Shown: one piece after another, positions 1-64,000 of the stretch
Layout: each line of letters begins with the position of its first letter
Position numbering within the stretch: position 1 is the stretch's first letter
Assembly (NCBI GenBank): GCA_903861045.1
Contig: CAIOST010000191.1
Location: 23,116 to 87,115 of the forward strand
Reading direction: 5' to 3'
Source: an uncultured bacterium
Lineage (GTDB): Bacteria; Verrucomicrobiota; Kiritimatiellia; RFP12; CAIWXQ01
DNA length: 64,000 bases
Program-made: the position numbers and the translations under genes
The notes under the pieces: model-generated
Told to the model about the DNA's origin: nothing
Database searches by the model: none
The model's input: only the letters and a program-made list of their open reading frames with translations

Positions 1-1650
1 CGGCACAAAGGGGCCATCGGGCAAATCGCACCGGGCGAGCGTTTCCGGCACCGCAGGCGTCTCCATAAAGCCAAAGCGCAGCACGATCCGCGTGATCCCC
101 TCGCCCAATGGCATCACTTCGGCACGCTCCTCTTCCAGCACCGTGGGCGTCTCCTCCGTCAATACCGCCACAATCAAGGTGCGCGCATGCAAAATTTTAT
201 TGTGCCGGTAGTTATGTAGCAAGGCACGCGGTGCCGCTTCCGTGCTCCCAGTCAGAAAAACGGCGGTACCCGGCACGCGCGTGGGTTGCACATTGCCGAC
301 ATCCTGCACAAAGTCCATCAAAGGAAAGGACTGGGACGCGATAGTCTGCCGCAACTGCACGCGTCCCCGCACCCACGTCCCCATCAGCACGGCTATCGCA
401 CAGGCCAATACCACCACAATCCAGCCGCCCGCAGCAAGCTTGGACAAGTTGGCTCCAAAAAGAACCAGATCTAACGCCAAGAAAAGTAACCCCGCCCCCC
501 ATAGCACCGACCGCGGCACGGCTGGCCAAAAAGCCGGCGCAATCAACAGCATCAACAGCGTGGTAATGATCATGTCTGCGGAGACCGCAATACCATAGGC
601 CGCAGAAAGGCCGCTGGAGGTCTGGAAAACCAGAATGACGGCCACCGTACAGGCAAAGAGGGCGAAATTGATAAACGGCACATAGACCTGATTGATCGTG
701 CTGGCCGAGGTGTGCACGATACGCAGTCTTGGCCAGAAGCCTAGGCGCACCGCCTGTCGCGCCATCGAGAACGTGCCGGAAATCACCGCCTGTGAGGCAA
801 TCGCTGTGGCCAGCGTCGCCAAAGCCACCAGCGGCATCAGAAACCAGCCTGGCGCCAGGCGATAATAGAGATTACTCGGAATCGAGTCGGCGTAGAGCAG
901 ATAGGCGCCCTGCCCCATGTAATTGAGAAAAAGAGCGGGTAGCACAAAGAAAAACCAGGTCAGCCGAATGGGGCGTTTGCCAAAATGACCAATATCAGCA
1001 TAGAGCATCTCCGCCCCAGTCAGGGCCAGAAATACCGTACCAATGATCGCGAAGCCCGCCCATCCATTATGCAATAGCAGCCGAATGGCATACGCTGGAT
1101 TCAGCGCCGCCAGAATCGCAGGTGTCTGAACAATGGCGCCCAACCCCAACGCCGCGCTGACTGCAAACCAAGCCAACATGATGGGACCAAAAAGCAGTCC
1201 GATCTTTGTGGAACCACGCGACTGCAGCAGAAACAGCACCGTCAGGATTACGATCGTAACCGGCAGGACGAGCCCCTTCAAGGCCGGACTAATGGTTGTC
1301 AGACCTTCGACGGCGCTGAGCACCGAAATGGCTGGTGTAATGACACTATCGCTGAATAAAAGCGCCGCGCCCAGAATCGCAATCGCGCTCAACGCCAGTC
1401 CATTGCGCAGTCGCGCAGGTCCCAGGCGCATCACAAGCGCCTGCAGGGCCATAATGCCCCCCTCCCCGCGATTATCGGCACGCAGTACGAGGGCCACGTA
1501 CTTGATACAAACCACAATGACCAGCAACCAGAACACCAGCGAGACGGCCCCTAGCACATTATACGGGGTAAGCGCCAGACGATGCGGACCAATAAAACAT
1601 TCGCGCAACGCATAGAGCGGACTGGTGCCAATATCGCCAAACACCACGCC
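1..1650 (-). CDS. kup: KUP-family potassium uptake protein, 5' part (C-terminus beyond left edge)
   Basis: Reverse-complement translation around 1590-1650 gives MMLAALGVVFGDIGTSPLYALRECF, the KUP signature motif. Hydrophobic membrane-protein reading frame continues to position 1. No stop in window, which explains its absence from the ORF track. In-frame TAG just upstream of the ATG at 1650. Confidence 0.75.
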
Positions 1651-1873
1651 CAAGGCCGCCAACATCATGGCCAGCGTCCGTGGCTGGGCAGAGGCTTCCG
1701 GTTCGGGAGAAACTATCGTCTCGTTACGCACGGCTTTCGCACCAGGAGTTGCTTCGCACGCACCACAGATCTGCCTCTACGCAGCCACCCACCCCGCTGG
1801 AAAACGAAACGGCGGCACCATCCGTCTGGACGCTGCCGCCATTATCGTTGTCAGCCGTGCTCACGGGTTGCGG

Positions 1874-2302
1874 TTAGGCTGGCTTCTCGGACGTCTGTAC
1901 ATCCTTGCCATCTGTGGCCACCACTTCCGTCACGGTTGCCGGCGTTACCACCGTCACCCATTCCAAGATCGCCATCTCGGCGCCATCGCTCTTGCGCTGG
2001 CCGAGCTTGGCGATGCGCGTATAACCACCCGGACGCCCGGTCATCGACGGGACCACCCGTTCAAACAGCCGCGCGACGGCCTCCGGGCTGCGCAGACGGG
2101 CCGCCGCCAGACGACGGGCAGCGAGCGTACCCTTGCGGGCCAACGTGACGATCTTCTCGGCATCCTGCCGCGCCACTCTAGCCTTGGACAGCGTGGTCTG
2201 GATGCGATCCCGCAGGATCAGGTTGGCAACTAACGACCCAACCATCTGCTCCCGATGGGATGTTGACCGTCCGAACTTCTTGCAAATTCTTCTGTGGCGC
2301 AT
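1874..2302 (-). CDS. rplQ: 50S ribosomal protein L17
   Basis: 142-aa ORF with the L17 signature (HRRICKKFGRSTSHREQMVGSLVANLILRDRIQTT). Downstream of rpoA as in the alpha operon. Confidence 0.9.
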   Translation of the reverse strand: MRHRRICKKFGRSTSHREQMVGSLVANLILRDRIQTTLSKARVARQDAEKIVTLARKGTLAARRLAAARLRSPEAVARLFERVVPSMTGRPGGYTRIAKLGQRKSDGAEMAILEWVTVVTPATVTEVVATDGKDVQTSEKPA

Positions 2303-2371
2303 GATCTACCGCTCCATATGGCCGCTGTCATAAACAACAGCGTCCCGATATTCCCAGCAAACCCACAACAA

Positions 2372-3397
2372 CTATTCCTCGGTGGGGTTCTTCTTCTTCG
2401 CCGCAGCCATTACTTCGAGCATTTCTGCATCGAATTTGTAGCCCAGCGAGAGACCGAGTTCCAACAGTTTGTCCTTGATCTCGTTCAGCGACTTCTTGCC
2501 GAAGTTGCGATACTTCAGCATGTCCGCTTCGCTCTTCAAGGCCAGTTCACCCACGGTGATGATGTTGGCATTGTTCAAGCAGTTGGCGGCACGGACGCTG
2601 AGTTCGATCTCGTTGACGCTCATGTTGAGCACCTTGCGGATCCGATCGCGCTCCTCGTCGACCTTGCGCTCAGCCTCCTCAAACTCGACCACTTCCTCGC
2701 TATAATCCACAAACACGTCGAGATGATGGCGCAAAACCGCTGCCGCTGTTTTCAGTGCGTCATCGGGCGTGACGCGTCCATCCGTCCAGACATCCAGAAT
2801 CAGCTTCTCATAATCCGTGCGCTGTCCGACCCGTGTGTTTTCCACGGCGAAATTGACACGCGCCACGGGCGAGAAAATGCTATCGACCGGAATCCGGCCA
2901 ATTTCCTGCTCGGCCGTCTTATTCCACTCCGCCGGATAAAAGCCGCGTCCCGTGCGGATTTCCACTTCCATATTCAGCTCGCCATCCACATCCAGCGAGG
3001 CAATCACCTGGGTGGGATTGAGCACATCCACACTGTTATCGAGCTGGAAGTCGCCGGCTGTGACCGTGCAGGGTCCTTTGCGCTTAAGCGCAATCCACCG
3101 GGGCGAGCGGTTGTAGCTGTGCAAGAGCACGCGCTTAAGGTTCAGGATGATATCGGTGACATCCTCGCTGACGCCCGGCAAGGCGCAGAACTCATGGCCG
3201 GCACCTTTAATGCGCACCGAGGTGATGGCCACGCCCTCGATCGAGGAGAGCAACACGCGCCGCAGGGAGTTTCCCACGGTACGAGCATATCCCACCTCAA
3301 ACGGTTCGGCTACAAACCGCGAATACGTGGCCGTGGCGGTGGATTCATCCTTGGCCACACACTTCGGCATTTCAAAGCGGCTCAGTCGGATCGGCAT
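2372..3397 (-). CDS. rpoA: DNA-directed RNA polymerase alpha subunit
   Basis: ORF 2372..3427; alignment to canonical RpoA (LGNSLRRVLLSSIEG, C-terminal CTD helix-hairpin-helix) favours the internal start MPIRLSRF at 3397. Confidence 0.88.
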   Translation of the reverse strand: MPIRLSRFEMPKCVAKDESTATATYSRFVAEPFEVGYARTVGNSLRRVLLSSIEGVAITSVRIKGAGHEFCALPGVSEDVTDIILNLKRVLLHSYNRSPRWIALKRKGPCTVTAGDFQLDNSVDVLNPTQVIASLDVDGELNMEVEIRTGRGFYPAEWNKTAEQEIGRIPVDSIFSPVARVNFAVENTRVGQRTDYEKLILDVWTDGRVTPDDALKTAAAVLRHHLDVFVDYSEEVVEFEEAERKVDEERDRIRKVLNMSVNEIELSVRAANCLNNANIITVGELALKSEADMLKYRNFGKKSLNEIKDKLLELGLSLGYKFDAEMLEVMAAAKKKNPTEE

Positions 3398-3456
3398 AAT
3401 TCTTCCTTTCGGGCACCCGCCCGCCATATGGCGAGGCGGCCAGCTCGCGCATCGCC

Positions 3457-4086
3457 CTAGCGCGAATAGAGTTCGACCACGGCCTGTTCATTCACGATCG
3501 GCGCGATCTGCTCGCGCGTCGGCACGGCCAGCACTTCGCCGCGGAACGCCTTCTTGTCTAAAGACACCCAACCGGGCGTCTGCTGCGTGCTCGCGGCTTC
3601 CAGTGCCCGCGTGGCCAAGTCCCGGCTGCGTGCCTGGCTGCGCACTTCCACGACATCCCCCATCTTCAGCACGATGGACGGTACATTGGCCAACCGGCCG
3701 TTGACCAGGATATGCCGATGCAGCACAAACTGCCGCGCCGCCCGCCGGGAACTCGCAAAACCCAGGCGATAAATCATATTGTCTAGGCGCAACTCCAGCA
3801 TCTGCAGCAGCAGCTCACCTGTGACACCTTCACGACGCAAAGCCTCGCGGAAGAAGCGCTTGAACTGCACTTCTTGCATGCCAAATTGGCGGCGCAATTT
3901 CTGCTTCTCGCGCAACTGCCTGCCGTATTCGGACATCTTGCGAGCGCGTCGGGCGACGTGCATGCCGGGAGCGCCATGCCCCTGGTCAATGGCACATTTG
4001 GCCATATAGCAGCGCGCACCCTTCAAAAATAGCTTCATTCCCTCGCGGCGACATAGCCGGCAGGCGGGTCCTGTATACCTACCCAT
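3457..4086 (-). CDS. rpsD: 30S ribosomal protein S4
   Basis: 209 aa, MGRYTGPACRLCRREGMKLFLKG zinc-ribbon S4 N-terminus. Confidence 0.9.
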   Translation of the reverse strand: MGRYTGPACRLCRREGMKLFLKGARCYMAKCAIDQGHGAPGMHVARRARKMSEYGRQLREKQKLRRQFGMQEVQFKRFFREALRREGVTGELLLQMLELRLDNMIYRLGFASSRRAARQFVLHRHILVNGRLANVPSIVLKMGDVVEVRSQARSRDLATRALEAASTQQTPGWVSLDKKAFRGEVLAVPTREQIAPIVNEQAVVELYSR

Positions 4087-4568
4087 TAGACTCTCCTTCT
4101 CTTGCGCGCACGGCAGCCATTATGTGCAATCGGCGTGCAATCACGAACCACACTGATATGAATTCCGGCGGATTGGATGGCGCGCACGGCAGACTCACGC
4201 CCGGCACCGGCACCCTGCACACGGACTTCGACTTCATGCATGCCCTTCGTGACTGCCTGACGGGCAGCATCCTGGGCCACCATGGTAGCCGCGAAGGCGG
4301 TGCACTTCCGCGACCCGCGGAATCCGGCTTTGCCCGCCGAACTCCACGCAATCACGCCACCCCGCGCATCGGTGATGGAAACAATGGTGTTGTTAAAAGA
4401 AGACCGAACAAAGGCGATGCCGGAAGGAATCGACTTGGCCTTGGCCTTGCGGATCTTGCTATCCGCCGCCGCCTTGGCCTTGGCATCCTCGCCATCACCC
4501 ATAATAGCAGCCGCCTCGCTAACTACGGGCGCAGCCGGCGTTTCTTGTTTAATTGCTTCGTCGCTCAT
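4086..4568 (-). CDS. rpsK: 30S ribosomal protein S11 with ~40-aa Ala/Lys-rich N-terminal extension
   Basis: Core IPSGIAFVRSSFNNTIVSITDARGG matches S11. Preceded by AAPVVSEAAAIMGDGEDAKAKAAADSKIRKAKAK. Confidence 0.85.
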   Translation of the reverse strand: MSDEAIKQETPAAPVVSEAAAIMGDGEDAKAKAAADSKIRKAKAKSIPSGIAFVRSSFNNTIVSITDARGGVIAWSSAGKAGFRGSRKCTAFAATMVAQDAARQAVTKGMHEVEVRVQGAGAGRESAVRAIQSAGIHISVVRDCTPIAHNGCRARKRRRV

Positions 4569-4638
4569 GCATCAGCCTCGTGGGTATCAACGTATGCCGT
4601 CCCGCCGCCCGCAACATTCCTGCTACAGGCTACACGGA

Positions 4639-5049
4639 TCAGGCCTTCTTGGTGTCGCTCTTGATGGCCTGGCGAACGGCCTTGTCGCGCACCGCGCCAA
4701 CAGTCTTCTTCGAGCCCTTGCGGGTCCGCGCATTCGTACGTGTGCGTTGCCCGCGCACGGGCAGCCCGCGCTTGTGCCGCGTGCCGCGGTACGAGCCGGT
4801 GCTGATCAAGCGGCGGATGTTCTGCGACACTTCCCGCCGCAAATCACCTTCCACCCGATAATGCTCCTGGATGTAAGCGGTGATCTGACGGATCTCATCC
4901 GGTGTCAGATCGCCAGCCTTTTTCGCTGGATCAATCTTGCATTGTGCTACGGTAATCTTAGCACGAGCAAGACCGACGCCAAAAAGGTACGCGAGCGCGT
5001 ACTCGACGCGCTTCCTGTCCGGTATATCCACACCCAACAATCTTGGCAT
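4639..5049 (-). CDS. rpsM: 30S ribosomal protein S13
   Basis: Internal start MPRLLGVDIPDRKRVEYALAYLFGVG is the canonical S13 N-terminus. The ORF-track N-terminal extension was rejected. Confidence 0.88.
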   Translation of the reverse strand: MPRLLGVDIPDRKRVEYALAYLFGVGLARAKITVAQCKIDPAKKAGDLTPDEIRQITAYIQEHYRVEGDLRREVSQNIRRLISTGSYRGTRHKRGLPVRGQRTRTNARTRKGSKKTVGAVRDKAVRQAIKSDTKKA

Positions 5050-5063
5050 GGCCAAATCTCCAA

Positions 5064-5177
5064 CTAACCTTGACGCTGCTTGTGCCTTGGGTTGGTGCAA
5101 ATAATTCGCACCACCCCTCGCCGCCGTACCACACGGCAGCGCTCGCACATTCGCCTAACGGAACTGCGAACTTTCAT
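5064..5177 (-). CDS. rpmJ: 50S ribosomal protein L36
   Basis: Not in ORF track (37 aa). Reverse-complement of 5064-5177 reads [37 protein letters not shown], a zinc-ribbon L36, with a GAGGAAAC Shine-Dalgarno 6 nt upstream. Confidence 0.85.
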
Positions 5178-5258
5178 GACTTCGTTTCCTCGTTCAAAAA
5201 AAGAGATACAGAGTACCTTAGCCCTGCCCTCTTTGTCCATAACAAAAAAAGAAAAAAA

Positions 5259-6026
5259 TCAACCGGCGGTCAGCACCTCCACGCCGTGCGCGCCAACCGC
5301 CACCGTATGCTCGAAATGCGCCGAGGGACGCCGGTCCTTGGTCACCACCGTCCACCGGTCAGACAGCACGTGCACCGCCGCTCCGCCCAGATTCACCATG
5401 GGTTCAATACAAAAGGTCATCCCGGCCTTCAACAATGGGCCGTGCCCTGGTTTGCCGAAGTTGGGCACCTGAGGCTCTTCATGCAACTCGCGCCCCACGC
5501 CGTGCCCGACGAACTCGCGGACCACGCGACAATCACCCGCCCGTGCCACCTGCTCTACGGCCGCCGAAACATCGGAAAGATGCTCGCCACACCGCACGGC
5601 CGCAATGCCAGCCTCCAAAGCCCGCCGCGTGGTGGTCACGAGACGCTCCGCCTCGGGCGTCACCTGCCCGACCATAACCGTTGTGGCCGTGTCGCCGATA
5701 AATCCATCGTACTTTACGCCCACATCAATCGATACCAGATCGCCGACTTCCATGCGTCGCGGCCCGGGGATGCCGTGAATCACCTCTTCATTCACGGAAA
5801 CACAAATAGCTCCAGGAAAGGGACTCGCGCCGGGAGCCCCGCGATAGCCCAGGAAGGCACTGGTGGCGCCAGCTGTCCGAATGAGCTCCCGCGCAACCTC
5901 ATCCAATTCACGCGTGGACATGCCAGGAAGCACCGCCGCCGCGAGCCGCTGCAAAATGTTCGCCGCCAAGCGTCCGCTCACGCGCATCGCGGCCAGCTCA
6001 CTCTCGGTCTTGCACAAAATCATGGC
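5259..6026 (-). CDS. map: methionine aminopeptidase type I
   Basis: Start at MILCKTESELAAMR; metal-binding motifs (GHGVG, FCIEPM) present. Confidence 0.85.
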   Translation of the reverse strand, partial: AMILCKTESELAAMRVSGRLAANILQRLAAAVLPGMSTRELDEVARELIRTAGATSAFLGYRGAPGASPFPGAICVSVNEEVIHGIPGPRRMEVGDLVSIDVGVKYDGFIGDTATTVMVGQVTPEAERLVTTTRRALEAGIAAVRCGEHLSDVSAAVEQVARAGDCRVVREFVGHGVGRELHEEPQVPNFGKPGHGPLLKAGMTFCIEPMVNLGGAAVHVLSDRWTVVTKDRRPSAHFEHTVAVGAHGVEVLTAG

Positions 6027-6664
6027 AGTGCCTGAACGATCCGATCCGTGACCTCGTCCGCGCCGCCCAGGCCATTCACCCGCACCAGCAGCTTCCGCGA
6101 CCCATACCATTCAATCAGCGGCGCGGTATCCTGCGCGAAAACAGCCAGCCGGTTGCGCACCGTCGCGGGATTATCATCCGCGCGCTGCACCAAGGCCGCG
6201 CCACAGGCATCACACACATCCGTCACCTTGGGTGGCAGCGTGGTTACGTGGAAACCCGTTGCACACGCCGAGCAGACTCGGCGCCCTGCCAACCGCGCCA
6301 CCACCACATTCTCAGCCACCTCCAGCAGCACGGTTGCGCGAATTTGCCCGCCCTGCGCAAGCACCAGCCGTTCCAGCATCGCCGCCTGCGGCACCGTGCG
6401 CGGAAATCCATCAAGCAAAACATGCAAATCCGGCCCACCGCCTATCAGCAAATCCGAAATGATCCGGCCGATCAGTTCGTCAGGAACCAGCTTCCCTTGC
6501 TTCATATACCCTTCGGCCTCTTGACCGGCCGGCGTGCCCTGCTTAACCGCACTCCGCAGCAGATCGCCGCTGGATACATGGCGAACCCCCAGCCGTTTCA
6601 CCAGTCTCTCTGCCGCCGTGCCTTTGCCGGCGCCGGGGGCTCCCAGAAGAATGATCGCATCCAT
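6020..6664 (-). CDS. adk: adenylate kinase
   Basis: GAPGAGKGT P-loop plus zinc-binding lid (CSACATGFH...CDACG). Confidence 0.9.
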   Translation of the reverse strand: MDAIILLGAPGAGKGTAAERLVKRLGVRHVSSGDLLRSAVKQGTPAGQEAEGYMKQGKLVPDELIGRIISDLLIGGGPDLHVLLDGFPRTVPQAAMLERLVLAQGGQIRATVLLEVAENVVVARLAGRRVCSACATGFHVTTLPPKVTDVCDACGAALVQRADDNPATVRNRLAVFAQDTAPLIEWYGSRKLLVRVNGLGGADEVTDRIVQALP

Positions 6665-6834
6665 GCCACGTGCTCCCTAGGGAAACCCGACTTGCTTCGT
6701 AGACCGAGCATGACGCTGGACCAACGGCGTCACCGCGTGGCTGCCAAACGCGTACGACATCGCCTGCGACCTCGTCCTCATGACGTCACCGTGGACTGCG
6801 CCAAACGAACGGCGCATGAGCGCCACGCTTGCAG

Positions 6835-8226
6835 TTACTTGCGTCCCTGCAGACGGCCATGCTTCAGAAATCCATCGTAGTTGCGCATAAGTAGATGGGA
6901 TTCCATCTGCCGCAACGTATCCAAGGCCACACCGACAATAATCAGCAGGCTGGTGCCGCCAAAAAAAGACGCCATCTCCCAGGGCACCTTGAGCCAACCG
7001 CGCAGCACTTGCGGTACAATGGCTACCGTCAACAATCCTAACGCCCCAAAGAATGTGACTCGCGTCATTACCATGTCGAGATGCTCAGCGGTGGCCATGC
7101 CTGGGCGAATGCCAGGAATATACGAACCGTTCCGCTTGAGATCATCGGCGATACGTACCGCATTAAACTGCGTCGCCACCCAGAAGAAGGCAAAGAAAAA
7201 GATTAAAACCGCATAGGCAAAAATATGCACCGCATCATCCATGGCATTCAGTCGTACGCCAAAAGACTGCAGCGCCAGAAGGATGGAATGGAGCATAGGC
7301 ACCGAAACGCCATCCGGATTAATGCGGCTCATGGCAGCGCCCGAAAACTGAATCAGCGGTTGGGCGAAAATGATGGGCATCACGCCGGAATAGTTCACGC
7401 GCAGTGGCATGTAGGTGTTTTGCCCGCCATATTGCTTGTTGCCTACCACGCGGCGGGTGGAATGGATCGGAATCTTCCGCAACCCCTGCGTTAACATGAC
7501 GGTGGCCATGATCACAAAGAAACCGAGCAACAGCAGTACCAGCAGTTCGAACACGCTCTGTCCGCCCGTCGAAAAATAGCGCTGCCACGCTTCGATGAGC
7601 GCCGCCGGCAGCCGACTGCAGATATTCACCATGATCACCACGGAACTGCCATTGCCGATGCCGCGCAGCGTAATCTGATCACCCAGCCAAACCACAAACA
7701 TGGTGGAGGTGGTCATCGTCAGCACCGTCAGCAAACGGAACGGCCATCCGGCAAACGAGGGATCCACCAACTGGATGTCCCCGATGCCCAGTTTGCCAGG
7801 ATTCTCCAAGGCCACAGCCAGAAAATACGCTTGGAAAACGCAAATGACTAATGTCAGATACCGGGCATACTGATTGATCTTGGCGCGGCCGGTATCTCCC
7901 TCGCGCGAAAGTCGCTCGAGCGTCGGGATAACCGCCGTCATCAACTGTATGACAATCGTGGCGCTGATATACGGCCAGATACTCAGGAAACCGACCGAGC
8001 ACTGGCTCATGGCGCCGCCGCTAAACACGTCAAACCACCCGAGCAGCCCACCGGTCTCCCGTACCCGATTAGCCAACTCCTCGAGGGCCCTCCAATCCAC
8101 GCCTGGTGTCGGCACCATGGACACCAACCGGCAGATGAAAACCAGTCCGATCGTAAACAAGATGCGCTTACGCAGTTCGGGGATCCGGAAGGTGTTAGCA
8201 AAGGCGGCGAGCATGACGATTCCCAA
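6835..8226 (-). CDS. secY: preprotein translocase subunit SecY
   Basis: 463-aa polytopic membrane protein, conserved spc-operon position. Confidence 0.9.
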   Translation of the reverse strand: MGIVMLAAFANTFRIPELRKRILFTIGLVFICRLVSMVPTPGVDWRALEELANRVRETGGLLGWFDVFSGGAMSQCSVGFLSIWPYISATIVIQLMTAVIPTLERLSREGDTGRAKINQYARYLTLVICVFQAYFLAVALENPGKLGIGDIQLVDPSFAGWPFRLLTVLTMTTSTMFVVWLGDQITLRGIGNGSSVVIMVNICSRLPAALIEAWQRYFSTGGQSVFELLVLLLLGFFVIMATVMLTQGLRKIPIHSTRRVVGNKQYGGQNTYMPLRVNYSGVMPIIFAQPLIQFSGAAMSRINPDGVSVPMLHSILLALQSFGVRLNAMDDAVHIFAYAVLIFFFAFFWVATQFNAVRIADDLKRNGSYIPGIRPGMATAEHLDMVMTRVTFFGALGLLTVAIVPQVLRGWLKVPWEMASFFGGTSLLIIVGVALDTLRQMESHLLMRNYDGFLKHGRLQGRK

Positions 8227-8247
8227 GCGAGAGGAGCTATGACACGG

Positions 8248-8688
8248 CTACAACGTGATGCAGGTGCCGCCGGCGGTTTCGATTTTCGCGCGAGCCGCCG
8301 CGCTGAACGCATGAGCCGTCACGGTCAGCTTGCGGTCGCAAACTCCATTAGCCAGAATCTTAATGCGCTCCGGGCGCTTGGGTGCCAATCCGGCTTGCCG
8401 CAACACGTCCGGGGTAATATCGGCGCCATCCGCAAATACCGCGAGCGCCCCCAGACTAACCTCTGCAACAAGCACGCGCGTCGGGTTCTTGAAACCGCGC
8501 TTCGGCAGACGCCGCACCAGCGGCATCTGGCCACCCTCAAAAGCGATCTTGATTTTATGACCTTTGCGGGCCATCTGTCCCTTATGGCCGCGGCAGCAGG
8601 TCTTGCCGTGGCCGGAAGCCATGCCACGCCCCACACGCTTGCGTGGGCGGCGACTGCCGGGAGTGTTCGTCAAACTGGCGAGGTCCAT
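8248..8688 (-). CDS. rplO: 50S ribosomal protein L15
   Basis: Start at MDLASLTNTPGSRRPRKRVGRG; the upstream ORF-track extension would overlap rpsE. Confidence 0.85.
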   Translation of the reverse strand: MDLASLTNTPGSRRPRKRVGRGMASGHGKTCCRGHKGQMARKGHKIKIAFEGGQMPLVRRLPKRGFKNPTRVLVAEVSLGALAVFADGADITPDVLRQAGLAPKRPERIKILANGVCDRKLTVTAHAFSAAARAKIETAGGTCITL

Positions 8689-8707
8689 ATTCAATCTCCG
8701 GGAATGG

Positions 8708-9202
8708 TCAAGCCCGCGCGGCGGCAATATGCTCTGCCGAACGGAGTTTCTGGAGGGATACCATCGTGGCTTTGACCACATTCAAGCGGTTCTTGCTACC
8801 GAGCGACTTGCCAATCACATCGCGCACGCCGGCCGCTTCCAGCACGGGACGCATCCCGCCGCCGGCGATTACGCCAGAGCCATCCGGGGCCGGCTTCAGC
8901 AACACGCGGCCCCCATCGCAGGCCCCGCACACTTCATGCGGAATGGTCTTGCCATGCATCACAATCGTCATCATGCTCTTGCGCGCCGCTTCGCCCCCCT
9001 TGCGGATGGCCTCGCTGACTTCATTGGCTTTGCCAAAGCCAAACCCAACGCGTCCCGCGCGGTCGCCGACGACCACCACCGCACTAAAGCTAAACCGGCG
9101 GCCACCTTTCACCACCTTTGCGCAGCGGTTGACAAAGACCACCCGCTCATCCATGCCATCGCCTTTCGGCTGGCCATAGGAACTACGTTCCATCGCGCTC
9201 AC
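8708..9202 (-). CDS. rpsE: 30S ribosomal protein S5
   Basis: 164 aa, S5 dsRBD-like ([18 protein letters not shown]). No rpmD ORF between rpsE and rplO (19-bp gap). Confidence 0.9.
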
Positions 9203-9582
9203 TTCGTCACCTCCGCCGCACTGACGACGTCGTCATTGGTAATCTTCAGGCCGGCGGCCACAGCGGCCTCGACCAGTTGCTTGACGCGGCCATGAAACCG
9301 GAACCCGCCGCGATCTACTACCACCAACCGCAATCCCTTGGCCAGCGCAGCCTCTGCCGCCTGAGCACCAACCTGCTGGGCATCTACGAGATTGCGCCCC
9401 TTCCCCGTCTTGGCGGTCGAGGTCTGGGCCAGCGTCCGCCCCGCGATGTCATCAATGAACTGCACATACATGTGCTGGTTGGACAGGTAGATGGCCATAC
9501 GCGGTCGATCCGCCGTACCTTGTACGCGCTGGCGTAGACGCCGATGCCGAATGGTGCGTTGATCCTTGCGATTGAAACTCAT
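9199..9582 (-). CDS. rplR: 50S ribosomal protein L18
   Basis: 127 aa, L18 motif, operon position. Confidence 0.9.
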
Positions 9583-9606
9583 GGTTCGCTCCGCTTGCCC
9601 CGTGCA

Positions 9607-10143
9607 TTACGCGACGGTCTTACCCTGCTTGCGACGGATTTGCTCGCCGACATACTTGATGCCCTTGCCCTTGTAGGGTTCGGCCGGGAAGAACCCGCGG
9701 ATGCGGGCCGTGGTGTCACCCACCAATGCCTTGTCCACCCCATCAATGGTGAGCTGCACGCCCTGCTTCTCCGTAACCTTGACACCGGCAGGGATCGTGA
9801 AATCCTTGGGCGCGGCAAACCCTAGCCAAAGCTGGAGTTTACTGCCCTGTACCGCGGCCTTGAAGCCCGTGCCCTCGATCACCAGCTCCTTGCGATATCC
9901 CTTGGTCACGCCCTGCACCATATTGACCAGTAGCGTGCGGATCAAGCCGTGCCGACTCTTCTGTGCGCGCGAATCATCCGCCCGCAGCACCAAGACCCTG
10001 CCAGGCTCTACGCTCGCCGTGATCCCCTCGGGTAATGCACGCACCAGCTGTCCCAGCGGTCCTGTTACCGTCACTTGACCGCCGCTGGCGATCGCCGTGA
10101 CACCGGCCGGTATTACGACCGGCTGTTTGCCGATTCTCGACAT
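9607..10143 (-). CDS. rplF: 50S ribosomal protein L6
   Basis: 178 aa, MSRIGKQPVVIPAGV. Confidence 0.9.
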   Translation of the reverse strand: MSRIGKQPVVIPAGVTAIASGGQVTVTGPLGQLVRALPEGITASVEPGRVLVLRADDSRAQKSRHGLIRTLLVNMVQGVTKGYRKELVIEGTGFKAAVQGSKLQLWLGFAAPKDFTIPAGVKVTEKQGVQLTIDGVDKALVGDTTARIRGFFPAEPYKGKGIKYVGEQIRRKQGKTVA

Positions 10144-10153
10144 CGCGCACTCC

Positions 10154-10549
10154 TTACCAGATTGTGCAGATCAACTCTCCGCCCAGCTTGCGCTGGCGGG
10201 CGTCTTTGCCGCTCATGACACCACCGGAAGTGCTCAACACCGCCGTGCCCATGCCGCCCAGAACGCGGGGAATATCGTTGTAGCCGCAAAAGCGGCGCAG
10301 ACCGGGTTTACTTTCGCGACGGATGCCGCGAATCGCTGGTTCGGCCTGCTCGCTGTACTTCAAATCAAGATGCAGCGAGCATCGGCCTTCACCCGTGAGG
10401 GTGTAACCGGCAATATACCCTTCCGCTTGCATCACTCGCGCCAACTCGCCTTTGAGGCGAGAGCCTGGCATATCCAATGAAGGTATACCAGCCTTTTGCG
10501 CGTTACGGATGCGCGTCAACATATCCGAAATAGGATCCGACCAACTCAT
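10154..10549 (-). CDS. rpsH: 30S ribosomal protein S8
   Basis: 131 aa, [17 protein letters not shown]. Confidence 0.9.
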
Positions 10550-10559
10550 CGTCCTGCCC

Positions 10560-10745
10560 TCACCAGCTTGCCTTGGTCACGCCGGGGATCTGTCCGGACA
10601 CAGCCAGCTCGCGGAAACACAAACGGCAGAGCTGGAACTTGCGCATAAAGGCGCGAGGCCGACCGCAGCGTGAGCAGCGGTAATACCCTCGCACTGAAAA
10701 CTTGGGCGTGCGTTTCGCCTTTTCCATCAAACATGTCTTGGCCAC
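10560..10745 (-). CDS. rpsN: 30S ribosomal protein S14 type Z (zinc-binding, 61 aa)
   Basis: [36 protein letters not shown] has the CxxC...CxxC ribbon. Start taken at the GTG giving [12 protein letters not shown]; the upstream ATG is less likely. Confidence 0.8.
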
Positions 10746-10758
10746 GGCGAATCCCCTT

Positions 10759-11298
10759 TTAGCGGCCCGCAAACGGCAGACCCAACTGGATCAGCAGTTC
10801 GCGCGCCTCCTTATCATTGCGGGCCGTTGTCACAAACGTGATATCCATGCCCTTCTCCGTAGCGCCACCCGTCCCGCCCGCGATCTCGGGAAAGATCGTT
10901 TGTTCCTTCAGGCCAAGCGTGTAATTGCCCCGACCGTCGAAACCGCCGTTGGAAACTCCGCGGAAGTCGCGGATTCGCGGCAACGCCATATTGATTAGGC
11001 GATCCACAAACTCGTACATCCGATTGCCACGCATCGTCACCTTGGCTCCGATGACCATACCTTCGCGCAATTTGAAGTTCGAGATGCTCTTCCGAGCCTT
11101 GCAAAGCATCGGCTGTTGGCCGGTGATTGCGCCTAGATCTTGTAACAGAGACTTCTGCGCATCTTTCTCCACGATGCCGAAGCCCATGTTTACAACCACC
11201 TTGGTGAGCCGAGGCACGAGCATGGGGTTTTCCAACCCCAGCGCCATGCGCAACGCCGGCACCAATTCTTTACGGTATTTATCCTTAAGTCTGGCCAT
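10759..11298 (-). CDS. rplE: 50S ribosomal protein L5
   Basis: 179 aa, [16 protein letters not shown]. Confidence 0.9.
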
Positions 11299-11309
11299 GT
11301 TCGCCGCTC

Positions 11310-11627
11310 CTACTGCAGCAACTTTCCGGAACGTTTGGACCGGCGAACCAACTGGCCGCCCTGCCGCTCGCGCGTAATGCGCGTGCCCTTCTTCTTGTCC
11401 GGATCATAAGGCATAAGATTCGAAAGATCCACCGGCTTCTCAAGTTTCACAAAACCGCCCTGCGGATTCTGCTGGGACCGGCGCACGGCCTTCGAAACCA
11501 CGTTGACCCCTTCGACCAGCGCTTTACCCTGGTCCGGGAGCACCCGCAGAACCTTGGCCGTCTCCCCCTTGTGCTCGCCTCTGGTGACCATCACCGTGTC
11601 ATCTTTTCTGATACGTGCGATACTCAT
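11310..11627 (-). CDS. rplX: 50S ribosomal protein L24
   Basis: 105 aa, KOW motif. Confidence 0.9.
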
Positions 11628-11992
11628 CAGACCACCTCCGGCGCCAGCGAGATCACCTTCATGTAATTCCGATCGCGCAACTCACGCGCCACCGGTCCAA
11701 AGATTCGCGTCCCCAAGGGGTTAAACTTGGCATCCACGATCACGCAGGCATTCTGGTCAAACCGCACCAGCGAACCATCGGCACGCCGGATGCGATGCCC
11801 CGTGCGAACCACAACCGCCAAGCAAACCTGACCCTTCTTAACTGCCCCCGTGGGCATCGCCTCTTTGACGGCCACCTTAATCACATCACCGATGTGGGCA
11901 TACCGCTTCCGCTGCCCGATGATACGGAAGCACATCGCCAGCTTGGCGCCAGTATTATCGGCCACCACCAGTTCGGTACCTTCCTGAATCAT
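11627..11992 (-). CDS. rplN: 50S ribosomal protein L14
   Basis: Start at [17 protein letters not shown] (canonical L14). Confidence 0.88.
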
Positions 11993-12291
11993 GCCTGCTG
12001 CGCTCCTTTGGTGGCCTGTGTCACCGCCACCAACCGCCAGTGCTTGAGTCGGCTGATCGGGCGGCACTCCGATATTTCCACATGATCGCCCACCTGCGCT
12101 TCATTACGCTCATCGTGAGCATGGAACTTCTTAAATTCACGGATTACTTTGCCGTATTTGGGATGCACACGGCGACGCTCTGCCTGCACCACGATGCTCT
12201 TGTTGCCGCTCCTGCTAATCACCACACCCTTGCGGCTTTTGCGGATCTTGCGGACCAGCGTCTCGCTTGTTGTCAACGTCTCGGCCATCAC
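11989..12291 (-). CDS. rpsQ: 30S ribosomal protein S17
   Basis: 100 aa, [27 protein letters not shown]. Confidence 0.9.
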
Positions 12292-12485
12292 TTGCCTACC
12301 TTCCGCGCGTGCGCGATCGTCTGCATGCGCGCCACGTCACGACGCAGCGCACGAATTCGCACCGGCTTTTCAGCGCCTTGCCCCGACCGGTGCTTCAGCT
12401 GCAGATCGCGCAATTCCTGCGTGACCTCGCGGATGCGTCCGTCGAGTTCCTCCGCCTTCAATTCCCTCAATTCCCTCGTCTTCAT
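12288..12485 (-). CDS. rpmC: 50S ribosomal protein L29
   Basis: 65 aa, ELRELKAEELDGRIREVTQELRDLQLK. Confidence 0.88.
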   Translation of the reverse strand: MKTRELRELKAEELDGRIREVTQELRDLQLKHRSGQGAEKPVRIRALRRDVARMQTIAHARKVGK

Positions 12486-12503
12486 TCCTGCCGTCTCCCA
12501 CCG

Positions 12504-12914
12504 CTACTTGCGGCTGATCAACTGCATGCGGAGTCCCATCTTGGTGGCGGCCAGTCGCAGACACTCGCGCGACACAGCTTCCGGTACGCCGCCAACCTCA
12601 AAAATCACCTTGCCCGGCAGCACCACAGCTACCCAGAACTCGGGATTGCCCTTGCCCTTACCCATGCGGACCTCAATAGGCTTGCGGGTGACCGGCTTGT
12701 CGGGAAACACGCGGATCCATAGCTTCCCTTTGCGCTTCATGTGCCGGTTGATGGCGACGCGGCAGGCTTCAATCTGCGTGTTCTTCAACCAGCCGCGTTC
12801 CAGCGACTTGAGGCCGTACTCGCCGTATGCCAAATCCGTGCCGGACGTGGCGTACCCGCTGCGGTTACCCTTAGATTGTTTACGGTGCTTAACCCGCTTA
12901 GGCATGAGAGGCAT
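12504..12914 (-). CDS. rplP: 50S ribosomal protein L16
   Basis: 136 aa, [18 protein letters not shown]. Confidence 0.9.
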
Positions 12915-13569
12915 TGGTGCGTCTCCTGGTATTCGTCCGAGCCGGCTGGAAATCGTCCTTTTTGCAGATCCAGACCTTAACGCCGATCAAACCTGCTGTC
13001 GTATGTGCCTCGGCAAACCCGTAATCAATGTTGGCTCGCAGCGTGTGCAGCGGCACCTTGCCCTGCTTGCTCCACTCAACACGCGCAATTTCGGCGTTAT
13101 TGATGCGGCCACAGCAACGGATCTTGATCCCATCCACGCCCATGTCCATGGCGACTTTTTCCGCGCGCTTGATGGCGCGCTTAATGGCCACACGGCGCTC
13201 AACCTGCTGCGCGATGCTTTCCGACACCAATTGCGCATTGGCATCCGGATCACGCACCTCGTGGATCTCGATATAGATCTCTTTACCGGTGCGCTTCGCC
13301 AAGTCCGCGCGCACCTTGTCGATGTCCTGGCCCTTCCGTCCGATCACAATGCCCGGACGTGCCGTGTGAATGTTAACGCGAACGCGATTGGCATAGCGCT
13401 CGATAATGATCTTCGCGATCGCCGCGTTTTCCAAACTCTTGCGAACTTCCTCGCGGATCATCAGATCCTCCGCCAGAAGTGCGCCAAAATGCTTCTTCCC
13501 GCTGAACCAGCGCGAGCGCCACTGTTTATCCAGGGCGATTCGGAAGCCTATCGGATTGACTTTCTGTCC
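12898..13569 (-). CDS. rpsC: 30S ribosomal protein S3 (start uncertain)
   Basis: The canonical S3 N-terminus [10 protein letters not shown] begins near 13569 (possible TTG start). The ORF-track ATG at 13659 would overlap rplV by 55 nt. Confidence 0.82.
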
Positions 13570-13604
13570 CAACGTGCCGCTCCTTCCCGAAAATACCTGC
13601 CAGT

Positions 13605-13958
13605 TTACTCGACTGACGTTTCTGGCTGTCCATCCGTCAACACCACTTTTACGTGGCACAAGCGTCTGGCAATGGGGCTGGCGCTACCGCGCGCCCGACA
13701 CCAATGCCGCCGCATCCGCGTGCCTTCGTCAAACACCGCGAGTTTCACCCGCAGGCGCTCAACGTCTAGGTTGGCGTTGGTCCGCGCGTTAGCAACGGCT
13801 GATGCGAGCGTCTTGCCCAGCGTCAGCGCCGCCTTCTGCGGACTGAAATTTGTAATCTGCAGCGCCTGTGCGACCGAGAGTCCCTGCACCTTACGTGCTA
13901 AAGGACGACCCTTAAGCGCCGAAAGCCGCACATTGCGCGTTATGGCTGTGACATCCAT
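13605..13958 (-). CDS. rplV: 50S ribosomal protein L22
   Basis: 117 aa, operon position and motif. Confidence 0.88.
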
Positions 13959-13967
13959 GCTGCTCTC

Positions 13968-14249
13968 CTACCGCGCCACAACCTTGTCGGTGTGGGTGCC
14001 ATGCGACCGGAACGTACGCGTGGCCGCAAATTCGCCCAAGCGGTGCCCTACCATGTTTTCGGTGATGAAAATCGGAATGTGTTGTCTGCCGTTGTGAATG
14101 GCAAACGTATGCCCGATGAAATCCGGCACGATCATCGACCGGCGCGACCAAGTCTTAATCGGCATTTTCCGGCCGGACTTATTCATCAGCTCGACCTTAC
14201 GGAGGAGCTTGGGTTCCACATAGGGACCTTTTTTGACGGACCGCGCCAT
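13968..14249 (-). CDS. rpsS: 30S ribosomal protein S19
   Basis: 93 aa, [16 protein letters not shown]. Confidence 0.9.
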
Positions 14250-14252
14250 GGC

Positions 14253-15077
14253 TTACTTTCTCCGCTTCACAATGAATTTGGTGGACGTCTTACGCCGCTG
14301 CCGTGTTTTGCCACCCTTGGCCAACTGTCCCCACGGGGAGCGCGGATGACCGCCACCCGACGTGCGACCCTCCCCACCACCCATTGGATGATCCACCGGA
14401 TTCATCGCCACACCGCGCACCGTCGGTCGAATACCCATCCAGCGTTTGCGGCCGGCCTTACCAAACTCTACTTTGCCCCACTCCGCATTACCTACCATTC
14501 CGACGGTGGCCATGCAATGCACATTCACGCGGCGCACCTCGCCCGATGGCAACCGCAACGTGGCAAAACCGCCTTCGCGCGCCATCACCTGGCAACTGTT
14601 TCCCGCCGAGCGAGCCAACACCCCACCGCGTCCAGGGACCAACTCAATGTTGTGGACAAACAATCCCAGCGGCACCTTCTCAAGCGGGATCGCATTGCCG
14701 ACACTGGGGTCCGCATCCGGGCCCGACAGCACCAACGCACCAACCAGCAGACCGTCCGGGGCCAAAATGTAGCGCTTCTCGCCGTCCACATAGTTCAACA
14801 ACGCGAGGTTGGCGGTGCGATTGGGATCGTACGCAATCGCTGCTACGCGCGCCGGAATGCCAATCTTGTCACGCCGAAAATCAACGATGCGGTAACGTGT
14901 CTTAGCCCCGCCGCCGCGATGGCGCACCGTAATGCGTCCCGCGTTATTGCGCCCCGAGCCACGCTTACGCGCCTCCGTCAACCCGCGCTCCGGACGCTGC
15001 TTCGTTATCTCATCAAACGTCTGGGCTACGTGATGCCGTTGCCCATCGGATGTCGGTTTAAAATTCTTGAGACCCAT
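14253..15077 (-). CDS. rplB: 50S ribosomal protein L2
   Basis: 274 aa, L2 signature ([16 protein letters not shown]). Confidence 0.9.
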
Positions 15078-15099
15078 GTCGCATTATCCTCCGGCAGCG

Positions 15100-15378
15100 T
15101 TATACGGCCTCGATCCGCTCGCCCGCCTTGAGTGTCACAATCGCGCGCTTCCAACCCGGCGTGCGGACCGTGCGACGACTACGTAACACGCGCGTTTCGC
15201 CCTTATAAGTCTGCGTGTTGACGGCCTGCACATGCACACCAAACTGCTTCTCAACCGCCAGGCGGATCTCGGGCTTGGTGGCCCTGGGTGCCACTTCCAA
15301 CTGGAACTGGTGCAACCCGCCCAGGATGGTGCCCTTCTCGGTCACCTGAATCCTTCGGATGATACCCGCGTGCTTCAT
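15100..15378 (-). CDS. rplW: 50S ribosomal protein L23
   Basis: 92 aa. Confidence 0.88.
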   Translation of the reverse strand: MKHAGIIRRIQVTEKGTILGGLHQFQLEVAPRATKPEIRLAVEKQFGVHVQAVNTQTYKGETRVLRSRRTVRTPGWKRAIVTLKAGERIEAV

Positions 15379-16019
15379 GCCACAACCTCCGCCTTCTTGC
15401 CCATGCGCGCCGCCAAAGCCGCTAAGCCTGAGCGTGTCGCCAGGACCTTCCGATGGCGAACCAAATCATATACACTAACATCGGCCGCTCTGGCAACATC
15501 AACCTTTGGGAGATTTCGCGCGGCACGCACCAGCATCGCGTCAGGCCGATCAACGACGATCAAGCAGCCCCTGGTTATTCCGACCTTCGCGAGGAGCGCG
15601 GCCAACAATTTGGTCTTGGCTTCGGTCATCTCCAAGGATTCAATCACCAACAAGCCATCCGCCTGGATCCGCTCGCTCAAGGCATGACGAAATGCCAGCT
15701 GTGCCACTTTGCGATTGATCTTACCCTCATAGCTGCGAGGACGCGGACCGAAGGCTACCGCACCACCACGCCACACGGGGGACTGTCGCAAACCAGCACG
15801 GGCTCGCCCCGTACCCTTCTGCTTCCACGGCTTCTTGTTGCTCCCGGCCACTTCCCCCTTGGAAAGCGTCGAAGCGGTACCGGCGCGACGCGCATTCTGC
15901 GTCGCCACGACTACATCCTTCACGGCCTGGTCGCCTCGGTCCAGCACCAGCAGCGTTTCATCAAACGCCACCTCACCGCCTGCTTCCCCGGTCGTCTTAT
16001 AAAACTTCATCGAGCTCAT
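15375..16019 (-). CDS. rplD: 50S ribosomal protein L4
   Basis: 214 aa. Confidence 0.88.
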   Translation of the reverse strand: MSSMKFYKTTGEAGGEVAFDETLLVLDRGDQAVKDVVVATQNARRAGTASTLSKGEVAGSNKKPWKQKGTGRARAGLRQSPVWRGGAVAFGPRPRSYEGKINRKVAQLAFRHALSERIQADGLLVIESLEMTEAKTKLLAALLAKVGITRGCLIVVDRPDAMLVRAARNLPKVDVARAADVSVYDLVRHRKVLATRSGLAALAARMGKKAEVVA

Positions 16020-16025
16020 GGGATC

Positions 16026-16655
16026 TTACCCCTTCAGGAGGGCCTTACTGATCAACACCAGGCCGCCAACCGGCCCCGGGACCGCGCCCCGCACCAACAG
16101 CAGGTTATCATCCTTACGAACCTGAACTACCGCCAAATTCCGCGCCTTGCGTGTCACAGCGCCCATGTGTCCCGGCATGCGCTTGCCCTTATGTACCCAA
16201 CCGGGTAGATCACGGGCTCCAATGCCACCCACTCGGCGCTTGGAATGACCGCCATGTGTCATCGGGCCACCCGCCATGCGATAGCGACGCACGACCCCAG
16301 CGAAGCCGCGACCCTTGGTAGTTGCCGAAACATCCACCATGGCCACGCCATCAAAAATACCAACGGTCACCTGGTCGCCAACCTTGCACGCTTCCCCGTT
16401 GTCCAGACGGAACTCCCGCAGGGTCCGACACGGTTCCAAGCCCACCTTCTCAAAACGGGTGGCCTCGGCTTTGGACATACGGCGCGCCTGCTGGGGTCCA
16501 AACCCTAGCTGGGCGGCCGCGTAGCCGTCTTTTGCCACCGCCTTGAGTTGCACGACCGGACACGGTCCGGCTTCCAAAATCGTCACGACCACACGCTTAC
16601 CCTGGGCGTCCCAGACTTGCGTCATGCCGATCTTTTTTCCAATCAATCCTTGCAT
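16026..16655 (-). CDS. rplC: 50S ribosomal protein L3
   Basis: Start at MQGLIGKKIGMTQVW (canonical L3). The upstream ATG would overlap rpsJ. Confidence 0.88.
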   Translation of the reverse strand: MQGLIGKKIGMTQVWDAQGKRVVVTILEAGPCPVVQLKAVAKDGYAAAQLGFGPQQARRMSKAEATRFEKVGLEPCRTLREFRLDNGEACKVGDQVTVGIFDGVAMVDVSATTKGRGFAGVVRRYRMAGGPMTHGGHSKRRVGGIGARDLPGWVHKGKRMPGHMGAVTRKARNLAVVQVRKDDNLLLVRGAVPGPVGGLVLISKALLKG

Positions 16656-16671
16656 GGTTGCTCCATCCCGC

Positions 16672-16980
16672 CTAGATGCGGATTGAGATGTCCACACCCG
16701 CGGGCAGATTCAGCTTCTTCAGTTCGTCCACCGTCTTAGCCGTGGGGCTTACGATGTCGAGCAGCCGTTTATGCGTCCGCATTTCAAACTGGTCCATGGA
16801 CTTCTTGTCCACGTGGGGGCTCCGGTTCACGGTGAAACGCTCGATCCGCGTAGGGAGCGGAATCGGTCCCACCACCTGAGCCCCGGTGCCACGGGCCGTG
16901 TCGATGATGTCCGTCACGGCCTGATCAAGCACTCGGTGGTCGTATCCTTGCAATCGAATGCGTATGCGCTGACTTTGCAT
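16672..16980 (-). CDS. rpsJ: 30S ribosomal protein S10
   Basis: 102 aa, [25 protein letters not shown] Shine-Dalgarno lies inside the fusA 3' end, only 7 bp after the fusA stop. Confidence 0.9.
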
Positions 16981-16987
16981 TCTCGCT

Positions 16988-19186
16988 TCACCTGTTCAAT
17001 AGTTGTTCTCTGACTGTCTTCGGCACCACAGCGAATTCGTCGGGTTCCATCGTGTAGCTGGCGCGTCCGCGCGTAAGCGATCGAATCGCTCCCGCGTACC
17101 CGAACAATTCCGCCAGCGGCACATGCGCGCGAATGATTTGCGTGTCGCCACGCATCGTCATCTCACGCACCTGACCGCGCCGACCGTTCACGTCCCCGAT
17201 CACCTCGCCGACGTGCTCCGGCGGCGTGACGATGTCCAGGCACATGATCGGTTCCAGCAACTCGGGGTGCGCCGCCTGCGCTGCCTCCCGGAACGCCATG
17301 ACCGCCGCCGTCCGAAAGGCCACATCCGTGGCCATTTCCTCGTCCGCGATCGCCACTTCCTTCACGCGTGCCAGCACGTCCGTCATAGGACAGCGCGCCA
17401 ACACACCGGTCAAAATGCCATCCGTCAAACCCTGTTCCAAACACGCACGCAACGCTTCGCTGCTGTCCAGCGCACGGAGAGCGCCAGCCATTACTTCCGT
17501 TGCATGCCCGCTTCCTCGTTCACGCGGCACAACTTCCACAGTGACCCGGGCCCAATGGCGCTTGCCGCCGAGCTCGCGATCAAACAAATGCGTGGCGCAA
17601 GCTGTGGCCGTCACCGTCTCGTAGTAGGAGACCATCGGCCGGCCGGTATTGGCTTCCACTGAAAACTCGCGGCGCAGACGATCCACCAGTATCTCCAGGT
17701 GTAACTCGCCCATGCCACTCAAAATTGTCTGTCCGGTGTCGTTATCCACCCGCACGACGCAGGTCGGATCTTCCGACGCCAACGCGTGCAACGCAACTTC
17801 CAGCTTGTCTCGATCGGCCCGCGACTTCGGTTCAATCGCCATGAACATCACGGGTTCCGGGGCCTGGATTCTTTCCAGGGCCGCCGGCTGATGCTCCGCG
17901 CACAGGGTGTCGCCGGTTGTCGCTTCCTTCAGTCCGATCACGGCGCCGATGTCGCCGGCGTACAGCGTCTCGCACTCACTCTGCGCGTCGGCAAACAACC
18001 GCACCAACTTCAGCACCCGCTCCCGCTTTTTGGTGCGCGGGTTATAGGCGTTCTGCCCCTTGCGCAGTTTGCCGGCATACATGCGTAAGAAAAACAGCCT
18101 CCCCACATACGGGTCTGTGGCAATCTTAAACACCAGGGCGCTCAACGGCGCATCGTCATCTGCTTCCCGCAGGATGCGATCGCCGCTCTTGACATCCGTG
18201 GCCTCCACCGGCGGCCGGTCTGCCGGGGATGGCAAGTAGGCCAACACCGCGTCTAGCAAAGGCTGCACGCCCTTGTTACGCAGCGAGGATCCACATAGCA
18301 CGGGCACCAATCGTCCAGTCAACGTGGCCCGCCGAATGGCGGCGCTCACAACATCTGCTTCCAGATCGGAATTTTCCAGGTACAACGGTACCAGCGCTTC
18401 ATCTACTTCGGCTACCTGCTCGATCAAATGCGTCCGGGCCCTTTCAGCAGTTTCCCGCAACGCTTCCGGGATTGGCTGCCGACTGACGTCGCGACCCTTG
18501 CTAACCTCCTCGAAGGTTACCAGCTCACGCGCCAGAAGATCTATCACACCCTGAAACCCGGCTTCCCGCCCCCAGGGGATGACTAGTGGCACGGCATTGG
18601 CTGACAATTTTTTACGGATCTCGCCGACGACCGCATCAAAATCAGCGCCCAAGCGATCCATCTTATTGATGAAAGCCAGTCGCGGTACCCGGTATTTGTC
18701 GGCCTGACGCCAGACCGTTTCCGATTGCGGCTGCACTCCACCCACCGCACAGAACACGCCGACCGCACCATCGAGGACGCGCAGCGAGCGCTCCACCTCA
18801 ATCGTGAAATCCACGTGACCGGGCGTGTCAATGATGTTGATCTGCGTATCATGCCACGCACAGGTAATCGCAGCGCTCGTAATCGTAATACCGCGTTCCC
18901 GCTCCTGGATCATCCAGTCCGTGACGGTGTTACCATCATCGACGTTGCCCAGCTTGTGCGTGCGTCCGGCGTAGAATAAAATGCGCTCGGTGGTCGTGGT
19001 TTTGCCCGCATCAATATGCGCCACGATCCCGATATTGCGAACCTGGCTGAGTGCGACCTCACGCCCATCCGACTTTACGTCGGACTTGCTCGCTTTACAC
19101 TCTTTACCTTTACCGTCCAAGACGCCTGCTCCACGCGAATTTTCAAAGAACAAAGTGACGACCAACGGCCGTCCTGCGTCTACCAC
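16988..19186 (-). CDS. fusA: elongation factor G (N-terminal boundary uncertain)
   Basis: [24 protein letters not shown]-domain and full EF-G length. The ATG at 19186 overlaps the rpsG stop by 7 nt. A TTG at 19120 would give a shorter N-terminus. No tuf follows. Confidence 0.88.
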
Positions 19187-19650
19187 GCATAATGAGCGAA
19201 GGCTTTGTTAGCCTGGGCCATCTTATGCGTCTCGTCGCGCTTCTTAATGACATTGCCCTGTCCGTTGTAGGCTTCGAGCAATTCCAAAGCAATGGCCTTC
19301 GGCATGGGGGTGCCCCGGCGTGTGCTGGCATATTGCGCCATCCAGCGCAACGCCAACGCCAGCTGACGGGCTGGCCGGATCTCGACCGGCACCTGATAGG
19401 TCGTGCCACCCACGCGCCGCGACTTCACTTCGACCTTGGGCTTCATGTTGCCAATCGCCTGATCGAGCACTTCCAGCGGGTCCCTGCTGGTCTTGGCACC
19501 CATCTCATCGAGTGCACCGTAAACGATGTGCTCGGCGGTGGTCTTTTTGCCACGCTTCATCATGCTGCTGATGACACGCGCGACCAGTTCACTATTGAAC
19601 TTAGGGTCCGCCGTCAACCGCCGCTTGCTAGCTCTGCGCCTTCTCGACAT
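19180..19650 (-). CDS. rpsG: 30S ribosomal protein S7
   Basis: 156 aa, [27 protein letters not shown]. Confidence 0.9.
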
Positions 19651-19670
19651 AAGTTAGCCCCGCTTCAACC

Positions 19671-20057
19671 TTACTTCTTCTCTTCCTGCTTCGGCACCTT
19701 GACGCCGTACTTCGAACGGCTACGGTTCCGACCCTTGACGCCGAGGCTGTCCAGACAGCCGCGCACGATGTGGTACCGCACGCCGGGCAGATCCTTGACT
19801 CGCCCTCCGCGCACCAGTACGACGCTGTGCTCCTGCAAATTGTGCCCTTCGCCAGGGATATAGGCCGTGACCTCGTATCCCGTAGTCAGACGCACACGCG
19901 CCACCTTACGCAACGCCGAATTCGGCTTCTTGGGCGTCTGGGTCTTCACGACCAGACAGACTCCGCGACGTTGCGGACATGACTGGAGCGCCGGCGACTT
20001 GCTCTTCTTCCGCAGCGGCGAGCGTCCCTTGCGAACAAGTTGGTTAATGGTCGGCAT
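19671..20057 (-). CDS. rpsL: 30S ribosomal protein S12
   Basis: Start at [12 protein letters not shown]; [13 protein letters not shown]...[10 protein letters not shown] conserved. Confidence 0.9.
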
Positions 20058-20227
20058 GCAGTACAATCCTTCTGATGAATCGGAAAGGCATGAACTATAG
20101 CAAGCGGCGTCCCGCTACGCAAGCCCCCAAGTGAAAATATTTTCGGCGCGGTCCGGGCGCCGGCGGTTTCGCGCCAGCGGGCACGCAGGCCGGGCGGCGC
20201 ACGTCTAATGTTTTGTGGCTAATACAA

Positions 20228-20245
20228 TGTTTGTACATACAAACA
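20228..20245. promoter_or_regulatory. 18-bp AT-rich perfect palindrome TGTTTGTAcaTACAAACA (candidate operator) in the rpsL/amtB divergent region
   Basis: 8-bp arms pair perfectly around a 2-nt centre. Embedded in otherwise >70% GC DNA, ~170 bp upstream of the rpsL start. Confidence 0.35.
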
Positions 20246-20737
20246 AGTGGCCCGCCGGGTGGGCCACGCGGAGGGGTGGCCCACGGGGCGCGGCGCGGGC
20301 GGGCCCAGTCGGCCCGGGGGGGGGCGAGGGCCTCAGCCGTGGCCCGCCGTGAGCGGCTGATTCCTGTGCAGGTGGCACGAGTGGGGGGCAAGCCGGATGC
20401 CCGCGCCGCGCATGCGCGGGCGCGCTAGCTGCCAGGGGGCCGACCACGGACACACAGCAGCATCGCGCGTATCCTGCAAGATAAGGGCGGGAGCCTAGGT
20501 GCTAATACGACACGCGATAGGACAGCACGAGCACACACGCCGGGCAGAAGGAACGAATTTGTTGCCATCCCGCCAAAAACAACAGAAATGTTAGTATATG
20601 GCGCTCTTTGAGCTAGTCGGCCGTCTTTCGCCTTGCCTTAGCGCGTCACATATTTTTATGATAACATGCTGCAAACAAACATTTTATGCAATTATGTAAT
20701 CGTATAGGCCGATGCGGTAAGCAAGAACGCCACGACA

Positions 20738-20753
20738 TGGCACGCACCTTGCG
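20738..20753 (+). promoter_or_regulatory. candidate sigma-54 (-24/-12) promoter for amtB-glnK
   Basis: TGGCACgcaccTTGCG matches TGGCAC-N5-TTGCW. Ends ~64 bp upstream of the amtB ATG. Confidence 0.45.
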
Positions 20754-20816
20754 AAGTAGGGCCCGACTCGGCATGCATTATCAGCCATCAGACAAAAAAA
20801 CAGGAAACCCGTCATA

Positions 20817-22160
20817 ATGAAGATCAGGTCTTCACCTCGCCAGCGCCTTTTTTGGCTGACTGGCATTCTGCTGTGCAGCCTCTCGCCCTACGCGCAAGCC
20901 GCCACAAATGTACCAACCACCATTACTTCAGCTGATACCGTCTGGGTGCTGTTTAGCACCTCGCTGGTCATGCTGATGATGCCCGGCCTGGCATTCTTCT
21001 ATGGTGGCCTGGTGCGGCGGAAAAGCATTCTTTCCATTCTCATGCAATGCTTCATGCTCATGTGTATCATCAGTCTACAATGGGTGTTCTGCGGATATTC
21101 CCTGAGTTTCGGGCCGGATATCGGCACGGTGATCGGCAGCTTAAAGTGGATGGGGCTACAGTCCATCGGCGCCGAGGCCTCCCCTTACGCCCCCCGGGTG
21201 CCGCATCTGGCCTTTGTGCTTTTTCAGATGATGTTCGCAGTCATCACACCGGGCCTGATCATCGGGGCCTTCGTCGAGCGTATGCGCTTCTCGGCCTTCT
21301 GCTTCTTCAGCCTGCTTTGGGTCACCTTGGTATATTGCCCGGTGGCTCACTGGGTATGGGGTGCCGGCGGATTCCTAGGCACGCAGGGGGGTGCGGGTGC
21401 GGTAGATTTTGCCGGCGGCATTGTGGTACACATCAATGCCGGCATGGCCGCGCTGGCAGCGGTTGTGGTGCTGGGCAAGCGCAAAGGATTCCCGCACTCT
21501 ATCTCCCCGCCCCACAACCTCCCATTCGCCACACTGGGTGCGGCATTATTATGGTTTGGCTGGTACGGTTTCAATGCGGGTAGTGCGCTCGCGGCCAACT
21601 CCGTCGCCGTCCATGCCTTCCTCGCCACCCATGTGGCGGGGGCCGCCGGCGGCTTGCTTTGGTCGCTGCTCGACTGGTTAAAATTTGGCAAGCCTACCAC
21701 GCTGGGGATGATCACCGGTGCCGTCGGAGGTCTCGCATCCGTGACGCCTGCGGCAGGGTATGTCACCATGGGCGGAGCCATCTGGATCGGCATCGGCGCC
21801 GGGATCATCTGCTGGGCCTCGGTTACCGCACTCAAGGCCCGCTTGCAATACGACGACTCGCTCGACGCCTTTGGCGTGCATGGCGTGGGCGGCATTTGGG
21901 GAACCTTAGCCGTAGGCCTATGGGCCTGCCGCGCCGTCAACCCGGAGGCCGGTATTGATGGCCTTTTCTATGGCAATCCCTGGCAGCTCTGGCTTCAAAC
22001 CAAAGCCGTACTCGTCACCATGCTCTACTCCTTCGTCGCCTCCCTGATCTTATTCAAGGTCGTGGACTTTGTCATTGGCTTACGCGTTACTGACCATGAG
22101 GAGTCGGTCGGACTCGACCTGACCCAGCACCGGGAAGCAGCCTACACGCAACTGGATTAA
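20817..22160 (+). CDS. amtB: ammonium transporter AmtB (with signal peptide)
   Basis: 447 aa, N-terminal signal peptide (LSPYAQAATNV), Amt/MEP family membrane topology, followed by P-II gene. Confidence 0.9.
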   Translation: MKIRSSPRQRLFWLTGILLCSLSPYAQAATNVPTTITSADTVWVLFSTSLVMLMMPGLAFFYGGLVRRKSILSILMQCFMLMCIISLQWVFCGYSLSFGPDIGTVIGSLKWMGLQSIGAEASPYAPRVPHLAFVLFQMMFAVITPGLIIGAFVERMRFSAFCFFSLLWVTLVYCPVAHWVWGAGGFLGTQGGAGAVDFAGGIVVHINAGMAALAAVVVLGKRKGFPHSISPPHNLPFATLGAALLWFGWYGFNAGSALAANSVAVHAFLATHVAGAAGGLLWSLLDWLKFGKPTTLGMITGAVGGLASVTPAAGYVTMGGAIWIGIGAGIICWASVTALKARLQYDDSLDAFGVHGVGGIWGTLAVGLWACRAVNPEAGIDGLFYGNPWQLWLQTKAVLVTMLYSFVASLILFKVVDFVIGLRVTDHEESVGLDLTQHREAAYTQLD

Positions 22161-22182
22161 TTGGCACCACGGGGAACCCCAC

Positions 22183-22524
22183 ATGAAATACGTCATTGCC
22201 ATCATACAACCGGATCGTCTGGACGATGTACTTGTCAAACTGGAGGAAAAGGAGATTCATCTGGTGACGGTTTCACCGGTACTGGGCCGCGGCCGTCAGA
22301 AAGGCATTGCCGAAATCTACCGCAGCCACAAAGAAGCCGGCACACTTCTGCGCAAAGTAAAACTAGAAATCGCCGTGAATGACAACTTCCTCCCCGACAC
22401 CCTCGCGGCCATCACCGCCGGCGCCCACAGCGGCCAAATTGGCGACGGCAAGATCTTGGTACTGGATCTTCAGGATGTGATTCGCATCCGCACCGGGGAA
22501 CAGGGGGAGACGGCCGTGGGGTAA
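22183..22524 (+). CDS. glnK: nitrogen regulatory protein P-II
   Basis: 113 aa aligns to GlnB/GlnK (GRGRQKG...YR T-loop tyrosine, GDGKILVLDLQDVIRIRTGE). 22 bp after amtB. Confidence 0.9.
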   Translation: MKYVIAIIQPDRLDDVLVKLEEKEIHLVTVSPVLGRGRQKGIAEIYRSHKEAGTLLRKVKLEIAVNDNFLPDTLAAITAGAHSGQIGDGKILVLDLQDVIRIRTGEQGETAVG

Positions 22525-22595
22525 CGCAGCCACCGGCCAGCACCTATACGCCCCGCGCGAGTCCACGGTGGGCCCGGCCGTGCCGCGGCCCCAAC

Positions 22596-23567
22596 TTAGG
22601 CCTCCTCGGCCACCCTTCGACCCCTCGCACCGCCCCCAATCCGGTGCAGGGTGACCTCCGGGGGACAAAAGAAGCGCACGTCGACGCCGGAGCACCCAGC
22701 GCCCGCCGAAGTATAGCCCTGCAATTCCTGATAGTGCCAAGCTCCGCGCGCCATGCGGACGGGCACCCGGGCATTGATCATCAGCGGGACGCCACCCGGC
22801 AGACAAATCTGTCCGGCATGCGTATGCCCACAGAGCAACAGATCAAAACCGCACGCCGCCGCTTTCCGGAAAATCTCGGGCGAATGCGCCAGCAGCACGG
22901 CCGACGTACGGTGCTCAAGCTTGGCAGCGGCCTTCTGAATGTTGTCCGCCTCATAAAAGTGCGGATCGTCGACGCCCGCTAGACAAATGGAGGCCTCTCC
23001 CCGTCGCAGCCATACCGATTCGTTCATCAGAAACCGAATCCCCATGGCTTCCAGCGGCGTGAGCATTTCGATGAAATCGTGATTCCCCATCACGGCATAG
23101 ACGTCGCCCCGCAGCGCGGGTCGCAGCCGCCGCATCGCCTCCATGGCAGGTTCACTCGCGCCGTACATCTGCGACCGCAAATCCCCCGTAATAACGCAGA
23201 GATCGTAGGTGAGCGGTGCCACCGCCTTGGCAATGGCTGGCACAAGATCCGGATTAATGTCCAAGTGGAGATCGGACAGGTGCAGAATGGTGAAACCATC
23301 AAAGGCGCGGGGCCATGTTGCGACCACCACCTGATTCTGCCGCACCACGATGCGCTGCGCATTCCGCTGCCCCCAGCGGTACAGTCCGACCATACGCAGA
23401 AGTAACCGAATCAGCCAATGCAGCCACAACATGTTCTCGATGTGGAAATACGTCAGCCCATGCCCCATCACATGCGAGACCCAATGGGCCTGCATGTACA
23501 GACGATGCGCCAGATGAGCACGCCCAAGCCGCTGCTCCATGGCCCTATAGAGTGACTCGTCTTCCAT
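22596..23567 (-). CDS. calcineurin-like metallophosphoesterase, membrane-associated
   Basis: GDLHLD, GNHD and GHTH motifs after a hydrophobic N-terminal segment. Confidence 0.75.
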   Translation of the reverse strand: MEDESLYRAMEQRLGRAHLAHRLYMQAHWVSHVMGHGLTYFHIENMLWLHWLIRLLLRMVGLYRWGQRNAQRIVVRQNQVVVATWPRAFDGFTILHLSDLHLDINPDLVPAIAKAVAPLTYDLCVITGDLRSQMYGASEPAMEAMRRLRPALRGDVYAVMGNHDFIEMLTPLEAMGIRFLMNESVWLRRGEASICLAGVDDPHFYEADNIQKAAAKLEHRTSAVLLAHSPEIFRKAAACGFDLLLCGHTHAGQICLPGGVPLMINARVPVRMARGAWHYQELQGYTSAGAGCSGVDVRFFCPPEVTLHRIGGGARGRRVAEEA

Positions 23568-23791
23568 GTTACCCGCCCCCCTCGCTACCGCTTATGAGGG
23601 CCACGCCTGCCGGCGCCGCGTAGGCGTAGCGGCATCATGGCGCAGGATGCCACGCCGTGTCAATTCCAAGGTCTGGCCCACAAAAGGGGAGATGGGACGC
23701 CGGCACGTCGTGAAATTTTGCCACGAACCGCCGCATTCACGGCTTCGCCCCCTACCCCTTTACCGCGCGAGCGGCACCGCGCCCCCCGCCT

Positions 23792-23827
23792 AAAAAAAAC
23801 AACGACAGCGAGGGCGCTGCCGTTGTT
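23792..23827 (-). terminator. rho-independent terminator after the acyl-CoA dehydrogenase gene
   Basis: On the minus strand: 13-bp stem with 1 mismatch (CAACAACGGCAGCG / CGCTGTCGTTG), AGGG loop, then U8. Confidence 0.55.
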
Positions 23828-23857
23828 GCGTCTGCTAGCTACATTCCAAGGTGCCGA

Positions 23858-25605
23858 TCAGTCAGCCACAGGCAGCTGGCTGGCCAACGTCTCGAATTCC
23901 GCCAGGCTGGAGGCCTCGCCGGAGCAAACCTGCTCCTTAAGCATCCGGAGCTGCGGCAACCGCTCGGCCATCCAACGCTTGGCCACCACCAGTTTTTTGG
24001 CGTTCGCTGTGGCGTAATCGCAAAACAGACTGCCTGCCAGAAGATAGCAGGCCATGTCTACCAACTTGCGGGCATGCACATCACGATACGCATTGCCCGT
24101 CTGCGCCTTGACATACGCAATCGCGTCATTCAACAGCCCGACCCCCTCGCGGATCTTCGCCACCACCGGCTCGAGCTCCGGTGACCAGGTGCGGTTCCCC
24201 AACACTTCCTGAACCGCTTCCACGGCGGTACCGCCCATGACGCCGGCGGTCATGGCCACCACCTGCAACTGGCTCGTGCCCTCATAAATTGTGGTAATGC
24301 GGGCATCGCGCAGATATCGCTCCACCGCATAGTCCTTCATGTACCCGCTGCCACCCAGCACGGCCATCGCGCCATTGGAGGTGCGCATAGACATCTCAGA
24401 GGCGTAGTACTTGGCCATCGGCGTGAGCAGCTTATTAGAGGCCTTGTACTTGCGGGCCTCGGTGCGCAGGCGCTTGGTTTCCTCGGCATCCGCCTGTCCG
24501 GACTCCAACCGGCGGGCGGTGCCGAACTCCAGATCCACGGAAAAGGCCGCATGGTAGGTGATGGCACGCGCGGCCTGCAGGTCCAGGCTCATATCCACCA
24601 GCAAATCACGCACAGACGGGAAGTTGTCAATGGCCGTGTTGAACTGCTTGCGGCTGCGGGCGTAATCGCGGGCGACGCGGCAGGAAGCCTCGCCAATACC
24701 CAGGCTTTGCGCCGCAATGCCGATACGCGCCCCGTTCATCAGACTCATCACGTACGTGATCAAGCCACGCTGGCGCTCGCCAATCAGCTTGGCGGGACAG
24801 TCATCGAACACCAGTTCGCACGTCGGGCTACCGTTAATGCCGAGTTTGTGCTCCAGGCGGCGCACGCGCACCCGCGGATTGCGCTCCACTAGCAGACAGG
24901 ATAGACCGCGCCCATCCGCGATTTCCGGCTCGGTACGGGCCAGTACGAGCAGCACCTCGCCACAGCCGTTGGTGATAAAGCGCTTCACGCCGCGGACAAA
25001 CCAGTTGCCATTGGCATCCTGATAGGCGCGCGTCTTGACGGCCTGCAGGTCGCTGCCGGCATCAGGCTCGGTCAGCACCATCGCGCCGGTAAACTCGCCG
25101 CTGGCCATGCGGGGGAGGTATTCCTGCTTGATCTCTTCGCTGGCAAAATTGTTGATCGTCTCGGCGATCCCCTGCAAGCCATAGAGGTTCATCAGCGACG
25201 CGTCGGCGCGACTGACGATGTCGTTGGACATGGTGTAAAGCAACTGCGGGCAGTTCAGGCCGCCATAGCGGTAGGGCAGCGTGAACCCCATGACATCGGC
25301 CTGGCTCAACAGCTTGAGGGCCTCGATCACGCCAGGCGCATAGGTTACACTGCCATCGGCATTCAGTGTATTGCCGACCGTATCCGTCTCCGCGGCACTT
25401 AACGCGACGCGATCGCCGACAATCTCGCCGATCGTGGTTAGGACACGCTCATAGTTGTCCCGTGCATCGGCCGCATCGCTCGGCGCGAACGCGAAATCGC
25501 GAGCGAACCGGTAGTTCTCTTCGGTCAGCTTCGACAACCGCGCAAAATCCATGTGGCGGAAAAGGAACTGGATATCCTCATTGTCGGTATAAAAGTTTGC
25601 CATGT
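23858..25605 (-). CDS. long acyl-CoA dehydrogenase (~580 aa, FadE/ACAD family)
   Basis: Start at MANFYTDNED. ACAD N/middle/C domains (VLTEPDAGSD, FITNG, GGSGYMKDY) present, plus a C-terminal extension. Confidence 0.82.
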
Positions 25606-25631
25606 GCGTGTACCTTTTTCTGCGACGTTGC

Positions 25632-26696
25632 TTATGCCTTGGCGGCCGCCTCGGCGGCCTTGGTGATACTGGCGCCACTACGAATCGCCTTGATCATCCG
25701 GGGAACCACCTCGGTCAAGTCGCCCACGATGCCGTAGTGCGCGATGCCGAAGATCGGCGCGTCCTTGTCGTTATTGATTGCCAGAATCTTGGCTGCCTCC
25801 TGCATACCCGCACGGTGCTGTATGGCGCCGGAAAGCCCGCAAGCGATGTACAACGCGGGGCGCACGGTCGTGCCCGTCTGGCCAATCTGGTGGTCGTGAT
25901 CCACGTACCCCAGATCCACGGCCGCCCGGCTGCCACCCACAGCGCCACCGAGAATATTGGCCAGGTCCCAGAGCGGCCGGAAGTTTTCACGGCTCCCCAC
26001 GCCCGCGCCACCGGCCACAATGATGCGCGCACCCTTCAGGTTCACCTTCTTGGGGCGGCGGTGCGACTCCAGCACTTCCACCGGCAGCGGCATTCCCGTC
26101 AGATTGACAGAGCAGCGGATGGTAACCCCGCTACGGCCAGGGACCGGCGTGGACATGCGCATGACGCCTTCGCGCACGGTGGCCATCTGGGGCCAGCGGT
26201 GCGGATTAACGATTGTGGCGATAATATTACCACCGAAAGCCGGCCGGATCTGCAACAGCAAATTACTCAACCGCTCCTTGGTGGCCGGTTCCGTGTGCTC
26301 ACCAATCTCCAGATCCGTGCAATCGGCCGTCAGGCCACACCGCATGCAGGAGGCCACCGTGGGCGCCAGATCGCGCCCCATCGGCGTCGCGCCAAAGAGG
26401 CAGATCTGCGGTTTCTGCTGGGTGATCAGATCGCAGATCACCTTGGTATAGCTGGCCGTTTGGTAGTGGCCCAGCACCGCATCCTCCGCCAGATAGACCT
26501 TGTCGGCGCCGTGCAGAATAAGCTGACTCGCCAGGTCGGACACATTCCGGCCCAGCAGTACGGCACCCAACGGCACCTGCAACTGATCGGCCAGTTCCCG
26601 CCCCTTGCTCAACAGCTCCAGCGGCACGTCAGAAAGCTTGCCCGCTTCCTGTTCCGCGTAGATCCAGACTTCGCCCTGCCGGTTGACTTCGATCAT
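25632..26696 (-). CDS. etfA: electron transfer flavoprotein alpha subunit
   Basis: Start MIEVNRQGEVWIYAE; QIGQTGTTVRPALYIACGLSGAIQHRAGM FAD-binding signature. Confidence 0.85.
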   Translation of the reverse strand: MIEVNRQGEVWIYAEQEAGKLSDVPLELLSKGRELADQLQVPLGAVLLGRNVSDLASQLILHGADKVYLAEDAVLGHYQTASYTKVICDLITQQKPQICLFGATPMGRDLAPTVASCMRCGLTADCTDLEIGEHTEPATKERLSNLLLQIRPAFGGNIIATIVNPHRWPQMATVREGVMRMSTPVPGRSGVTIRCSVNLTGMPLPVEVLESHRRPKKVNLKGARIIVAGGAGVGSRENFRPLWDLANILGGAVGGSRAAVDLGYVDHDHQIGQTGTTVRPALYIACGLSGAIQHRAGMQEAAKILAINNDKDAPIFGIAHYGIVGDLTEVVPRMIKAIRSGASITKAAEAAAKA

Positions 26697-26784
26697 GTTC
26701 GTATTCCTCGTAAAAAACGCTGATGAATTCCGGGGCCGGCCGGATCCATGCCTGCGCACGGATCGCCGCTCACCCCCATGTGGC

Positions 26785-27690
26785 TCACCCGATGGTATGG
26801 TCCTCAATCAATTCGCCGAGCAGCTGGGTTACGCCCGCCTCGGTCGGGGGGAACTCCTTGTAGTCACCACCCGCCAGCACGATGGACTGGATGCGATGCA
26901 CCTTGGTCGGACTGCCGGCACCGCCGCACCAAGCCAGATCCGCCTGCAGATCGTCCAGATTCCACTGGGTGATCAACAACCCCTTGGCCGCCAAGGCCGC
27001 GCAGCGCCGCTTCCCTTCTTCTGCCTTGGCTTCCGCCGTGGCCGACGGCAGATCCGCCTCCACCGCCTTGGCCACTTCCACCGGGGCGCGTGCTTTCTTG
27101 CACTTCATAGCCTTCTTGAGTGCATTCGGCCGCGGGTGATTCGCCGTCTCGATCACCGTGAAGAGTGCGGGGAGACGCGCCTTGACCACTTCGTACCCGT
27201 TGCCCACATTGCGACGCGCCGTCGCGGTGCGCCCATTCAGCGTCAGCTCTTCCAGATACGTGACCAGCGTGAAGCCGATTTTCTCCGCGAGCTGCGGGCC
27301 GACCTGGGCCGTATCCCCGTCAATCGCCTGCCGGCCGCAAAAGATCAGATCCGGATGCAACTTCTTGGCAGCACAGGCCAGGATGTAGCTGGTCGCCAGC
27401 GTATCCGAGGCCGCGGCCCGGCGGTCCGTCACCAGGGCGGCCGCATCCGCGCCCCGGAAGAGCGCCTCGCGCAGCACCTCGCATGCGGCGGGCAGTCCCA
27501 TGGTGATCACGGTGACGGTGCCGCCGTGCACATCGCGCACGCGCAGCGCGGCTTCCAGCGCATTGAGGTCCTCCGGATTGAACACCGCCGGTAGCGCGGC
27601 CCGATTGACGGTGCCGTCCTCTTTCATGGCCTGGCCGGTAATCCGTTTGGTATCCGGCACCTGCTTCACACATACGACACAGTTATAGCC
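26785..27690 (-). CDS. etfB: electron transfer flavoprotein beta subunit
   Basis: CVKQVPD N-terminus. AGGAG Shine-Dalgarno 8 nt before a GTG at ~27690; an alternative ATG lies at 27717. Confidence 0.82.
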   Translation of the reverse strand, partial: GYNCVVCVKQVPDTKRITGQAMKEDGTVNRAALPAVFNPEDLNALEAALRVRDVHGGTVTVITMGLPAACEVLREALFRGADAAALVTDRRAAASDTLATSYILACAAKKLHPDLIFCGRQAIDGDTAQVGPQLAEKIGFTLVTYLEELTLNGRTATARRNVGNGYEVVKARLPALFTVIETANHPRPNALKKAMKCKKARAPVEVAKAVEADLPSATAEAKAEEGKRRCAALAAKGLLITQWNLDDLQADLAWCGGAGSPTKVHRIQSIVLAGGDYKEFPPTEAGVTQLLGELIEDHTIG

Positions 27691-27811
27691 CACGTTGATC
27701 GCTCCTGCTAAGGCCACCTGCGCCGGGAAAACCCGACCTGCAGCGGCATGATCTATTCACGAAAAAAGGTTACTTCTGCTGACGGTTACCAGGGATCCGC
27801 CAGAAGAGTCC

Positions 27812-28231
27812 TTACACTTCCTTGCCTGGCACGCAGAACCACTCCGCTTCGGCCGCCAGTTCCTCACCCACCCAGGCCTTGCCGCGCTGTTTGACCAGAC
27901 GACTGGACACTTTCAAGTTCTCAATCTCCAAGCGTAGCAGTTCATTCGGCCGCACCTGCCGCCGGAACTTGGCTTCCGCAACGGAAACCAGCAGAAACAC
28001 ACGGTTCTGCATCAGTCCTGCTTCCACAAGCCCGGCCCCGCCACATTGTGCCATGGTCTCAACCAGTACCACGCCCGGCACCACGGGATAACCCGGAAAA
28101 TGCCCCTGAAAGAACCACGTGCTCTCGGGAAACGTGCGCTCGCCGACAATCTTCTCGGCGCTGGCTTCCAAAATTCGATCCACAAAGAGAAAGGGATCGC
28201 GATGAGGAATCAGGGACGTAATCGGATTCAT
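27812..28231 (-). CDS. fabZ: 3-hydroxyacyl-ACP dehydratase FabZ
   Basis: 139 aa, LIPHRDPFLFVDRIL...GHFPGYPVVPGVVLVETMAQ hot-dog fold. Overlaps the fabF stop (ATGA). Confidence 0.9.
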   Translation of the reverse strand: MNPITSLIPHRDPFLFVDRILEASAEKIVGERTFPESTWFFQGHFPGYPVVPGVVLVETMAQCGGAGLVEAGLMQNRVFLLVSVAEAKFRRQVRPNELLRLEIENLKVSSRLVKQRGKAWVGEELAAEAEWFCVPGKEV

Positions 28232-29481
28232 GATGCTACCTTTCTAAAAGCCAGCACGCCATTGTGCCCGCCGAAGCCCAGCGATGTGGAGATCGCGGCA
28301 CGCAGCGGACCGCTCACCCCCTGATTCGGCACACAGTCCAGATCGCACGCCGGATCCGGCGTTTCCTGATTGATCGTGGGCGGGAAGAACTGGTCATGCA
28401 GCGCCATCACACAAACCACAGCCTCAATGGCTCCCGCCGCACCCATCAAATGGCCGGTCATGCTTTTGGTGGACGACATTTTCAGCAAGCGGGCATGGTC
28501 ACCAAAAACCGTCTTCACGGCCTTGGTCTCCATGGGGTCATTCAAGGGCGTGGACGTGCCGTGCGCATTGACATAATCCACCTCTGTCACAGCCATGCCG
28601 GCATCCTGCAGGGCCAGTCGGATGGCGCGCACCGCCCCCTCGCCTTCCGGATGCGGCGCCGTCAAGTGATGGGCATCACCGGTGGCGCCATACCCCGCCA
28701 GCTCCGCATAGATACGGGCGCCGCGGCGCATCGCATGTTCATATTCTTCCAGAATCAGAACGCCGGAACCTTCCCCCATCACAAAACCATCGCGGTTCAG
28801 ATCAAAGGGGCGACTCGCCTTGGTGGGCGTATCATTGTATTTCGTCGACAAGGCCTTGAGCGCGCAGAACCCGCCAATGCAGAATTCGGTCACGGCGGCC
28901 TCCGTACCCCCGGAAATCACCACGTCGGCTCGTCCGGCGCGGATCGCATCCAGCGCCAGGCCGATCGCATCCGTGGCGGACGCACAGGCCGTGTTGACGG
29001 TGTGCGCAAAGCCCTTGGCCTGCAGCGCAATCGAGACGTTTCCAGCCGCCTCATTCGAAATCAACTTGGGAATGGTCATGGCCGACATACGGCCCGGCCC
29101 ACGCTCCTGCAGCGTTTTATACCCCTCGTCGTGTATCTCTGCGCCGCCAATGCCATTCCCCAGAATCACCGCCGTGCGTTCCGCCGCGCTGCCGCCCTTG
29201 TCTAACCCGGCATCCGCCCAAGCCATCTTAGCCGCGGCCACCGCATACTGCGTGAACAACGCCATGCGGCGGGCCTCTTTCGGGTCCATGTGCCGCCCAG
29301 GCTCGAAGTTTTTCACCTCCGCCGCCACCCGACAATCCACGCGTGATGCATCAAAGCGGGAGATCGGGCCGACCCCGGAGACGCTGTTGCGTATGCTACT
29401 CCAAAATTCCTGCACGGTGTTGCCAATCGGCGTAACCGCACCGAGCCCCGTAATCACCACGCGCTTCCGATTTACACACAT
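28228..29481 (-). CDS. fabF: 3-oxoacyl-ACP synthase II
   Basis: Start MCVNRKRVVITGLGAVTPIGN with GGGGGAG Shine-Dalgarno. KAS active-site Cys/His/His context conserved. Confidence 0.88.
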   Translation of the reverse strand: MCVNRKRVVITGLGAVTPIGNTVQEFWSSIRNSVSGVGPISRFDASRVDCRVAAEVKNFEPGRHMDPKEARRMALFTQYAVAAAKMAWADAGLDKGGSAAERTAVILGNGIGGAEIHDEGYKTLQERGPGRMSAMTIPKLISNEAAGNVSIALQAKGFAHTVNTACASATDAIGLALDAIRAGRADVVISGGTEAAVTEFCIGGFCALKALSTKYNDTPTKASRPFDLNRDGFVMGEGSGVLILEEYEHAMRRGARIYAELAGYGATGDAHHLTAPHPEGEGAVRAIRLALQDAGMAVTEVDYVNAHGTSTPLNDPMETKAVKTVFGDHARLLKMSSTKSMTGHLMGAAGAIEAVVCVMALHDQFFPPTINQETPDPACDLDCVPNQGVSGPLRAAISTSLGFGGHNGVLAFRKVAS

Positions 29482-29516
29482 GTGGTCTTCTCCCCCGTCA
29501 CAATCGACTAGTCCGG

Positions 29517-30489
29517 TCAGCCCTGCCACTGCACCAACGAACCGCCCCACGTGAGGCCGGCACCAAACCCGGCCAGAATCACCGTGTCGTCAGCTTGCAG
29601 CTTTCCTTCCCGATGCAACTGCTCCAGTGCCATCGGCACCGTGGCGGCCGACGTGTTGGCCAGATCGCCAATATTGACAAAAAAACGATCCAAGCCGATG
29701 TCCAGGCGACGCGCCGCCGCTTCAATAATGCGCACATTGGCCTGATGCGGCACGATCCAGCGTACCTCGCTGAGCGTAATCCCTTGCCGGGCAATCAAGT
29801 CGCGCACAATCTCCTCAAACGCTTTGACCGCAAAGTTGAACACCTGCCGGCCATTCATCTGCAGATAAGCCCCCTGCCACGGCCCCGTCTGCGGTGTACG
29901 ACACCCACCCTCATGATGGAGCGCTTGCGCCCCTTTGCCATCCGCACGCAAGATCGAATGGCGTATGCCGCCCGGACGATCACTGGCCTGCAACACGGCG
30001 GCACCGGCGCCATCGCCAAACAGCACGCAAGTATTGCGATCCTTCCAGTCGGTAATGCGCGACATCACATCCGCGCCAATCACCAGGGCCGGCCGCAAAT
30101 CGTTCTGCATCAGACTCCGGGCGGCCTCCAAAGCATAGATGAACCCGGTACACGCCGCAAACAAATCGAACGCGCCGGCATGCACCGCGCCAATGTCGCG
30201 CTGCACCAGACAGGCCGTTGAAGGAAACGCGCCATAGTCGGGCGTACTGGTGGCCACCACTACCATGCCCAGTTCTTCCGGCTTCACGCCGGCGCGGGCC
30301 AACGCCATCTTTGCGGCGCTCGTTGCCAGGGTGGCCGAACTCTCCTCCGGCCCCACAATATGCCGGGCCCGGATCCCCGTGTGCGAAAAAATCCACTCGT
30401 CGGTCGTGTCAATCGTCTTAGCCAATTCTTCGTTGGTGACACGCCGCGCCGGTAGCCCGTAACCTAAACCAGTGATATGGACATTCATG
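29517..30489 (-). CDS. fabH: 3-oxoacyl-ACP synthase III
   Basis: Start MNVHITGLGYGLP; FabH motifs (AACTGF, GNTSAAT). Confidence 0.88.
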
Positions 30490-30579
30490 ACGAGATCCTG
30501 TCTGAGGACAAACAAAGCGCAGGATTATGACAAAACGGCCACAGTTGTCAACCTGACACTTTGCCAGTTTCCGTCATGC

Positions 30580-30605
30580 CAAAAAAAAACCCCGCCTTTC
30601 GCGGG
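30580..30605 (-). terminator. rho-independent terminator downstream of tRNA-Leu
   Basis: Minus strand: CCCGC/GCGGG stem with 5-nt loop, followed by U9. Confidence 0.6.
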
Positions 30606-30611
30606 ATTTTC

Positions 30612-30700
30612 TGGTGCCAGAGGAGGGAGTCGAACCCTCACGCCTTTAAGGGGCGGTGGATTTTGAGTCCACTGCGTCTGCCATTTCGCCACCCTGGCAC
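30612..30700 (-). tRNA. tRNA-Leu (anticodon CAA), 89 nt with long variable arm and encoded CCA
   Basis: Reverse complement: 7-bp acceptor GTGCCAG/CTGGCAC, anticodon loop CTCAAAA, T-arm GGTTCGACTCC, 3' CCA. Confidence 0.85.
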
Positions 30701-30860
30701 AACCGGTTTCAAGCTGAGAACGCCGTCACTCTATCACATGGCCTACCCCCCCGGCAATCGAAACGAAACCCCTTTTCGGAAAAAACCGGCTCCTCATGGC
30801 CGAAACGGTATGTCGGGGGCCAACCACCGCCGCACGACGGTTCTTTACCACCGTCCGGCC

Positions 30861-31589
30861 TTATTCTTCGACCCCCTCTTCCTGTGCCGGTCGCCACCGG
30901 GGACGATGCCCAAACAAGATACTCCCCAGCCGCACCCAAGTAGCCCCCTCTTCCACGGCTATTTCAAAATCGTTGGACATACCCATGGACAAGTGCGGCA
31001 GCCCCACCCCCAGCTCTCGCTCCATCCGGTCGCGCAGCTCGCGCAGTCGGGCAAAGACCGGGCGTGTCTGTTGCGGATCGGGGCAGAACGGCGCCATGGT
31101 CATCAACCCCACCAGCGTAAGGGCACGCATCGGTAGCGCCTGTTCAATGACTGCTGGCAGTTCATCCGGCTTCAACCCGAACTTACTGGCCTCGCCCGAG
31201 ACATTAACCTCCAATAAGACCCGCGGCTGGCAGCCGATCTCATCTGCTACACGGTCAATCTGCGCCAACAGCCGGCCGGAATCCACCGCATGGATCACCG
31301 GAAAAAACTCCAGCGCGGCACGCACCTTGTTGCGTTGCAAATGCCCAATCAAGTGCCACTCCGGTCCGCCCGGACAGTGCGGGATCTTGGCAGCCCCTTC
31401 TTGTACCCGGTTCTCACCAAACCGGCGGATACCCGCCTGCCAGGCCTCTGCCACCACCTCCGGACCAAAGGTTTTGGTGACACCAATAAGCGCCACCTCT
31501 TCCACCCTACGCCCGGCGCGGGCGCAGGCCGCTGCCATACGCTGCTGCACCTCCGCGCAATAATCCGCGATGGAACGGTCATCCGTCAT
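30861..31589 (-). CDS. yggS: YggS-family pyridoxal-phosphate homeostasis protein
   Basis: Start at MTDDRSIADYCAEV. Alanine-racemase-N fold motifs (GVTKTF, FGENRVQE, HLIGHLQRNK). The ORF-track N-terminal extension was rejected. Confidence 0.8.
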   Translation of the reverse strand: MTDDRSIADYCAEVQQRMAAACARAGRRVEEVALIGVTKTFGPEVVAEAWQAGIRRFGENRVQEGAAKIPHCPGGPEWHLIGHLQRNKVRAALEFFPVIHAVDSGRLLAQIDRVADEIGCQPRVLLEVNVSGEASKFGLKPDELPAVIEQALPMRALTLVGLMTMAPFCPDPQQTRPVFARLRELRDRMERELGVGLPHLSMGMSNDFEIAVEEGATWVRLGSILFGHRPRWRPAQEEGVEE

Positions 31590-31623
31590 CTTAGATCCCC
31601 TCCACGCCTTGCCGCAAATCCTC

Positions 31624-32925
31624 TTACCCCTGTGCCCCACAGCTGCGCCGTCTGGCCTGAATACGCTCCCGCACCAACGCGATATGGGTACGCAGATTGT
31701 AGAGCTGATCGGCAAAACCGAGCGGCACGGACAGATGCAGCACCTCGCGCTCCATGCGCTCGATCTCGGCCAGCAGTTCGTCACCCCCCGCCAGATCCGC
31801 CTGCGCAATCCGCGCATCCAGGACGTGCAACTCACGGTAGCCGCGTGTGATTTTGCGGCGGACCCGCCAGCGGAACGTCGGTGGCACAATCTTAAACAAC
31901 GGCAACAACAGCACGAGGAACGGCACCACCATCACCTTGATGCGATCGATCGTATTGGCCACCCAAAATGGCAAATAACGCTGCAACACCGGCGGCCCGA
32001 ATTTGAAATAGCGTTCCGCCTCACGGCTCAACGGCAGATCCACATAGAGACGCGTGGGGAACACACCCGGTTCCGCCAGAATATCACCAGCCGCATGCAC
32101 GCTGGACGCCGCTTGCAACGTCAGATCCTGCAAGGCCGGATGAAACGACGCGCGCGCCACCAGCGTGGCCGCGGGGGACACCAGTCGCACATCCGTGGCC
32201 GGCAGGTTCCGCTCCAAGTCCATGATCCCCTGCGGGAGGCGCGCCGCCGACAAGGTGCGAAACCGCCGCGCATACGCCTGCGCGCGCGCAAAACTCAACG
32301 GCGCCAATCGCGTATCCAGCAACAACCGGCGCACCAGCTCCGCCTCGACCGATGAGACGAGCAAAATGGCGTCCACACGCCCCTCCAACAGGGCCGACTC
32401 CGCATTCGTGCCACCCAGCGCAAGCAAGGTACTGTTCGCTTCGTGCACGCCATTTGCGGCCAGCAATTTCATAGCCAACGGGCGTGTGCCACTACCCTCG
32501 CCCCCCACCGCAAGCGCATGTCCCTTGAGATCACGGAGCAGAGCAAAGTTCGTTTCCGCCCGATGAAACACCCAGAGCGGCTCGTAACAGACGGCCCCCA
32601 GCCCAACCAAGCCGGCACCAGACCGCTCGTCCAAAACCCCGCCCTGCACCAGCGCCACATCCACGCCCGCGGCCGGATCCTGCAGCAAGCGCAGATTCTC
32701 CACCGTGCCGGCCGTCTCCCGGACTTCCACCTGGATGCCCCGTGCGGCCATGAACGTCGCGTACTGCTGAGCAAACTGATAATAGGCGCCACCTTTGGCA
32801 CCTGCCGCCAAGCGGAAGGCGCGCGGGGGCGGCGCTCCGACAAAATGATAGGCCACGGCGAACCCGGCTGCCGCCACCACCGCCGCCAACCCATACATCA
32901 CCCAGAAACTACGCGAGCTTTTCAT
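31624..32925 (-). CDS. TAXI-family TRAP transporter solute receptor with C-terminal membrane segment
   Basis: Signal or anchor N-terminus, TAXI fold (GAKGGAYYQFA), C-terminal hydrophobic helix VMVVPFLVLLLPLF. Confidence 0.65.
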   Translation of the reverse strand: MKSSRSFWVMYGLAAVVAAAGFAVAYHFVGAPPPRAFRLAAGAKGGAYYQFAQQYATFMAARGIQVEVRETAGTVENLRLLQDPAAGVDVALVQGGVLDERSGAGLVGLGAVCYEPLWVFHRAETNFALLRDLKGHALAVGGEGSGTRPLAMKLLAANGVHEANSTLLALGGTNAESALLEGRVDAILLVSSVEAELVRRLLLDTRLAPLSFARAQAYARRFRTLSAARLPQGIMDLERNLPATDVRLVSPAATLVARASFHPALQDLTLQAASSVHAAGDILAEPGVFPTRLYVDLPLSREAERYFKFGPPVLQRYLPFWVANTIDRIKVMVVPFLVLLLPLFKIVPPTFRWRVRRKITRGYRELHVLDARIAQADLAGGDELLAEIERMEREVLHLSVPLGFADQLYNLRTHIALVRERIQARRRSCGAQG

Positions 32926-32932
32926 AGGACTC

Positions 32933-33532
32933 CTACACCTCCATCCGCCCGCCGATGGCCCGTTTCAGCGTCAGTGCATCGGCGTACCCCACGCCGCTAT
33001 CGGCCGGCAAACCAAAGGCCAACCGGGTGACACGCACGCCGCGAGAGCGCAGCATCTCGGCAATGAATCCCGCCGTGGCATCCCCCTCCATGTCCGTGCT
33101 CAGCGCCAACAGCACTTCCCGCACCTGTCCACCCGCCACACGCGTCGCCAAGGCCTGCAGCCGCAACTCCGTGGGGCCGGTCTGTTTAGCCGGCGAAAGC
33201 TTCCCCATCAAGGCATGATACCGGCCCCGAAAACCACCCGCCCGTTCCAGCGCGAGGATATCGCCGGCCTCTTCCACCACACATAGCAACGAGTCGTCGC
33301 GTGCCGGATCCGTGCACAACACGCAGGGATTGTCAGCCACCGATGTGAAGGCGCCGCACCGTTCGCAACAACGGACCTGCTGGCGGGCTTGCTGCAACGC
33401 CCGCACCAACTCGTCTAACAGCGGCTCCGGCCGCCGCACCAACGCCAGCGCAGCACGTTCCGCCGACCGCCGCCCCAGTCCCGGCAGTCGGCTTAACGCG
33501 CGAATCAAGGAATCCAGTGCCTGGTTGGACAT
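32933..33532 (-). CDS. recR: recombination protein RecR
   Basis: 199 aa, helix-hairpin-helix (LPGLGRRSAERAA) plus C4 zinc finger and Toprim. Confidence 0.9.
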   Translation of the reverse strand: MSNQALDSLIRALSRLPGLGRRSAERAALALVRRPEPLLDELVRALQQARQQVRCCERCGAFTSVADNPCVLCTDPARDDSLLCVVEEAGDILALERAGGFRGRYHALMGKLSPAKQTGPTELRLQALATRVAGGQVREVLLALSTDMEGDATAGFIAEMLRSRGVRVTRLAFGLPADSGVGYADALTLKRAIGGRMEV

Positions 33533-33624
33533 GTGTTATTATTGCCTGACACGCGCGGTCCATGGCCGCGATCAAAGGCCAGCCGGTGTTACGGTGCCGG
33601 CCCCCGACCCACCCCCGCCGCGCC

Positions 33625-33954
33625 TCAACCACCCAGCATGCTGGCCAAACCACCACCACCGCCCTGCTGCATCAGCTTGGCCATATGCTCCTGAGTCTGT
33701 TTCTTGACCGCCTTGAGCGCGCCATTCACCACGTTCAGCAACATCGTGTCGAAGCGCTCGGGCTTGCCGGCCACCACTTCTTTAAGCGCTTCCGGCGTGA
33801 TCTTGATCGACACGATCGTAAAATCGCCCCGCACCACGCAGGTGATGCCGCCGTTGCTGTATTCGCTGGTGATCTTCTCAATCTCCGCCTGGATGCGCTT
33901 GGCTTCCTTACGCATCTGCATCGCCTGTTTCACTTGCTCAAACATGTTCGCCAT
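33625..33954 (-). CDS. ybaB: nucleoid-associated protein YbaB/EbfC
   Basis: 109 aa, MANMFEQVKQAMQMRKEAKRIQAEI; conserved dnaX-ybaB-recR order. Confidence 0.9.
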   Translation of the reverse strand: MANMFEQVKQAMQMRKEAKRIQAEIEKITSEYSNGGITCVVRGDFTIVSIKITPEALKEVVAGKPERFDTMLLNVVNGALKAVKKQTQEHMAKLMQQGGGGGLASMLGG

Positions 33955-33974
33955 GATGTTTCTACCTTTACCAG

Positions 33975-35243
33975 TTATTCTTCCACTTCCACCACTTTGC
34001 TACCTTCAAACATTTCCAGCGCGCGCCGCACAATCGGATCTTCCATGACCGGTGTGCGCGTCGCCGGCGCGGCGGCCGCCAGGGCGGCCGGCGGGCTCGC
34101 CTGCCGTAACACATTTAACTGCCGCACAATCTCGTCAATGGTCACCATCGTGGCGGCCCGGCTGCAACGGACCAGCGCAATCTCCAGGCGCGTACGCACC
34201 GACAAGGTATGCCGCAGACTCTCCTCGGCCATCACCAGTTGCTCCGCCACACGCAGCAGACGGGCGGGATCCGCCAAGGATGCCTGCGCTTCCAGCACCC
34301 GCACCTGCTCCGGCGTGGCGTCCAGCGCTGCCGCCGCGGCCGATGCGCCGATCGTCTCATAGACCAGAAGATTACGCACATGCCCCAGCAGCTCCACCAC
34401 CAGCCGGCGCAGATCCTTGCCCGCACTGTCGAAGGCGTTCACCAGTTGCAGCATCGCACCCATTTCCCCCTGCAACATGTGGCCGACCAGCGACTCGAGC
34501 GACTTACGCGAGACCAACCCGAAGACCGCCAGCACATCCTCCTCGGTCAGGGTGTCGCCCTTGAAGGAGATCAGTTGATCCAAGGCCGAGAGCGCATCGC
34601 GCATCCCGCCATCCGCGCCACGTGCCACCGCCAGCAGGGCATCCTCGTCAATCGTGATCTGCTCGGCCGTGCAGATATGGCGCAGGCGCTCGACGATCAT
34701 GGCCGTGGCAATCCGCCGCAGATCAAAGCGTTGGCAGCGCGAAATGATGGTCGGCAGGATCTTATCCCCCTCCGTGGTCGCAAAGATGAACTTTACATGG
34801 GGCGGCGGCTCCTCCAGCGTCTTGAGCAAGGCGTTAAAAGCCGCCGTGGAAAGCATATGCACTTCGTCAATGATGAAGATCTTAAACTTGCCGCGTACCG
34901 GGGCAAAGCGCACCGCATCGCGCAGGTCGCGCACCTGGTCCACACCGTTGTTCGAGGCACCGTCAATCTCCAACACATCAAAGGAGTTGCCGCCGGCGAT
35001 CTCGCGGCACATATCGCAAGCGTCGCAGGGCGTGGCTGTCGGTCCCTGGGCACAGTTCAACGCCTTGGCAAAGATACGCGCCAGCGTGGTTTTGCCGATG
35101 CCGCGCGGCCCGACAAACAGAAAGGCATGCGCAATGCGCCCGCTTTCAATGGCATTGCGCAGCGTGCGCGTCACGTGGTCCTGCCCGACCACGTCCTCGA
35201 ACTGTTTGGGGCGCCACTTCCGCGCCAGCACTTCGTACGCCAT
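33975..35243 (-). CDS. dnaX: DNA polymerase III subunit gamma/tau (short form, 422 aa)
   Basis: AAA+ clamp-loader motifs (GPRGIGKTT, zinc module CxxC, SRC). Confidence 0.9.
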   Translation of the reverse strand: MAYEVLARKWRPKQFEDVVGQDHVTRTLRNAIESGRIAHAFLFVGPRGIGKTTLARIFAKALNCAQGPTATPCDACDMCREIAGGNSFDVLEIDGASNNGVDQVRDLRDAVRFAPVRGKFKIFIIDEVHMLSTAAFNALLKTLEEPPPHVKFIFATTEGDKILPTIISRCQRFDLRRIATAMIVERLRHICTAEQITIDEDALLAVARGADGGMRDALSALDQLISFKGDTLTEEDVLAVFGLVSRKSLESLVGHMLQGEMGAMLQLVNAFDSAGKDLRRLVVELLGHVRNLLVYETIGASAAAAALDATPEQVRVLEAQASLADPARLLRVAEQLVMAEESLRHTLSVRTRLEIALVRCSRAATMVTIDEIVRQLNVLRQASPPAALAAAAPATRTPVMEDPIVRRALEMFEGSKVVEVEE

Positions 35244-35442
35244 GATGCCACTTCCTTAGCCGGTCAACCCACAAGCGGGATACCCGCTCGGACCGGGGAA
35301 ATCAATACTCGGTTACCGGCGGAAACTCAAGCCGGAACCGCTACCCCCCGCACCCGCGTCTTGCCATTTTTCCCGGCTTGGAATATGGTGACAGCCGTAA
35401 CCGCCTTGGTCATCAACCTTATGGGGCGGACGGAGAGCCACC

Positions 35443-36309
35443 ATGCGCACCTTGCTCGATATCACCCCCCGCACCCAATTCTGCGCCGTTACCGGCAACC
35501 CGGTCGGCCATAGCCTGTCGCCCGCCATTCACAATGCCGCCTTCAACCACCTCAATCTAGACTTCATCTACCTAGCCTGTCCGGTGGAGGACGTCGCCAG
35601 CCTGCTGGGCGGCATGCGGGCCATCCGGACCTTCCGGGGCCTTAGTGTGACGATCCCGCACAAGATGGCAGCGATGAAATATGTCGATGAAATCGCGGAG
35701 GTAGACCGCAGCATCGGCGCCATCAACACGATCATTCACGAGGACAACCGCCTGATCGGCTTGGGAACCGACGGTCCGGCCGCGCTGCAAGCCCTGACCG
35801 AGCATGGCGGGGCGACGGATGGCCGGCACGTGCTCTTCCTCGGCGCCGGCGGCGCCGCCCGGGCCATCGCCTTCACCCTGGCCCGCCAGGCCCCGCCCGC
35901 ACAGATTACCCTGCTAGACATCAACGACCCGCTCTTGCAGGGGTTGCAGCGTGACCTGCAAGCCGGGACGGGCACGCCGATCCAGGCTGCACACCTGCAG
36001 GAAGAAACCTTGCGCGACGCCATGGCCAGCGCCGATGTCGTGATCCACTGTACCTCTGTAGGAATGCACCCCAAAGTGGACGCCTCTCTGGTACCGGCGG
36101 CCCTGTTCCGCCCCGGCCAGGTGGTCTTCGACATCGTCTACACGCCGCTGGAGACCAAACTCCTGCGTGACGCCCGCGCCGCTGGGGCCCGGGTCATTCC
36201 CGGCCTTGAAATGTTTGTCCTGCAGGCCGCTCTGCAGTTCTACCATTTCACCGGACAGCCTGCACCCGTGGCGGTTATGCGGCAGGTGGTATTAGCGCAT
36301 CTGCAATAA
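35443..36309 (+). CDS. aroE: shikimate dehydrogenase
   Basis: 288 aa, VTGNPVGHSLSPAIHNAAF substrate motif and GAGGAARA Rossmann motif. Confidence 0.85.
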   Translation: MRTLLDITPRTQFCAVTGNPVGHSLSPAIHNAAFNHLNLDFIYLACPVEDVASLLGGMRAIRTFRGLSVTIPHKMAAMKYVDEIAEVDRSIGAINTIIHEDNRLIGLGTDGPAALQALTEHGGATDGRHVLFLGAGGAARAIAFTLARQAPPAQITLLDINDPLLQGLQRDLQAGTGTPIQAAHLQEETLRDAMASADVVIHCTSVGMHPKVDASLVPAALFRPGQVVFDIVYTPLETKLLRDARAAGARVIPGLEMFVLQAALQFYHFTGQPAPVAVMRQVVLAHLQ

Positions 36310-36333
36310 AGGCGGACAGGGGGCTCCGCGCAG

Positions 36334-36377
36334 AAAAAAAAGCGAGGCGGTCTTCGTGACCACCTCGCTGTTTTTTT
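36334..36377. terminator. bidirectional rho-independent terminator between convergent aroE and the giant gene
   Basis: A8 - AGCGAGG...CCTCGCT stem (7 bp, 15-nt loop) - T7. Confidence 0.6.
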
Positions 36378-36391
36378 GCCCCTATGCCGGT

Positions 36392-39300
36392 TTACGGCAT
36401 CAGCAGCGCCGCGCTCACTCGATAGAACGCGCCCGCCGGCGCACTCTCATCCGTAAAGCTACGCATCTGCGCCGCCTCGCCCGGTTGCGCCTGCAGCGTC
36501 CCCGCCACCACCCACTGGCTCAAGTTAGTGGACCGCCAGACCGTGTAGACGATCGGATAGATATACACGGTCGGCGAACGCCAAGACAACAATGGCGCTC
36601 CCAATGCTGAGGCCGTGATACCCGGAATCTCAAACAACTTCCCGTCGCCTAGGTAGGCATCGAGATCCCCGATATGTCCGCCGAGCGAGCATGGGCTGTG
36701 CGTGTTCAATCCCAGCGCCAGCTCCACTCCATCCGGCAGTCCATCGTAATCGCTATCCATCAAATTCGGGCTGGCATCCATCGGGCCATCGGCATAGTCC
36801 CGCCAGAGTGCATACCCCTTCCAGGTGATCTCCTCCCCACTATGGGCGGCAATCGAACCGAAGTTCTGCACCTCCCACGAATCGGGCAGCTTGTCGTTGT
36901 CCGTATCGCGATCGCGCAGCATGAGTTTTACCCCGGCGGCAGGCAGGACCGACGGCCCCACACTGAACGTACGGATCTCCTGATTCCCGGCGCCGTCATC
37001 CGGCACCTGGTTGCGCACAAACCCCCAGGTTTCAGGCGTGTTCAGCAATCCATCGCCATTCAGGTCCAAGAACCCTAGCAGCGCATAGTTGCCCGACGGC
37101 AAGCCGCTGAAGGTAAAGGCCCCCTTCTTTTGCAAGATGACCTGTGCCACCGGGCGACCGCTGAAGCCCGGCACATCCTGCACGCGGTAGGCCTGCACAA
37201 TGAACGGATTCCCATGGTAGTCGTAGGTTGCCAGGAAGTTATCGGTGTTGTTCGGCACCAACGGGAAGGCCACGGAGAGAATCTTACCGGACACGTAATC
37301 CACCGTGCACTGGCTGTTGAGCCATGCGGCGGATGAGTTGTTCGTGTCGACCCGCAGCGTCACGCTGGTAAGATTAGAGGTGATAGCCCCCACGTCCGTG
37401 AAGACAACCAGGTTCGAGGCCATGCCCGCGCGACTGAGGCGCAACGACAGCGTCCCCGCCGTCACGACACTGTTGGTCAGCGCCTTATTGCTGAACACCT
37501 TTATCGCCCCGCCCACCCCGTTGAACACCCGCTCATCGGTGGCATGGTTCGCGACCTTGCCAAAGTATTCCAGCGTACCGCTGATGCTATACGGACCCAT
37601 CACCGCCACCTGCTGCTGGCCATTGCCCGGCAGAGAGCTGCCGGTGGTATCCAGCACCACCCGCGACCAGGCCGTATAGCTGTCGCCTAGGATGTTCGGG
37701 TTGTTCTTGGGCGTAACACGCCAGTAGTACACGCCATCTGCCATACTCAGGAACCCGGGTTCGGCATATTGCGGCTTGTAGCAATAGTGCGCCACCCCCC
37801 CATCATCGCGATAGAACGGCGCGCGTATCACCGCGCTCAGGATCACCGGACCCGTCATGCTGGTCTGGCGCACTTCCAAGGCAAATGCAGCCACGTCATC
37901 CGCCGCCGTCCACTCGAACTGCAGCGGCAGGGTATGCACCGTCGCGTTCAGCGGCGCTATGATCGTGGGCGTATCAAAAGAGGCCGTCGTCCAGCGCTGC
38001 TGGAATGTCGCGTACGGGATGGAAGGCACAAACGTATCCAACCGCCCGCTCGGGTTATGCATCACCGACCACCGGTACTGCGGCACATAATCACCGCTCT
38101 TAGGGGGCGTACCCAGGCCGGTCAGTTTGCCAATATGAACCAGGTCGGCTTCGGTGACGTACGCACGTGGCGCGCGCAGCGTAATATCCGCCACGGTCGT
38201 ATATTGCGTCGAGCCGGCCTGCATCCAGATGTAATCAACCTGCACACGGCTGCTGGTCACCCCTTCCGGCAGGGTCCACTTGAGGCGCGGGAAGCCGATG
38301 GGCGCATCCTGGAGCATGAACTCGACGGCTACCGCGCTCCACCCCACCGTGACAGGTTGGTAGATGGCGTAGCCACAGGGCTCGCCTGCATTCCACGACC
38401 CACTGCCATCCACATCCATGTAGGCGAAGAACCAGTTCTGGCCCTCGCGCAGGCCGCCTTCCTCGATATCCGCCGCGCTCAAGGACACGGTCTGCACCGC
38501 GCCCGTCGGGCCAGGGGCGACAAAGATCGCGTCCGGCGTGCCATCGCGCAAGTCGGTCGTGTAGCTCTCGATGCGGATCTCGCCGGAAGCCTCCCCGCCG
38601 TACCAGATGGTGGCCACTAGCGCTGGCTGCGGCTTGACGCTCGCTGCCATGGGATCTGACCCGGACATGTACTCGCCGTAATTGGACCAGCCGTCCTTGT
38701 CGGGATCGTTCGCGGCCTCATACTCGTACGGCAGCAGGCCATGCTTCGCCTTCCAAGCCGGCGGCAGGCTGTCCATCGGTGTGTAGAGCTCACCGAAGGT
38801 TAGATCCTGATCGCTCCAGCGGTTGTCATAATCCAGGAAGCCGTTTCCGATGCTATCTGGCCGGCGCGGATCCGTACCTGCCAAATATTCGGCCGCATTG
38901 CAAAGGCCGTCATGATCCGGGTCACCCCATGTGCCATTGTTGTCATCCCCGCCAGACGGATCCAGACCGTACTGGTTTTCCCACCAGTCCGGCAAGCCAT
39001 CGCCATCGCTATCGGCATTGAACGGATAATCCGCCGTGGCATTCGCATTGGTGGTGAAGTAGACACCCGCGCCGAGTTTACCGGCGTAGGCATCGAAGGT
39101 AAACGGCTCCACCCCCATCCGATAGGTGAAGTCTTCCAGCGTGGTGCCACCATCGGTACAGGGGAACATACCGACCAGGGCGACGCGCTGCATGGAGAGC
39201 ATCGGATCCGTGGTAATCGGCACGCTGCCGATCAACCCACGCAAGACTCTGGCATCCGGAATGTAAACACCATACTCCGTATCTGGGTTGCGTAGCGCGG

Positions 39301-42300
39301 AGCGCTCATCCGCGGTAATGCCAACCTGGAAATCAAAGTTGAAATAGGTTACCAGCCCCCGCTCGTTCCCCGACAGATTCCGGGTTGCGAGACCGCTCAC
39401 CAACTTACCCTTGTCATCCAGGCCGGCCATTTCCGCAGAAGCTAACGCTCGGTTCCAGATCCGGATTTCGTCCATCTCACCGACCAAGGTCTCGCCGAAC
39501 ACGCAGGGACCGGCCGCCGCATTCACATACCAGAAGTTCATAGGATCCGGAATAATATTGGGGATATCCGGCATGTACATGCGCTCCTGCTTCGTATCCA
39601 ACAGGCCGTCCACGTAGAGATAACAAGCGTTGGCATCGCGAATGTACGCCACATGATGCCAATTACCGTCATTTACCGGGATCTCACCCTCAATGTCATT
39701 CACATTGAAATCAAGCCCAGACAGCCATTCGATGCCGTTGGCGCCGGTATGCCAGACGCCATACGCTAGTGCGTACCGCCCCAACAACGTCCCTTGCCCA
39801 GACAGGCCCAGGCAATAATTGAAGTTGTCGTCCGTCTCGTTGCTTTGACTACGACGGGTGATCAGACGCCCACCCCCAGCGGTGGTCTTTACCCAGCATT
39901 CCAACGTCCAATCCTCACGGAGCATATCGACTGAGTCCCCGTTGGGCAGCAGCGAGGTCGCCGTCTCTTTCAAATGCCCGTTACCACTCAATTGCAAACG
40001 GCCGGCCGTGGTGTTGCCACTCCCCACCAACAGGGTGGAAGCCCGGTTATCCGCGATGGACTGATCGTCCTGCGCGATCTTCCAGAGGCGGATATTGGTG
40101 AGCTTGCCACGGAAGCCCGGCCCACCGAAGATCACGTCACCGGGGCCAATGGCGGACTGCCAGCCCACAAACGTATTGGCCACCTTAACGCCATCCACGA
40201 AGAGAGCCAGTTCGTTATCCAAGCCGCTGTTACTGATCGTAAACCGGGCCGCCAAATGCACCCACTGGTTGGTCGCCAGCCTATTGCCCGGCAACAGGGT
40301 TGCCACCACGCTGGCTCCGCTCAGGTCCGTGTCAAAGGCCGCATACGGCACACCATTGGACAAGCCCAGCTCGTAGTTGCGCAGGTTCTTGTCATACGTG
40401 CGACGGCTAATCAGCGGCATAACCCCGGCCGCGATCGCATCCAGTTTGACGTAGGTCTCGATGGTCCACGCAGACATGCTGTGACGTGCGGTGAAGCGAT
40501 TATTGACCTTGTCCTGCACGGTCACGATGTTGCCGGTCGCCGCCCCCGTGAAGGCCAGCGTACGCAACATGAAGGGGCTGCTGGAGTCCGCCGGGTTCGT
40601 ATCCCCGCTCAACTCCGCGCCGTCGTTACGGCCGTCGTCGTCCGTATCGGCATTTCCCGGGTTGGTATGGGTCAGATCCTGTTCCACCCCATTCGAGATG
40701 CCGTCGCCATCGGCATCCTCATCGTAGTCGCTGATGCCGTTGTTGTTCGAGTCGGCCTGCAACGGATTGGTTCCCGCCAGATACTCATACAGGTTGCGCA
40801 GCCCGTCGCCATCCGGGTCGCCATCGGCGCTGTCATTACCAGACGCGCTAAACGGATCGAGCCCATTGGCGGTCTCCCACCAGTCCGGCAGACCGTCGCC
40901 ATCCGAGTCACCCGTGGTCTTCACTACTTCGCTCGTTGCCAGGACCGCCCCCGCCGAGAGTTGGCCGGCATAGCGCCAGTCGCGGCGCCAGTCGGCGGCC
41001 AGGGTGAAGTCTTCCACCGTCGTACCGCCATCGTCAAAGCGGAACCACCCCGCCAGACCGTTAACCACCACCGCGCCACCGCCGCCGCCACCGAGCTTGG
41101 GTAGAATGTTACCCACATTCAGGCGGCCGCCCGTGACGGTTTTACCCGCTAGGGCCGGATCGGGATCCACGTTATTCAGAATGGCGGCCTTCAACGCCGC
41201 ATAGCCCAGCCGGTTATCGACCGACAGCACCAGCGCCGCCGCGCCCACCACCTGCGGCGCGGCCATGGAGGTGCCGCTCGCCAGACCATTGGAGCGGCCC
41301 ATTTCCGAGCCACCCATCGGCAGGGTGCTCAGGATGTCCACGCCGGGCGCGCCCAGATCCACGGTCTGCGCCCCGTAGTTACTGAAGTAGGCCAGCGCAT
41401 CACGATTATCCGTTGCAGCCACGGCTATGATGTTGTCGAGGTCATACGAGGCGGGATAGGCCGGCGTCGCGTCGTTGTCATTCGCATCGTTAGCCGCAGC
41501 GGCCACGAACAAATGGTCGTTGTTGCCGGCGGTCAGAATGGCATCATACAGCGCCTGCGAGTACTGGTAGCCGGCCCAACTGTTATTGCTGACGCGTGCG
41601 CCCATCTTCCAGGCATATTCGATCGCGGCCAGCGCCGCCGACAGGCTCAACCCGCCTACGTTGTCAGCAATCTTTAGCGCCATAAGCTTGACGTTCCAGT
41701 TGACGCCGCAGAGGCCGGAGCCCTCGTTGCCGCTGGCGCCAATAATTCCCGCACAATGCGTGCCGTGGCCGATGAGATCATCCATCGGGTCGGCATCGCC
41801 GGCGCCAAAGTCGTAGCCGTAGACGTCGTCCACATAGCCGTTGCCGTCGTCGTCAATGCCGTTGCCTGCAATTTCGCCCGGGTTCTTCCACATGTTGTTC
41901 TTCAGATCCGGGTTGGTATAGTCAATGCCCGTGTCAATCACGGCCACGACCACCGAGCCCTTCCCGTGGCTAACATCCCACGCCGTCGGCGCATCGATAT
42001 CCGCACCGGCCACGCCGCCGCCCGGCCCATTGGTACCCAGGTTGCGCAGCGCCCACTGCTGGCGGAAGAGCGGGTCATTCGGGGTGGTCTCGCAGAGTTG
42101 CAGGGCGTAGTTCTGCTCGACATACGCCACACGGCTGTCGGCGCGTAGCGCGGCCATCTTGGTCGCCAGGTCACTGCCGTCGGTGATCCGCACATGCAGC
42201 GCGGGTATGATGTTAAAGCTCTTAACCACGCTCACACCGGCAAACGACTGCGCCAGCGGCGCGACCGCCAGGCGTCCACCGGTTGGCTTCAACCCGATGA

Positions 42301-45300
42301 TCAGCTCATCCGCCGAAGCACCCGTGGCGAGCACCTGTGCGGAGGAACTCGCCTGCTGGCGACTGACCGCGGCGCTGGCGGCGGCGGTCGTGTTGCTGAA
42401 GCTCACCTGCTGCCCGCCGGCCATCTGCCGGATGGCGTCCCCGTTGTATGCAAACGCTGCGATGCGCACATCGTCGAGCAAGCCTTCGAAGCCGCTGGCC
42501 ACACCCACGCCGTTGGCGCTTAGGCGGCCACCACCGATGGTCAGCTCACCACCCAGCGCCATGTTCGCACCCGCGCCGGTCACCGGCGCCACATAGACAT
42601 CCTTGCGCCAAGCCACGAGCTCGCCGTTCACAAACAGCTTCAGCGCATTCGAGGCGGCCTGGTACGAGGCCGCCAGGTGCGTCCACTTTTGAGCAGCGAT
42701 CTCATCAAAGTGGTCCATGCCGTTTAACATCACCGTGCCGGCTTGGTTAGCCTCCACACGCATCTCGCCGGGCACGCCGTTGGTCAAGGTGCTGTACCTG
42801 ATATACGGCCGCAGCACGCCTGCCCGGTTCGCCACACCCAGTTCGTAATTTACCAGCCCATCGGTGAGCGTGCGCGCCACGATAATGCCCTCGGCACCAT
42901 TCGTCGGCCACACCCAGGCCGCCAGCGTGAACTGTTCATCCATGGCATGACGGGCCTGCGGCGGAACCAGCACACGGGCATTGCCGTCCAACGACAAGGA
43001 CCGATTGACCATCGGGCTAAGCGAGCTGAGCGGGTCCGTCATGCCCGGCGCCAGAATCGATGTGCCCATGACCTCTTGGTAGTCAGGCGTTCCGTCATCA
43101 TCCGTGTCGGCGAGATCCGGCATGGTCCCGAGTTGCTGTTCCAAGCCATTGGAGAGGCCGTCGCCATCCGCATCCAGCTCAGCATCGGCCACCAACCCGC
43201 CAAAGGTGGCGGCGGCCAGCGGATTGAGCCGGGCCCGGTATTCGTAGTAATTGTTCAACCCATCGCCGTCGGCATCATCCGCGCCCGTGTACGTCGAAAT
43301 CGAGCCAAACGCGGCGATCTCCCAGGCGTCGGGTAGTTCATCCGAGTCCTGGTCCACAAACTGCGTTGCCGCGATAGGTGTATGGGTGCTAACCAGCAGC
43401 GCATCACCAATCAACTCGCCAGCATGCGCCCAGTTGTTCAGCCAGTCGGCCCGCGGGGCCGCAAAGTCCTCCACCCGGTTGATTGCCAAACCGAAGGCGT
43501 TGGTCGTGGAGCTGACGCCAAACGGCCCGTCGTCGAAGCGATAGTAAAGCGCGGGACCATTAACCATATTCTCGTAGGTTTGGTACGCGCCGGCCGACAG
43601 GCTCGCCACGCTCTCAGCCACCGCCCAGATGCGAACTTCATCCAGCAGGCCGCAGAAGCCTTCGCCCACCCGCACCACAGGCGCGGCGGAACCGTACGCC
43701 AATGACGGCAGCACTTCCACCGCGGTTTGCGCCGCCAGTCGCCCATCGAGGTAGAGGCGCAGCTTGCCGGCGTCGGCATCATAGACACCCGCCAAGTGGT
43801 ACCACTGGTTACTGCGGCTCAGGGTCGTCGCCCCCTGCGCGATCCGGTTATATAGCACACCGTGGAACACACCCGCCAACCGCACATACGGCAAGTGGTT
43901 GGTAAAGCCTAGCTCATAGTTAACCGTTGTACCCAGCCCGCGCTGGATCACGCAGCCATTGCCCGGGAAGGCCGGATCCGGATTCACCCACGCTTCCACG
44001 GTCCAAGAGCCATTCAACGCCAGACGGGTTTGATTGACAGGCAGTTTCACATACCCCGTTCCCGACAGCATGAGCGCTCCGCTCTTGGCCGGCGACAGCG
44101 ACGCATTCGGCAGCGTAAACTGATGCGCCGTGGTGCCACGCACCTCATCAAAGTCGGAGATACCATCATCATCGGTATCCGCCAGCAACGGATGCAGACC
44201 ATAGCGTTCCTTCTCCGCGTTGGTCAAGCCGTTGGTCGTTCCCATCGCCCAATAGACCGGCGCCAGCTCGCTCCCCAGCAGTTGCCCGGTAGGCTGCCAA
44301 ACCGGATCACGCGGATCCTGCCGCAACTTGCCATCGGCATCCATCAGGTAGATATAGGCCACCGAGACGCCGCTGCTCGAGAGGTCGCGCGCGCCATCTT
44401 GCACGCCATCGCCGAAGCTGTCGCTGCTGTACGGGTTCAAGCCATACTGGATTTCCCACCAGTCCGCCAGTCCGTCACCATCACTATCCAGCGTGCCCGG
44501 CAGCTCACTGGCATCCGTACCGAAGTTGCCGAAGAAGGTGGCGCCGCCCACCAGCGTGCCGGCATGGATCCAGTGGTTGGCCCAATCGGCAGTGACGGCC
44601 GCGTTCTGCACCTGACCACCCTGCGCCCAGCCCTGACGACCGCTGCCGTAGTAGGTGGCGGCGGCATAAATATGATTGGTTACGCGCGCGTCCGCGGCCG
44701 CCGTGTTGTCGTCGAAGTGGTACTCCAGCACCGGGACCGACCCGCCACGCACCACCACATCATCCAACATACCCGCAAAGCCACGACCGATACGTAACGC
44801 CGCCGGTCCCAGCGCCATCGTCAGCGGCCGCAGTTCCGTGATCGCGGCTGCGACCAGTGCCTGCGGAGCCACCGCACTCCCTTGGTAGAGGGAAAGCTTC
44901 CCGCTGGTGGCATCGAAGATCGCCCGCACCACGCCCCACTGATTAGCCGGCAACGCGGATAGCTCCGGCGCCGTCAGCGTCACATTGGTGGTGGGTGTCG
45001 CGAACTGAACAAACGGCACATAGTTGGACGTGAGGCCTAAGCAGTAGTTGTACCGTCCATCCGCCACCTGCCGCGCCACAATCTCTGCGGTGCCGCTTGG
45101 GCGACTGGTCGGGAAGACCCAAGCCGAGATATCGAACGAGCTCAACGCCTGCTGCGCGTCTGGTGCGGCCAGCACGTAGCTAGTGGGCTGCCCATCCAGC
45201 CGTAGCACGCTCGTCAGCGCTGGGCTCGCCGCATCAGCGCCGTCCATATCGTAGCGCACTTCTAGCGCATCCGTTAGGCCGTCGTCATCCGTATCCGCTA

Positions 45301-48300
45301 GGCGCGGATCCGTGCCGGCCGCCTGCTCGGCCGCATTATTCAAGCCGTCGCGATCGAAGTCCTCTTCCCCATCCGGCGTGCCGTTGCCATCCGTATCCTT
45401 CTCCAACGGATTGGTGCCACACCAATACTCATAGAGGTTAATCAGACCGTCATCATCCGTGTCGCTTGAACCATCAATCACACCATAGAGCTGCTGGAAC
45501 CAGTCCGGCAGGCCATTCCCGTCGGCATCGCGCAGACCATAGACCGGCGCCCAATCTGTGGCCGTAACGGCGTCGTTCTGGCCATCGGCGCCTGCGCCCG
45601 CCGCCACGTCATCCGCCGTGCCCCAGAGGCCATCCGCTCCCGGCTTCGCATCCGTGACGATATCCACTGGCCCCGTCAGCGCATAGGCGGCCTCGTTCGG
45701 ATGCTTCATATCCTCGATCGTGAGCCCGCCGTCATCGAAGTGATAACCGGCCACCAGCGAGACGGCCCCGTCTACAAACGCATGCATGTTCTCGCTGATC
45801 AGACCGCCACTCCGGGCGAGGTTCCAGAAGCGCAGATCGTCCAGCTTGGCCTGCGTAAAGCGATTGGTGGCTCCGCCCATCACCAGGGGAGCGTCCAGCG
45901 CGAGCGTGCCGCTCTGCACGTTGCGCGATTCATTCATCTCGCGTGCACAGATCAGCATGCCGTTCTCATGGATACGGATGGCCTTGCGTCCCTCACCGTA
46001 CACGAAGGCGAGATGAACCCAGGCGTTCGTCGGCAGGGCATTGGCCAACAGCTCGTAGGCGGCCCCACCCGCCCCGCGCACCATCAGGTACGGGCGGTTC
46101 GAAGAGATGCCCGCGACGAACGACTGGGTGCCGTTGACAAGCAGATACCGCGCGATGGCGCCACTCTGGCTGGCGCTGCCCAGCTTGACCCAAGCCTCGA
46201 TCGTCCACCCCTTGGCCGCATTGAAGCCAAGGCCCTCGTCAGAAATCGTCTGGTCGGACGATCCCGAGACCGGTGTGCCCGGCGGACTCATCGTGCCATC
46301 CGGCCAGGTGATATCGGTCGTATGCCACCACGCTTGCGCGTTGTTGCCATTACCATCCGAAACCGGTATGGACTGCGGACCAAACTCCACATACTTCTCG
46401 CCGGGTTGACCTTCCTTGATCAGCACGCGGACGCGCGAATTCGGTAGGCTGCGATTGCTATAATTATCCATCCAGACGTTGTACACGCCCGTGGTGGCAA
46501 AGCCACGTGCCACCGTGATGTTCTCTGGACCAGTTCCAGGAATGTCATCGATGTCGAGGAACGAGCCGGGAATACGCAGGTTCGGCCCGGCATCCGCCGG
46601 CAAGCCGGGTCCACGGGCTGTCCACCCCATATGCCGTCCCAGGGGATCCACCAGCCAGGTGTCGAGGTCACCGGGTTGATCCCATTCCTGCGTCACACGG
46701 ATATCGGCCGGTGCGAAGGTGCCAGTGATCGTAACGCTGGCGGTACCCACCAGTCCTTCCGTATCCACCGCCACCACGGTCAGTTTGTTTACCCCCGAGC
46801 GAATAATAGCCGTGTAATCAAACGCCCGCGCCGCATCCAGCGTGAGCTCGGCCACAAAGAGGTCATTATTGTACAACCGCACATGGCTCAACGGCGTCGT
46901 GGTTGCAACCGATCCCTGCACGGCGGTGTACCGTACGGGTATCTGCGCGCCATCCTGCGGCGCGGCAATCGTCACGACCGGGCCACCGCGCGTGACCGCC
47001 GTAAAGGTAAACCGGTCCGCTCCCGGCACCGTATAGCCGTTCGGCACATTAGTCGCGCCCAGCACTAGGCTGCGCGGAATCCACGGACTCAACGAGTCCG
47101 CCGGACCGCTGACGCGATTTGTCACGCCGTATGCGGCGAGGCTGGGCGACAGCCGAGCGCCCACTTCTTCGCCATCCGCGAACCCATCATCATCCGTATC
47201 GGTCAGCGCCGGATTCGTGCCGAAGATGTCCTGCTCGTCGCCATTGCTCAGGCCGTCCCCATCGAAGTCCTCGTAATAATCACCGAGGCCGTTACCGTCC
47301 GAATCCGGCTCCAGCGGATCCGTGCGGATCAGCGACTCGGTCTCGTCAGTCAACCCGTCAAAATCGTTGTCACGGCCGTTGTGGACGAACACGGGGATCT
47401 CATTGGTCCAAGTCCCCGACACCAGCAGCATCAGGTTGCTCGTCCAGTTAACATTCGGCGGCAGGGCGTTTGGCGTTAGCGAGATGCTGATCAGCGGCAC
47501 CTGCGGCAGGAACGTTACGGTTCCGGTCAGCCCTACGACACTGACCTGTAGAGCCAGTTCCGCCCCCACTTCCGTGATCGGACGGTGCAAATCAAACACG
47601 CTAGGTTGCCCGGCCAGCAACCGCACCGGCGAAACCTGCACGCCCTGCTGCCAGGTGGTGATCGTCGGCGGGATTACCGGCAGCGTCATATAGGCCACGG
47701 GATACCCCACGGCCATCGCCGTCACCAGCACGTTGGACGTCACGCTCACACCGGTCAGCGGGAAGTAACCATCGTCGAAGCCGGCCGGGATCGTCACCAT
47801 TTCCGGCACGGTTAGCGCTGCCGGGTCGCTCGAGAGCAGGTAGACGGCCTGTGGTTGCTCTTGTGAACCGACACTACGGTTGCGATGCACCTGCATGGTG
47901 ACCGTATCACCAGCGGCCACATTGCCACCGGTGTCGACATCCAACAGCAGGGTCAATCCCAGTCCGTTGTACACCGTCACCATGACCGTCTGCCCGCCGA
48001 TGGTCAGGACGCCATCGTGCAACCCCATACCTTCGGCCAGCGCCACACCGGTAATCGTAATGGTGGCATTGGTGGCACCTGCGGCCAGCGTCACGCTCTC
48101 GGCGTTAACCGTGAAGAGCGAGGTGTCGCTGCTCAAGACCTGATAGCTCATGTTCGAAGCTGCCAGGGAGGCCGGGCGCGAGATAGTCAGCGTGACCGAA
48201 TGTCCAACCTGCACCGTCACAGGCTTCGGAGAGATCGTCAGAACATCCGGTATGCAGGGATTGGAGCCTGCCAAGTACTCCTGGATATTGCTGATGCCAT

Positions 48301-51300
48301 CGCCATCGGGATCGCCATCCGCGCCCGCGATGCCCGAAGCGTCGTTGGGATTCAGGCCGCACCCGGTGTAGAGGTTCTCCCACCAATCCGGCATGCCATC
48401 GCCATCCGTGTCCACATCCACCACGAACGGCGCTTCGCCGGCCGCGAAGTTAGTGAAGGTTGCGCCCCCCACCAGGGTAGCCGCATGCCGCCAATTCTGC
48501 CGCCAATCGTGCCGGTAGTTGGTGGCAAAATCCTCGATCTGGCCGGTGAACCAACCCGCCTGCATGCTGGTACCTACCGTGCCGGCCTGACAGGAAGTGC
48601 CGTCGTCGAAGCGGTAATAAGCGACGAGACCCGACTCGGCGCCGGTCAACACGCGGGCTCGCAAGGCCGCAATCTCCTCGGCCGTACGCACCACGTTCCA
48701 GATACGCACTTCTTCCAGCACGCCGGCAAACCGTTGCCCGATGCGCTGTACCACCGGTCCCATACCGCTGGTACGGGGATTGTGAGAGCAGATCTTGTTG
48801 GTGACCTCGACGCCATTGGTATAGAGGCGCAAATACTGCCCCTGCACCATGTAGGTAGCGGCCACATGCGTCCAGTTCGTGCCGGCCGGGATTGCCAAGG
48901 GAGCGATCAGGGTGTTGGAGCCAAAGCCCACCACCGGACGGCGGTTGCCATCCAGACCGAGGAAGTAGTTGGTCACCCCCGGCTCAAGCTCGCGGTACAG
49001 GAGTGTGCAAGCGTCGTTAAGGCCAGCCACCGGACGGACCCAGGCTTCCAACGTGAAGTTGGTGACGCCAAAGCGCCGCTCGCCCAGCGTCGGCATCGCC
49101 ACATAATTCGTCGCCGAGCCGGATAGGACCAACCCGCGCGAGACCTGCGGGCTTAACGAGGAGCCCGGGTTGTAACCGGCTACCTTCTCTTCCAGATCGC
49201 TCTTGCCATCGTCATCGGTATCGCGCAGGCGCGGATCCGAACCGTGCGACTGCTCGTCGAGATTCTTCAGCCCGTCGCCGTCAAAGTCCTCGTCCCCGTC
49301 CAACACGCCGTTGTTGTCCGTATCACGGGCCTTGGGATTCGTGTCGCAGTAGTACTCGTAGAGGTTGCAGAGGCCATCACCGTCCTCGTCGCCATCCGGC
49401 TCAGCCACCAGCGAACCAAAGAACAACTGTTCCCACCAATCGGGCAGACCGTCGGTATCGCTGTCCACATCGCCGAACACCGGCGCGAAGCTGTTGGTGG
49501 TAAACGTCACACCGTGCAGCGCGTCCTGCCAATCCAGCGGATGCATGGCGTCTTCAGCCGTCAATCCGCCATCATCGAACGAGAACCGAGCCACCAAGCC
49601 CAAGTTGTTCGCCGTCAACGGCACGGACGACAAAGCCGCCACCGCATCGAAGTCGGCCCCTGGAGCGCCGTCATCCATGGCATAGCTATTTTGTCCGTTA
49701 TCGGTTAACCGCACAAACCGATAGATTTGACCTTTCGCCACGCTGGCGTCGATGTCGACGGCGGACAGCGCGCCACCGATGTTGCCGATCGTGACCCACT
49801 TCTCGCCGTCCTGGCTGATTTCCAGCGTCACGCCTTCGACCTCGCCATTACACCCCCACACGTACAGGTCGGGAGCGACGGTGCCATCGCCGATCAAAGC
49901 GTTGTCCGTGAACTGCAAGGTTACCGTACCACGCTGGCCGAGCGCCAACCCGTGTTGGGCGCCCGTGAGGTAGTTAATATAATCTGGCGCCCCCAAGACA
50001 GCGGCGGTATTGGTCCACTGGTTGTTCGGCCCCCCGTCACGGTAAGCTACCACCGCATCCGCAAATGCTCGATCACCCATTTGGACGTATACCCCGCTGT
50101 ACGTCGCCGGTGTGAACGTCCCCACGAATTCATTCGATTCGGCAACAGAGGCCGAGTACGCGGCGATTTGATCGGCGTAGGTCGCGATCTGGTCGAACGA
50201 ACGCACCACATTCCAGCAGCGCAATTCATCCAGATGACCTTGGACCCCCTCGCCCACCAGCAATGTCCCATCGCCCATCGCCGGCGGTAGCAGCGACTGC
50301 TGGGCCTGATAAGACTCGCCATTGATGTAGAACGACAGACTACGCGCTTCGGCACTCCACGTGCCTGCGAGGTGGATCCAGGTATTGGACGGTAGCGACC
50401 GCGTGCCACCAGCCTGCACCAGCAATCCGGTCGCGGTCTCAAATTGTACCGCAGGGATGTTGTGCGTTACGCGTAGACCCAACGTCAGGCGGCCGGCCGC
50501 ATTCACGTGGGCCACCAGATTACCCGTCTCGTTGGTCGAGGCCAGATTGATCCAGCATTCCACCGTCCAATTCGTCAGATTGAAGCGATCCGCGCTGCCC
50601 ACGCTCACGCCGGCCACAGGATCTCGTACACCGGTGCCCGTCAGCACCAGACTGCGGGATACCGCCGGGCTCGCCGCACAAACCGGGCTGGTGATACGGC
50701 GCCCGTCCGCCTTATAGATCGATGGATTGACTTCGTCGCCATCCGACACGCCATCGTCATCGGTATCAGCGTTCAACGGGTTCGAACCCAAGGCGAACTC
50801 AGCGGCATTGGAGAGGCCGTCGCCATCGGAATCTTCCTCGCCATCCACGAGGCCGTCATGGTCAGAGTCCGGCATGCGTGGATCGGTGCCGCACAGGTAC
50901 TCCTGCAAGTTGGAGAGGCCATCGCCGTCCAAGTCATACGAGGCGGCATACTCCGGATGATTAACCGTTTCGATACGGTCGGGATCGAGGTTGAAGCGTT
51001 GCTCGAACCAGTCCGCCATGCCATCGCCGTCGGAATCCAGCCGGAAGGGCGTCTCGTTGGCCCATGCCGCCACATTCGCCACATAGTTCGTCAGGTACTG
51101 GCGATCCATGTAGGTGAAGTGAATCGCGGTGGTGGCGGAGAAAGTGCCGGCATAGTTGCCATCCCGCAGATGGACAAAGTCCTCCACCTGGCCACTCCGG
51201 TTGGCCGGATCCATGCCGTCACACATCGGCCAGTAAGCTGCCAGACGGGAAGAAAGCACTTGGATCGGGGAATACGCGATCGGCGCATTGACCAGTGAGC

Positions 51301-54300
51301 CGTACCGAACGCTGGCACCTTCGACAAGGGTGCCATAGATCACTCTGGCCGCTGTATCCTCCACAAACTTCGCCCCGCGCAGGGAGACGTTGTCGAAGTC
51401 GAAATACGAGATCAGACCAGGCACGGACGGTAGAATCTTCGTCAGGCGCTGCGCTTCGATCTCGCTTCCGGTCAACCCCCGATCGAAGATGCGGATTTCA
51501 TCCACATCGCCCACGAACTTCTTACCGACGGTTAGCAGGCCGGCATTCGTCGCGGCATAGTAGGGTTGGTCGGTTTCATTCCAGCCGTAATAGCCATTAC
51601 CGCCCCAAGACGGCCAATACCCATACCAATAGGAGTAGCCATAGTAATCCCAGCCATTGTTCAAGCCATAATTATTGTTATTATTGGCTAGATACTTACG
51701 CGGCACGGCCGGGTCACCCGCAGCCATATGCCACGTGACATCGCCGATGGCCGGCAGGTTGTTCTTCGGATCAATGGTGATCGCATCCTGGGCGATACCG
51801 TCCACGGACATCGCAGCATCTTTGCCGTCGAACGTAAACGCCATGAAATGCCATTCGCCATCGGCCACGGTGATATCGCCTTGCAGGGTGGCGGTAGCCC
51901 AGCGATAGACCGCCTCATCCCACCCCCAATAATAACCCCAACCCGCATCCACACGGGCCTGGAAGGCGAAGGTAGCTTGCGCAAACCCATCGGCATCCAC
52001 GCTCAAGCGGTAGTTGGAAATCGGCTGGCCATCATCACCGCTACCCGAGTCGCGATCGATGATCGTACCCGCCTGCGTGGTCTTGAACCAAGCTGACACG
52101 GTCCACTGATTCAGCGCTACATCCCGCTGGTCGCCGCGCGTCATCCATCCGCTACCATCGAGCGCGAGTACGCCCAGCGCCGCGACATCCTCCCCGAAGA
52201 GCAGCGTGCGGTCGCGCAGGCGTGCGATCTCGCCGTACGGACGGGCTACATTCCAGATGCGCACTTCCTGCAGGTCACCGCACAGGTTAGTGGCCATGAC
52301 CAGCGGCCGATATTGGCGGCCGAGCGCCGGCGTGGCCTCCGTGATCACCCGGCTGAGGGCATTCCCCTGAAAGGAAAGGTCTAGCTTGGTCTCAGCCTCG
52401 CCCGCCTCTTTCCCCAGCCGCGCCGTCAGCGTTGTCCAAACATTGGTCGCAAGGACGCGATCCGCGCCCGCCTCGACCTTGTACTCAACGCCGCGATCCG
52501 ACTCGAAGCGGGTATACGGCAGATTGTTCGTACCAATGCCCAGTTCGAAGGTGACATAGTCAGCCCCCCCAACGCGAGCCCGGCGCTGGACAAGAATGGC
52601 ATTCTTCCCGGTGGCGGACGGCAGTTGGTTCAACCGCACCGTGGCCTCGACCGTCCAAGTGGCGAGGTTAAAGCGCTCCCCGACCTCATCGGTGCCGGGC
52701 ACGCTTGCCGGCACCGTGATCGTGCCGTTGCCATTTTCGTTGCGTATATAGCGCATCACATACGGCGAGAGCGAATTCAGCGGATCTGTCCCCATGGCGA
52801 CTTCTTCGCTATCCGTCAAGCCGTCATCATCGGTGTCGCGCCGGCCGGGATTGGTGCCCCGGGTCTGCTCATCGATATTGGACAACCCGTCACCGTCGCT
52901 ATCCTTGAGCGCATCCGACACCCCGGTCGCGCCCGTATTCACAGCATGCGGATCCGTGCCCGCCAGATACTCGTACAGGTTGCTCAGACCATCGCCATCG
53001 GGGTCGCCAGCGGGGCCGTTTTCGCCCTTGGTGTCATACGGATTCAACCCATGCGACGCCTCCCAGCCATTGGGCATGCCGTCCTGATCATAATCCAAAA
53101 GGGTTGGATTTATCGGTGCCCCGAGCGGCGCATCTACGCTGCGCGCATTCCCCAGCAGCGTGCCGGCATTGGCCCAACCGCTGTTCTGATCGGAGGGTTT
53201 CGTGAAATCCTCAACCTGTCCGTGGGACCAAGTCGGGCACAGACTGGTGCCCGTTGCGCCGCCTTGATAGGCCGTACCATCGTCGAACCGCAGGTACGCA
53301 ATCATCGTGCTCGGCGGTTCCAATTGGATCTGACGCAAGGCCCCGAGGCTGCGTGCACCCGGATATAGCGACCAGATGCGCACCTCATCCATGTAGCCTG
53401 CGAACCCGGCACCCACCGTCGTGACTGGGAAGCCCAGACCGTTCAGCGCCGGACGCTTGGTGGTGACCATGTCCGCTACAATTTCGCCATCCACTTCCAG
53501 CCAGAGACGGCCCGTGTCGGCATCAAAGGCCGCCAACACATGCCGCCACTCGTTCAAGTAAAGTGGGTTCGTATAGGTCAGGGACACGCTGGCGGACTTG
53601 TCGTAGGACGTGAACTGGGCTTGTACCTGTCCGCTCGCACTAAGCCCCAGACTGTAGTTATAGGCATTGCTGGCGGCCAGCGAAGAGATCAGCTTCGCGC
53701 CCGAAGTCCAACCGGTGGGACAAATCCACGCCTCGACCGTCCACGAGGGCAACTCAAAGCGCGCCTGACTGGGCAACTGTACGCCCCCCGTCGCAGCCCC
53801 ATCCAAATGTAACACGCGGTCCACCAGCGGACTGGTGGAGAGCCCCGGATTCCAATGATTGAGGACCTCGGTCTGGTCATCAATCCCATCATCATCGGAG
53901 TCGGCCAGCCTGGGATCGGAGCCAAAAACCTGCTCCGTGGCGTTATCGAGTCCGTCCCCATCGTAATCTTCGCGATTGTCCGGGATACCGTCGCTATTTG
54001 AGTCGCGACTGCGCGGATCGGTACCAGAGAGATACTCATAGTAGTTAGACAGGCCGTCCCCGTCGAGATCGCCACTGCTCGTGATTTCCGGATGATCCAG
54101 CGACTGGGAAGAATTCGGGTCCAGATTATAAAGAGCCTCGAACCAGTCCGGCATGCCATCGCGATCCGAATCAACCCCCAGCAGGGAGTCGTCGTCCGTG
54201 ACATCTACGAAGTGGATGGCATTGGTATGAGAGAAGGTACCGGCGTAGGAAAAATCCATGCGGTGGATGAAATCCTCGACCTGCCCCCTGGTCCGACCGG

Positions 54301-57300
54301 CGTATGCGCCATCGTCCATTGGCCAATAGCCGGCCAGTTTATAACCCACCACCTCGATCGGCGAGTACTGCACCGGCGCATTGACATTAGCGCCATTTCC
54401 GACCGCAACCGCATCAATCAGATAAGTAAAGGCCCCCGTGCCCGTCTTATCCATAATGGAATCGGGCTTCGCCACGCCCACATCATCGAAGTCAAAATAG
54501 GCGGCCAGATGCGGGTCGGTGGGCGAGGCCTTGCGGTACTGGGTGGCGGCCACCGCATCCACACTCATCCCTTGATCGAAGACGCGGATCTCATCCAAAA
54601 TCCCGACAAACTTGTTACCGATGGTAAACAACCCATCCTGCGTGGCCAACGAGAAGGTGTCGGCCGTATCCGGATTCAGGTTATACCCGAAATCATACCA
54701 ATACCAATAGTAGTAGTACGGATTGTAGTTGCCGAACTTGGTATAGCCTCCAGGGCGGTCCCCTTCATTCGGCGCCATGTGCCAGGTTACGGCTGCCATG
54801 TTCGGCAGATCGTTTTCCGTATCCATCGTGATCACATCCTGAACCATGCCATCGACATACAAGGCGGCATCCTTGCCATCGAAGGAGAAGGAAACGAAGT
54901 GCCAGTTGCCATCGCCCAGCGTGGTGCTAGAGGTCAGCTTGACGGTCGCCCAGCGCGCCATATTGTTGTTGCCATACCAGTAGTACCACCCCCTGTTAGG
55001 CTGGACGTAAGCCTTGAAGTCGAAGGAGGCCTCGACATTGCCCTCCGGCGTGATGTCCACCTTATAGTTGTAGATGGGTTTCGCATCGTCGGCCAAGCCG
55101 GCTTCGCGCTGTACGATCGTACCGCCCCGCGTGGTCTTGAACCAGCTCTGGATCGTCCAGCGTGACAGCCGGACCTTATCCTGCGTGTTGCGCTGCAGGA
55201 AGCCATTCGTCAGGGAAAGCACGCCCAAGGTCGCCACATCCTCACCGAAGAGCAGCGTGCGGTTGCGCAGTTTGGTAATCTCGGCATCGGTACGGCCCAC
55301 CGTCCAGATGCGAACTTCATCCACGTCGCCCCGCAGGTTGGTGCCGATCGCGAGCGGAACGTTCTGCTTGCCGAGCACGGGGTGCACATCCGCCGGCAAC
55401 TGCGTGGCCGTCCAGACCGTCTGATAGAAGAGGTCCAACTGACGGTGCTGATCCTGGCCACCGCTCGCCAAACGCGCGCTCAGCGAGACCCATTCACCCG
55501 TGACCATCGGCCGCCACGAGCTAACCTTGTATTCCCGACCCAGATCACTCTGGAACCGGGCGTAGGGCAGGTTGTTCGTGTCAATCCCGAGTTCAAAGGT
55601 CACATACCCGGACAAACCGGCTTTGCGCTGGATCAGAATGACGTTCGTCTTGGACTCGGAAGGGAGTTGACGCAACCGTACACCGGCCTCGATGGTCCAG
55701 GTCTCCAAGTTGAACCGTTCGCCCGTTTCATCCTTGCCAGGAATGATGCCGTCAACCGTCAACACGCCGCTGCCGGTCTCATTCTGCACGTAGCGCATCA
55801 CATAGGGGCTGATCGAACTACGCGGATCGGTGCCCATATTGAGCTCGTCGCCATCCGAAAGTCCATCATCATCGGTATCTACCATATCTGGACGGGTCTG
55901 ATGCCGCTGCTCTTCGGCGTTCGAGAGACCGTCGCCATCCGCATCTTCCAGTCCGTCCACCGTGCCATTGCCATCGCTGTCCACGATGCGCGGATCCGTT
56001 CCGGCCCAGTACTCGTACAAGTTGCTCAAGCCATCACCGTCCGGATCCCCGTTGGCCCCATCGGCACCACCGCTGCTGCGAGAATTGAGGCCGTAAAAGA
56101 CCTCCCACCCATTCGGCAACCCGTCCCCATCGCTATCACCCAGAGAATCACGGACCGGGCCGGAAGCTGGATTTAGCACCATCGCCGCGCCCCCGCGTAG
56201 CGTGCCGGCATGGCGCCAGCCGGTCTTCCAATCCTGCGGACACATAAAGTCTTCTACCTGTCCCGTATTCCACCCGACCTTGCGGCTGGTATTCGTACTG
56301 GTGCCATCATCGAAGCGCAGGTAGGCGACTAAGCCCGTACTCATCCCCGTGATGGGTGTTGCCAGCTTGGCCAAGCTGGGGGCCGGCCGGCAGACATTCC
56401 AGATCTTCACCTCATCCAGATAGCCGGCAAAGCTCTCACCTACCACCGTGCTGATAGGTCCAACTCCGTTCTGGGCGTCCGTTTTCGAGACGTATAGCTC
56501 CTGCTCCACCACCCCGTTCACAGTAATGTTGAGATAGCCACTCCCCGAATTGAACGACGCGGCCACATGCGTCCAGACGCCCGTGCTCAACGCGTTGGAA
56601 TAGCAAATACCCACATCGGCTACGTGATTGCCCGCCGTGAACTTGGTCACGAGTCGTCCAGCGGTATCCATGCCGAGGAAATAGTTCCAGACACCGGGTT
56701 CGACGCTGCGACCGATGATGGTCGCGGTGGTGGCGGGCAGGCTGGTCGGGCATATCCAAGCCTCGATGGTCCAGTTCGTCGCAGCGAACCGCAACTGCGG
56801 CGGCAACTCGACATAACTGGTGCTGGCTCCATCCACGACGAGGACGCGATCCAGCAGTGGCGCTAGCGCGCTAGCCGGGCTGGTGTAGAGTTCGTCACCG
56901 TCCAGCACGCCGTCATCATCCGTATCCGGTAAGCGCGGGTCTGAACCTTCGACCTGCTCATCGCCGTTACTCAGCCCATCGCCATCAAAGTCCTCTACGG
57001 CATCCAGCACGCCATCATTATCCGTGTCCCCAGCCATGGGATTCGTGTCGCTATAGAATTCGTACAGGTTGTTGAGGCCGTCGTGGTCCGAGTCGCCCGT
57101 CGGAGTAGCGCCATCCGCAAAGTATAATTTCTCCCACCAATCGGGCAGGCCGTCGTGGTCCAGATCCAATTCCCCGGCGAAGTCCGCAAAGGTACTGGAA
57201 GTGACGTTCGTGGTGCTGATCGCATACTGCCATTCCAGCCGGTGCGTGAAGTCCTCAGCCGAGGTGCCGCCGTCGTCAAACGTATACCAAGCTAGCGGAC

Positions 57301-60300
57301 GATCCGGCAGCGTCGAGGAGATCGCAAAGATGGCTGAAACATCCACGCCGGGAGCCTCATCCCCATAGTTATTCCCGCCGGTATCCGAGAGTCGCACATA
57401 CGCGAACTGCTGGCCTGCGGTCGAGGGCACCTGGTCAATATCCACCGTCACACAACCATTACTCCCGAGGCCAAAGGTGCCCATGCGGGTCCAGACAATG
57501 CTGTCCGCGCTGATGTCCACTTTGACACCCGCTATAGCCCCCCCCATGAGGATCGCGAGATCGGGACTCCCGTCGCCGTTGCCAACCAGGAAGTTGTCCG
57601 TGAACTTCACCACCAGCGAACCACCTTCGCCGAGGCTAACAAATTGGTTGGTGGCGTCCGCCCAGTACTCGGGCACGCCGATGGCCAGCGCCGGATTGGT
57701 GTGTTTGTTAGTTGGGCCACCTTCGACATAGCTCACCACTTCGTCAGCGAAGGCGCGGTCCCCCAGCACGACGGTCATCAACCCGAAGGTCTTGCGTTGC
57801 ACATCCTCGGGCAGCACGATGCCGCCCTGCGAGCCGAAGCCCAACAAGCCGCCCATGCCATCGGCGATATCCGCCGCCGTCCGATCCACACCCCAGATCG
57901 CCACGTTATCCACGTGGCCGATGAGGCCCCCACCGATGACGGTCTGGCCAGTGCCTTGCGCACAGGCGGATATCACCGTCTGTGCCTGGTAGGCGCAGCC
58001 GTTGATATACAACACCAGCGTGTGCCGGTCCGGATCAAAAACGCCCGCCAGGTACGTCCAGGTATTGGCTGGCAGGGCCGCGGCATTCGTGCCGCCGGCG
58101 AAATAGTGCATCCCTGCCGCTGTCGTAAACTCGACCACCGGTTGATTATTCACCACACGCAGGGCGAAGTTCGTCTGGCCCGTCGTCAGCGTGCGAGCCA
58201 CCACGGTGCCGGTCTCGTTACTGCTGGCCAACTGCACCCAAGCCTCCAGCGTCCATGCCCCGACGTTGAAGCGCTCATCCTGCGGCACGGTGACGACCGT
58301 GCCATCCAGGACCAGAGAGCGCTGCACCAGCGGACTGCGGGCGTCCACCGGACTCGTGATCCGGCGCCCATCCGCCTTGACTACCAACGGATTGACCTCG
58401 TCGCCGTCCCCTACGCCATCATCGTCCGTGTCCATCAACCCGGGATTCGTACCGTACAGGTCCTGCTCCTCACCATTGCTCAGGCGATCCCCATCGGCAT
58501 CCTCGTCATAGTCACTGACCCCATCGCCATCCGTATCCCAGAAGAACGGATCCGTGCCCGCATAGTACTCTTGCAAGTTCGTCAGCCCATCGCCATCGGC
58601 ATCCGTTTGGCCATCCGAAGAACGGTTAGCGTCCAACCCAAAGTACATCTCAAACACATCTGGCATCCCATCGCCATCCGCATCCAGGCGCTGCGGATGC
58701 CCGGCCGGCAGCGACAACATCCAGTTGTAGAAATTCGGCACGTTGGTGGTGGCGCGCGACAAGTCCAACGGGTTGAGCGACACGAAGTCAATCGCGTTGG
58801 TGGTAGGCACCAGCGTGCCGCGGTATGCCGGTTGATCGGTATGGAGGAAATCCTCGACCGCGCCGACCCGGTTGGTGCCCCGCCCATCATCCATCGGCCA
58901 GTAGCCTGCCAACTCACTGCGCAAAACATCCAGCGGACGCATCAGCACCGGCGCATTCGCATCCGTATCCACCGGCAATTGGGCGCTGCCCATTAGCACA
59001 CCGAAGTTGCCACCGACCCGTGCATCTACATAAGGCAGACTGGTCGCTTTGATATTATCGAAGTCGAAGTAGAGCGCCAGCGCGTCCAGACTGGGCCGCT
59101 TGCCCAGTTCCGCCGCCACCTCGGCCGGCGCGCGTACACGACTATAAATCGCCACTTCGTCGATCAGGCCGCTGAAGCCACTGCCCATGGTCAGGCTCCC
59201 GCTGCCTGTCAGCGCCACGGGGGCCCCCGCCCAACCTAAGATCGCTGCCGGATCCGTGCCCCAAGTAATGCGCGGATCGAATACATTCGCGGGCGGGAAG
59301 CTCTCGCGCGCCATGATCCGGCCATTCACGACGACACTAATTTTGTTCCCGTCGAAGCTCACCATCAGATGCGCCCACTCATCCTGCTTCAGTTGCGCCG
59401 CCTGCGCCGTGAGCGTAAAGCTCGCCGGCACGTTGAAAACTTCCACCGTCGGCTCAGCCAGCAGATTAGCCAGCGGATCCGCCAGCAACGGCGGAGCCAC
59501 TTCCTGATACACGGGCGCGTAGAACCCAATGGTCAGCATGGGCTGACCGATGCCTGACAGGCCCAGTTGGTAGGCCGTCAAGTTATCTGAGTCCCGCCGC
59601 ATGATCACGCCGCCACCCGCCGCCGGCTTAACCCAAGCCTGCAACGTCCAGATCGGCAGCGCCACATCGGACGAATCGAACACGAGCAGATCGCCCCCCG
59701 ACGACGACAGACTACCAGCCCGCGCCACATCCGTACCGAAGGTCAAAACCTTGTCGCGCAGAGCCGCGATCTCATCATTGCCGCGCACCGTACGCCAGAT
59801 GCGCACTTCATCCAGATCACCCGCCAGATTCTTGGCCAGAATCAGATCGCCAGACTCCTTGCCGCTAGCCGGTAGCACATTCGCGATGACACGCGCGGCT
59901 TCGTTGGCACCCACAAAGACCGACAGCTTAACCGCGCCGCCCTCCTCGAGGGCTCCGAACCGCCCGGCAATGCTTATCCACGTATTAGTGGCGATCGCTA
60001 GCAGCGACTCCGCCTTATATTCGTTGCCGGCGGCATCTTGGAAGCGCACATACACATGACAATTCGTCGTAACGCCCAGCTCAAACGACACCAGACCGTT
60101 TGGCTCGCAATAGCGCCCGATCACGACCGCATTATTAGTCGGCGCTTGCTGCAAGCGGATCATGGCCTCCAAGGTCCACTGGGACAGGTCAAACCGACTG
60201 CCATTCGGATCCAGGCGACTGATATGGCCAGGTACCGCAATATACCCCGTGCCATCATTATGGATATAGCGCATCACGTACGGCGAACCCGGATCGACCG

Positions 60301-63300
60301 GATCGAAGCCCAGCGCCGTTTCCTGCTTATCCGAAAGCCCATCATCATCCGTGTCCGGATTACCCAAGTCCGTACCGTAGAAATCCTGCTCGTCGCGGTT
60401 GACGATCCCGTCGTTATCCGCGTCCTCCAGCCCGTCCGCCACGCCATCCTCATCACTATCCCCCTCGAGCGGGTTGGTGCCAGCGCGGTACTCGGAGATG
60501 TTCGACAACCCGTCACCGTCCGCATCGCCTTCGCGATCCGCGGCATCAAACGCGTTCAACACCTGCACGGTTGTCGCCGGCGTAGTAGCATTGGTGGAAC
60601 CGCTCGGCACGCCATGCGCGTACTGGTAGGCCAACTCCCAGCCATCCGGCAGACCGTCACCATCCGAATCAACATCAATCGTCAGATTTGCGGCCCGCAG
60701 GATGGCATCCATCTGGCTGCCGCGCAACCCGCTAGTAAACAGCCCGGCCGTGGTCTGGTCCGCCACGCGTGCGCCGTTGCGCAGGGTCGCCGCATTGGCC
60801 CAGCCGTTGCGCCAGTCCTGCGCATACGTGGTCACAAAGTCTTCCACCTCATGCCCGACGACGCCCGAGCCACTGACGCCATTGGTGTTGGCACCATCAT
60901 CAAACCGGTAATAGGCCACCAGTCCGCGCTCGGTCCCACGCAAAGCGACGGTGCGCTTGCTTTCAATCAGGCTCGCCGAGTTATTGGTGCTCCAGACCCG
61001 GACTTCGTCGATCAAGCCGACAAACCCGGCACCCACGCGCTGCTGCACGGCGCCCACCCCGGTCGCCAGCGTCTGCTGCGCCAGCGTGACACGCCCGGCT
61101 TCCGCGCCGTTTACATACAGTCGTAACTGGTGCGTGCCACACTCATACGTTGCCGCCAAATGCGTCCAAGCACTGGTCGAGACGCCCTCGGTCAGTGTGA
61201 GCAGCGGCGCCGACGCATCGCCATAGCCGCAGAACGGCTGGCGGTTGGCCGTCAACCCGAGGTAGTAGTTCATCACATCGGTGGCGACCTGACGGTAGAT
61301 CACGAAGCCGTTGGTGCTCCAGGTGTTGCTTGGCCACACCCAAGCTTCCACCGTCCAGTCCGTCAGGCCAAAGCGCGCCTGATCCGGCAGCTCAAGGTAG
61401 GCCCCCGCACCAGGCAGGCTCAAAGCCCGATAGGTCAGCGGATCCAAACTATTGGCCGGATCCGAACCGTTCTGTACTTCGACGCCATCCGCAATGCCAT
61501 CATCGTCGGTGTCCAAATAACCAGGATCCGTACCGAAGAGCGTCTGCTCATCGCGGTTGCTAAGGCCGTCGTGGTCCTCATCATCGGCCCCGTCTTTGAG
61601 GCCATCGCCATCGCTGTCCGGGTTCCTGGGGTTGGTGCCTGCATAGTACTCGAAGAGGTTGCTCAACCCATCGTTATCCAGGTCGCCATCTGGGCCATCC
61701 TCGCCCGACATGTTGCCTGGATCGAGATGGTACTTAACTTCATACCAGTCCAGCATGCCGTCGCCATCGCTATCCGGCACATACGGCCAGTTGGTGGGCG
61801 TGAGATCGATGAAGCGCACGTGGTTCGTGTCGATCTTCCGGGGGGAGGTGCCGGGTGTCGCACCCGCATAGGCCTCGAAGCTATAGGGCTCTACGCCGAG
61901 TCGATAGGTGAAGTCTTCCAGCAGTTGACCGCCATCATCAGCCGGGAACAGACCGACCAGGGCCACGCGCTGGAAGGTCAACAACGGATCGTAGGTGATC
62001 GGCGGGACATCCACGCGCCCCGTCATATTGGTCGCATCACCGATAAAGATGCCGTACTCCGACTCCGGATCGCGTACCACTGCGCGTTCATCCGCGACCT
62101 CCCGCAACTGGAAGTCGAAGTTGAAGTAGCTGATCAAGCCGCGCTCGGTGCCGGTCAGATTGTGGCTGCCCACCCCGCCGACGACATTGCCACGCTCATC
62201 AAATGTAGCCAACTCCGGCGACGGCAGCCCACGGTTCCAGATCCGGATCTCATCCATGGCACCGCTAAGATCCTCGCCAAAGATGCAGGGGCCGACCATG
62301 GCCCGCACCCATGCGGCGCCGACCCAGCCGACCGGCGGTTGCACCACCAACAGGCGTTCCTGCGTGGCGTCGAGCATGCCGTCGACATACAGGCGACAGC
62401 GCTCATTGTCGCGCACATAGGCCACGTGATGCCACTGGCCGTCGTTCACCGCGATTTCGCCGTGGATGTTATTCACATTGAAGTTGACTTCGATGTGGTC
62501 CAAAACCGGGATCGCATCAGCATTAAAGACCCAGACTTCCCACTCTGCCGCGAAGCGACCGAGCAGCGTGCCGTCGTCCTCAATGGCCAGGTAATAGTTG
62601 AAATCATCATCCGTGCGCTCGCTGATATTGCGCCGCAGGATCAGGCGGCCAGCCGCATCGGTCCGTACCCAGCACTCGAGCGTCCAGTTTTGGCGCAATA
62701 GATCCATCGGATCGCCATTGGACTGGAGCGTGGTCGAGTTCTCCTTGAGATGACCGCCGCCGTTGACCTCGAGGTAGCCTGCCAGCGAAGCCACGTTGCC
62801 GAATAGCAGGTTATGGCTCATGAACTCGCGGATCTGCAGATCCGACTGGGCCACCTTCCAGATCCGGATATCCCGTAGACAACCCGCAAAGCCGGCCGAA
62901 CCCAGCGTCAAGTCCCCGGCCCCCTGCACCGCGACCGCCGTAATCAAGCGACCCGCTACCGGCGTCCCATTAACCAAGAGCGTGGCCAGCCCTTTCACGG
63001 CGTCGAAGCGGCCCACCAAGTGGCTCCACTCGTGGACCGGTAGCGCTGTGCCACCTACCAACCAAATCGTCGTGTTGTTCGTCGCACCATTCTGCGCCAA
63101 ATCGGCGTCAAACCGCAGATAGGGCCGCCCGTTGGTCAACCCGATTTCATAGTTGAGCTTGCCCGTCAGCTCGACCTTGCGGCTGATGATCGGGCAGAGG
63201 CCGGCGGTCGCTGAATTCGTGAACTCAGGCCGGACGGCGGCCTCGATGGTGAAGGTGTCGAGGCTCAGGCGCGCGGTACTCCGACCATTGATCTTATCGG

Positions 63301-64000
63301 CCACCACCAGCGTGTTGCTGGCACCACCGGTGCCGTCGAACTGGAGCGCACGGAAGACATACGGACTGGTCGACTTGATCGGGTCGGTACCATCCAGGAG
63401 TTCCTCTCCGTCCGCGATACCGTCGTCGTCGGTGTCGGCCTTAGCCGGATTCGTATGGTAGAGCTCCTGTTCATTGCCGTTCGAAACACCGTCGTTGTCA
63501 AAGTCCTCGTCGTAATCGCTGATGCCGTCGAGGTCAGTGTCGGCCACGAATGGATGCGTCCCTGATAGGAACTCATAAAGGTTGCTAAGCCCGTCGTGAT
63601 CCGAATCGCTATCCGCGCCATTGGGATCGGTATCGGAGAGCGGATCAAGACCCATGGCCTCTTCCCACCAGTCCGGCAGGGCATCGGCGTCCGTGTCGCC
63701 CATCGGTACGTAGTAGTTAGCGCGCGTGACTGTGGCGCCACCCTGCAGGCGGCCGGCGTGCGCCCAGCCGTACTTCCAGTCGCTGTTGACCGTAAAGTCC
63801 TCCACCGACATGCCACCGTCATCGAAGCGGAAGTTAGCGGTAAGTCCAGCGGCGGTGCCTGGCCCCGTCGCGCCCTTCTTGATGATATTGCCGACATTGA
63901 GGCGGCCACCCGTAACCGTCTTGCCGTCCAGCGCGGCGACGGCATCCACACCGCCGAGCAGCGTCGCCTTAACAGCGTCATAGCTGAGCGTCGGCTCGAC
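36392..64000 (-). CDS. giant multi-domain LamG/TSP3/subtilase polyprotein, 3' portion (>=9185 codons; N-terminus beyond right edge)
   Basis: Single stop-free reading frame across 27.6 kb. About 20 LamG_3-like units end in L(D/E)EVRIW, with clustered DxDxDGxxDxxE thrombospondin-type-3 Ca-binding repeats between them. Embedded I9+S8 module at 41110-42340. The first codons in the window are an S8 C-terminal tail, so the gene continues upstream. Confidence 0.85.
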   Translation of the reverse strand, partial: VEPTLSYDAVKATLLGGVDAVAALDGKTVTGGRLNVGNIIKKGATGPGTAAGLTANFRFDDGGMSVEDFTVNSDWKYGWAHAGRLQGGATVTRANYYVPMGDTDADALPDWWEEAMGLDPLSDTDPNGADSDSDHDGLSNLYEFLSGTHPFVADTDLDGISDYDEDFDNDGVSNGNEQELYHTNPAKADTDDDGIADGEELLDGTDPIKSTSPYVFRALQFDGTGGASNTLVVADKINGRSTARLSLDTFTIEAAVRPEFTNSATAGLCPIISRKVELTGKLNYEIGLTNGRPYLRFDADLAQNGATNNTTIWLVGGTALPVHEWSHLVGRFDAVKGLATLLVNGTPVAGRLITAVAVQGAGDLTLGSAGFAGCLRDIRIWKVAQSDLQIREFMSHNLLFGNVASLAGYLEVNGGGHLKENSTTLQSNGDPMDLLRQNWTLECWVRTDAAGRLILRRNISERTDDDFNYYLAIEDDGTLLGRFAAEWEVWVFNADAIPVLDHIEVNFNVNNIHGEIAVNDGQWHHVAYVRDNERCRLYVDGMLDATQERLLVVQPPVGWVGAAWVRAMVGPCIFGEDLSGAMDEIRIWNRGLPSPELATFDERGNVVGGVGSHNLTGTERGLISYFNFDFQLREVADERAVVRDPESEYGIFIGDATNMTGRVDVPPITYDPLLTFQRVALVGLFPADDGGQLLEDFTYRLGVEPYSFEAYAGATPGTSPRKIDTNHVRFIDLTPTNWPYVPDSDGDGMLDWYEVKYHLDPGNMSGEDGPDGDLDNDGLSNLFEYYAGTNPRNPDSDGDGLKDGADDEDHDGLSNRDEQTLFGTDPGYLDTDDDGIADGVEVQNGSDPANSLDPLTYRALSLPGAGAYLELPDQARFGLTDWTVEAWVWPSNTWSTNGFVIYRQVATDVMNYYLGLTANRQPFCGYGDASAPLLTLTEGVSTSAWTHLAATYECGTHQLRLYVNGAEAGRVTLAQQTLATGVGAVQQRVGAGFVGLIDEVRVWSTNNSASLIESKRTVALRGTERGLVAYYRFDDGANTNGVSGSGVVGHEVEDFVTTYAQDWRNGWANAATLRNGARVADQTTAGLFTSGLRGSQMDAILRAANLTIDVDSDGDGLPDGWELAYQYAHGVPSGSTNATTPATTVQVLNAFDAADREGDADGDGLSNISEYRAGTNPLEGDSDEDGVADGLEDADNDGIVNRDEQDFYGTDLGNPDTDDDGLSDKQETALGFDPVDPGSPYVMRYIHNDGTGYIAVPGHISRLDPNGSRFDLSQWTLEAMIRLQQAPTNNAVVIGRYCEPNGLVSFELGVTTNCHVYVRFQDAAGNEYKAESLLAIATNTWISIAGRFGALEEGGAVKLSVFVGANEAARVIANVLPASGKESGDLILAKNLAGDLDEVRIWRTVRGNDEIAALRDKVLTFGTDVARAGSLSSSGGDLLVFDSSDVALPIWTLQAWVKPAAGGGVIMRRDSDNLTAYQLGLSGIGQPMLTIGFYAPVYQEVAPPLLADPLANLLAEPTVEVFNVPASFTLTAQAAQLKQDEWAHLMVSFDGNKISVVVNGRIMARESFPPANVFDPRITWGTDPAAILGWAGAPVALTGSGSLTMGSGFSGLIDEVAIYSRVRAPAEVAAELGKRPSLDALALYFDFDNIKATSLPYVDARVGGNFGVLMGSAQLPVDTDANAPVLMRPLDVLRSELAGYWPMDDGRGTNRVGAVEDFLHTDQPAYRGTLVPTTNAIDFVSLNPLDLSRATTNVPNFYNWMLSLPAGHPQRLDADGDGMPDVFEMYFGLDANRSSDGQTDADGDGLTNLQEYYAGTDPFFWDTDGDGVSDYDEDADGDRLSNGEEQDLYGTNPGLMDTDDDGVGDGDEVNPLVVKADGRRITSPVDARSPLVQRSLVLDGTVVTVPQDERFNVGAWTLEAWVQLASSNETGTVVARTLTTGQTNFALRVVNNQPVVEFTTAAGMHYFAGGTNAAALPANTWTYLAGVFDPDRHTLVLYINGCAYQAQTVISACAQGTGQTVIGGGLIGHVDNVAIWGVDRTAADIADGMGGLLGFGSQGGIVLPEDVQRKTFGLMTVVLGDRAFADEVVSYVEGGPTNKHTNPALAIGVPEYWADATNQFVSLGEGGSLVVKFTDNFLVGNGDGSPDLAILMGGAIAGVKVDISADSIVWTRMGTFGLGSNGCVTVDIDQVPSTAGQQFAYVRLSDTGGNNYGDEAPGVDVSAIFAISSTLPDRPLAWYTFDDGGTSAEDFTHRLEWQYAISTTNVTSSTFADFAGELDLDHDGLPDWWEKLYFADGATPTGDSDHDGLNNLYEFYSDTNPMAGDTDNDGVLDAVEDFDGDGLSNGDEQVEGSDPRLPDTDDDGVLDGDELYTSPASALAPLLDRVLVVDGASTSYVELPPQLRFAATNWTIEAWICPTSLPATTATIIGRSVEPGVWNYFLGMDTAGRLVTKFTAGNHVADVGICYSNALSTGVWTHVAASFNSGSGYLNITVNGVVEQELYVSKTDAQNGVGPISTVVGESFAGYLDEVKIWNVCRPAPSLAKLATPITGMSTGLVAYLRFDDGTSTNTSRKVGWNTGQVEDFMCPQDWKTGWRHAGTLRGGAAMVLNPASGPVRDSLGDSDGDGLPNGWEVFYGLNSRSSGGADGANGDPDGDGLSNLYEYWAGTDPRIVDSDGNGTVDGLEDADGDGLSNAEEQRHQTRPDMVDTDDDGLSDGDELNMGTDPRSSISPYVMRYVQNETGSGVLTVDGIIPGKDETGERFNLETWTIEAGVRLRQLPSESKTNVILIQRKAGLSGYVTFELGIDTNNLPYARFQSDLGREYKVSSWRPMVTGEWVSLSARLASGGQDQHRQLDLFYQTVWTATQLPADVHPVLGKQNVPLAIGTNLRGDVDEVRIWTVGRTDAEITKLRNRTLLFGEDVATLGVLSLTNGFLQRNTQDKVRLSRWTIQSWFKTTRGGTIVQREAGLADDAKPIYNYKVDITPEGNVEASFDFKAYVQPNRGWYYWYGNNNMARWATVKLTSSTTLGDGNWHFVSFSFDGKDAALYVDGMVQDVITMDTENDLPNMAAVTWHMAPNEGDRPGGYTKFGNYNPYYYYWYWYDFGYNLNPDTADTFSLATQDGLFTIGNKFVGILDEIRVFDQGMSVDAVAATQYRKASPTDPHLAAYFDFDDVGVAKPDSIMDKTGTGAFTYLIDAVAVGNGANVNAPVQYSPIEVVGYKLAGYWPMDDGAYAGRTRGQVEDFIHRMDFSYAGTFSHTNAIHFVDVTDDDSLLGVDSDRDGMPDWFEALYNLDPNSSQSLDHPEITSSGDLDGDGLSNYYEYLSGTDPRSRDSNSDGIPDNREDYDGDGLDNATEQVFGSDPRLADSDDDGIDDQTEVLNHWNPGLSTSPLVDRVLHLDGAATGGVQLPSQARFELPSWTVEAWICPTGWTSGAKLISSLAASNAYNYSLGLSASGQVQAQFTSYDKSASVSLTYTNPLYLNEWRHVLAAFDADTGRLWLEVDGEIVADMVTTKRPALNGLGFPVTTVGAGFAGYMDEVRIWSLYPGARSLGALRQIQLEPPSTMIAYLRFDDGTAYQGGATGTSLCPTWSHGQVEDFTKPSDQNSGWANAGTLLGNARSVDAPLGAPINPTLLDYDQDGMPNGWEASHGLNPYDTKGENGPAGDPDGDGLSNLYEYLAGTDPHAVNTGATGVSDALKDSDGDGLSNIDEQTRGTNPGRRDTDDDGLTDSEEVAMGTDPLNSLSPYVMRYIRNENGNGTITVPASVPGTDEVGERFNLATWTVEATVRLNQLPSATGKNAILVQRRARVGGADYVTFELGIGTNNLPYTRFESDRGVEYKVEAGADRVLATNVWTTLTARLGKEAGEAETKLDLSFQGNALSRVITEATPALGRQYRPLVMATNLCGDLQEVRIWNVARPYGEIARLRDRTLLFGEDVAALGVLALDGSGWMTRGDQRDVALNQWTVSAWFKTTQAGTIIDRDSGSGDDGQPISNYRLSVDADGFAQATFAFQARVDAGWGYYWGWDEAVYRWATATLQGDITVADGEWHFMAFTFDGKDAAMSVDGIAQDAITIDPKNNLPAIGDVTWHMAAGDPAVPRKYLANNNNNYGLNNGWDYYGYSYWYGYWPSWGGNGYYGWNETDQPYYAATNAGLLTVGKKFVGDVDEIRIFDRGLTGSEIEAQRLTKILPSVPGLISYFDFDNVSLRGAKFVEDTAARVIYGTLVEGASVRYGSLVNAPIAYSPIQVLSSRLAAYWPMCDGMDPANRSGQVEDFVHLRDGNYAGTFSATTAIHFTYMDRQYLTNYVANVAAWANETPFRLDSDGDGMADWFEQRFNLDPDRIETVNHPEYAASYDLDGDGLSNLQEYLCGTDPRMPDSDHDGLVDGEEDSDGDGLSNAAEFALGSNPLNADTDDDGVSDGDEVNPSIYKADGRRITSPVCAASPAVSRSLVLTGTGVRDPVAGVSVGSADRFNLTNWTVECWINLASTNETGNLVAHVNAAGRLTLGLRVTHNIPAVQFETATGLLVQAGGTRSLPSNTWIHLAGTWSAEARSLSFYINGESYQAQQSLLPPAMGDGTLLVGEGVQGHLDELRCWNVVRSFDQIATYADQIAAYSASVAESNEFVGTFTPATYSGVYVQMGDRAFADAVVAYRDGGPNNQWTNTAAVLGAPDYINYLTGAQHGLALGQRGTVTLQFTDNALIGDGTVAPDLYVWGCNGEVEGVTLEISQDGEKWVTIGNIGGALSAVDIDASVAKGQIYRFVRLTDNGQNSYAMDDGAPGADFDAVAALSSVPLTANNLGLVARFSFDDGGLTAEDAMHPLDWQDALHGVTFTTNSFAPVFGDVDSDTDGLPDWWEQLFFGSLVAEPDGDEDGDGLCNLYEYYCDTNPKARDTDNNGVLDGDEDFDGDGLKNLDEQSHGSDPRLRDTDDDGKSDLEEKVAGYNPGSSLSPQVSRGLVLSGSATNYVAMPTLGERRFGVTNFTLEAWVRPVAGLNDACTLLYRELEPGVTNYFLGLDGNRRPVVGFGSNTLIAPLAIPAGTNWTHVAATYMVQGQYLRLYTNGVEVTNKICSHNPRTSGMGPVVQRIGQRFAGVLEEVRIWNVVRTAEEIAALRARVLTGAESGLVAYYRFDDGTSCQAGTVGTSMQAGWFTGQIEDFATNYRHDWRQNWRHAATLVGGATFTNFAAGEAPFVVDVDTDGDGMPDWWENLYTGCGLNPNDASGIAGADGDPDGDGISNIQEYLAGSNPCIPDVLTISPKPVTVQVGHSVTLTISRPASLAASNMSYQVLSSDTSLFTVNAESVTLAAGATNATITITGVALAEGMGLHDGVLTIGGQTVMVTVYNGLGLTLLLDVDTGGNVAAGDTVTMQVHRNRSVGSQEQPQAVYLLSSDPAALTVPEMVTIPAGFDDGYFPLTGVSVTSNVLVTAMAVGYPVAYMTLPVIPPTITTWQQGVQVSPVRLLAGQPSVFDLHRPITEVGAELALQVSVVGLTGTVTFLPQVPLISISLTPNALPPNVNWTSNLMLLVSGTWTNEIPVFVHNGRDNDFDGLTDETESLIRTDPLEPDSDGNGLGDYYEDFDGDGLSNGDEQDIFGTNPALTDTDDDGFADGEEVGARLSPSLAAYGVTNRVSGPADSLSPWIPRSLVLGATNVPNGYTVPGADRFTFTAVTRGGPVVTIAAPQDGAQIPVRYTAVQGSVATTTPLSHVRLYNNDLFVAELTLDAARAFDYTAIIRSGVNKLTVVAVDTEGLVGTASVTITGTFAPADIRVTQEWDQPGDLDTWLVDPLGRHMGWTARGPGLPADAGPNLRIPGSFLDIDDIPGTGPENITVARGFATTGVYNVWMDNYSNRSLPNSRVRVLIKEGQPGEKYVEFGPQSIPVSDGNGNNAQAWWHTTDITWPDGTMSPPGTPVSGSSDQTISDEGLGFNAAKGWTIEAWVKLGSASQSGAIARYLLVNGTQSFVAGISSNRPYLMVRGAGGAAYELLANALPTNAWVHLAFVYGEGRKAIRIHENGMLICAREMNESRNVQSGTLALDAPLVMGGATNRFTQAKLDDLRFWNLARSGGLISENMHAFVDGAVSLVAGYHFDDGGLTIEDMKHPNEAAYALTGPVDIVTDAKPGADGLWGTADDVAAGAGADGQNDAVTATDWAPVYGLRDADGNGLPDWFQQLYGVIDGSSDTDDDGLINLYEYWCGTNPLEKDTDGNGTPDGEEDFDRDGLNNAAEQAAGTDPRLADTDDDGLTDALEVRYDMDGADAASPALTSVLRLDGQPTSYVLAAPDAQQALSSFDISAWVFPTSRPSGTAEIVARQVADGRYNYCLGLTSNYVPFVQFATPTTNVTLTAPELSALPANQWGVVRAIFDATSGKLSLYQGSAVAPQALVAAAITELRPLTMALGPAALRIGRGFAGMLDDVVVRGGSVPVLEYHFDDNTAAADARVTNHIYAAATYYGSGRQGWAQGGQVQNAAVTADWANHWIHAGTLVGGATFFGNFGTDASELPGTLDSDGDGLADWWEIQYGLNPYSSDSFGDGVQDGARDLSSSGVSVAYIYLMDADGKLRQDPRDPVWQPTGQLLGSELAPVYWAMGTTNGLTNAEKERYGLHPLLADTDDDGISDFDEVRGTTAHQFTLPNASLSPAKSGALMLSGTGYVKLPVNQTRLALNGSWTVEAWVNPDPAFPGNGCVIQRGLGTTVNYELGFTNHLPYVRLAGVFHGVLYNRIAQGATTLSRSNQWYHLAGVYDADAGKLRLYLDGRLAAQTAVEVLPSLAYGSAAPVVRVGEGFCGLLDEVRIWAVAESVASLSAGAYQTYENMVNGPALYYRFDDGPFGVSSTTNAFGLAINRVEDFAAPRADWLNNWAHAGELIGDALLVSTHTPIAATQFVDQDSDELPDAWEIAAFGSISTYTGADDADGDGLNNYYEYRARLNPLAAATFGGLVADAELDADGDGLSNGLEQQLGTMPDLADTDDDGTPDYQEVMGTSILAPGMTDPLSSLSPMVNRSLSLDGNARVLVPPQARHAMDEQFTLAAWVWPTNGAEGIIVARTLTDGLVNYELGVANRAGVLRPYIRYSTLTNGVPGEMRVEANQAGTVMLNGMDHFDEIAAQKWTHLAASYQAASNALKLFVNGELVAWRKDVYVAPVTGAGANMALGGELTIGGGRLSANGVGVASGFEGLLDDVRIAAFAYNGDAIRQMAGGQQVSFSNTTAAASAAVSRQQASSSAQVLATGASADELIIGLKPTGGRLAVAPLAQSFAGVSVVKSFNIIPALHVRITDGSDLATKMAALRADSRVAYVEQNYALQLCETTPNDPLFRQQWALRNLGTNGPGGGVAGADIDAPTAWDVSHGKGSVVVAVIDTGIDYTNPDLKNNMWKNPGEIAGNGIDDDGNGYVDDVYGYDFGAGDADPMDDLIGHGTHCAGIIGASGNEGSGLCGVNWNVKLMALKIADNVGGLSLSAALAAIEYAWKMGARVSNNSWAGYQYSQALYDAILTAGNNDHLFVAAAANDANDNDATPAYPASYDLDNIIAVAATDNRDALAYFSNYGAQTVDLGAPGVDILSTLPMGGSEMGRSNGLASGTSMAAPQVVGAAALVLSVDNRLGYAALKAAILNNVDPDPALAGKTVTGGRLNVGNILPKLGGGGGGAVVVNGLAGWFRFDDGGTTVEDFTLAADWRRDWRYAGQLSAGAVLATSEVVKTTGDSDGDGLPDWWETANGLDPFSASGNDSADGDPDGDGLRNLYEYLAGTNPLQADSNNNGISDYDEDADGDGISNGVEQDLTHTNPGNADTDDDGRNDGAELSGDTNPADSSSPFMLRTLAFTGAATGNIVTVQDKVNNRFTARHSMSAWTIETYVKLDAIAAGVMPLISRRTYDKNLRNYELGLSNGVPYAAFDTDLSGASVVATLLPGNRLATNQWVHLAARFTISNSGLDNELALFVDGVKVANTFVGWQSAIGPGDVIFGGPGFRGKLTNIRLWKIAQDDQSIADNRASTLLVGSGNTTAGRLQLSGNGHLKETATSLLPNGDSVDMLREDWTLECWVKTTAGGGRLITRRSQSNETDDNFNYCLGLSGQGTLLGRYALAYGVWHTGANGIEWLSGLDFNVNDIEGEIPVNDGNWHHVAYIRDANACYLYVDGLLDTKQERMYMPDIPNIIPDPMNFWYVNAAAGPCVFGETLVGEMDEIRIWNRALASAEMAGLDDKGKLVSGLATRNLSGNERGLVTYFNFDFQVGITADERSALRNPDTEYGVYIPDARVLRGLIGSVPITTDPMLSMQRVALVGMFPCTDGGTTLEDFTYRMGVEPFTFDAYAGKLGAGVYFTTNANATADYPFNADSDGDGLPDWWENQYGLDPSGGDDNNGTWGDPDHDGLCNAAEYLAGTDPRRPDSIGNGFLDYDNRWSDQDLTFGELYTPMDSLPPAWKAKHGLLPYEYEAANDPDKDGWSNYGEYMSGSDPMAASVKPQPALVATIWYGGEASGEIRIESYTTDLRDGTPDAIFVAPGPTGAVQTVSLSAADIEEGGLREGQNWFFAYMDVDGSGSWNAGEPCGYAIYQPVTVGWSAVAVEFMLQDAPIGFPRLKWTLPEGVTSSRVQVDYIWMQAGSTQYTTVADITLRAPRAYVTEADLVHIGKLTGLGTPPKSGDYVPQYRWSVMHNPSGRLDTFVPSIPYATFQQRWTTASFDTPTIIAPLNATVHTLPLQFEWTAADDVAAFALEVRQTSMTGPVILSAVIRAPFYRDDGGVAHYCYKPQYAEPGFLSMADGVYYWRVTPKNNPNILGDSYTAWSRVVLDTTGSSLPGNGQQQVAVMGPYSISGTLEYFGKVANHATDERVFNGVGGAIKVFSNKALTNSVVTAGTLSLRLSRAGMASNLVVFTDVGAITSNLTSVTLRVDTNNSSAAWLNSQCTVDYVSGKILSVAFPLVPNNTDNFLATYDYHGNPFIVQAYRVQDVPGFSGRPVAQVILQKKGAFTFSGLPSGNYALLGFLDLNGDGLLNTPETWGFVRNQVPDDGAGNQEIRTFSVGPSVLPAAGVKLMLRDRDTDNDKLPDSWEVQNFGSIAAHSGEEITWKGYALWRDYADGPMDASPNLMDSDYDGLPDGVELALGLNTHSPCSLGGHIGDLDAYLGDGKLFEIPGITASALGAPLLSWRSPTVYIYPIVYTVWRSTNLSQWVVAGTLQAQPGEAAQMRSFTDESAPAGAFYRVSAALLMP
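41110..42100 (-). other. subtilisin-like S8 peptidase catalytic domain inside the giant ORF (catalytic triad intact)
   Basis: Asp box VAVIDTGIDY (~41925), His box GHGTHCAGIIGA (~41752), Ser box GTSMAAPQVVGAAAL (~41275), terminal GGRLNVGNIL (~41120). Confidence 0.85.
42110..42340 (-). other. subtilase propeptide (inhibitor I9-like) domain inside the giant ORF
   Basis: FAGVSVVKSFNIIPALHVRITDGSDLATKMAALRADSRVAYVEQNYALQL: classic propeptide fold ending in VAYVEQNY, directly upstream of the catalytic domain. Confidence 0.75.
46300..46700 (-). other. proprotein-convertase P-domain-like segment of the giant protein
   Basis: QEWDQPGDLDTWLVDPLGRHMGWTARGPG...GVYNVWMDNYS...SRVRVLIK resembles the DLxIxLxSPxGT P-domain core. 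Confidence 0.4.
47400..48250 (-). other. bacterial Ig-like (Big-type) domain region of the giant protein
   Basis: VLTISPKPVTVQVGHSVTLTIS...ATNATITITGVAL...VTMQV...TLPVIPPTITTW beta-strand periodicity typical of Big_2-like domains. Confidence 0.5.
63880..64000 (-). other. C-terminal tail of a second (upstream) S8 peptidase domain at the window edge
   Basis: Reverse complement of 63880-64000 reads VEPTLSYDAVKATLLGGVDAVAALDGKTVTGGRLNVGNII, near-identical to the end of the internal S8 domain (AALKAAILNNVDPDPALAGKTVTGGRLNVGNIL). Confidence 0.8.

Follow-up and report, generated by a model that had tools for sequence, protein, structure and literature searches.

Two anciently diverged copies of a subtilase-LamG cassette in a giant modular gene of an uncultured Kiritimatiellia bacterium

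How does a bacterial gene come to carry, in one reading frame, two copies of a block of several hundred residues that in each case follows the end of a subtilase (S8) domain? The question is raised by a window of 64,000 nucleotides, the whole stretch of DNA analyzed here, in which a giant ORF (36392..64000; this and all features below lie on the minus strand) remains stop-free from its stop codon at 36392-36394 up to position 64000, where its 5' end is truncated by the window edge, giving 9,202 codons plus the stop. The gene is chromosomal, measures at least 40 kb and comes from a bacterium of the Kiritimatiellia (PVC superphylum). Only its 3' 27.6 kb lie within the window. It is also present on contig k141_12962 of ENA ERZ27313541, which is 99.994% identical over window positions 28800-46309 and on which the product of 13,402 residues reaches the contig end; this number of codons is thus a lower bound, corresponding to a gene of at least 40.2 kb that continues beyond the window by at least 4,200 codons on its 5' side. 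Genes of more than 20 kb are reportedly the subject of a survey of "giant genes" by Reva and Tuemmler in 2008, and both the window and the ENA contig contain a single uninterrupted ORF above that size. The closest relatives of the first 400 residues in a scan of genome contigs share at most 48% identity with them, the best match in a protein-guided metagenome scan is 50% identical and lies on a 1.9-kb frameshifted contig, and a 30-mer taken from the window edge finds no exact match in the metagenome contigs.

Given that misassembly is common in giant repeat-rich genes, and that the gene on a related contig (L023) is frameshifted, it is conceivable that the two-cassette ORF is a product of metagenomic assembly, in which two paralogous genes were fused or repeats were lost or multiplied. 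We consider this very improbable, since a stop-free 27.6-kb frame at 61% GC is not expected by chance, since the independent ENA assembly agrees with the window wherever the two are comparable, and since the internal repeats are too diverged at the DNA level to mislead an assembler, reaching at most 74% identity over 160-680 bp, with one additional 71-bp patch at 84% and none above about 75% over more than 250 bp.

Comparison of residues 1-800 with the whole protein using BLASTP produces one collinear HSP to residues 7594-8387 (49.1% identity, 815 columns, 728 bits, E = 0) that with longer query windows covers residues 1-803 and 7594-8390 (49% identity, 733 bits), and a global MAFFT alignment of the two segments, referred to in what follows as copies A and B, puts their identity at 50% across 836 aligned columns. 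The collinear diagonal that an earlier sequence-only reading had anticipated between the two regions is therefore present at the protein level. That reading had pointed to the right region, although the paralogy proves slightly longer, extending over nt 61592..64000 for copy A (residues 1-803, truncated at the window edge) and 38831..41221 for copy B (residues 7594-8390), and its identity of ~60% must be lowered to the 49-50% obtained by both programs. Because individual TSP3-LamG units of ~350 residues resemble many others at 30-38% identity, one might ask whether A and B are related by anything more than the background resemblance of such modules. This explanation can be given practically no credence: the runner-up internal match to the copy A block has 30% identity and 285 bits, the ceiling for all other partners of A, as compared with 733 bits for the A/B pair, and the collinearity holds across modules of five types, among them the S8 tail and a 130-residue module that is present in the window only in these two copies. 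Copies A and B are true paralogs of one cassette that diverged anciently. Their DNA is 57% identical, with third codon positions in agreement at 42% of sites as against 32% expected by chance, a value near saturation; with synonymous sites saturated the duplication is not recent under any scenario.

The MAFFT alignment and Pfam confirm for both copies the module order given by the sequence-only reading, namely S8 tail GKTVTGGRLNVGNI, a linker FRFDDGG..VEDFT, a TSP3 cluster, two Laminin_G_3 domains, a YFNFDFQ module and DSDGDG/TSP3, and it is within a TSP3 cluster that the paralogy fades out. In copy A the first TSP3 repeat cluster occupies 63356..63703 (residues 100-215, from Pfam TSP3_bac and a motif map), and is followed by LamG domains A1 (62831..63274, residues 243-390, 48.6 bits) and A2 (62210..62704, residues 433-597, 64.6 bits). 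Each block has two such domains assigned to Laminin_G_3 (PF13385) with 43-65 bits, compared with a cut-off of 27.6, and many more are found along the protein. Bacterial TSP3 repeats (PF18884) likewise score above the gathering threshold, and a scan for the D-x-D-x-D-G motif finds 20 clusters in the protein. The module of ~130 residues, 'YFNFDFQ ... LEDFTYR' (61781..62167 and residues 612-740 in copy A), has no match in Pfam and none in a PDB profile search, and AlphaFold predictions, whether of the second LamG domain plus the module (pLDDT 32 on a 4-sequence alignment) or of the module alone (pLDDT 38 on 16 sequences), are of too low confidence to be used. The module is conserved in 16 family members and copy A retains every invariant column, which suggests that this copy is still under constraint.

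The single complete S8 domain of the window is that preceding copy B, with its catalytic domain at 41108..42085 (residues 7306-7631). Pfam assigns it to Peptidase_S8 (PF00082) with 150 bits relative to a cut-off of 21.8, the catalytic residues follow the order Asp-His-Ser (D7356, H7412, S7578), and the DTG, HGTH and GTSMA motifs are intact and aligned with those of its closest solved relative, deseasin MCP-01 (PDB 3VV3, E = 3.5e-86), for which the alignment of the mature domain begins at residue 7306. Upstream lies an I9/fervidolysin-type propeptide (42092..42358, residues ~7215-7303) that is conserved in orthologs, with a borderline match to the Fervidolysin_NPro-like family PF22148 over residues 7231-7297 (21.2 bits, cut-off 21). 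Of the S8 domain that belongs to copy A only the last 38-43 residues fall in the window (63887..64000 for residues 1-38), the remainder being outside. That the window edge cuts through an S8 tail, as the sequence-only reading had it, is borne out by residues 3-43, which match positions 7596-7636 in the internal S8 domain (i-Evalue 2e-8), and the corresponding stretch in copy B can be aligned with the final strands of the 3VV3 catalytic domain. Since these first ~40 residues correspond to the C-terminal end of the internal domain, a second S8 domain is almost certainly located just upstream of the window, and since the paralogy enters the end of the S8 domain at the window edge, the repeated unit is very probably the S8 domain together with its LamG block.

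Relatives of the gene provide a baseline for deciding which copy is the older resident. The cassette family consists of proteins of 5.2-7.2 kaa from Kiritimatiellia-like MAGs, and in P0142, P0143, P0145-P0149, P0151, P0153, P0155, P0160 and P0163 an S8 domain directly followed by a full block occurs once each. Four orthologs (5.3-6.0 kaa, with signal peptides) are complete and have one S8 cassette apiece. Among the relatives examined the exception is P0256, with two weaker S8 matches, while in P0144 the block stands apart from its S8 domain. A C-terminal core of the window protein (36395..47371, residues 5544-9202) is common to the single-cassette orthologs; it aligns in one HSP with residues 2060-5720 of the complete, 5,724-residue P0142 (63% identity, 3,704 columns), a protein with no counterpart of window residues 1-5543 apart from generic modules, and the frameshifted gene of L023 is collinear with residues 5544-8736 at 46-50%. 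The core ends in a tail of ~745 residues after copy B (36395..38629) that is conserved in P0142, P0143 and P0146, whereas nothing equivalent follows copy A. Residues 8391-9202 match none of the NCBIfam or Pfam families, the PEP-CTERM, LPXTG and T9SS CTD sorting models included, and the C-terminus reads '...FYRVSAALLMP'.

A neighbor-joining tree of 16 blocks (about 700 columns, 200 bootstraps, root not fixed) places B together with P0142/P0143 in 199/200 bootstraps and leaves A outside a clade formed by B and six orthologous blocks in 167/200 (83%). Both copies are equidistant from the outgroups, so that A is not simply the faster-evolving one. The grouping of B with its orthologs rather than with A means that copy A did not arise by recent duplication of B in place. 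Taken together with the single-cassette orthologs, the tree leaves two origins for A, an ancient duplicate repeatedly lost in relatives or a segment captured from a diverged family member. According to the first, an ancestral S8-plus-block unit was duplicated in place within the gene, the copies diverged, and single-cassette relatives lost the second one. The two copies do share an ORF, their collinearity extends through the S8 tail, the gene plainly tolerates large internal duplications, and the number and arrangement of cassettes vary in the family, as P0144 and P0256 illustrate. However, with B nested among the orthologs of other organisms and A outside that clade, duplication in place requires the second copy to have been lost about three times independently, in the P0142/143, P0146/147 and P0145/148/P0002 lineages, and the saturation of synonymous sites excludes a recent event; we hold it to be possible but rather unlikely. 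Since B is closer to the orthologs than to A, the most parsimonious account, with parsimony evaluated over four complete orthologs, is that a diverged family member supplied A through recombination or fusion. The protease-lectin segment appears older than the species split, making capture likelier than copying in place. The sequence-only proposal that the gene grew by duplicating whole S8-plus-LamG units is hence sustained as far as the true paralogy, the shared S8 tail and the existence of further large segmental paralogies are concerned, but the tree and the single-cassette orthologs indicate that A did not come about simply by copying B within the gene.

A separate candidate, in which a fusion with P0002 (1,998 residues), taken as a stand-alone protease, gave rise to the giant gene, was rejected, since the start of P0002 falls midway through a LamG domain and, on its contig, the preceding 6 kb carry further parts of the P0002 gene in two other frames.

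Self-comparison of the protein reveals three more long internal paralogies in the region 48662..61750, relating residues 751-2546 to 3285-5113 (40%), 1596-2674 to 4149-5252 (44%) and 2251-3545 to 3244-4598 (44%). Several of their ends fall in or beside TSP3 clusters, which are also the most DNA-similar patches of the giant gene. Because of this similarity, and because these clusters hold the end of the A/B paralogy and ends of several others, we propose that growth may have proceeded by in-frame unequal or ectopic recombination inside TSP3 clusters.

A joint reading that we regard as probable is that of a modular secreted giant protein in which B is the ancestral and A a second ancient copy, with TSP3-mediated growth and a filament of lectins and proteases as the product. 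The protein would consist of about 20 calcium-binding TSP3 clusters alternating with LamG (concanavalin-like lectin) domains, with pro-subtilases embedded among them, and the cassette found across the family would comprise an I9-like propeptide, an MCP-01-like S8 domain, the FRFDDGG..VEDF linker, TSP3, two LamG domains, the 130-residue module and TSP3. Copy B would occupy its conserved, ancestral place within the 3.7-kaa C-terminal core, and copy A would belong to a region that the single-cassette orthologs do not have, which measures 5.5 kaa or more (probably 7.7 kaa or more) and appears itself to be composed of segmental repeats of 1-2.5 kaa. The part of the protein in the window has no visible signal peptide, anchor or secretion signal, and no HemolysinCabind or other RTX match, such as would be expected of an RTX/T1SS giant adhesin of the LapA or MpIBP type, was found anywhere in it, the C-terminal 800 residues included; the giant protein is presumably extracellular, to judge from its domain types and from the signal peptides of its orthologs. 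Its domain content suggests a Ca2+-stiffened extracellular filament that would display many lectin-like domains and proteases and might bind glycans or particles. By analogy with other subtilases, each pro-S8 unit would process itself at the propeptide junction, either yielding large polypeptide fragments or activating the proteases in place. One could go further and view the protein of at least 13.4 kaa as a self-processing 'polyprotein' in which each propeptide-S8 cassette cuts its own junction, releasing lectin-rich fragments and two active MCP-01-like proteases at the cell surface, with the second, captured cassette adding one release point; we mention this as a speculation that is unlikely to be correct.

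Comparison with known systems helps to place the gene. Deseasin MCP-01, a secreted collagenolytic subtilase of Pseudoalteromonas, resembles the window protein in its S8 catalytic domain, and the alignment takes in the '...GKTV.G.RLNV' strands at the C-terminal end of that domain, of which a second copy stands at the window edge. That subtilase stands alone and has PPC and PKD domains, whereas here the catalytic domain is built into a giant protein, with TSP3 and LamG modules after it and about 1,900 residues between it and the C-terminus. The uncharacterized family from Kiritimatiellia/'Verrucomicrobiota'/Lentisphaerae MAGs (P0142, P0145-P0149, L002, L004-L007, L011 and others) shares the pro-S8 domain plus block and the C-terminal tail, and its cores are collinear with the window gene at 46-63% identity. 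The window gene differs from this family, nearly all examined members of which have one S8 cassette, in its size, its second cassette and its extra super-repeats. With the orthologs as baseline the giant gene has more than doubled, from about 5.7 to at least 13.4 kaa, an expansion that we attribute to kilobase-scale segmental repeats joined at TSP3 clusters. Among giant genes, those with TSP3/dockerin repeats and S8 or C39 peptidases (West-Roberts et al. 2023, bioRxiv 10.1101/2023.11.21.568195) are alike in being very long single ORFs for extracellular modular proteins with bacterial TSP3, an embedded S8 domain and proposed growth by repeats. The same work suggested growth through duplication of TSP3/dockerin repeats and proposed that S8 domains in giant bacterial proteins cut them into smaller polypeptides. 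Those genes belong to Omnitrophota, have dockerin or discoidin as main module and encode at least 30 kaa, in contrast to Kiritimatiellia, LamG and at least 13.4 kaa here, where the S8 domain is internal, has its own propeptide and is probably present twice. The window gene offers a test case for the cutting of giant surface proteins by embedded pro-subtilases, a question raised but not tested in the giant-gene literature. Giant1-5 of Apilactobacillus kunkeei (PMC12863079) are also extracellular proteins of several kaa shaped by duplication, divergence and module exchange between paralogs, but they have unrelated beta-solenoid folds, a Gram-positive host, no protease cassette and whole-gene duplications. 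In other respects the modular surface protein of this uncultured PVC bacterium is an ordinary one, and its gene is a solid, fairly ordinary case of giant modular genes assembled from repeated segments.

The genes neighboring the giant ORF are of the housekeeping kind, and the EF-G encoded there shares 85% identity with proteins named Kiritimatiellia.

The giant gene enters the window on the minus strand at its edge (64000) and ends with a stop codon at 36392-36394, giving 9,202 codons with no internal stops and no start codon within the window; a protein coordinate p corresponds to nt = 64000 - 3(p-1). According to Pfam, Laminin_G_3 (LamG) domains and TSP3 repeats of the bacterial type are numerous throughout the product, and a motif scan resolves the latter into ∼20 clusters with LamG domains in between. 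The one Peptidase_S8 domain that Pfam finds (S8-B, ∼residues 7349-7611) has a fervidolysin-type propeptide in front of it (residues 7231-7297). The remaining genes of the window are of the housekeeping kind (aroE, dnaX, recR, fabH, fabF, fusA, amt, tRNA-Leu) and the DNA is therefore chromosomal; its EF-G shares 85% identity with proteins labelled Kiritimatiellia bacterium. The tRNA-Leu(CAA), at 30612-30698 on the minus strand between fabH and adjoining genes, is unrelated to the cassettes discussed here. The giant gene is also present on an independently assembled ENA contig (ERZ27313541 k141_12962, 47,863 nt), where it encodes a 13,402-aa product running into the contig end; this contig matches window positions 28800-46309 at 99.994% identity. 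An assembly artefact was thus set aside; the gene is real, spans at least 40 kb and continues for at least 4,200 further codons upstream of the window.

When residues 1-800 are compared with the whole protein by BLASTP a single collinear HSP to residues 7594-8387 is obtained (49% identity, 815 columns, 728 bits), the runner-up internal partner reaching 285 bits and 30% identity, and longer query windows give 1-803 against 7594-8390 (733 bits). The collinear diagonal predicted by the sequence-only reading is thus present where it was expected, and the similarity between the two blocks, copy A at the window edge and copy B in the interior, is real and far beyond chance. Their extent is slightly larger than had been claimed (nt 61592-64000 and 38831-41221) and their identity lower, 50% in a global alignment rather than ∼60%. 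Common to both is the order S8 tail, FRFDDGG..VEDF linker, TSP3 cluster, two Laminin_G_3 domains, a ∼130-aa module ('YFNFDFQ ... LEDFTYR') and a second TSP3 cluster, with similarity decaying at A ∼803-854 and B ∼8390-8457, in or beside TSP3 clusters. The ∼130-aa module has no Pfam match, a PDB profile search found nothing for it, and its structure is predicted with pLDDT of 32-38. In copy A the module retains all columns that are invariant across 16 sequences; judged by its sequence, copy A is not decaying.

Residues 3-43, at the window edge, correspond to 7596-7636 in the internal S8 region (i-Evalue 2e-8). In copy B this stretch lines up with the final strands of the catalytic domain in the solved structure of deseasin MCP-01 (3VV3, E = 3.5e-86), in an alignment that also takes in the S8-B triad motifs DTG, HGTH and GTSMA. 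A full S8 domain very likely lies upstream of copy A, outside the window, since in P0144, a homologous protein with a block but no adjacent S8, the S8 tail and FRFDDGG linker are likewise absent.

A family of giant relatives, 5.2-7.2 thousand amino acids (kaa) long, emerged from a search of 1.84 billion representative proteins. In P0142, P0143, P0145-P0149, P0151, P0153, P0155, P0160 and P0163 the full ∼760-aa block comes straight after a single S8, and P0142, P0145, P0146 and P0147, four orthologs that are complete and have signal peptides, contain one S8 only. Residues 2060-5720 of P0142 (5,724 aa, complete, signal peptide at its start) match window residues 5544-9199 in one HSP (63% identity, 3,704 columns), and no counterpart of its N-terminal 1,584 residues was found in the window. 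Copy B is therefore part of a conserved core, and compared with the orthologs residues 1-5543, copy A included, are extra. In more distant MAG proteins of 4.4-6.7 kaa (Kiritimatiellia, 'Verrucomicrobiota', Lentisphaerae), too, TSP3-LamG units come after a single embedded S8. P0002 was dropped as a stand-alone protease, since its contig, CAZOJL010000044.1, holds a frameshifted ortholog collinear with residues 5544-8736 at 46-50%, of which P0002 is a fragment. There the orthologous giant gene (1-12053) is split over three reading frames, and the annotation instead places seven small minus-strand genes, without Pfam match, over it; the split and the overlying calls probably reflect sequencing frameshifts and spurious gene calls.

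Copies A and B have a codon-aligned nucleotide identity of 57%, with third codon positions 42% identical against 32% expected by base composition, and a recent duplication was on these grounds set aside. No DNA repeat in the whole gene exceeds ∼74% identity over 160-680 bp, except one 71-bp patch at 84%, and the best patches are TSP3 clusters. In an NJ tree (16 blocks, 701 columns, Kimura distances, 200 bootstraps) B groups with P0142 and P0143 in 199/200 bootstraps, and A falls outside the clade of B, P0142, P0143, P0145-P0148 and P0002 in 167/200. B is 54-60% identical to P0142, P0143, P0145-P0147 and P0002, 50% to P0148 and 50% to A. That A is not merely faster-evolving follows from the equal distances of A and B to the outgroup blocks (0.42-0.45 identity). 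The earlier proposal that whole [S8 + LamG block] units were duplicated is partly right: it holds for the repeated cassette and for growth by large segmental repeats, but A is ancient and not derived from B in this lineage. Duplication within the gene would, given four complete orthologs with one S8, have to be older than the ortholog splits, with about three losses afterwards, and is less favoured. We favor capture, in which A would have come from a divergent member of the family through recombination or gene fusion at TSP3 repeats; this would require one event, fewer than duplication plus losses.

Three further long collinear pairs lie in the extra region: residues 751-2546 with 3285-5113 (40% identity, 1,920 columns), 1596-2674 with 4149-5252 (44%) and 2251-3545 with 3244-4598 (44%), and several of their ends fall in or adjoin TSP3 clusters. 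The second includes two copies of an unassigned ∼190-aa domain, 'MGDRAFADEVVSYVEGGP...', one at residues ∼2050-2235 (window ∼57300-57850) and one at residues ∼4640-4790 (window ∼49630-50080), both on the minus strand; Pfam gave no match when residues 2040-2260 were scanned.

TSP3 repeats are calcium-binding, and LamG domains serve as lectin-like binding modules; these properties, together with the ortholog signal peptides, suggest that the protein is most likely an extracellular, calcium-stiffened filament displaying many binding domains. Subtilases normally self-cleave at the junction between propeptide and catalytic domain, and S8-B combines an intact triad with a propeptide of its own directly before it. 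A cut near residue 7304-7306 would free a C-terminal fragment of ∼1,900 aa (protease, block and tail), and a second cassette would introduce a second cut in the polypeptide. The same self-cleavage idea has been put forward for S8 and C39 domains of Omnitrophota giants in a preprint that also proposes giant-gene elongation via TSP3/dockerin repeat duplication (West-Roberts et al., bioRxiv 10.1101/2023.11.21.568195). The giant gene joins the giant modular surface-protein genes already known as a class from bacteria.

Several other features were observed, those within the window all encoded on the minus strand. Low-complexity insertions rich in Tyr, Trp, Gly and Asn, GNYNPYYYYWYWYDFGYNLNP and NNNNNYGLNNGWDYYGYSYWYGYWPSWGGNGYYGWNE, sit in two LamG domains that are paralogous to each other (window ∼54670-54780 and ∼51580-51720, residues ∼3075-3110 and ∼4095-4140); their composition is unusual for a lectin-fold loop. 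Three Ig-like repeats ('LTISPKPVTVQVGHSVTLTI...', window 47381-48253, residues ∼5250-5540) have no Pfam matches, and their region is 40% identical to residues 4791-5486 of P0144 (7,192 aa). After a weak Big_7 / Glucodextran_B match comes a conserved domain, 'DIRVTQEWDQPGDLDTWLVDPLGRHMGW', without family assignment (window ∼46200-47000, residues ∼5675-5930); several complete orthologs share it, P0142, P0146, P0147 and P0149 among them. In P0142, P0145, P0146 and P0149 the signal peptide precedes a large region with an HEQGHE motif (N-terminal ∼1,600 aa, outside the window) that weakly matches the M6 metalloprotease domain TIGR03296 (30.7 bits, below cut-off), and the N-terminus of the window gene, also outside the window, may carry a third, different protease. 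No known C-terminal sorting signal or RTX signal was found in the giant protein, its tail having no sorting-signal match; this tail of ∼745 aa (window 36395-38629, residues 8458-9202) is conserved in orthologs and ends in '...FYRVSAALLMP'.

Follow-up and report, generated by a model that had tools for sequence, protein, structure and literature searches.

A complete subtilisin-type zymogen within a giant LamG/TSP3 repeat protein of a Lentisphaerota-like bacterium, with a predicted self-cleavage site

The window (the whole stretch of 64,000 nucleotides that was analysed) codes for a giant LamG/TSP3 repeat protein, into which a subtilisin-type protease is embedded. The protease is complete and, as judged by its residues, apparently active. 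The preliminary description of a complete subtilase zymogen in a mid-protein position is correct: a prosegment and a catalytic domain with intact catalytic residues are found within one continuous ORF, and this arrangement is conserved. The bacterium that codes for this protein is Lentisphaerota-like. The best reading, which we consider probable from sequence comparison, is self-cleavage that would part the upstream array from a product consisting of the S8 domain and its tail.

The giant ORF and its zymogen unit

On the minus strand, the frame is open for 9,202 codons from position 64000 downwards, up to a stop codon at 36392-36394. The giant ORF (36392..64000, minus strand) thus encodes at least 9,202 residues, and its N-terminus is beyond the window. 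Because the frame runs off the window, the GTG at 63949 is not the real start. A domain search detected only the LamG, TSP3 and S8 families: about 19 Laminin_G_3 (LamG) domains alongside many TSP3_bac repeats, and a single complete S8 unit. A single ORF encodes a protease and separate binding modules, as in a proteinase-adhesin polyprotein. The LamG/TSP3 array is broken at residues 7225-7633 by the prosegment and the S8 domain; the protein exceeds 9,200 residues, of which about 7,200 precede this unit, and the ORF is uninterrupted. A Ser/Thr/Ala/Gln-rich linker (residues 7191-7224; 42329..42430, minus strand) joins the last upstream LamG domain to the prosegment, and no stretch resembling a signal peptide is present in this linker. 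A Gly-rich linker (residues 7634-7650; 41051..41101, minus strand) connects the S8 domain to the FRFDDGG...EDF/TSP3/LamG unit that follows. The pLDDT is below 50 for the first linker (AlphaFold model 1) and 30-40 for the second, and the zymogen unit is flanked by linkers that are disordered in the models. The C-terminal region (residues 8391-9202; 36395..38830, minus strand), which ends with ...GAFYRVSAALLMP, has no Pfam or NCBIfam match above cut-off. A similar C-terminal ending motif is found in relatives. Downstream, the next gene is shikimate-dehydrogenase-like (aroE-like) and convergent, and dnaX comes after it. The term “envelope protein”, which had been used previously, is not retained, as no anchor was found and complete relatives carry Sec signal peptides.

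The S8 catalytic domain (residues 7304-7633; 41102..42091, minus strand) is deseasin-like. It has the subtilisin alpha/beta fold and matches the family profile above the curated threshold, and it carries the triad in the order Asp-His-Ser together with an oxyanion-hole Asn, which places it in S8A. Upon alignment, His7412 (41765..41767), Asn7504 (41489..41491) and Ser7578 (41267..41269) are in invariant columns, and Asp7356 (41933..41935; all on the minus strand) is in a nearly invariant one (Asp in 228 of 231 aligned units). This is in agreement with the earlier statement that Asp, His and Ser are intact. The underlying motifs were also located correctly: VAYVEQNY at residue 7291 (42130-42107), DTGID at 7356 (41935), HGTHCAG at 7412 (41767) and GTSMAAP at 7576 (41275). 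The NNSWAG motif represents the substrate-binding strand and not the oxyanion hole. The closest S8 sequences are stand-alone, ordinary degradative proteases, e.g., deseasin.

The prosegment (residues 7225-7303; 42092..42328, minus strand) has a beta-alpha-beta-beta-alpha-beta fold and ends with ...VAYVEQNYALQLC. It had been referred to as an I9 propeptide. Concerning the Pfam name, this has to be revised: the prosegment matches PF22148 (Fervidolysin_NPro-like; 26.8 bits, with a cut-off of 21), while the Pfam I9 model PF05922 does not match. The propeptide itself is real, and a profile built from it finds the prosegment of subtilisin BPN' (1spb_P, E 5e-5) as a homologue; other matches are to 1scj_B (propeptide of subtilisin E), 3whi and 1r6v (fervidolysin, E 1.4e-3). 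As a homologous prosegment immediately precedes the catalytic domain, the unit is organized as an I9-type zymogen.

The bond predicted to be autoprocessed is Cys7303|Glu7304 (42089..42094, minus strand). Two independent alignments agree on this register, one with the C-terminus of the BPN' prosegment (...AHAY) and the other with the residue at which mature deseasin (3vv3) begins. The propeptide had been described to end with VAYVEQNY; the motif is present, but the alignment puts the end five residues later (...ALQLC7303). The junction has Leu at P4 and Cys at P1, and orthologues have Leu or Phe at P1. It is thus hydrophobic at P1 (Cys, Leu or Phe), and its composition is like that of ordinary, N-terminal zymogens. 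A Cys at P1 is unusual, and this counts against self-cleavage.

In two AlphaFold models, the prosegment and the catalytic domain are each folded confidently. Solved zymogens superpose on the catalytic domain only, and the crystallographic docking of the prodomain is not reproduced. Fold relatives of the S8 unit include the structures of PCSK9 and CspB.

Relatives, selection and the upstream module

The same mid-protein cassette is present in six related Lentisphaerota loci (L001-L006; Lentisphaerales and Victivallales), with sequence identities from 82% down to 35%; in these loci, the ORFs run off the 10 kb of upstream flank. All six have the full set of catalytic residues (Asp, His, Asn and Ser). 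In L001, L002, L003 and L005, just as in the window protein, 1,625-1,650 residues lie between the serine and the C-terminus. The ORF of L033 (about 4,500 aa) is complete; besides a signal peptide, it encodes PF22148 (2206-2275) and S8 (2318-2584). At least 12 complete representative proteins (4.3-7.2 kaa) have a Sec signal peptide and a mid-protein cassette. One representative, P0128, is collinear with residues 5544-9199 of the window protein (63% identity). Among the 143 best-scoring representatives, a set which is biased by score, 97 contain an internal prodomain plus S8 unit, 88 of these having the full residue set, and 79 contain two to four units. P0124 (1,474 aa) and P0121 each have three PF22148 plus S8 repeats. 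A recognisable prosegment is kept in 104 of 129 internal units. Internal and even tandem units in so many proteins fit the logic of a polyprotein.

Within the protein, conservation is highest in the S8 domain, which is 72-91% identical to its orthologues in an essentially gapless alignment, compared to 50-81% for the flanking arrays. Its dN/dS values versus L001 and L002 are 0.05 and 0.12, with 0.13-0.37 elsewhere in the protein. The prosegment (about 0.33) is constrained, but less so than the S8 domain. All regions of the giant ORF have a dN/dS below 0.4 versus these two orthologues, which indicates purifying selection throughout. The C-terminal region has 60-67% identity in L001-L003, and the linker 7191-7224 is the least conserved region (21-59%).

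The first codons of the window had been assigned to the tail of another S8 domain. Indeed, the first 41 codons (residues 1-41; 63878..64000, minus strand; cut at the window edge) can be aligned with the C-terminus of the embedded S8 domain (...GKTVTGGRLNVGNI...). Two blocks, one at residues 1-803 (61592..64000, minus strand) and the other at residues 7594-8390 (38831..41221, minus strand), each consist of an S8 tail followed by TSP3/LamG and are paralogs, with 49% identity over 818 aa. Other LamG blocks are only about 31% identical, and this difference supports a second S8 module with a paralogous block. The proposal of two protease modules, each followed by a homologous LamG block, is thus consistent with the S8 tail and the paralogous block, the putative upstream module being represented by its last 41 residues only, as its catalytic residues and prodomain would lie beyond the window. 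Among the relatives searched, no ortholog covering the upstream module was found; relatives with several units do exist, but in other architectures.

Predicted self-cleavage and alternative readings

The two alignments at Cys7303|Glu7304, the conservation and the shared layout make self-cleavage the best reading, and with many relatives having the same layout, it is probable that the giant protein divides itself into two pieces. S8 activity requires autoprocessing of the prodomain, and catalytic mutants fail to autoprocess (PMC7200643). As S8 prodomains are removed in this way, a cut between prosegment and S8 domain would detach the upstream array. It should be noted that autoprocessing was still absent when the triad was restored in CspA or CspC (PMC7200643), so that an intact triad and a prodomain are insufficient as proof.

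We predict cleavage, its site and the fate of the fragments as follows. A zymogen cassette (linker, I9-type prosegment, deseasin-like S8 domain and Gly-rich linker) interrupts, where two domains meet, a giant, calcium-binding LamG/TSP3 lectin-repeat protein, for which Sec export is read from the complete relatives. The chain would leave the cytoplasm from the N- to the C-terminus; the prosegment would fold first and chaperone the catalytic domain, which would then cut the junction in cis, presumably at Cys7303|Glu7304. One product would be the upstream LamG/TSP3 fragment with the prosegment at its end; the other would be the S8 protease with a LamG/TSP3/C-terminal tail of about 1,570 residues, which may serve in substrate binding. 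The prosegment may at first stay bound, as an inhibitor or a tether, and its removal would free the active protease. If the paralogous upstream module does likewise, at least three products would result.

In an alternative scenario, which we regard as unlikely, the junction is cut once but the prosegment remains bound permanently, so that the S8 domain is mainly a self-made joint or latch and the halves are held together non-covalently. In PCSK9 and, as reported, in Clostridium CspB, the prodomain stays bound after cleavage. The presence of their structures among the fold relatives is consistent with such a role, as are the retention of the prosegment in the majority of internal units and the constraint on its sequence. 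However, conservation of the oxyanion Asn and of the substrate-binding strands is as high as it is among free proteases, and the nearest relatives are ordinary degradative enzymes such as deseasin.

It is still less probable that self-cleavage does not occur, the cassette being latent or having a binding or regulatory function in a single-chain adhesin. Csp pseudoproteases work without processing (PMC7200643), zymogen docking is not reproduced by the AlphaFold models, and a few relatives have units with degenerate triads (P0165, P0167 and P0179). However, none of the four catalytic residues is lost here or in any of the six related loci, and the lowest dN/dS of the protein is that of the S8 domain. 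The tail of an uncut prosegment would block the active site, which leaves no reason for conserved catalysis.

It is very improbable that the S8 unit sets free a C-terminal effector that is then delivered to another cell, even though S8 is among the in-built processing proteases of Sec-/PVC-exported polymorphic toxins (Zhang et al. 2012, PMC3482391). The C-terminal ~803 residues have no match to a toxin family and, with 60-67% conservation among orthologues, are not polymorphic; RHS or filamentous repeats are lacking, and the downstream genes (aroE-like and dnaX) do not include an immunity gene. The lack of a variable toxin domain and of an adjacent immunity gene largely refutes this reading. 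An artefact (misassembly, lost stop codon or frameshift, by which LamG genes were joined to a protease gene that stands alone) might be suspected because the nearest S8 sequences are stand-alone and one relative (P0002/L036) is broken into many small gene calls, but it is refuted by the same in-frame embedding in L001-L006, L033 and dozens of proteins from independent assemblies, by a prosegment that is not preceded by a signal peptide, and by purifying selection on all regions.

Returning to self-cleavage, it is tempting to speculate that internal I9-type prosegment plus S8 cassettes represent a general, as yet unnamed “poly-zymogen” device. They might be programmed self-cleavage points that divide very large secreted proteins into defined protease-lectin subunits, with the prosegment and the S8 domain as a reversible, non-covalent clasp, the degradation of which would time the release and activation of every subunit. 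The class, with the window protein as one member, might be widespread, given the 97 of 143 top-scoring representatives that have internal units. This generalization is tentative, and we consider it rather doubtful.

It is explicitly an open question if giant bacterial proteins function as one chain or as cut pieces (PMC11573180; bioRxiv 10.1101/2023.11.21.568195). Self-cutting has been raised before for other giants, and here it is testable: the locus provides a defined cassette, one predicted bond (Cys7303|Glu7304) and one catalytic serine (Ser7578). The family is conserved and has complete, signal-peptide-bearing members of handier size (~4.5 kaa) as well as many simpler tandem-zymogen proteins (e.g., P0124). 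If self-cleavage is confirmed, annotations as a single product (“LamG domain protein” or “S8 peptidase”) need to be revised. The surface biology of Lentisphaerota and Kiritimatiellia would then gain a protease-lectin system, probably for attaching to and digesting glycoprotein-rich particles.

Comparison with known systems

Deseasin MCP-01 from Pseudoalteromonas sp. SM9913 (PDB 3vv3, S8A) is a stand-alone protein with a signal peptide and propeptide, catalytic, P and PKD domains, whereas the S8 domain from the window is found about 7,200 residues into a LamG/TSP3 giant and has a tail of about 1,570 residues with LamG/TSP3 and unassigned domains. The proposed substrate-binding tail would parallel the P and PKD domains; in MCP-01, the C-terminal binding domains boost degradation by the catalytic domain (PMC11294657). 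The prosegments of subtilisin BPN', subtilisin E and fervidolysin share their fold, the ...VAYVE... motif and the junction register with that from the window, which, however, is not N-terminal but preceded by thousands of residues.

The organization had been considered as not yet described, which is overstated given the precedents in gingipains, CspBA, WprA and the S8 domains of polymorphic toxins and Omnitrophota proteins. The gingipains RgpA and Kgp from Porphyromonas gingivalis combine a surface protease, a prodomain and multiple adhesin domains in one precursor, which is then processed. They differ in being cysteine peptidases (C25) of about 1,700 aa with an N-terminal prodomain and type IX export. 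The term “proteinase-adhesin polyprotein” was used for a gingipain (Pavloff 1995, as cited in PMC5445135).

In polymorphic toxins, an embedded S8 domain was proposed computationally to cut its carrier protein (PMC3482391), and giant Omnitrophota proteins have S8/C39 domains, of which S8 was proposed to cut them (bioRxiv 10.1101/2023.11.21.568195). A mid-protein prosegment, a cleavage site and a LamG array are not described there. Both groups are from other phyla than the window protein and have other architectures: polymorphic toxins have RHS repeats with toxin tips, while the Omnitrophota giants have a length of at least 30,000 aa, contain transmembrane as well as SecA-like regions and glycosyl-transferase/hydrolase or dockerin sets, and carry S8 near the N-terminus. 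The “Dockerin-type” giants have bacterial TSP3 and discoidin repeats, and the window protein shares TSP3 and weak discoidin-like repeats with them. It does not belong to the Omnitrophota giant class (Archaeovorins/Dockerin-type), given that only LamG, TSP3 and S8 were detected and that its relatives are from Lentisphaerales and Victivallales.

Clostridioides difficile CspBA resembles the window protein in that its polypeptide has two subtilase units, the second with its own mid-protein prodomain, and the authors explicitly point out that the internal unit, if autoprocessed, would become detached from what lies upstream of it (PMC7200643). However, CspA is a pseudoprotease, the parts are separated by another protease (YabG), and CspBA, with about 1,100 aa, is a spore protein that is intracellular and lacks lectin arrays. 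Bacillus subtilis WprA, with a 96 kDa precursor, one module and no repeat arrays, also differs. Processing of this S8 precursor yields CWBP23, which derives from the propeptide, and the protease CWBP52, both of which are stable proteins of the wall (PMC8767453), so that the piece upstream of the junction is itself a product.

An embedded subtilase unit and its predicted junction

The giant minus-strand ORF remains open for 9,202 codons from position 64000 downwards and ends with a stop codon at 36392-36394. Since the frame is still open at the window edge, the protein must extend beyond it. Around 41110-42340 it carries an embedded subtilase unit (the cassette), consisting of a prosegment (residues 7225-7303 of the ORF) and an S8 catalytic domain (7304-7633). 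The preliminary description had placed such a unit here and quoted its motifs. This is confirmed by the positions of VAYVEQNY (residue 7291), DTG (7356), HGTHCAG (7412) and GTSMAAP (7576), by the Pfam Peptidase_S8 match (E 1e-51, far beyond chance), and by a match to the crystal structure of deseasin MCP-01 (E 3.5e-86, 51-52% identity). The Asp/His/Ser triad is also intact as claimed: in alignments with 74 and 120 homologues, Asp7356, His7412 and Ser7578, together with the oxyanion-hole Asn7504, occupy invariant or nearly invariant columns. Judged by its sequence, the catalytic unit is an ordinary S8A member with deseasin as the nearest enzyme. In comparison with orthologues, the S8 catalytic domain is the best-conserved part of the giant protein (72-91% identity, versus 50-81% for the flanking arrays, 34-74% for the prosegment and 21-59% for the linker). 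Its dN/dS values are 0.05 and 0.12, compared to 0.13-0.37 for other regions. In a neighbor-joining tree of catalytic domains (computed without support values), the embedded forms do not group as one clade.

The pro-piece had been described as an I9 propeptide. In Pfam, it belongs not to I9 but to the Fervidolysin_NPro-like family (PF22148, 26.8 bits with a cut-off of 21). When searched against the PDB as a single sequence, it gave only a chance match, and a profile was required to detect its true relatives. The profile built with its homologues matches the BPN' prosegment (1spb_P, E 5e-5), the subtilisin E propeptide, unprocessed pro-subtilisin E and fervidolysin, and both AlphaFold models predict the classical beta-alpha-beta-beta-alpha-beta fold. 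On the basis of these profile matches and the predicted fold, the pro-piece is a true subtilisin-type prosegment. Prosegment docking was examined in two comparisons of the AlphaFold models with solved zymogens, and both yielded a superposition limited to the catalytic domain.

VAYVEQNY had been taken as the end of the propeptide. The motif is present, but the expected processing bond is five residues further on, at Cys7303|Glu7304 (ALQLC|ETTPNDP; predicted junction-spanning sequence ...NYALQLCETTPNDPLFR). Two independent registers point to this bond: the profile alignment, from where the BPN' prosegment ends (...AHAY), and a pairwise alignment, from where mature deseasin starts. At the orthologue junctions, P4 is Leu and P1 is Leu or Phe; Leu/Phe at P1 and Leu at P4 fit the S1 and S4 pockets of subtilisin. 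The cassette is flanked by a Ser/Thr/Ala/Gln-rich linker and a Gly-rich linker, both of which are predicted to be disordered.

The repeat array and the tail of a second S8 domain

Pfam assigns 19 significant Laminin_G_3 stretches, many bacterial TSP3 repeats and one Peptidase_S8 domain to the giant ORF. Outside this ORF, the window is ordinary chromosome that encodes EF-G, SecY, DnaX, FabF/FabH, an ammonium transporter and tRNA-Leu. The GTG at 63949, from which the ORF lister starts, is not the true start, as the frame is open through 63949-64000; automated annotation of this window-edge fragment would misplace the start of the giant ORF.

Throughout the ORF, repeat units begin with a [FY]xFDDGG…EDF strand (e.g., residues 7650-7700, window ~40900-41050), which resembles the first strand of LamG_3. 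TSP3 calcium-binding repeats come next and then the bulk of LamG, an arrangement that looks like TSP3 repeats placed within or between split LamG units. In all lineages examined, the S8 cassette is positioned precisely at the boundary formed by the end of a LamG domain and the [FY]xFDDGG…EDF strand.

Several other segments (all on the minus strand) stand out. Tyr/Trp/Gly/Asn-rich inserts occur in two paralogous LamG units (…NPYYYYWYWYDFGYN… at 54683-54718, residues 3095-3106; …GWDYYGYSYWYGYWPSWGGNGYYGW… at 51614-51655, residues 4116-4129). A domain of ~160-190 aa (…GDRAFADxVVxYxxGGP…) is present in two copies (~57296-57778, residues ~2075-2235; ~49616-50083, residues ~4640-4795). Neither copy matches a Pfam family above the cut-off, and one has a weak sub-threshold match to F5/8 type C (discoidin). 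An Ig-like stretch with weak Big_7/Glucodextran_B matches breaks the LamG array at ~46000-48253 (residues 5250-6000). The array here also includes a segment with the motif DLDTWLVDP…LDIDDIPGTGPE, which may resemble a DUF2135/YfaP-type domain. The last 10-15 residues contain the motif …G[FL][FY][RK][LVI]xxxx (36395-36427), an ending shared with P0123, P0128-P0130, P0143, P0156, P0175 and other representative proteins from the HMMER search. Such an ending could be a signature of sorting or of a last beta-strand; among transmembrane segments and known anchors, none was detected.

The preliminary description proposed at least two protease modules, each followed by a homologous LamG block. The homology holds, with the upstream module seen as 41 codons. 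The first 41 codons of the frame in the window align with the end of the embedded S8 domain, and residues 1-803 are 49% identical to residues 7594-8390 over 818 residues, while other LamG blocks reach ~31%. This pattern suggests that an S8 domain plus a block of ~760 residues was duplicated within the giant gene. The zymogen is apparently present twice, the upstream copy being seen as its S8 tail, with its prosegment and catalytic residues beyond the window. A protein search with the upstream block returned only two short fragments. One genome scan and one metagenome scan found relatives, among which the N-terminus of this protein and its first S8 module were not represented.

Related loci and tandem units

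When the S8-to-LamG junction was used to scan a single genome for each species, six loci were returned, with identities between 82% and 35%. Their sources are uncultured Lentisphaerales, Victivallales and unclassified MAGs. Each locus has the S8 unit with intact motifs, in an ORF that continues past the end of the 10 kb of upstream flank. In four of them (L001, L002, L003 and L005), 1,625-1,650 residues separate the catalytic serine from the C-terminus, compared with 1,624 in the window protein. A metagenome locus (L033) has a complete ORF of ~4,500 residues with an N-terminal Sec signal peptide, LamG/TSP3 arrays and the cassette (PF22148 at 2206-2275, S8 at 2318-2584). In another (L036, ENA ERZ25039459 contig_58047), the cassette (P0002) is found amid many short TSP3/LamG gene calls on one strand; this is probably a giant gene fragmented by assembly indel errors.

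An exhaustive HMMER search with residues 7160-7720 against 1.84 billion representative proteins listed 143 new representatives. Because the ranking uses summed scores, multi-copy proteins are favoured, and the counts are existence proofs, not frequencies. The 143 include at least 12 complete LamG/TSP3 proteins (4.3-7.2 kaa) that have a signal peptide and, 3,300-4,400 residues into the chain, a single cassette. Within this set, P0128 is 63% identical to and collinear with window residues 5544-9199. Among these top-scoring representatives, a unit starts more than 400 residues into the chain in 109 of 143 (97 with a prosegment, 88 of these with all four catalytic residues), and junction composition is the same for internal and N-terminal units.

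A second group among the 143 is devoid of LamG and has two to four complete prodomain+S8 units per chain (e.g., P0121, P0124, P0131 and P0135); multi-unit proteins make up 79 of the 143 top-scoring representatives. P0124 (1,474 aa) and P0121 (3,094 aa) each have three PF22148+S8 repeats, and fn3, MAM or Ig-type domains come after each of the P0121 units. P0165, P0167 and P0179 have two units, an N-terminal one with a degenerate triad (SADL, DRDA and GQDP at the D/H/N/S positions) and then an intact internal one, which recalls the active/pseudoprotease pairing of CspBA. Public names are generic ("LamG-like jellyroll fold domain-containing protein", "S8 family serine peptidase"). Searches of the literature on tandem or multiple subtilase domains gave no name or description for the tandem prodomain+S8 architecture, and that on LamG/TSP3 proteins in Lentisphaerae or Kiritimatiellia gave nothing specific.

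Predicted self-cleavage and known systems

The S8 prodomain serves as an intramolecular chaperone and must be removed autocatalytically for the enzyme to be active (PMC7200643). Given this autoprocessing rule, the simplest reading of a complete, conserved and selected zymogen in mid-chain is a self-cleavage point. We consider it fairly probable that the cassette has this role in the giant protein. The self-processing polyprotein proposed initially is partly supported: the conserved mid-chain zymogen is there, and its cleavage is a prediction from sequence. During Sec export from N- to C-terminus, the prosegment would fold before the catalytic domain, as in the stand-alone enzyme. A cut at Cys7303|Glu7304 would release an upstream fragment with the prosegment at its end, and a second product, the S8 protease with a tail of ~1,570 residues (LamG/TSP3 and C-terminal domains). 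The tail would be analogous to the C-terminal domains of deseasin, whose PKD domain binds collagen and makes it swell for the catalytic domain (PMC11294657).

After cleavage the fragments may separate or, with lower probability, remain clasped via the prosegment. Translation of the S8 module as a separate gene from an internal start, considered initially, was rejected, as there is no stop codon and a search ahead of the prosegment found no signal-peptide-like stretch. Misassembly, fusion by sequencing error and pseudogenisation are excluded by the embedding at six loci, the identity pattern and dN/dS against orthologues. Assignment to the polymorphic toxins was rejected; the feature fails the defining tests for these, as it does for the Omnitrophota giant protein class.

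The preliminary description regarded the polyprotein-like organisation as not described, but there are precedents. Gingipains were described in 1995 as proteinase-adhesin polyproteins (as referenced in PMC5445135), WprA is one S8 precursor that gives rise to two wall proteins (PMC8767453), CspBA fuses subtilases in tandem and has a prodomain in mid-protein (PMC7200643), and the in-built processing peptidases of polymorphic toxins include subtilisin/S8 enzymes (PMC3482391). The concept of a large protein cut by a protease that it carries is not new. In the searchable literature, we found no description of the LamG/TSP3-S8 family or of the wider tandem-zymogen class. The main value is that an open question, whether giant bacterial proteins are cut into pieces, becomes a defined experiment. 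In contrast to the known systems, a full prosegment+S8 zymogen, apparently occurring twice in this protein, is located here deep within a LamG/TSP3 array, and this cassette is conserved as a family in Lentisphaerota and relatives.

Follow-up and report, generated by a model that had tools for sequence, protein, structure and literature searches.

Two adjacent stretches of about 3 kb, each opening on the motif SPYVMRY, probably descend from an old internal duplication whose copies have both been kept under purifying selection, and they lie within a giant ORF that probably encodes one exported multi-domain protein, strongly acidic and calcium-binding, in a Lentisphaerae-like bacterium of the PVC group. 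This ORF contains all three SPYVMRY motifs, runs on the minus strand from position 36392 to the edge of the window (the whole 64,000-nt stretch of DNA analysed here, to which all positions refer) and stays open over 9,202 codons, or 27.6 kb:

36392..64000, minus strand: giant ORF, 9,185 codons listed from GTG to stop plus 17 open codons to the window edge; N-terminus beyond the window

An ENA contig, k141_12962, that is 99.99% identical to window positions 28800-46309 (17.5 kb compared) carries an uninterrupted 40.2-kb ORF spanning the repeat region, and its gene call of 13,402 residues runs to the contig end, so that the protein comprises at least 13,402 residues. The encoded protein is very acidic (D+E 1203 versus K+R 557), and no transmembrane helix was found in the part within the window; complete homologues start with Sec-type signal peptides, the N-terminus of the window protein itself lying beyond the window edge. 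Downstream of the giant gene (the upstream side lies outside the window) stand aroE, dnaX, recR and fab genes, housekeeping neighbours that give no hint of function.

The giant protein is a chain of modules in which clusters of thrombospondin-type-3 (TSP3) repeats and laminin-G (LamG) modules alternate throughout; LamG cores number 20 and TSP3 motifs about 66, and a single S8 domain is complete. Each module opens with a short element, FDDG...VEDF, and with 4-5 clustered TSP3 repeats of the bacterial type, after which come one or two LamG jelly-roll domains. Three types were distinguished: A modules of about 550 aa contain an LG pair, B modules of about 255 aa one LamG, and C modules of about 410 aa one LamG and an additional domain. 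Pfam Laminin_G_3 (PF13385; gathering score 27.6 bits) scored 553.7 bits over 13 stretches in aa 1-4700 and 371.4 bits over 8 stretches in aa 4501-9185, with every A, B and C module matching singly, and the bacterial TSP3 repeat (PF18884; cut-off 25 bits) scored 209 and 94 bits. The predicted calcium-binding motif D-x-D-x-D-G-x-x-D/N-x-x-E has 59 strict and 66 loose matches in 20 clusters. The TSP3 clusters are all 46-69% identical to one another and hold little historical signal. FDDG...VEDF precedes 14 of the 15 multi-repeat clusters, whichever domain stands before, and the clusters may possibly not be linkers but interrupt each LamG domain, being inserted between its first strands and its body. 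Other old segment duplications occur within the protein at offsets of about 2,555 and 7,593 aa.

Toward the C-terminus lies a predicted subtilase (Peptidase_S8, PF00082; 174 bits) with an intact predicted triad (Asp7339, His7395, Ser7561) and the motifs DTG, HGTH and GTSMAAP. At the other end of the listed ORF, aa 1-786 match aa 7594-8373 at 44-54% identity, and the end of a second subtilase enters the window:

41150..42310, minus strand: Fervidolysin-like propeptide and Peptidase_S8 catalytic domain, aa 7214-7600, Pfam E = 6e-51
39014..40675, minus strand: module A17, aa 7759-8312, the A module of the family core, placed after the subtilase
63845..64000, minus strand: C-terminal end of a second subtilase domain, its body beyond the window edge; aa 1-74, together with the 17 codons upstream, match the last part of the S8 segment, aa 7580-7670

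By sequence comparison, the giant protein belongs to a family of giant secreted proteins from PVC-group bacteria that is uncharacterised and was defined in this work, sampled as 73 genome loci (PVC-group MAGs bar a few weak, partial matches) and the best 150 representatives of an exhaustive search. The family core follows the order X12-B-B-B'-S8pro-S8-A-X18-Cterm (B' being a partial B), with three to four LamG modules from X12 to S8pro. It occupies aa 5575-9185 of the window protein, recurs among others in loci L010-L012, L014, L015, L017, L020, L024, L028 and L032 and in P0007, P0010, P0012, P0014 and P0019, and is common to Lentisphaerae, Kiritimatiellae and Verrucomicrobiota. Most of these uncharacterised giant LamG/TSP3/subtilase proteins of PVC-group MAGs have one A module (among the best 150 representatives, one in 61, two in 3 and more than two in none), whereas the window protein has five.

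The nearest relative is ortholog L012 of an uncultured Lentisphaerales (contig CAYSHQ010000001.1), which shares the core order and the downstream aroE and dnaX in a syntenic locus (DnaX 96.7%, AroE 92.7% identical) and matches the C-terminal 4,350 residues of the window protein (aa 4829-9185) collinearly at 62-90% identity (overall 73%; dN/dS 0.20). Its subtilase is 90% identical to that of the window (dN/dS 0.05), and its core A module is 76% identical to A17, the pair being grouped with 100% bootstrap support. Collinearity at the DNA level breaks off within module C9, where the compared L012 locus ends; at this position L012 holds a LamG plus a C-type lectin domain, and the window holds a discoidin-like domain. 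The presence of five LG pairs here versus one in most relatives, and of a C-type lectin versus a discoidin-like domain at 97% DnaX identity, is the basis for the idea of array re-tooling raised at the end. The flagged duplicated modules sit outside the conserved C-terminal core, in a variable N-terminal array.

Giant calcium-dependent adhesins of the LapA, MpIBP and SiiE type in Gram-negative bacteria are very long, acidic, calcium-binding and extracellular, with intragenically duplicated beta-sandwich modules and ligand-binding domains. The giant protein resembles them in its length, acidity, predicted calcium binding and beta-sandwich modules multiplied by intragenic duplication, but its homologues carry Sec signal peptides rather than a C-terminal type-1 secretion signal, no secretion genes adjoin it on the downstream side in the window, and its LamG modules of 250-590 aa are split by TSP3 clusters and accompanied by an embedded subtilase. 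Pfam detected neither RTX nonapeptide (RTX/HemolysinCabind) nor BIg extender repeats in the whole protein, nor RTX in the C-terminal 829 aa searched separately. The 'Dockerin-type' giant proteins of Omnitrophota are rich in bacterial TSP3 repeats and discoidin-type domains, and are regarded as extracellular and as having expanded through duplication of repeats (bioRxiv 10.1101/2023.11.21.568195). The protein described here is likewise a TSP3-rich PVC-group protein with discoidin-like domains; unlike those proteins, which reach the 30,000-aa level, it is dominated by LamG, has a size of at least 13,402 aa and comes from another phylum. Dockerin had no Pfam match in the giant protein (EF-hand_5 at 12.5 bits versus a cut-off of 25.9).

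We infer that the likely function of the protein is that of a multivalent glycan-binding array. In the proposed mechanism, the protein would leave the cytoplasm by the Sec route; calcium would be bound by the TSP3 clusters, which would also keep the domains at a distance from one another, with stiffening that may be calcium-dependent; the many LG domains would form a multivalent lectin-like array holding glycans or glycoproteins; A-module duplication and divergence, together with domain swaps, would tune the binding target; and the embedded subtilase domains would serve either to cleave the precursor into fragments or to digest captured material. The same anatomy could instead do another job, as a scaffold of the cell envelope or of a coat, or as a contact weapon aimed at other cells, of the kind proposed for Omnitrophota giant proteins. 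That would accord with the reading of giant PVC-group proteins as predatory or cell-wall-degrading devices (10.1101/2023.11.21.568195; PMC12057145), with the predicted active protease embedded in the protein and with the fast evolution of the N-terminal array relative to housekeeping genes. However, neither Pfam nor NCBIfam finds a toxin, glycoside hydrolase, lyase, dockerin or peptidoglycan-hydrolase domain in the giant protein, and its variable positions hold lectin-type domains (C-type lectin or discoidin-like), which makes a scaffold or weapon rather unlikely.

The preliminary description had placed SPYVMRY at about 55825, 52770 and 60286, and the motif was recovered there, on the minus strand in each case, starting at nt 55810 (SPYVMRYVQNETG, aa 2714), nt 52768 (SPYVMRYIRNENG, aa 3728) and nt 60286 (SPYVMRYIHNDG, aa 1222). 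The two adjacent motifs are 1014 aa (3042 nt) apart, close to the ~3.06 kb proposed, and they define two units within the present module order A3 C4 B5 / A6 B7 / A8 C9 B10:

52769..55810, minus strand: unit 1, aa 2714-3727, comprising A6, TSP3 cluster T6, B7 and TSP3 cluster T7
49727..52768, minus strand: unit 2, aa 3728-4741, comprising A8, TSP3 cluster T8 and the greater part of C9; collinearity with unit 1 extends no further than nt 50207
54173..55837, minus strand: module A6, aa 2705-3259, two laminin-G-type beta-sandwiches and a tail of roughly 130 aa with LAAYFDFDD and GYWPMDDG...QVEDF
51038..52795, minus strand: module A8, aa 3719-4304, paralogue of A6 (49% aa, 59% nt identity)
54671..54748, minus strand: Tyr/Trp-rich insert in the second LG domain of A6, GYTKFGNYNPYYYYWYWYDFGYNLNP
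51578..51694, minus strand: Tyr/Trp/Gly-rich insert at the same position in A8, …DYYGYSYWYGYWPSWGGNGYYGWN
58685..60313, minus strand: module A3, aa 1213-1755, with the third SPYVMRY motif; 34-37% identical to A6 and A8
53861..54172, minus strand: TSP3 cluster T6, aa 3260-3363, five D-x-D-x-D-G repeats; 60% identical to T8
50726..51037, minus strand: TSP3 cluster T8, aa 4305-4408
55838..56137, minus strand: TSP3 cluster T5, aa 2605-2704, upstream of A6; counterpart of T7 (58% identity)
52796..53095, minus strand: TSP3 cluster T7, aa 3619-3718, upstream of A8
53096..53860, minus strand: module B7, aa 3364-3618, single LamG and FDDG...VEDF tail; Pfam Laminin_G_3 E = 4e-17
56138..56884, minus strand: module B5, aa 2356-2604, counterpart of B7 in the register B-T-A-T
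49466..50725, minus strand: module C9, aa 4409-4828, LamG and an extra domain of roughly 230 aa with a weak discoidin (F5_F8_type_C) match

Pairwise comparison of the units by BLASTP returned a single collinear segment (862 columns, 43% identity, 634 bits, E = 0). The module order said to be common to both units holds through DVDEVRIW/LQEVRIW, W..WFKTT, DEIR(V/I)FD, (G/A)YWPM(D/C)DG...QVEDF and the TSP3 cluster, which align in order, but not past the third LamG core, where collinearity ends (near aa 3528 for unit 1 and near aa 4581 for unit 2); beyond it, unit 1 continues with a short tail and a TSP3 cluster and unit 2 with the extra domain. Over the last third, a single LamG in unit 1 faces a LamG plus discoidin-like domain in unit 2, and the match there is generic (B7 versus the LamG of C9, 28% identity, the generic LamG level).

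With TSP3 and LamG alternating throughout the protein, any neighbouring stretches might align in order through generic motifs, and no specific duplication would then need to be assumed. This would account for the last third, for the flanking TSP3 clusters, which at 58-60% do not discriminate within the range of all clusters in the protein, and for B5, which is no nearer to B7 than to B10. It fails for the A modules: A6 and A8, which are mutual nearest A modules, share 49% identity over 551 aligned residues (pS 0.65, dN/dS 0.29, longest common DNA word 19 nt) versus 27-37% to the other three A modules of the giant protein, which places the A module alone above background. In addition, both copies carry an aromatic loop that is longer (A6, 71 aa; A8, 85 aa) than the median of 32 aa for 110 A modules, and this enlargement is unique to them. 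We consider alignment through generic motifs alone improbable. The specifically duplicated piece, a module of predicted sugar-binding type with roughly 660 residues, is the A module (LG pair and tail) plus its flanking TSP3 clusters. The duplication described as a tandem super-repeat is therefore real, but it consists of only two copies of one module type, internal to the giant ORF and not a free-standing locus, and 'super-repeat' overstates it.

Within A6, two Pfam Laminin_G_3 stretches were found, and its AlphaFold model has two sandwiches (residues 12-180 and 225-455; mean pLDDT 62.6); the two models obtained (pLDDT 62.6 and 66.4) are of moderate confidence only because the alignments are shallow. 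The top Foldseek matches of the A module were neurexin L2-L3, laminin LG4-5 and the Gas6 LG pair (E = 2e-11 to 1e-8), and its predicted fold of two consecutive LG sandwiches is like that of laminin alpha LG4-5, neurexin LNS2-3 and Gas6/protein S. However, sequence identity to these eukaryotic pairs is 10-13%, the TM-scores over the whole pair are low (0.2-0.3) and the relative domain orientation is not reproduced; the modelled resemblance is one of fold level only.

Synonymous differences between the copies are saturated (pS 0.65-0.70) at a dN/dS of 0.24-0.30, which indicates that the duplication is old and that purifying selection has acted on both copies. The identity of A6 to A8 (49%) is little above that of either to A modules from other genomes (43-45%). 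The saturation, the dN/dS, this distance and the 27.6-kb open frame bear out the proposal of ancient duplication with functional retention; against it, the grouping of A6 with A8 received only 30% bootstrap in a neighbour-joining tree. The proposal is also borne out by the divergence of the units, which had rightly been described as not DNA-identical: their codon-aligned DNA is 54-59% identical, with a longest common exact word of 19 nt. Tandem Repeats Finder found no tandem DNA array in the region, and a DNA repeat search returned only patches of 80-164 nt at 70-72% identity, spaced 3051-3054 nt apart.

Assemblers are known to struggle with giant repetitive genes. Tandem units mis-joined, collapsed or artificially expanded by short-read assembly would be in keeping with the difficulty of such genes (bioRxiv 10.1101/2023.11.21.568195), and the risk of collapse had been raised for this locus. 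Yet the longest common word lies below assembler k-mer sizes, so that collapse is unsupported and very unlikely. The low DNA identity of the copies, the lack of a tandem DNA repeat, the open frame, the saturation of silent sites at a dN/dS of about 0.3 and the uninterrupted ORF of the second public assembly likewise speak against an artefact, to which we give hardly any credence. Least credible of all is that the duplication was recent, or that gene conversion has maintained the similarity of the copies (concerted evolution, as in many bacterial surface-protein repeats), given that silent sites are saturated, DNA repeat families are only 60-86% identical over short TSP3 patches and no trace of conversion was found between copies with this nucleotide divergence and no longer identical tract.

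For the old duplication, the most economical history would start from an older pair of A-C-B units, inside which a B-T-A-T block of about 1,010 aa was duplicated in tandem to yield the present order. In this register, B5-T-A6-T and B7-T-A8-T are 49% identical over 1004 aligned aa, and C9 has its paralogue in C4 (nt 57167-58390). Because B5 is slightly nearer to B10 (45%) than to B7 (42%), this is not the sole possible history.

Internal duplication is an ordinary growth route for giant surface proteins, not an assembly error. More speculatively, and with low confidence, the protein might represent an undescribed family of giant 'lectin-array subtilases' distributed throughout the PVC group, in which a conserved protease-bearing core is joined to an N-terminal array rapidly re-tooled by module duplication and lectin-domain swapping; the protein could then recognise glycans or cell surfaces in a strain-specific manner, with its two or more subtilases cutting the 13,000-residue precursor into functional parts.

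The interval 49730–55850 lies entirely within a single minus-strand ORF, listed at 36392–63949 (9,185 aa), and the three motifs that had been named as marking repeat units are all present in its frame, with the two adjacent ones spaced 1014 aa (3042 nt) apart.

Named motifs in the frame of the giant ORF
60286 (aa 1222), minus: SPYVMRYIHNDG
55810 (aa 2714), minus: SPYVMRYVQNETG
52768 (aa 3728), minus: SPYVMRYIRNENG

Pairwise alignment of unit 1 (52769–55810) and unit 2 (49727–52768), which the preliminary description had proposed as a check, returned a single collinear BLASTP segment (862 columns, 43% identity, 634 bits), and the global alignment (43% identity, 943 aligned positions) placed all listed landmarks in the same order in both units, as had been reported. 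The copies are likewise divergent rather than DNA-identical: they share 54–59% of their nucleotides, exact shared words do not exceed 19 nt, Tandem Repeats Finder reported nothing in the flagged region, and a DNA repeat search recovered only short patches of 70–72% identity at a spacing of 3051–3054 nt. Synonymous differences between the copies have reached saturation (proportion 0.65–0.70), with dN/dS at 0.24–0.30. Collinear protein alignment, divergent DNA, saturated synonymous sites and low dN/dS together therefore confirm the repeat, and both copies are old and under purifying selection, in line with the ancient duplication and retention first proposed. The earlier concern about short-read collapse does not hold up, since with no shared word above 19 nt such collapse is very unlikely; nor did DNA identity, shared words or synonymous sites give any sign of gene conversion between the copies. 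The flagged repeat arose by intragenic duplication, an ordinary mechanism, and is both genuine and old.

No stop occurs in the 17 codons from 63949 to the edge of the window, so the giant gene extends past the window. A look-up with the window's RecR and AroE found an ENA contig from an independent public assembly (ERZ27313541:k141_12962, 47,863 bp) that is 99.99% identical to window 28800–46309, the only stretch over which sequence was compared; its gene call keeps the frame open through the flagged region. Because this call, 13,402 residues long, remains open up to the contig end, the protein has at least 13,402 aa, and the window holds only its C-terminal two-thirds. Two further attempts to extend the window, an exact 60-nt search of metagenome contigs and a DnaX look-up, yielded no match and no record, respectively, the latter probably because of a different start codon. 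Within the ORF, aa 1–786 match aa 7594–8373 at 44–54% identity, a further old duplication, and the window therefore begins within the final helix of a second subtilase domain. Judged by this match, the predicted second S8 (subtilase) domain must sit just beyond the window edge. The ORF's first residues (63845–64000, minus) align with the C-terminus of the internal subtilase domain. Neighbours of the giant gene are housekeeping genes. A tRNA-Leu (CAA) lies at 30612–30698 (minus), between an alanine-racemase-like gene and fabH and outside the giant gene; Rfam and tRNA scans of the window detected no other RNA gene.

Pfam recognizes about 21 Laminin_G_3 stretches, many bacterial TSP3 repeats and one Peptidase_S8 domain in the giant protein. 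TSP3 clusters, mostly of 2–5 repeats (a single motif at four sites), divide it into modules, whose types were assigned by all-against-all comparison of the segments between clusters.

Module types of the giant protein (9,185-aa ORF numbering)
Type A: two LamG domains plus a tail, about 550 aa; at aa 186, 1213, 2705, 3719 and 7759
Type B: one LamG domain plus a tail, about 255 aa; six copies
Type C: one LamG domain plus an extra ~230-aa domain with a weak discoidin match, about 410 aa; at aa 1854 and 4409
Unique segments: X11, X12, the S8 segment, X18 and the C-terminal domain

These modules follow the order B' A1 B2 A3 C4 B5 A6 B7 A8 C9 B10 X11 X12 B13 B15 B'-S8 A17 X18 Cterm. AlphaFold modeled A6 with moderate confidence (pLDDT 62.6) as two beta-sandwiches, most similar in structure to the neurexin, laminin and Gas6 LG pairs. 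The protein is very acidic, and no transmembrane helix was found in it. Its subtilase has a fervidolysin-like propeptide and all three residues of the Asp-His-Ser triad, and NCBIfam gave the modules no names beyond generic subtilase models, all under cut-off. The C-terminal 829 residues (aa 8357–9185; window 36395–38881, minus), comprising X18 and a terminal domain ending in FYRVSAALLMP, have no match in Pfam or NCBIfam but are conserved across many members of the family; they may form an anchoring or secretion-related region.

In terms of modules, the units read A6-T6-B7-T7 and A8-T8-C9 (T, TSP3 cluster), and the view of them as two equivalent units stands only in part: the A modules are collinear and 49% identical, but the third LamG cores (B7 versus C9) are only 28% identical and collinearity stops past them. 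A6 and A8 share 27–37% identity with the other A modules, and the TSP3 clusters flanking them are 58–60% identical, compared with 46–69% for all TSP3 clusters within the protein. Their second LG domains carry an enlarged Tyr/Trp-rich loop (71 aa in A6 and 85 aa in A8, against a family median of 32), with inserts that are unstructured in AlphaFold and occur in none of the 108 further A modules compared.

Tyr/Trp/Gly-rich inserts
54671–54748, minus: insert in the second LG domain of A6, PYYYYWYWYDFGY
51578–51694, minus: insert in the second LG domain of A8, DYYGYSYWYGYWPSWGGNGYYGWN

A shifted register, B5-T-A6-T against B7-T-A8-T, aligns at 49% identity over 1004 residues. C4-T-B5 and C9-T-B10 are paralogues, part by part 44%, 69% and 45% identical. 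As the most economical history we infer two stages, in which an old pair of A-C-B units would have arisen first and a B-T-A-T block within that pair would later have been duplicated in tandem. Two results limit this history: B5 is no nearer to B7 than to B10, and a neighbour-joining tree groups A6 with A8 at only 30% bootstrap.

A tail element (aromatic-x-F/M-D-D-G ... V/I-E-D-F) precedes nearly every multi-repeat TSP3 cluster by 27–62 aa, including those that follow the subtilase or the non-LamG domain of the C modules.

Examples of the tail element
54269–54325 (aa 3209–3227), minus: tail element
41006–41044 (aa 7636–7648), minus: tail element

The tail may represent the first strands of the next LamG domain, with the TSP3 cluster as a loop insertion; it looks like the N-terminal stretch typical of LamG_3 domains. 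Relatives provide 14 cases in which no TSP3 repeat separates the tail from a LamG core at most 80 aa away. In an AlphaFold model of tail, TSP3 cluster and B7 the tail is unstructured (pLDDT < 40), and a structure query with tail and core spliced together returned no solved structure spanning both parts.

The nearest relative is an uncultured Lentisphaerales MAG (L012; contig CAYSHQ010000001.1), whose downstream genes are the same as those of the window (AroE 92.7% identical) and whose giant protein is collinear with aa 4829–9185.

Identity and dN/dS, L012 versus window
DnaX (comparison): 96.7% aa identity, dN/dS 0.03
Subtilase: 90%, 0.05
X12: 86%, 0.12
A17: 75%, 0.15
B10 and X11: 63–65%, 0.20–0.24
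C-terminal domain: 62%, 0.33
Whole aligned stretch (aa 4452–9185): 73%, 0.20

DNA collinearity stops inside C9, at window 49453; further upstream, the relative (L012:2-1141) encodes a LamG and then a C-type lectin domain (Pfam Lectin_C, E = 1e-11) in the position of the discoidin-like tail of C9 (window 49466–50152). From this comparison, therefore, the array holding the flagged repeat is the fast-changing part of the protein; alignment with this relative shows the putative lectin array changing much faster than the remaining genome.

The giant protein is a member of a widespread, uncharacterised PVC-group family of giant secreted proteins. The A-module alignment, run against a single genome for each species, identified 73 loci; apart from a few matches that were weak and partial, these come from PVC-group MAGs (Lentisphaerales, Victivallales, Kiritimatiellia and Verrucomicrobiota, including Akkermansia-labelled MAGs), and an exhaustive profile search recovered 713 representatives at E < 1e-30. 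Read with module profiles built from the window protein, the conserved core is X12, B, B, partial B, S8 propeptide, S8, A, X18 and C-terminal domain, and complete homologues start with a Sec-type signal peptide. Among the best 150 of the 713 representatives, 61 have one full A module, three have two and none has more; two genome loci carry three and the window protein five. A modules fall into a "core" group following the subtilase (including A17 and A1) and a group followed by a B module (including A3, A6 and A8). Some Kiritimatiellae and Verrucomicrobiota encode the core in two separate genes; in three such MAG loci (L007, L008 and L009) these are adjacent and encode about 1,670 aa (propeptide and S8) and about 2,690 aa (B, A and X18, with its own signal peptide), so the core halves can work as separate polypeptides. 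Word-indexed protein searches with unit 1, A6 alone, or X18 plus the C-terminus gave two TSP3-only matches or none, and the structure-prediction alignments consequently contained no outside sequences. A metagenome scan for close A6-B7-A8 relatives found none, the best matches being 32–34% identical family members without an A module.

The protein is exported and acidic and combines predicted calcium-binding TSP3 repeats with LG, C-type-lectin and discoidin-type domains, a composition suggestive of a multivalent array that would bind glycans or glycoproteins and have calcium-dependent spacers, and in which the protease would process the precursor or captured material. Pfam and NCBIfam scans of the giant protein found no toxin, glycosidase, dockerin or RTX domains. 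Our confidence is high in the structural and evolutionary reading and moderate to low in this functional reading, which is drawn from domain content. The protein would work like giant calcium-dependent repeat adhesins, but without their defining RTX feature; TSP3 and discoidin content is common to the "Dockerin-type" giants of Omnitrophota (bioRxiv 10.1101/2023.11.21.568195), whereas dockerins are lacking here.

The main value of the analysis is a clean negative, namely that this is neither a misassembled locus nor a recent repeat; beyond this, the family pairs lectin-type arrays with a predicted-active subtilase. Lentisphaerae, Kiritimatiellae and Verrucomicrobiota are known to degrade complex glycans (for example, PMC6388578). 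If the arrays determine which polymers or cells are held, copy number and domain swaps in this gene would mark niche differences between close strains.

Follow-up and report, generated by a model that had tools for sequence, protein, structure and literature searches.

The window, that is, the whole 64,000-nucleotide stretch of DNA from an uncultured bacterium that was analysed, carries on its minus strand a giant ORF, called at 36392..63949 (9,185 aa from the first GTG) and with its frame open at the window edge. The same gene reaches 13,402 aa in ENA contig k141_12962, which is 99.994% identical to window positions 28800-46309, and the end of that contig still cuts the ORF. The protein length is therefore a lower bound: at least 13,402 aa in the ENA contig, with 9,185 aa inside the window. 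Self-BLAST divided the giant protein into five super-repeats, each of ~1,000 aa, and Pfam assigned to it ~21 Laminin_G_3 domains, TSP3_bac calcium-binding repeats and a Peptidase_S8 domain. Laminin_G_3 (PF13385) scored 553.7 and 371.4 bits over the two halves of the protein. Since the first residues encoded in the window look like the end of a Peptidase_S8 domain, a second S8 domain probably lies directly upstream. The ten ORFs that were sampled in the flanking region were housekeeping genes. The main features are as follows.

36392..64000, minus strand: giant ORF (ORF list, and frame open at base 64000)
54473..55255, minus strand: LamG domain A, aa 2899-3159, second LamG of super-repeat unit 3 (in-house family HMM 312 bits; Pfam Laminin_G_3)
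51380..52204, minus strand: LamG domain B, aa 3916-4190, second LamG of super-repeat unit 4 (in-house family HMM 298 bits; Pfam Laminin_G_3)
59045..59746, minus strand: LamG paralogue of the same subtype without aromatic loops, aa 1402-1635 (family HMM 203 bits), used as internal control
41168..41956, minus strand: Peptidase_S8 (subtilase) domain, aa about 7332-7594 (Pfam PF00082, 171 bits)

Domains A and B are paralogues with 48% identity, and both exceed the PF13385 cut-off of 27.6 bits (32.7 bits for domain A and 50.4 bits for domain B). Laminin_G_3 is a member of the concanavalin-like clan, which takes in carbohydrate-binding domains (PMC11573180); no CBM family was among the Pfam matches of domains A and B at E<=1, or among those of the whole protein at E<=0.01. 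Structure prediction, which the initial annotation had proposed as a check, returned a LamG fold with a confident core for both domains. The AlphaFold2 model of domain A (m8565b8d2c753) has a mean pLDDT of 80.1 and a beta-sandwich core that is mostly >90, and the model of domain B (mda0378a52f19) has a mean pLDDT of 80.9 and a pTM of 0.80. Both contain ~14 strands, and the confident cores leave the loops described below outside. The best Foldseek matches of the domain B model were the PAPP-A LamG, neurexin LNS, agrin LG3 and pikachurin LG3 domains, with pentraxins found too, and the probability was 1.00 against PAPP-A LamG, neurexin LNS, agrin LG3 and laminin LG. On these models, domains A and B are predicted to have the two-sheet jelly-roll beta-sandwich fold of solved LamG/LNS domains.

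Two of the ~21 LamG domains in the window, A and B, bear aromatic loops, and each has a long and a short one.

54665..54733, minus strand: long loop A2, GNYNPYYYYWYWYDFGYNLNPDT, aa 3073-3095 (translation; Y+W 11/25)
51557..51697, minus strand: long loop B2, KYLANNNNNYGLNNGWDYYGYSYWYGYWPSWGGNGYYGWNETDQPYY, aa 4085-4131 (translation; Y+W 13/25)
54956..55003, minus strand: short loop A1, QPNRGWYYWYGNNNMA, aa 2983-2998, at the tip of a long beta-hairpin (third-ranked Y/W window of the protein)
51899..51952, minus strand: short loop B1, VDAGWGYYWGWDEAVYRW, aa 4000-4017 (fourth-ranked Y/W window of the protein; domain alignment)

Both long peptides read exactly as quoted in the initial annotation, in frame in the giant ORF on the minus strand. 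They share one alignment position in the paralogous domains and, as had been claimed, this position precedes the FVG(I/D)(L/V)DEIR(V/I)FD strand, which begins 13 (A2) and 12 (B2) residues past the loop end. Their description as 'Tyr/Trp/Gly/Asn-only' was too strong, as the four account for 70% of loop A2 and 72% of loop B2. In 500 whole-protein shuffles, the maximum Y+W count per 25 residues had a mean of 6.7 and a highest value of 10, whereas the real loops reach 11 and 13. Lys and Arg are absent from the aromatic loops. The shorter loops, which contain GWYYWYGNNN and GWGYYWGW, one per domain, had been missed initially. In the AlphaFold2 models the pLDDT is <50 for loop A2 (domain A residues 168-178 and 180-194) and loop B2 (domain B residues 176-198 and 200-211), and about 59-67 for loop A1.

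Repetitive giant genes assemble poorly, and the AAY-rich, A-rich loop DNA superficially resembles the templates of retroelements. The probability that the loops result from an assembly or frameshift error, or that they are variable regions of a diversity-generating retroelement, is nevertheless very small in our view. On the coding strand, both alternative frames are interrupted by stop codons within both long loops, so that the annotated frame alone is open through them, and in the independent ENA assembly (99.994% identical in the overlap) the ORF is open for 13,402 aa across the loop coordinates. The long loops are also unequal in length, equivalent loops occur in a different organism with 49% GC, and the whole 64 kb holds no template-like repeat of either long loop (best matches <=22 nt). 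A reverse transcriptase match was absent from the ten sampled flanking ORFs. With the 64-kb repeat search and these ten neighbours considered, the diversity-generating retroelement target was dropped as a candidate.

The initial annotation had taken the local AT-richness of the loop DNA, within a gene of ~68% GC, as a sign of strong selection on amino-acid composition. The AT-richness itself is genuine: the long loops have 42-43% GC, while that of the giant gene is 61.3%. To interpret it, the expected loop GC was derived from the amino-acid sequence and the giant gene's own codon usage, which gave values of 0.445 and 0.521 where 0.465 and 0.478 were observed, and TAC/TAT and AAC/AAT usage in the loops was similar to that elsewhere in the gene (Fisher p = 0.16 and 0.21). 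The loops are thus AT-rich because they hold Tyr, Asn and Trp codons at the gene's normal codon usage, and since this is predicted by amino acids and codon usage, it provides no separate evidence of selection.

An argument for selection on composition does come from the relatives. One relative has similar Y/W-rich inserts: the 313-aa metagenome fragment P0001, which comes from a different organism (49% GC) and is 49% identical to domain B. Its loops, GDDDGWYWDWNNGE and DNYNSYYYGWYYSNYRAGY, lie at the two loop positions of domains A and B, and both are aromatic but differ in sequence. The three loop-bearing domains known (A, B and P0001, a small sample for a conservation argument) have diverged to 44-49% identity with changed loop sequences and a retained aromatic bias, and this keeping of composition without sequence argues for selection on composition. 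The loops are real, compositionally extreme and placed at homologous LamG positions, and their composition is kept over about 50% divergence. The loops are short, ordinary and non-aromatic in ten other sequences of the domain subtype and in three further paralogues within the gene; in the alignment, each of the two loop positions of the paralogue at aa 1402-1635 is occupied by a short connection that is not aromatic. This distribution suggests that the aromatic expansions are a lineage-specific gain on variable loops.

The same data bear on the idea that the loops are tolerated low-complexity expansions without a specific function, in which slippage or internal duplication among Tyr/Trp/Gly/Asn codons lengthened a permissive surface loop. 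Such expansions can last without function, across the subtype the long-loop position holds anything between almost no residues and about 50, and AlphaFold2 gave no confident structure for the loops. Loop A2 DNA contains the motif TGGTAT in 2.5 tandem copies, and loop B2 DNA has a weak internal 21-nt repeat with 45-nt spacing, which hints that loop B2 may have grown by internal duplication. We nonetheless consider functionless expansion unlikely, because the weakness of these repeats implies that the expansion is not recent, the same bias is present in two separate loops per domain, and it has been kept in three domains at 44-49% identity. Exposed runs of Tyr and Trp are, in addition, costly for solubility and synthesis.

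Where the loops sit was examined by profile alignment with neurexin. In this strand mapping, which combines a weak profile-to-PDB alignment (3.3 bits for the stretch) with residue counting, the long loop's gap in neurexin LNS6 falls between 'VIERYPAG' and 'RQLTIFNSQATIIIGG', the very gap at which neurexin chains 2r1b and 3mw2 have the 30-residue SS4 insert. The PDB relatives 4qvs and 4dqa carry extra residues at this connection as well, so that the inserts, which had been called unusual for LamG domains, are unusual in composition and length but not in site. The short loop aligns to neurexin 'FNVGTDD', a loop that adjoins the long-loop site. In LNS domains the rim Ca2+ site is built from the beta4-beta5, beta6-beta7 and beta10-beta11 loops. 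The calcium-site residues of neurexin fall within the neuroligin-binding interface (PMC2570956), and inserts at SS4 and SS2 modulate the binding of ligands (PMC6856630). PMC2570956 lists the site as D137, V154, I234 and N236 in one place and gives D137 and N238 elsewhere; we took this inconsistent 234/236/238 numbering to mean I236 and N238. By residue count, 'FNVGTDD' would hold Val154, and I236 and N238 would come directly past SS4, which would put the two loop positions side by side on the binding rim. By alignment, the short loop would correspond to the loop that helps to hold neurexin Ca2+. A (G/A)DD pair is conserved over the subtype in a neighbouring loop, and it is not aligned with neurexin D137.

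Since the loops lie at the usual ligand-binding place of LamG domains, their most likely role is that of sticky patches for binding. We propose, with a probability of roughly 0.5, that the aromatic loops form a composite binding patch at the LamG ligand rim, with a glycan-binding or general adhesive role. Two variable rim loops, the beta6-beta7 hairpin tip and the beta10-beta11 connection in neurexin-type numbering, would have been expanded in one lineage and would together make a single exposed and flexible patch of aromatic and amide side chains, serving as an adhesive site on a giant secreted or surface protein with TSP3 repeats and subtilase domains. In such a patch, the rings of Tyr and Trp would stack against those of sugars, or against other surfaces that are flat or hydrophobic, with hydrogen bonds from Asn and Asp and flexibility from Gly; the most likely target would be a polysaccharide or a glycan-rich cell surface. 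The long loops are modelled at a pLDDT <50, which leaves their shape, exposure and mutual contact tentative; exposure, adjacency on the rim and binding activity are inferred.

Trp and Tyr also favour membrane interfaces, and fusion proteins and some toxins have aromatic loops that dip into bilayers. The loops might accordingly be anchors that enter the headgroup region of the producer's outer membrane or of a target cell's membrane; they are flexible and without Lys or Arg, and attachment to other cells has been put forward as a role of giant bacterial proteins (bioRxiv 10.1101/2023.11.21.568195). We regard this as very unlikely, because the net negative charge and the many Asn and Gly residues are atypical of lipid-binding loops, an aliphatic component is absent, and a LamG precedent was not found in the searches made.

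Comparison with known binders bears out the earlier view that the composition is typical of carbohydrate-stacking or sticky surfaces. CBM and concanavalin-A-like lectin platforms are likewise beta-sandwiches that use Trp and Tyr for CH-pi stacking on sugars (PMC6152320, PMC11632809), and Trp is the most enriched residue in carbohydrate-binding pockets (PMC11632809). Known CBMs, however, have a few precisely placed aromatics on an ordered face or cleft, whereas here 8-17 aromatics occupy a probably flexible loop, and neither domains A and B nor the whole protein match a CBM family in Pfam.

The mussel peptide mfp-3S-pep, GYDGYNWPYGYNGYRYGWNKGWNGY, is a self-coacervating wet adhesive (PMC9845597). 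Its Y+W fraction is 0.40, compared with 0.36-0.43 in the loops, its Y/W/G/N fraction is 0.84, compared with 0.70-0.72, and short motifs (GYNGY/GNGYY, WPY/YWPS and GWN) are common to both; as composition alone was compared, this is an analogy and not homology. The differences are that mfp-3S is a small, free animal protein whose Tyr is turned into Dopa and is basic (net charge of mfp-3S-pep +1), while the loops have both their ends fixed in a folded bacterial domain and are acidic or neutral (-2, -2, 0).

This likeness to a coacervating peptide (PMC9845597) would fit loops that act as self-association 'stickers', binding each other within or between molecules or cells to give a matrix, a condensate or a cross-beta assembly. 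An N5 run followed by Y/G recalls prion-like sequence, the loop B2 core YGYSYWYGYW alternates Tyr with small or aromatic residues and would suit a beta-strand with an all-Tyr face, and two loop-bearing domains ~1,000 residues apart in one chain provide valency. That only two such domains exist among ~21 LamG in the window, that the segments are short (23-47 aa) and held at both ends by a folded domain, which disfavours amyloid, and that LamG domains use their rim to bind partners of a different kind make self-association rather unlikely.

Even less probable, to a degree that we consider it remote, is that the loops are built-in cleavage or modification sites, i.e. substrates of the protein's own subtilases or of Tyr oxidation and cross-linking, with the protein processed or cured after export. 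Subtilases favour large uncharged residues, and the same polypeptide contains one S8 peptidase domain, probably with a second upstream. The mussel analogue relies on conversion of Tyr to Dopa (PMC9845597), but no tyrosinase, peroxidase or other modifying gene is evident among the housekeeping neighbours in the window. A nick in a beta-sandwich loop would release no fragments, and this reading is pure inference.

The proposed binding patch can also be compared with antibody CDRs and minimalist Tyr-based binders (the 'four-amino-acid code'), which are likewise beta-sandwich loops rich in Tyr, Gly, Ser/Asn and Asp. According to PMC10601506, the main residues of antibody CDRs are Tyr, Gly, Ser and Asp, and Tyr does most of the recognition in CDR-type loops (citing Fellouse 2004 and Koide & Sidhu 2009). 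At 36-43%, Y+W here is far above the level of natural CDRs, as that source gives 4-17% Tyr for CDR-H1, CDR-H2 and short CDR-H3. Further differences are the LamG jelly roll instead of the Ig fold, and the 64-kb repeat search, which revealed no diversification mechanism. A bolder and rather doubtful extension is that the LamG scaffold displays the paired Tyr/Trp/Gly/Asn loops as a natural 'minimal-alphabet' paratope for adhesion, a broad-specificity wet adhesive whose chemistry would be convergent with mussel mfp-3S and synthetic Tyr-code binders; if this were true, a protein of >13,000 residues would stick to many surfaces or cells and not to one defined glycan.

The neurexin/agrin LNS splice-insert sites (SS4, also SS2) share the fold of domains A and B and, by alignment, the same connection, from the '..VDG..' strands to the '..iGG..f.G.i..' strands. 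This connection takes inserts of 8-30 residues at the ligand-binding rim, and these alter binding. Compared with SS4, whose inserts are alternatively spliced and of mixed, partly helical character, the inserts described here are fixed in the gene, reach about 45 residues, consist mostly of Tyr, Trp, Gly and Asn, and have a bacterium as host. Altogether, the aromatic LamG loops are a curious variant of a known design and not a new system.

Both peptides quoted by the initial annotation were found in frame in a giant open reading frame. They sit at an identical alignment position in two LamG domains that are 48% identical, domain A (aa 2899-3159, third super-repeat unit) and domain B (aa 3916-4190, fourth unit), each of which exceeds the Pfam gathering threshold for Laminin_G_3. 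The features concerned are, in window coordinates:

36392..63949, minus strand, giant open reading frame, 9,185 aa in the window, containing both long loops (ORF list)
54665-54733, minus strand, long loop of domain A (loop A), aa 3073-3095 (in-frame translation)
51557-51697, minus strand, long loop of domain B (loop B), aa 4085-4131 (in-frame translation)
57275-57847, minus strand, first copy of a repeated domain of ~190 aa, aa 2035-2225, with a second copy at about aa 4610-4790

The two long loops end 12-13 residues ahead of the FVG.(L/V)DEIR.FD strand. Their content of Tyr plus Trp peaks at 13 per 25 residues in loop B and 11 per 25 in loop A; over 500 shuffles of the full sequence the peak count was 6.7 on average and at most 10. 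The observation is real and statistically extreme. Tyr, Trp, Gly and Asn do dominate, but at 70-72% of the loops they are not, as had been proposed, the only residues present. A second, shorter aromatic loop lies ~85 residues upstream of the long one (domain A, QPNRGWYYWYGNNNMA; domain B, VDAGWGYYWGWDEAVYRW); with all windows of the protein ranked by Y/W content, these short loops come third and fourth.

At the DNA level, the gene had been put at ~68% GC, with the AT-rich loops taken as a sign of selection. We measured 61.3% for the gene and 42-43% for the loops, and the low value is what the amino acids predict under the normal codon usage of the gene (loop GC observed 0.465 and 0.478; expected 0.445 and 0.521). 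Once the peptide composition is known, the AT-richness carries no further information. The choice of Tyr and Asn codons in the loops did not differ significantly from that in the rest of the gene. A foreign or recent insertion was ruled out, since loop codon usage and GC3 were not significantly different from those of the gene and GC was as expected.

The last of the five rival explanations by weight, that the loops are an artefact or the product of retroelement-driven variation, is all but excluded on the grounds of the open frame, an independent ORF call, a homologous metagenome protein and the lack of a template repeat. As the other two coding-strand frames contain stop codons within both loops, a local frame error can be dismissed. 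The loops were also considered as targets of a DGR, and this was rejected: a sensitive blastn search with all four loops (two long, two short) as queries gave no template-like copy anywhere in the window. Its only notable match was that of the two loop cores to each other, at 54695-54716 and 51617-51638, where 20 of 22 nt are alike (TGGTAT-type codons), far above the identity of the flanks. This match is what shared ancestry would give, though it could also come simply from how few codons serve Tyr and Trp, which inflates the identity. As to repeats, the output of Tandem Repeats Finder (TRF) was limited to 2.5 copies of ATACCA in loop A. In loop B, find_repeats paired two 21-nt stretches (51577-51597 and 51622-51642, 71% identity, 45 nt apart) as a weak direct repeat, and these correspond to NGYYGWN and YGYSYWYG. 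This repeat hints that the longer loop B grew through duplication of a ~15-residue unit; overall, a tandem-repeat origin would have contributed to the loops in a minor way at most.

The host gene evidently extends upstream past the window edge, because its first residues in the window resemble the end of the subtilase domain that follows later in the chain; they are probably the tail of a second S8 peptidase domain. No stop interrupts the frame up to base 64000. On an ENA metagenome contig (ERZ27313541 k141_12962), which also carries the adjacent aroE, the call for the same gene reaches 13,402 aa and runs off the contig end, and the fetched part of this contig matches window positions 28800-46309 at 99.994%. 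The neighbouring proteins are present on 6-7 contigs in NCBI, JGI, Logan and ENA (longest 112,852 bp), and the flanking genes are housekeeping genes (dnaX, recR, aroE, EF-G, ETF, ammonium transporter) in a genome of ~61% GC.

According to Pfam, the giant protein contains ~21 Laminin_G_3 domains, many bacterial TSP3 calcium-binding repeats and one Peptidase_S8; sampled domains outside LamG, TSP3 and S8 gave no Pfam family above the gathering score. The presence of a subtilase in the same chain is what the fourth-ranked rival draws on, in which the loops would be sites for cleavage by this enzyme or for modification by Tyr oxidation. Self-comparison revealed five super-repeats of ~1,000 aa, of which aa 2560-3528 and aa 3574-4581 resemble each other most (44.8% identity); identity to that unit drops to 32-33% for the remaining ones. 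The ~190-aa domain (GDRAFADEVVSY..GGP..) occurs twice, after the third LamG of a unit, and had no Pfam match at E <= 0.1. For one super-repeat (50207-53230, minus strand) all NCBIfam matches were sub-threshold: the gliding lipoprotein CglD and the cohesion protein MtsD matched through the TSP3 repeats, and the pilus-like family Amuc_1099 scored 40.7 bits against a cut-off of 50. As weak hints, these matches would point to a cell-surface or cohesion context.

We next consider how far such loops occur elsewhere. An exhaustive profile search of 1.84 billion representatives returned 3,378 matches, mostly multi-domain proteins of thousands of residues. One of these carries comparable loops and no other was seen among the 150 best of the 3,378, so that the suggested search for similar Y/W-rich LamG inserts succeeded in a single case; other Y-rich windows in these 150 were ordinary strands or unrelated regions. 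The exception, P0001, is a 313-aa product of a 1,523-bp JGI contig (49% GC, sample 3300009874); its identity is 49% with domain B and 44% with domain A, and its two loop positions read 'SRGDDDGWYWDWNNGE' and 'DNYNSYYYGWYYSNYRAGYLNQQNLTY'. At both positions the connections are short and non-aromatic in ten other members of this LamG subtype, namely nine representatives (BLAST identity with domain B 29-38%, or, in the case of P0034, ~32% with domain A) and a genome locus, L002 (32%). The same holds for the in-gene paralogues at aa 381-613, 1402-1635 and 7973-8208. Two distant relatives came out of the genome scan, L002 (32% identity) and L003, neither of which has aromatic loops; the metagenome scan gave at least one distant locus, L004. 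A word-indexed protein search yielded no match with domain B alone or with an alignment including P0001, even though P0001 is its own cluster representative there. The longest protein in the exhaustive search had ~7,800 aa and none above ~8,000 aa appeared in any result; very long proteins may be absent from the collections, hiding close relatives of the giant gene.

Judged by these alignments, the aromatic loops mark a small clade consisting of units 3 and 4 of the giant gene and P0001. Across its ~50% divergence the composition of the loops is kept and their sequence is not, which argues, for three domains only, for selection on composition. The rival reading ranked second is a tolerated low-complexity expansion, and if the loops were merely that, the finding would be a curiosity. 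On the P0001 contig (Ga0131789_10018807, positions 1-1523), unrelated open sequence lies ahead of the LamG domain, and P0001 turns non-homologous just ahead of the expected YFDFD motif, with a stop ~35 residues later; possible explanations are a pseudogene, read-through after a frameshift, or chimerism of the contig.

AlphaFold2, supplied with an alignment of 20 LamG domains that all came from the giant protein, predicted confident beta-sandwich cores for both domains (mean pLDDT 80.9 and 80.1, pTM 0.80, most core blocks >90). The long loops had pLDDT <50 and the short loops, at the tip of a long hairpin, ~60-80. Foldseek matched the models to PAPP-A LamG, neurexin LNS, agrin LG3, pikachurin LG3, laminin LG and pentraxins in the PDB, all with probability 1.00, and in the tests applied the domain is LamG/Laminin_G_3 by both sequence and fold. 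The loop peptide itself gave nothing significant against PDB sequences (best E-value 1.6). In a comparison of the 20-domain profile with neurexin LNS6, the gap for the long loop fell between 'VIERYPAG' and 'RQLTIFNSQATIIIGG' and the short loop fell onto 'FNVGTDD', in a stretch that aligns weakly. The SS4-bearing chains 2r1b and 3mw2 have a 30-residue insert exactly between AG and RQLT. The loops had been called unusual as LamG insertions; this applies to their composition and length, but the site, the neurexin SS4 position, is a usual one.

Inserts at SS2 and SS4 modulate ligand binding (PMC6856630), and the neurexin calcium site lies within the neuroligin-binding interface (PMC2570956). The latter study lists the calcium-site residues once as D137, V154, I234 and N236 and elsewhere names D137 and N238; we took this inconsistent 234/236/238 numbering to mean I236 and N238. 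By our own residue count V154 would then fall in 'FNVGTDD' and I236/N238 in 'TIFNSQ'. If the neurexin mapping holds, the aromatic loops would fill two neighbouring rim loops of the canonical LamG ligand site; we infer their adjacency only, because that stretch aligns weakly. Ahead of the fifth strand there is also a (G/A)DD..P(I/L)(Y/S)NY motif (e.g. aa 3971-3976 and 2953-2958), kept in almost all sequences of the LamG subtype with or without aromatic loops, which could mark a metal or ligand site that these domains have in common on this rim.

In the best-supported reading, the long and short loops together would make one exposed, flexible patch at the ligand rim, rich in aromatic and amide side chains, that would mediate adhesion by the giant extracellular protein. 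A glycan or glycan-rich surface is the favoured target, since Laminin_G_3 belongs to the concanavalin-like clan (PMC11573180), and a broader 'sticky' role is possible. In its chemistry the patch would suit three familiar kinds of binding surface, namely carbohydrate sites, antibody CDRs and a mussel adhesive peptide. Trp is the most enriched residue in carbohydrate sites (PMC11632809; PMC6152320). In antibody CDRs Tyr, Gly, Ser and Asp dominate, and minimal Tyr-based codes suffice for binding (PMC10601506 and references cited there). The weightiest rival holds that the loops are homotypic stickers that bind each other: the alternating YGYSYWYGYW fits a beta-strand with an all-Tyr face, and the mussel protein mfp-3S self-coacervates. 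Insertion into a membrane interface ranks third. Should the loops indeed work as a binding patch, giant bacterial surface proteins would be able to specialise single LamG modules by rewriting canonical variable loops, and a near-purely aromatic/amide alphabet would suffice outside the immune system and animal adhesives. The domain of 260-275 residues would then be a small, testable handle on the opaque LamG/TSP3 giant proteins of uncultivated bacteria, and adhesive or glycan-binding reagents might be built on it as a compact natural scaffold.

With respect to known systems, the domain had no Pfam match to a recognised CBM family, and an incomplete literature search found no report of LamG loops of such composition. 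The mussel adhesive peptide mfp-3S-pep (GYDGYNWPYGYNGYRYGWNKGWNGY; PMC9845597) has a Y+W fraction of 0.40, compared with 0.36-0.43 in the loops, and shares short motifs with loop B, whereas its net charge is +1 and that of the loops -2, -2 and 0. For mfp-3 and for antibody CDRs the likeness is in composition only. The closest mechanistic precedent is provided by neurexin and agrin, in which the same rim loops take function-modifying inserts. What we describe, from only three domains, is a loop specialisation, presumably adhesive in function, within a familiar adhesin-type architecture.
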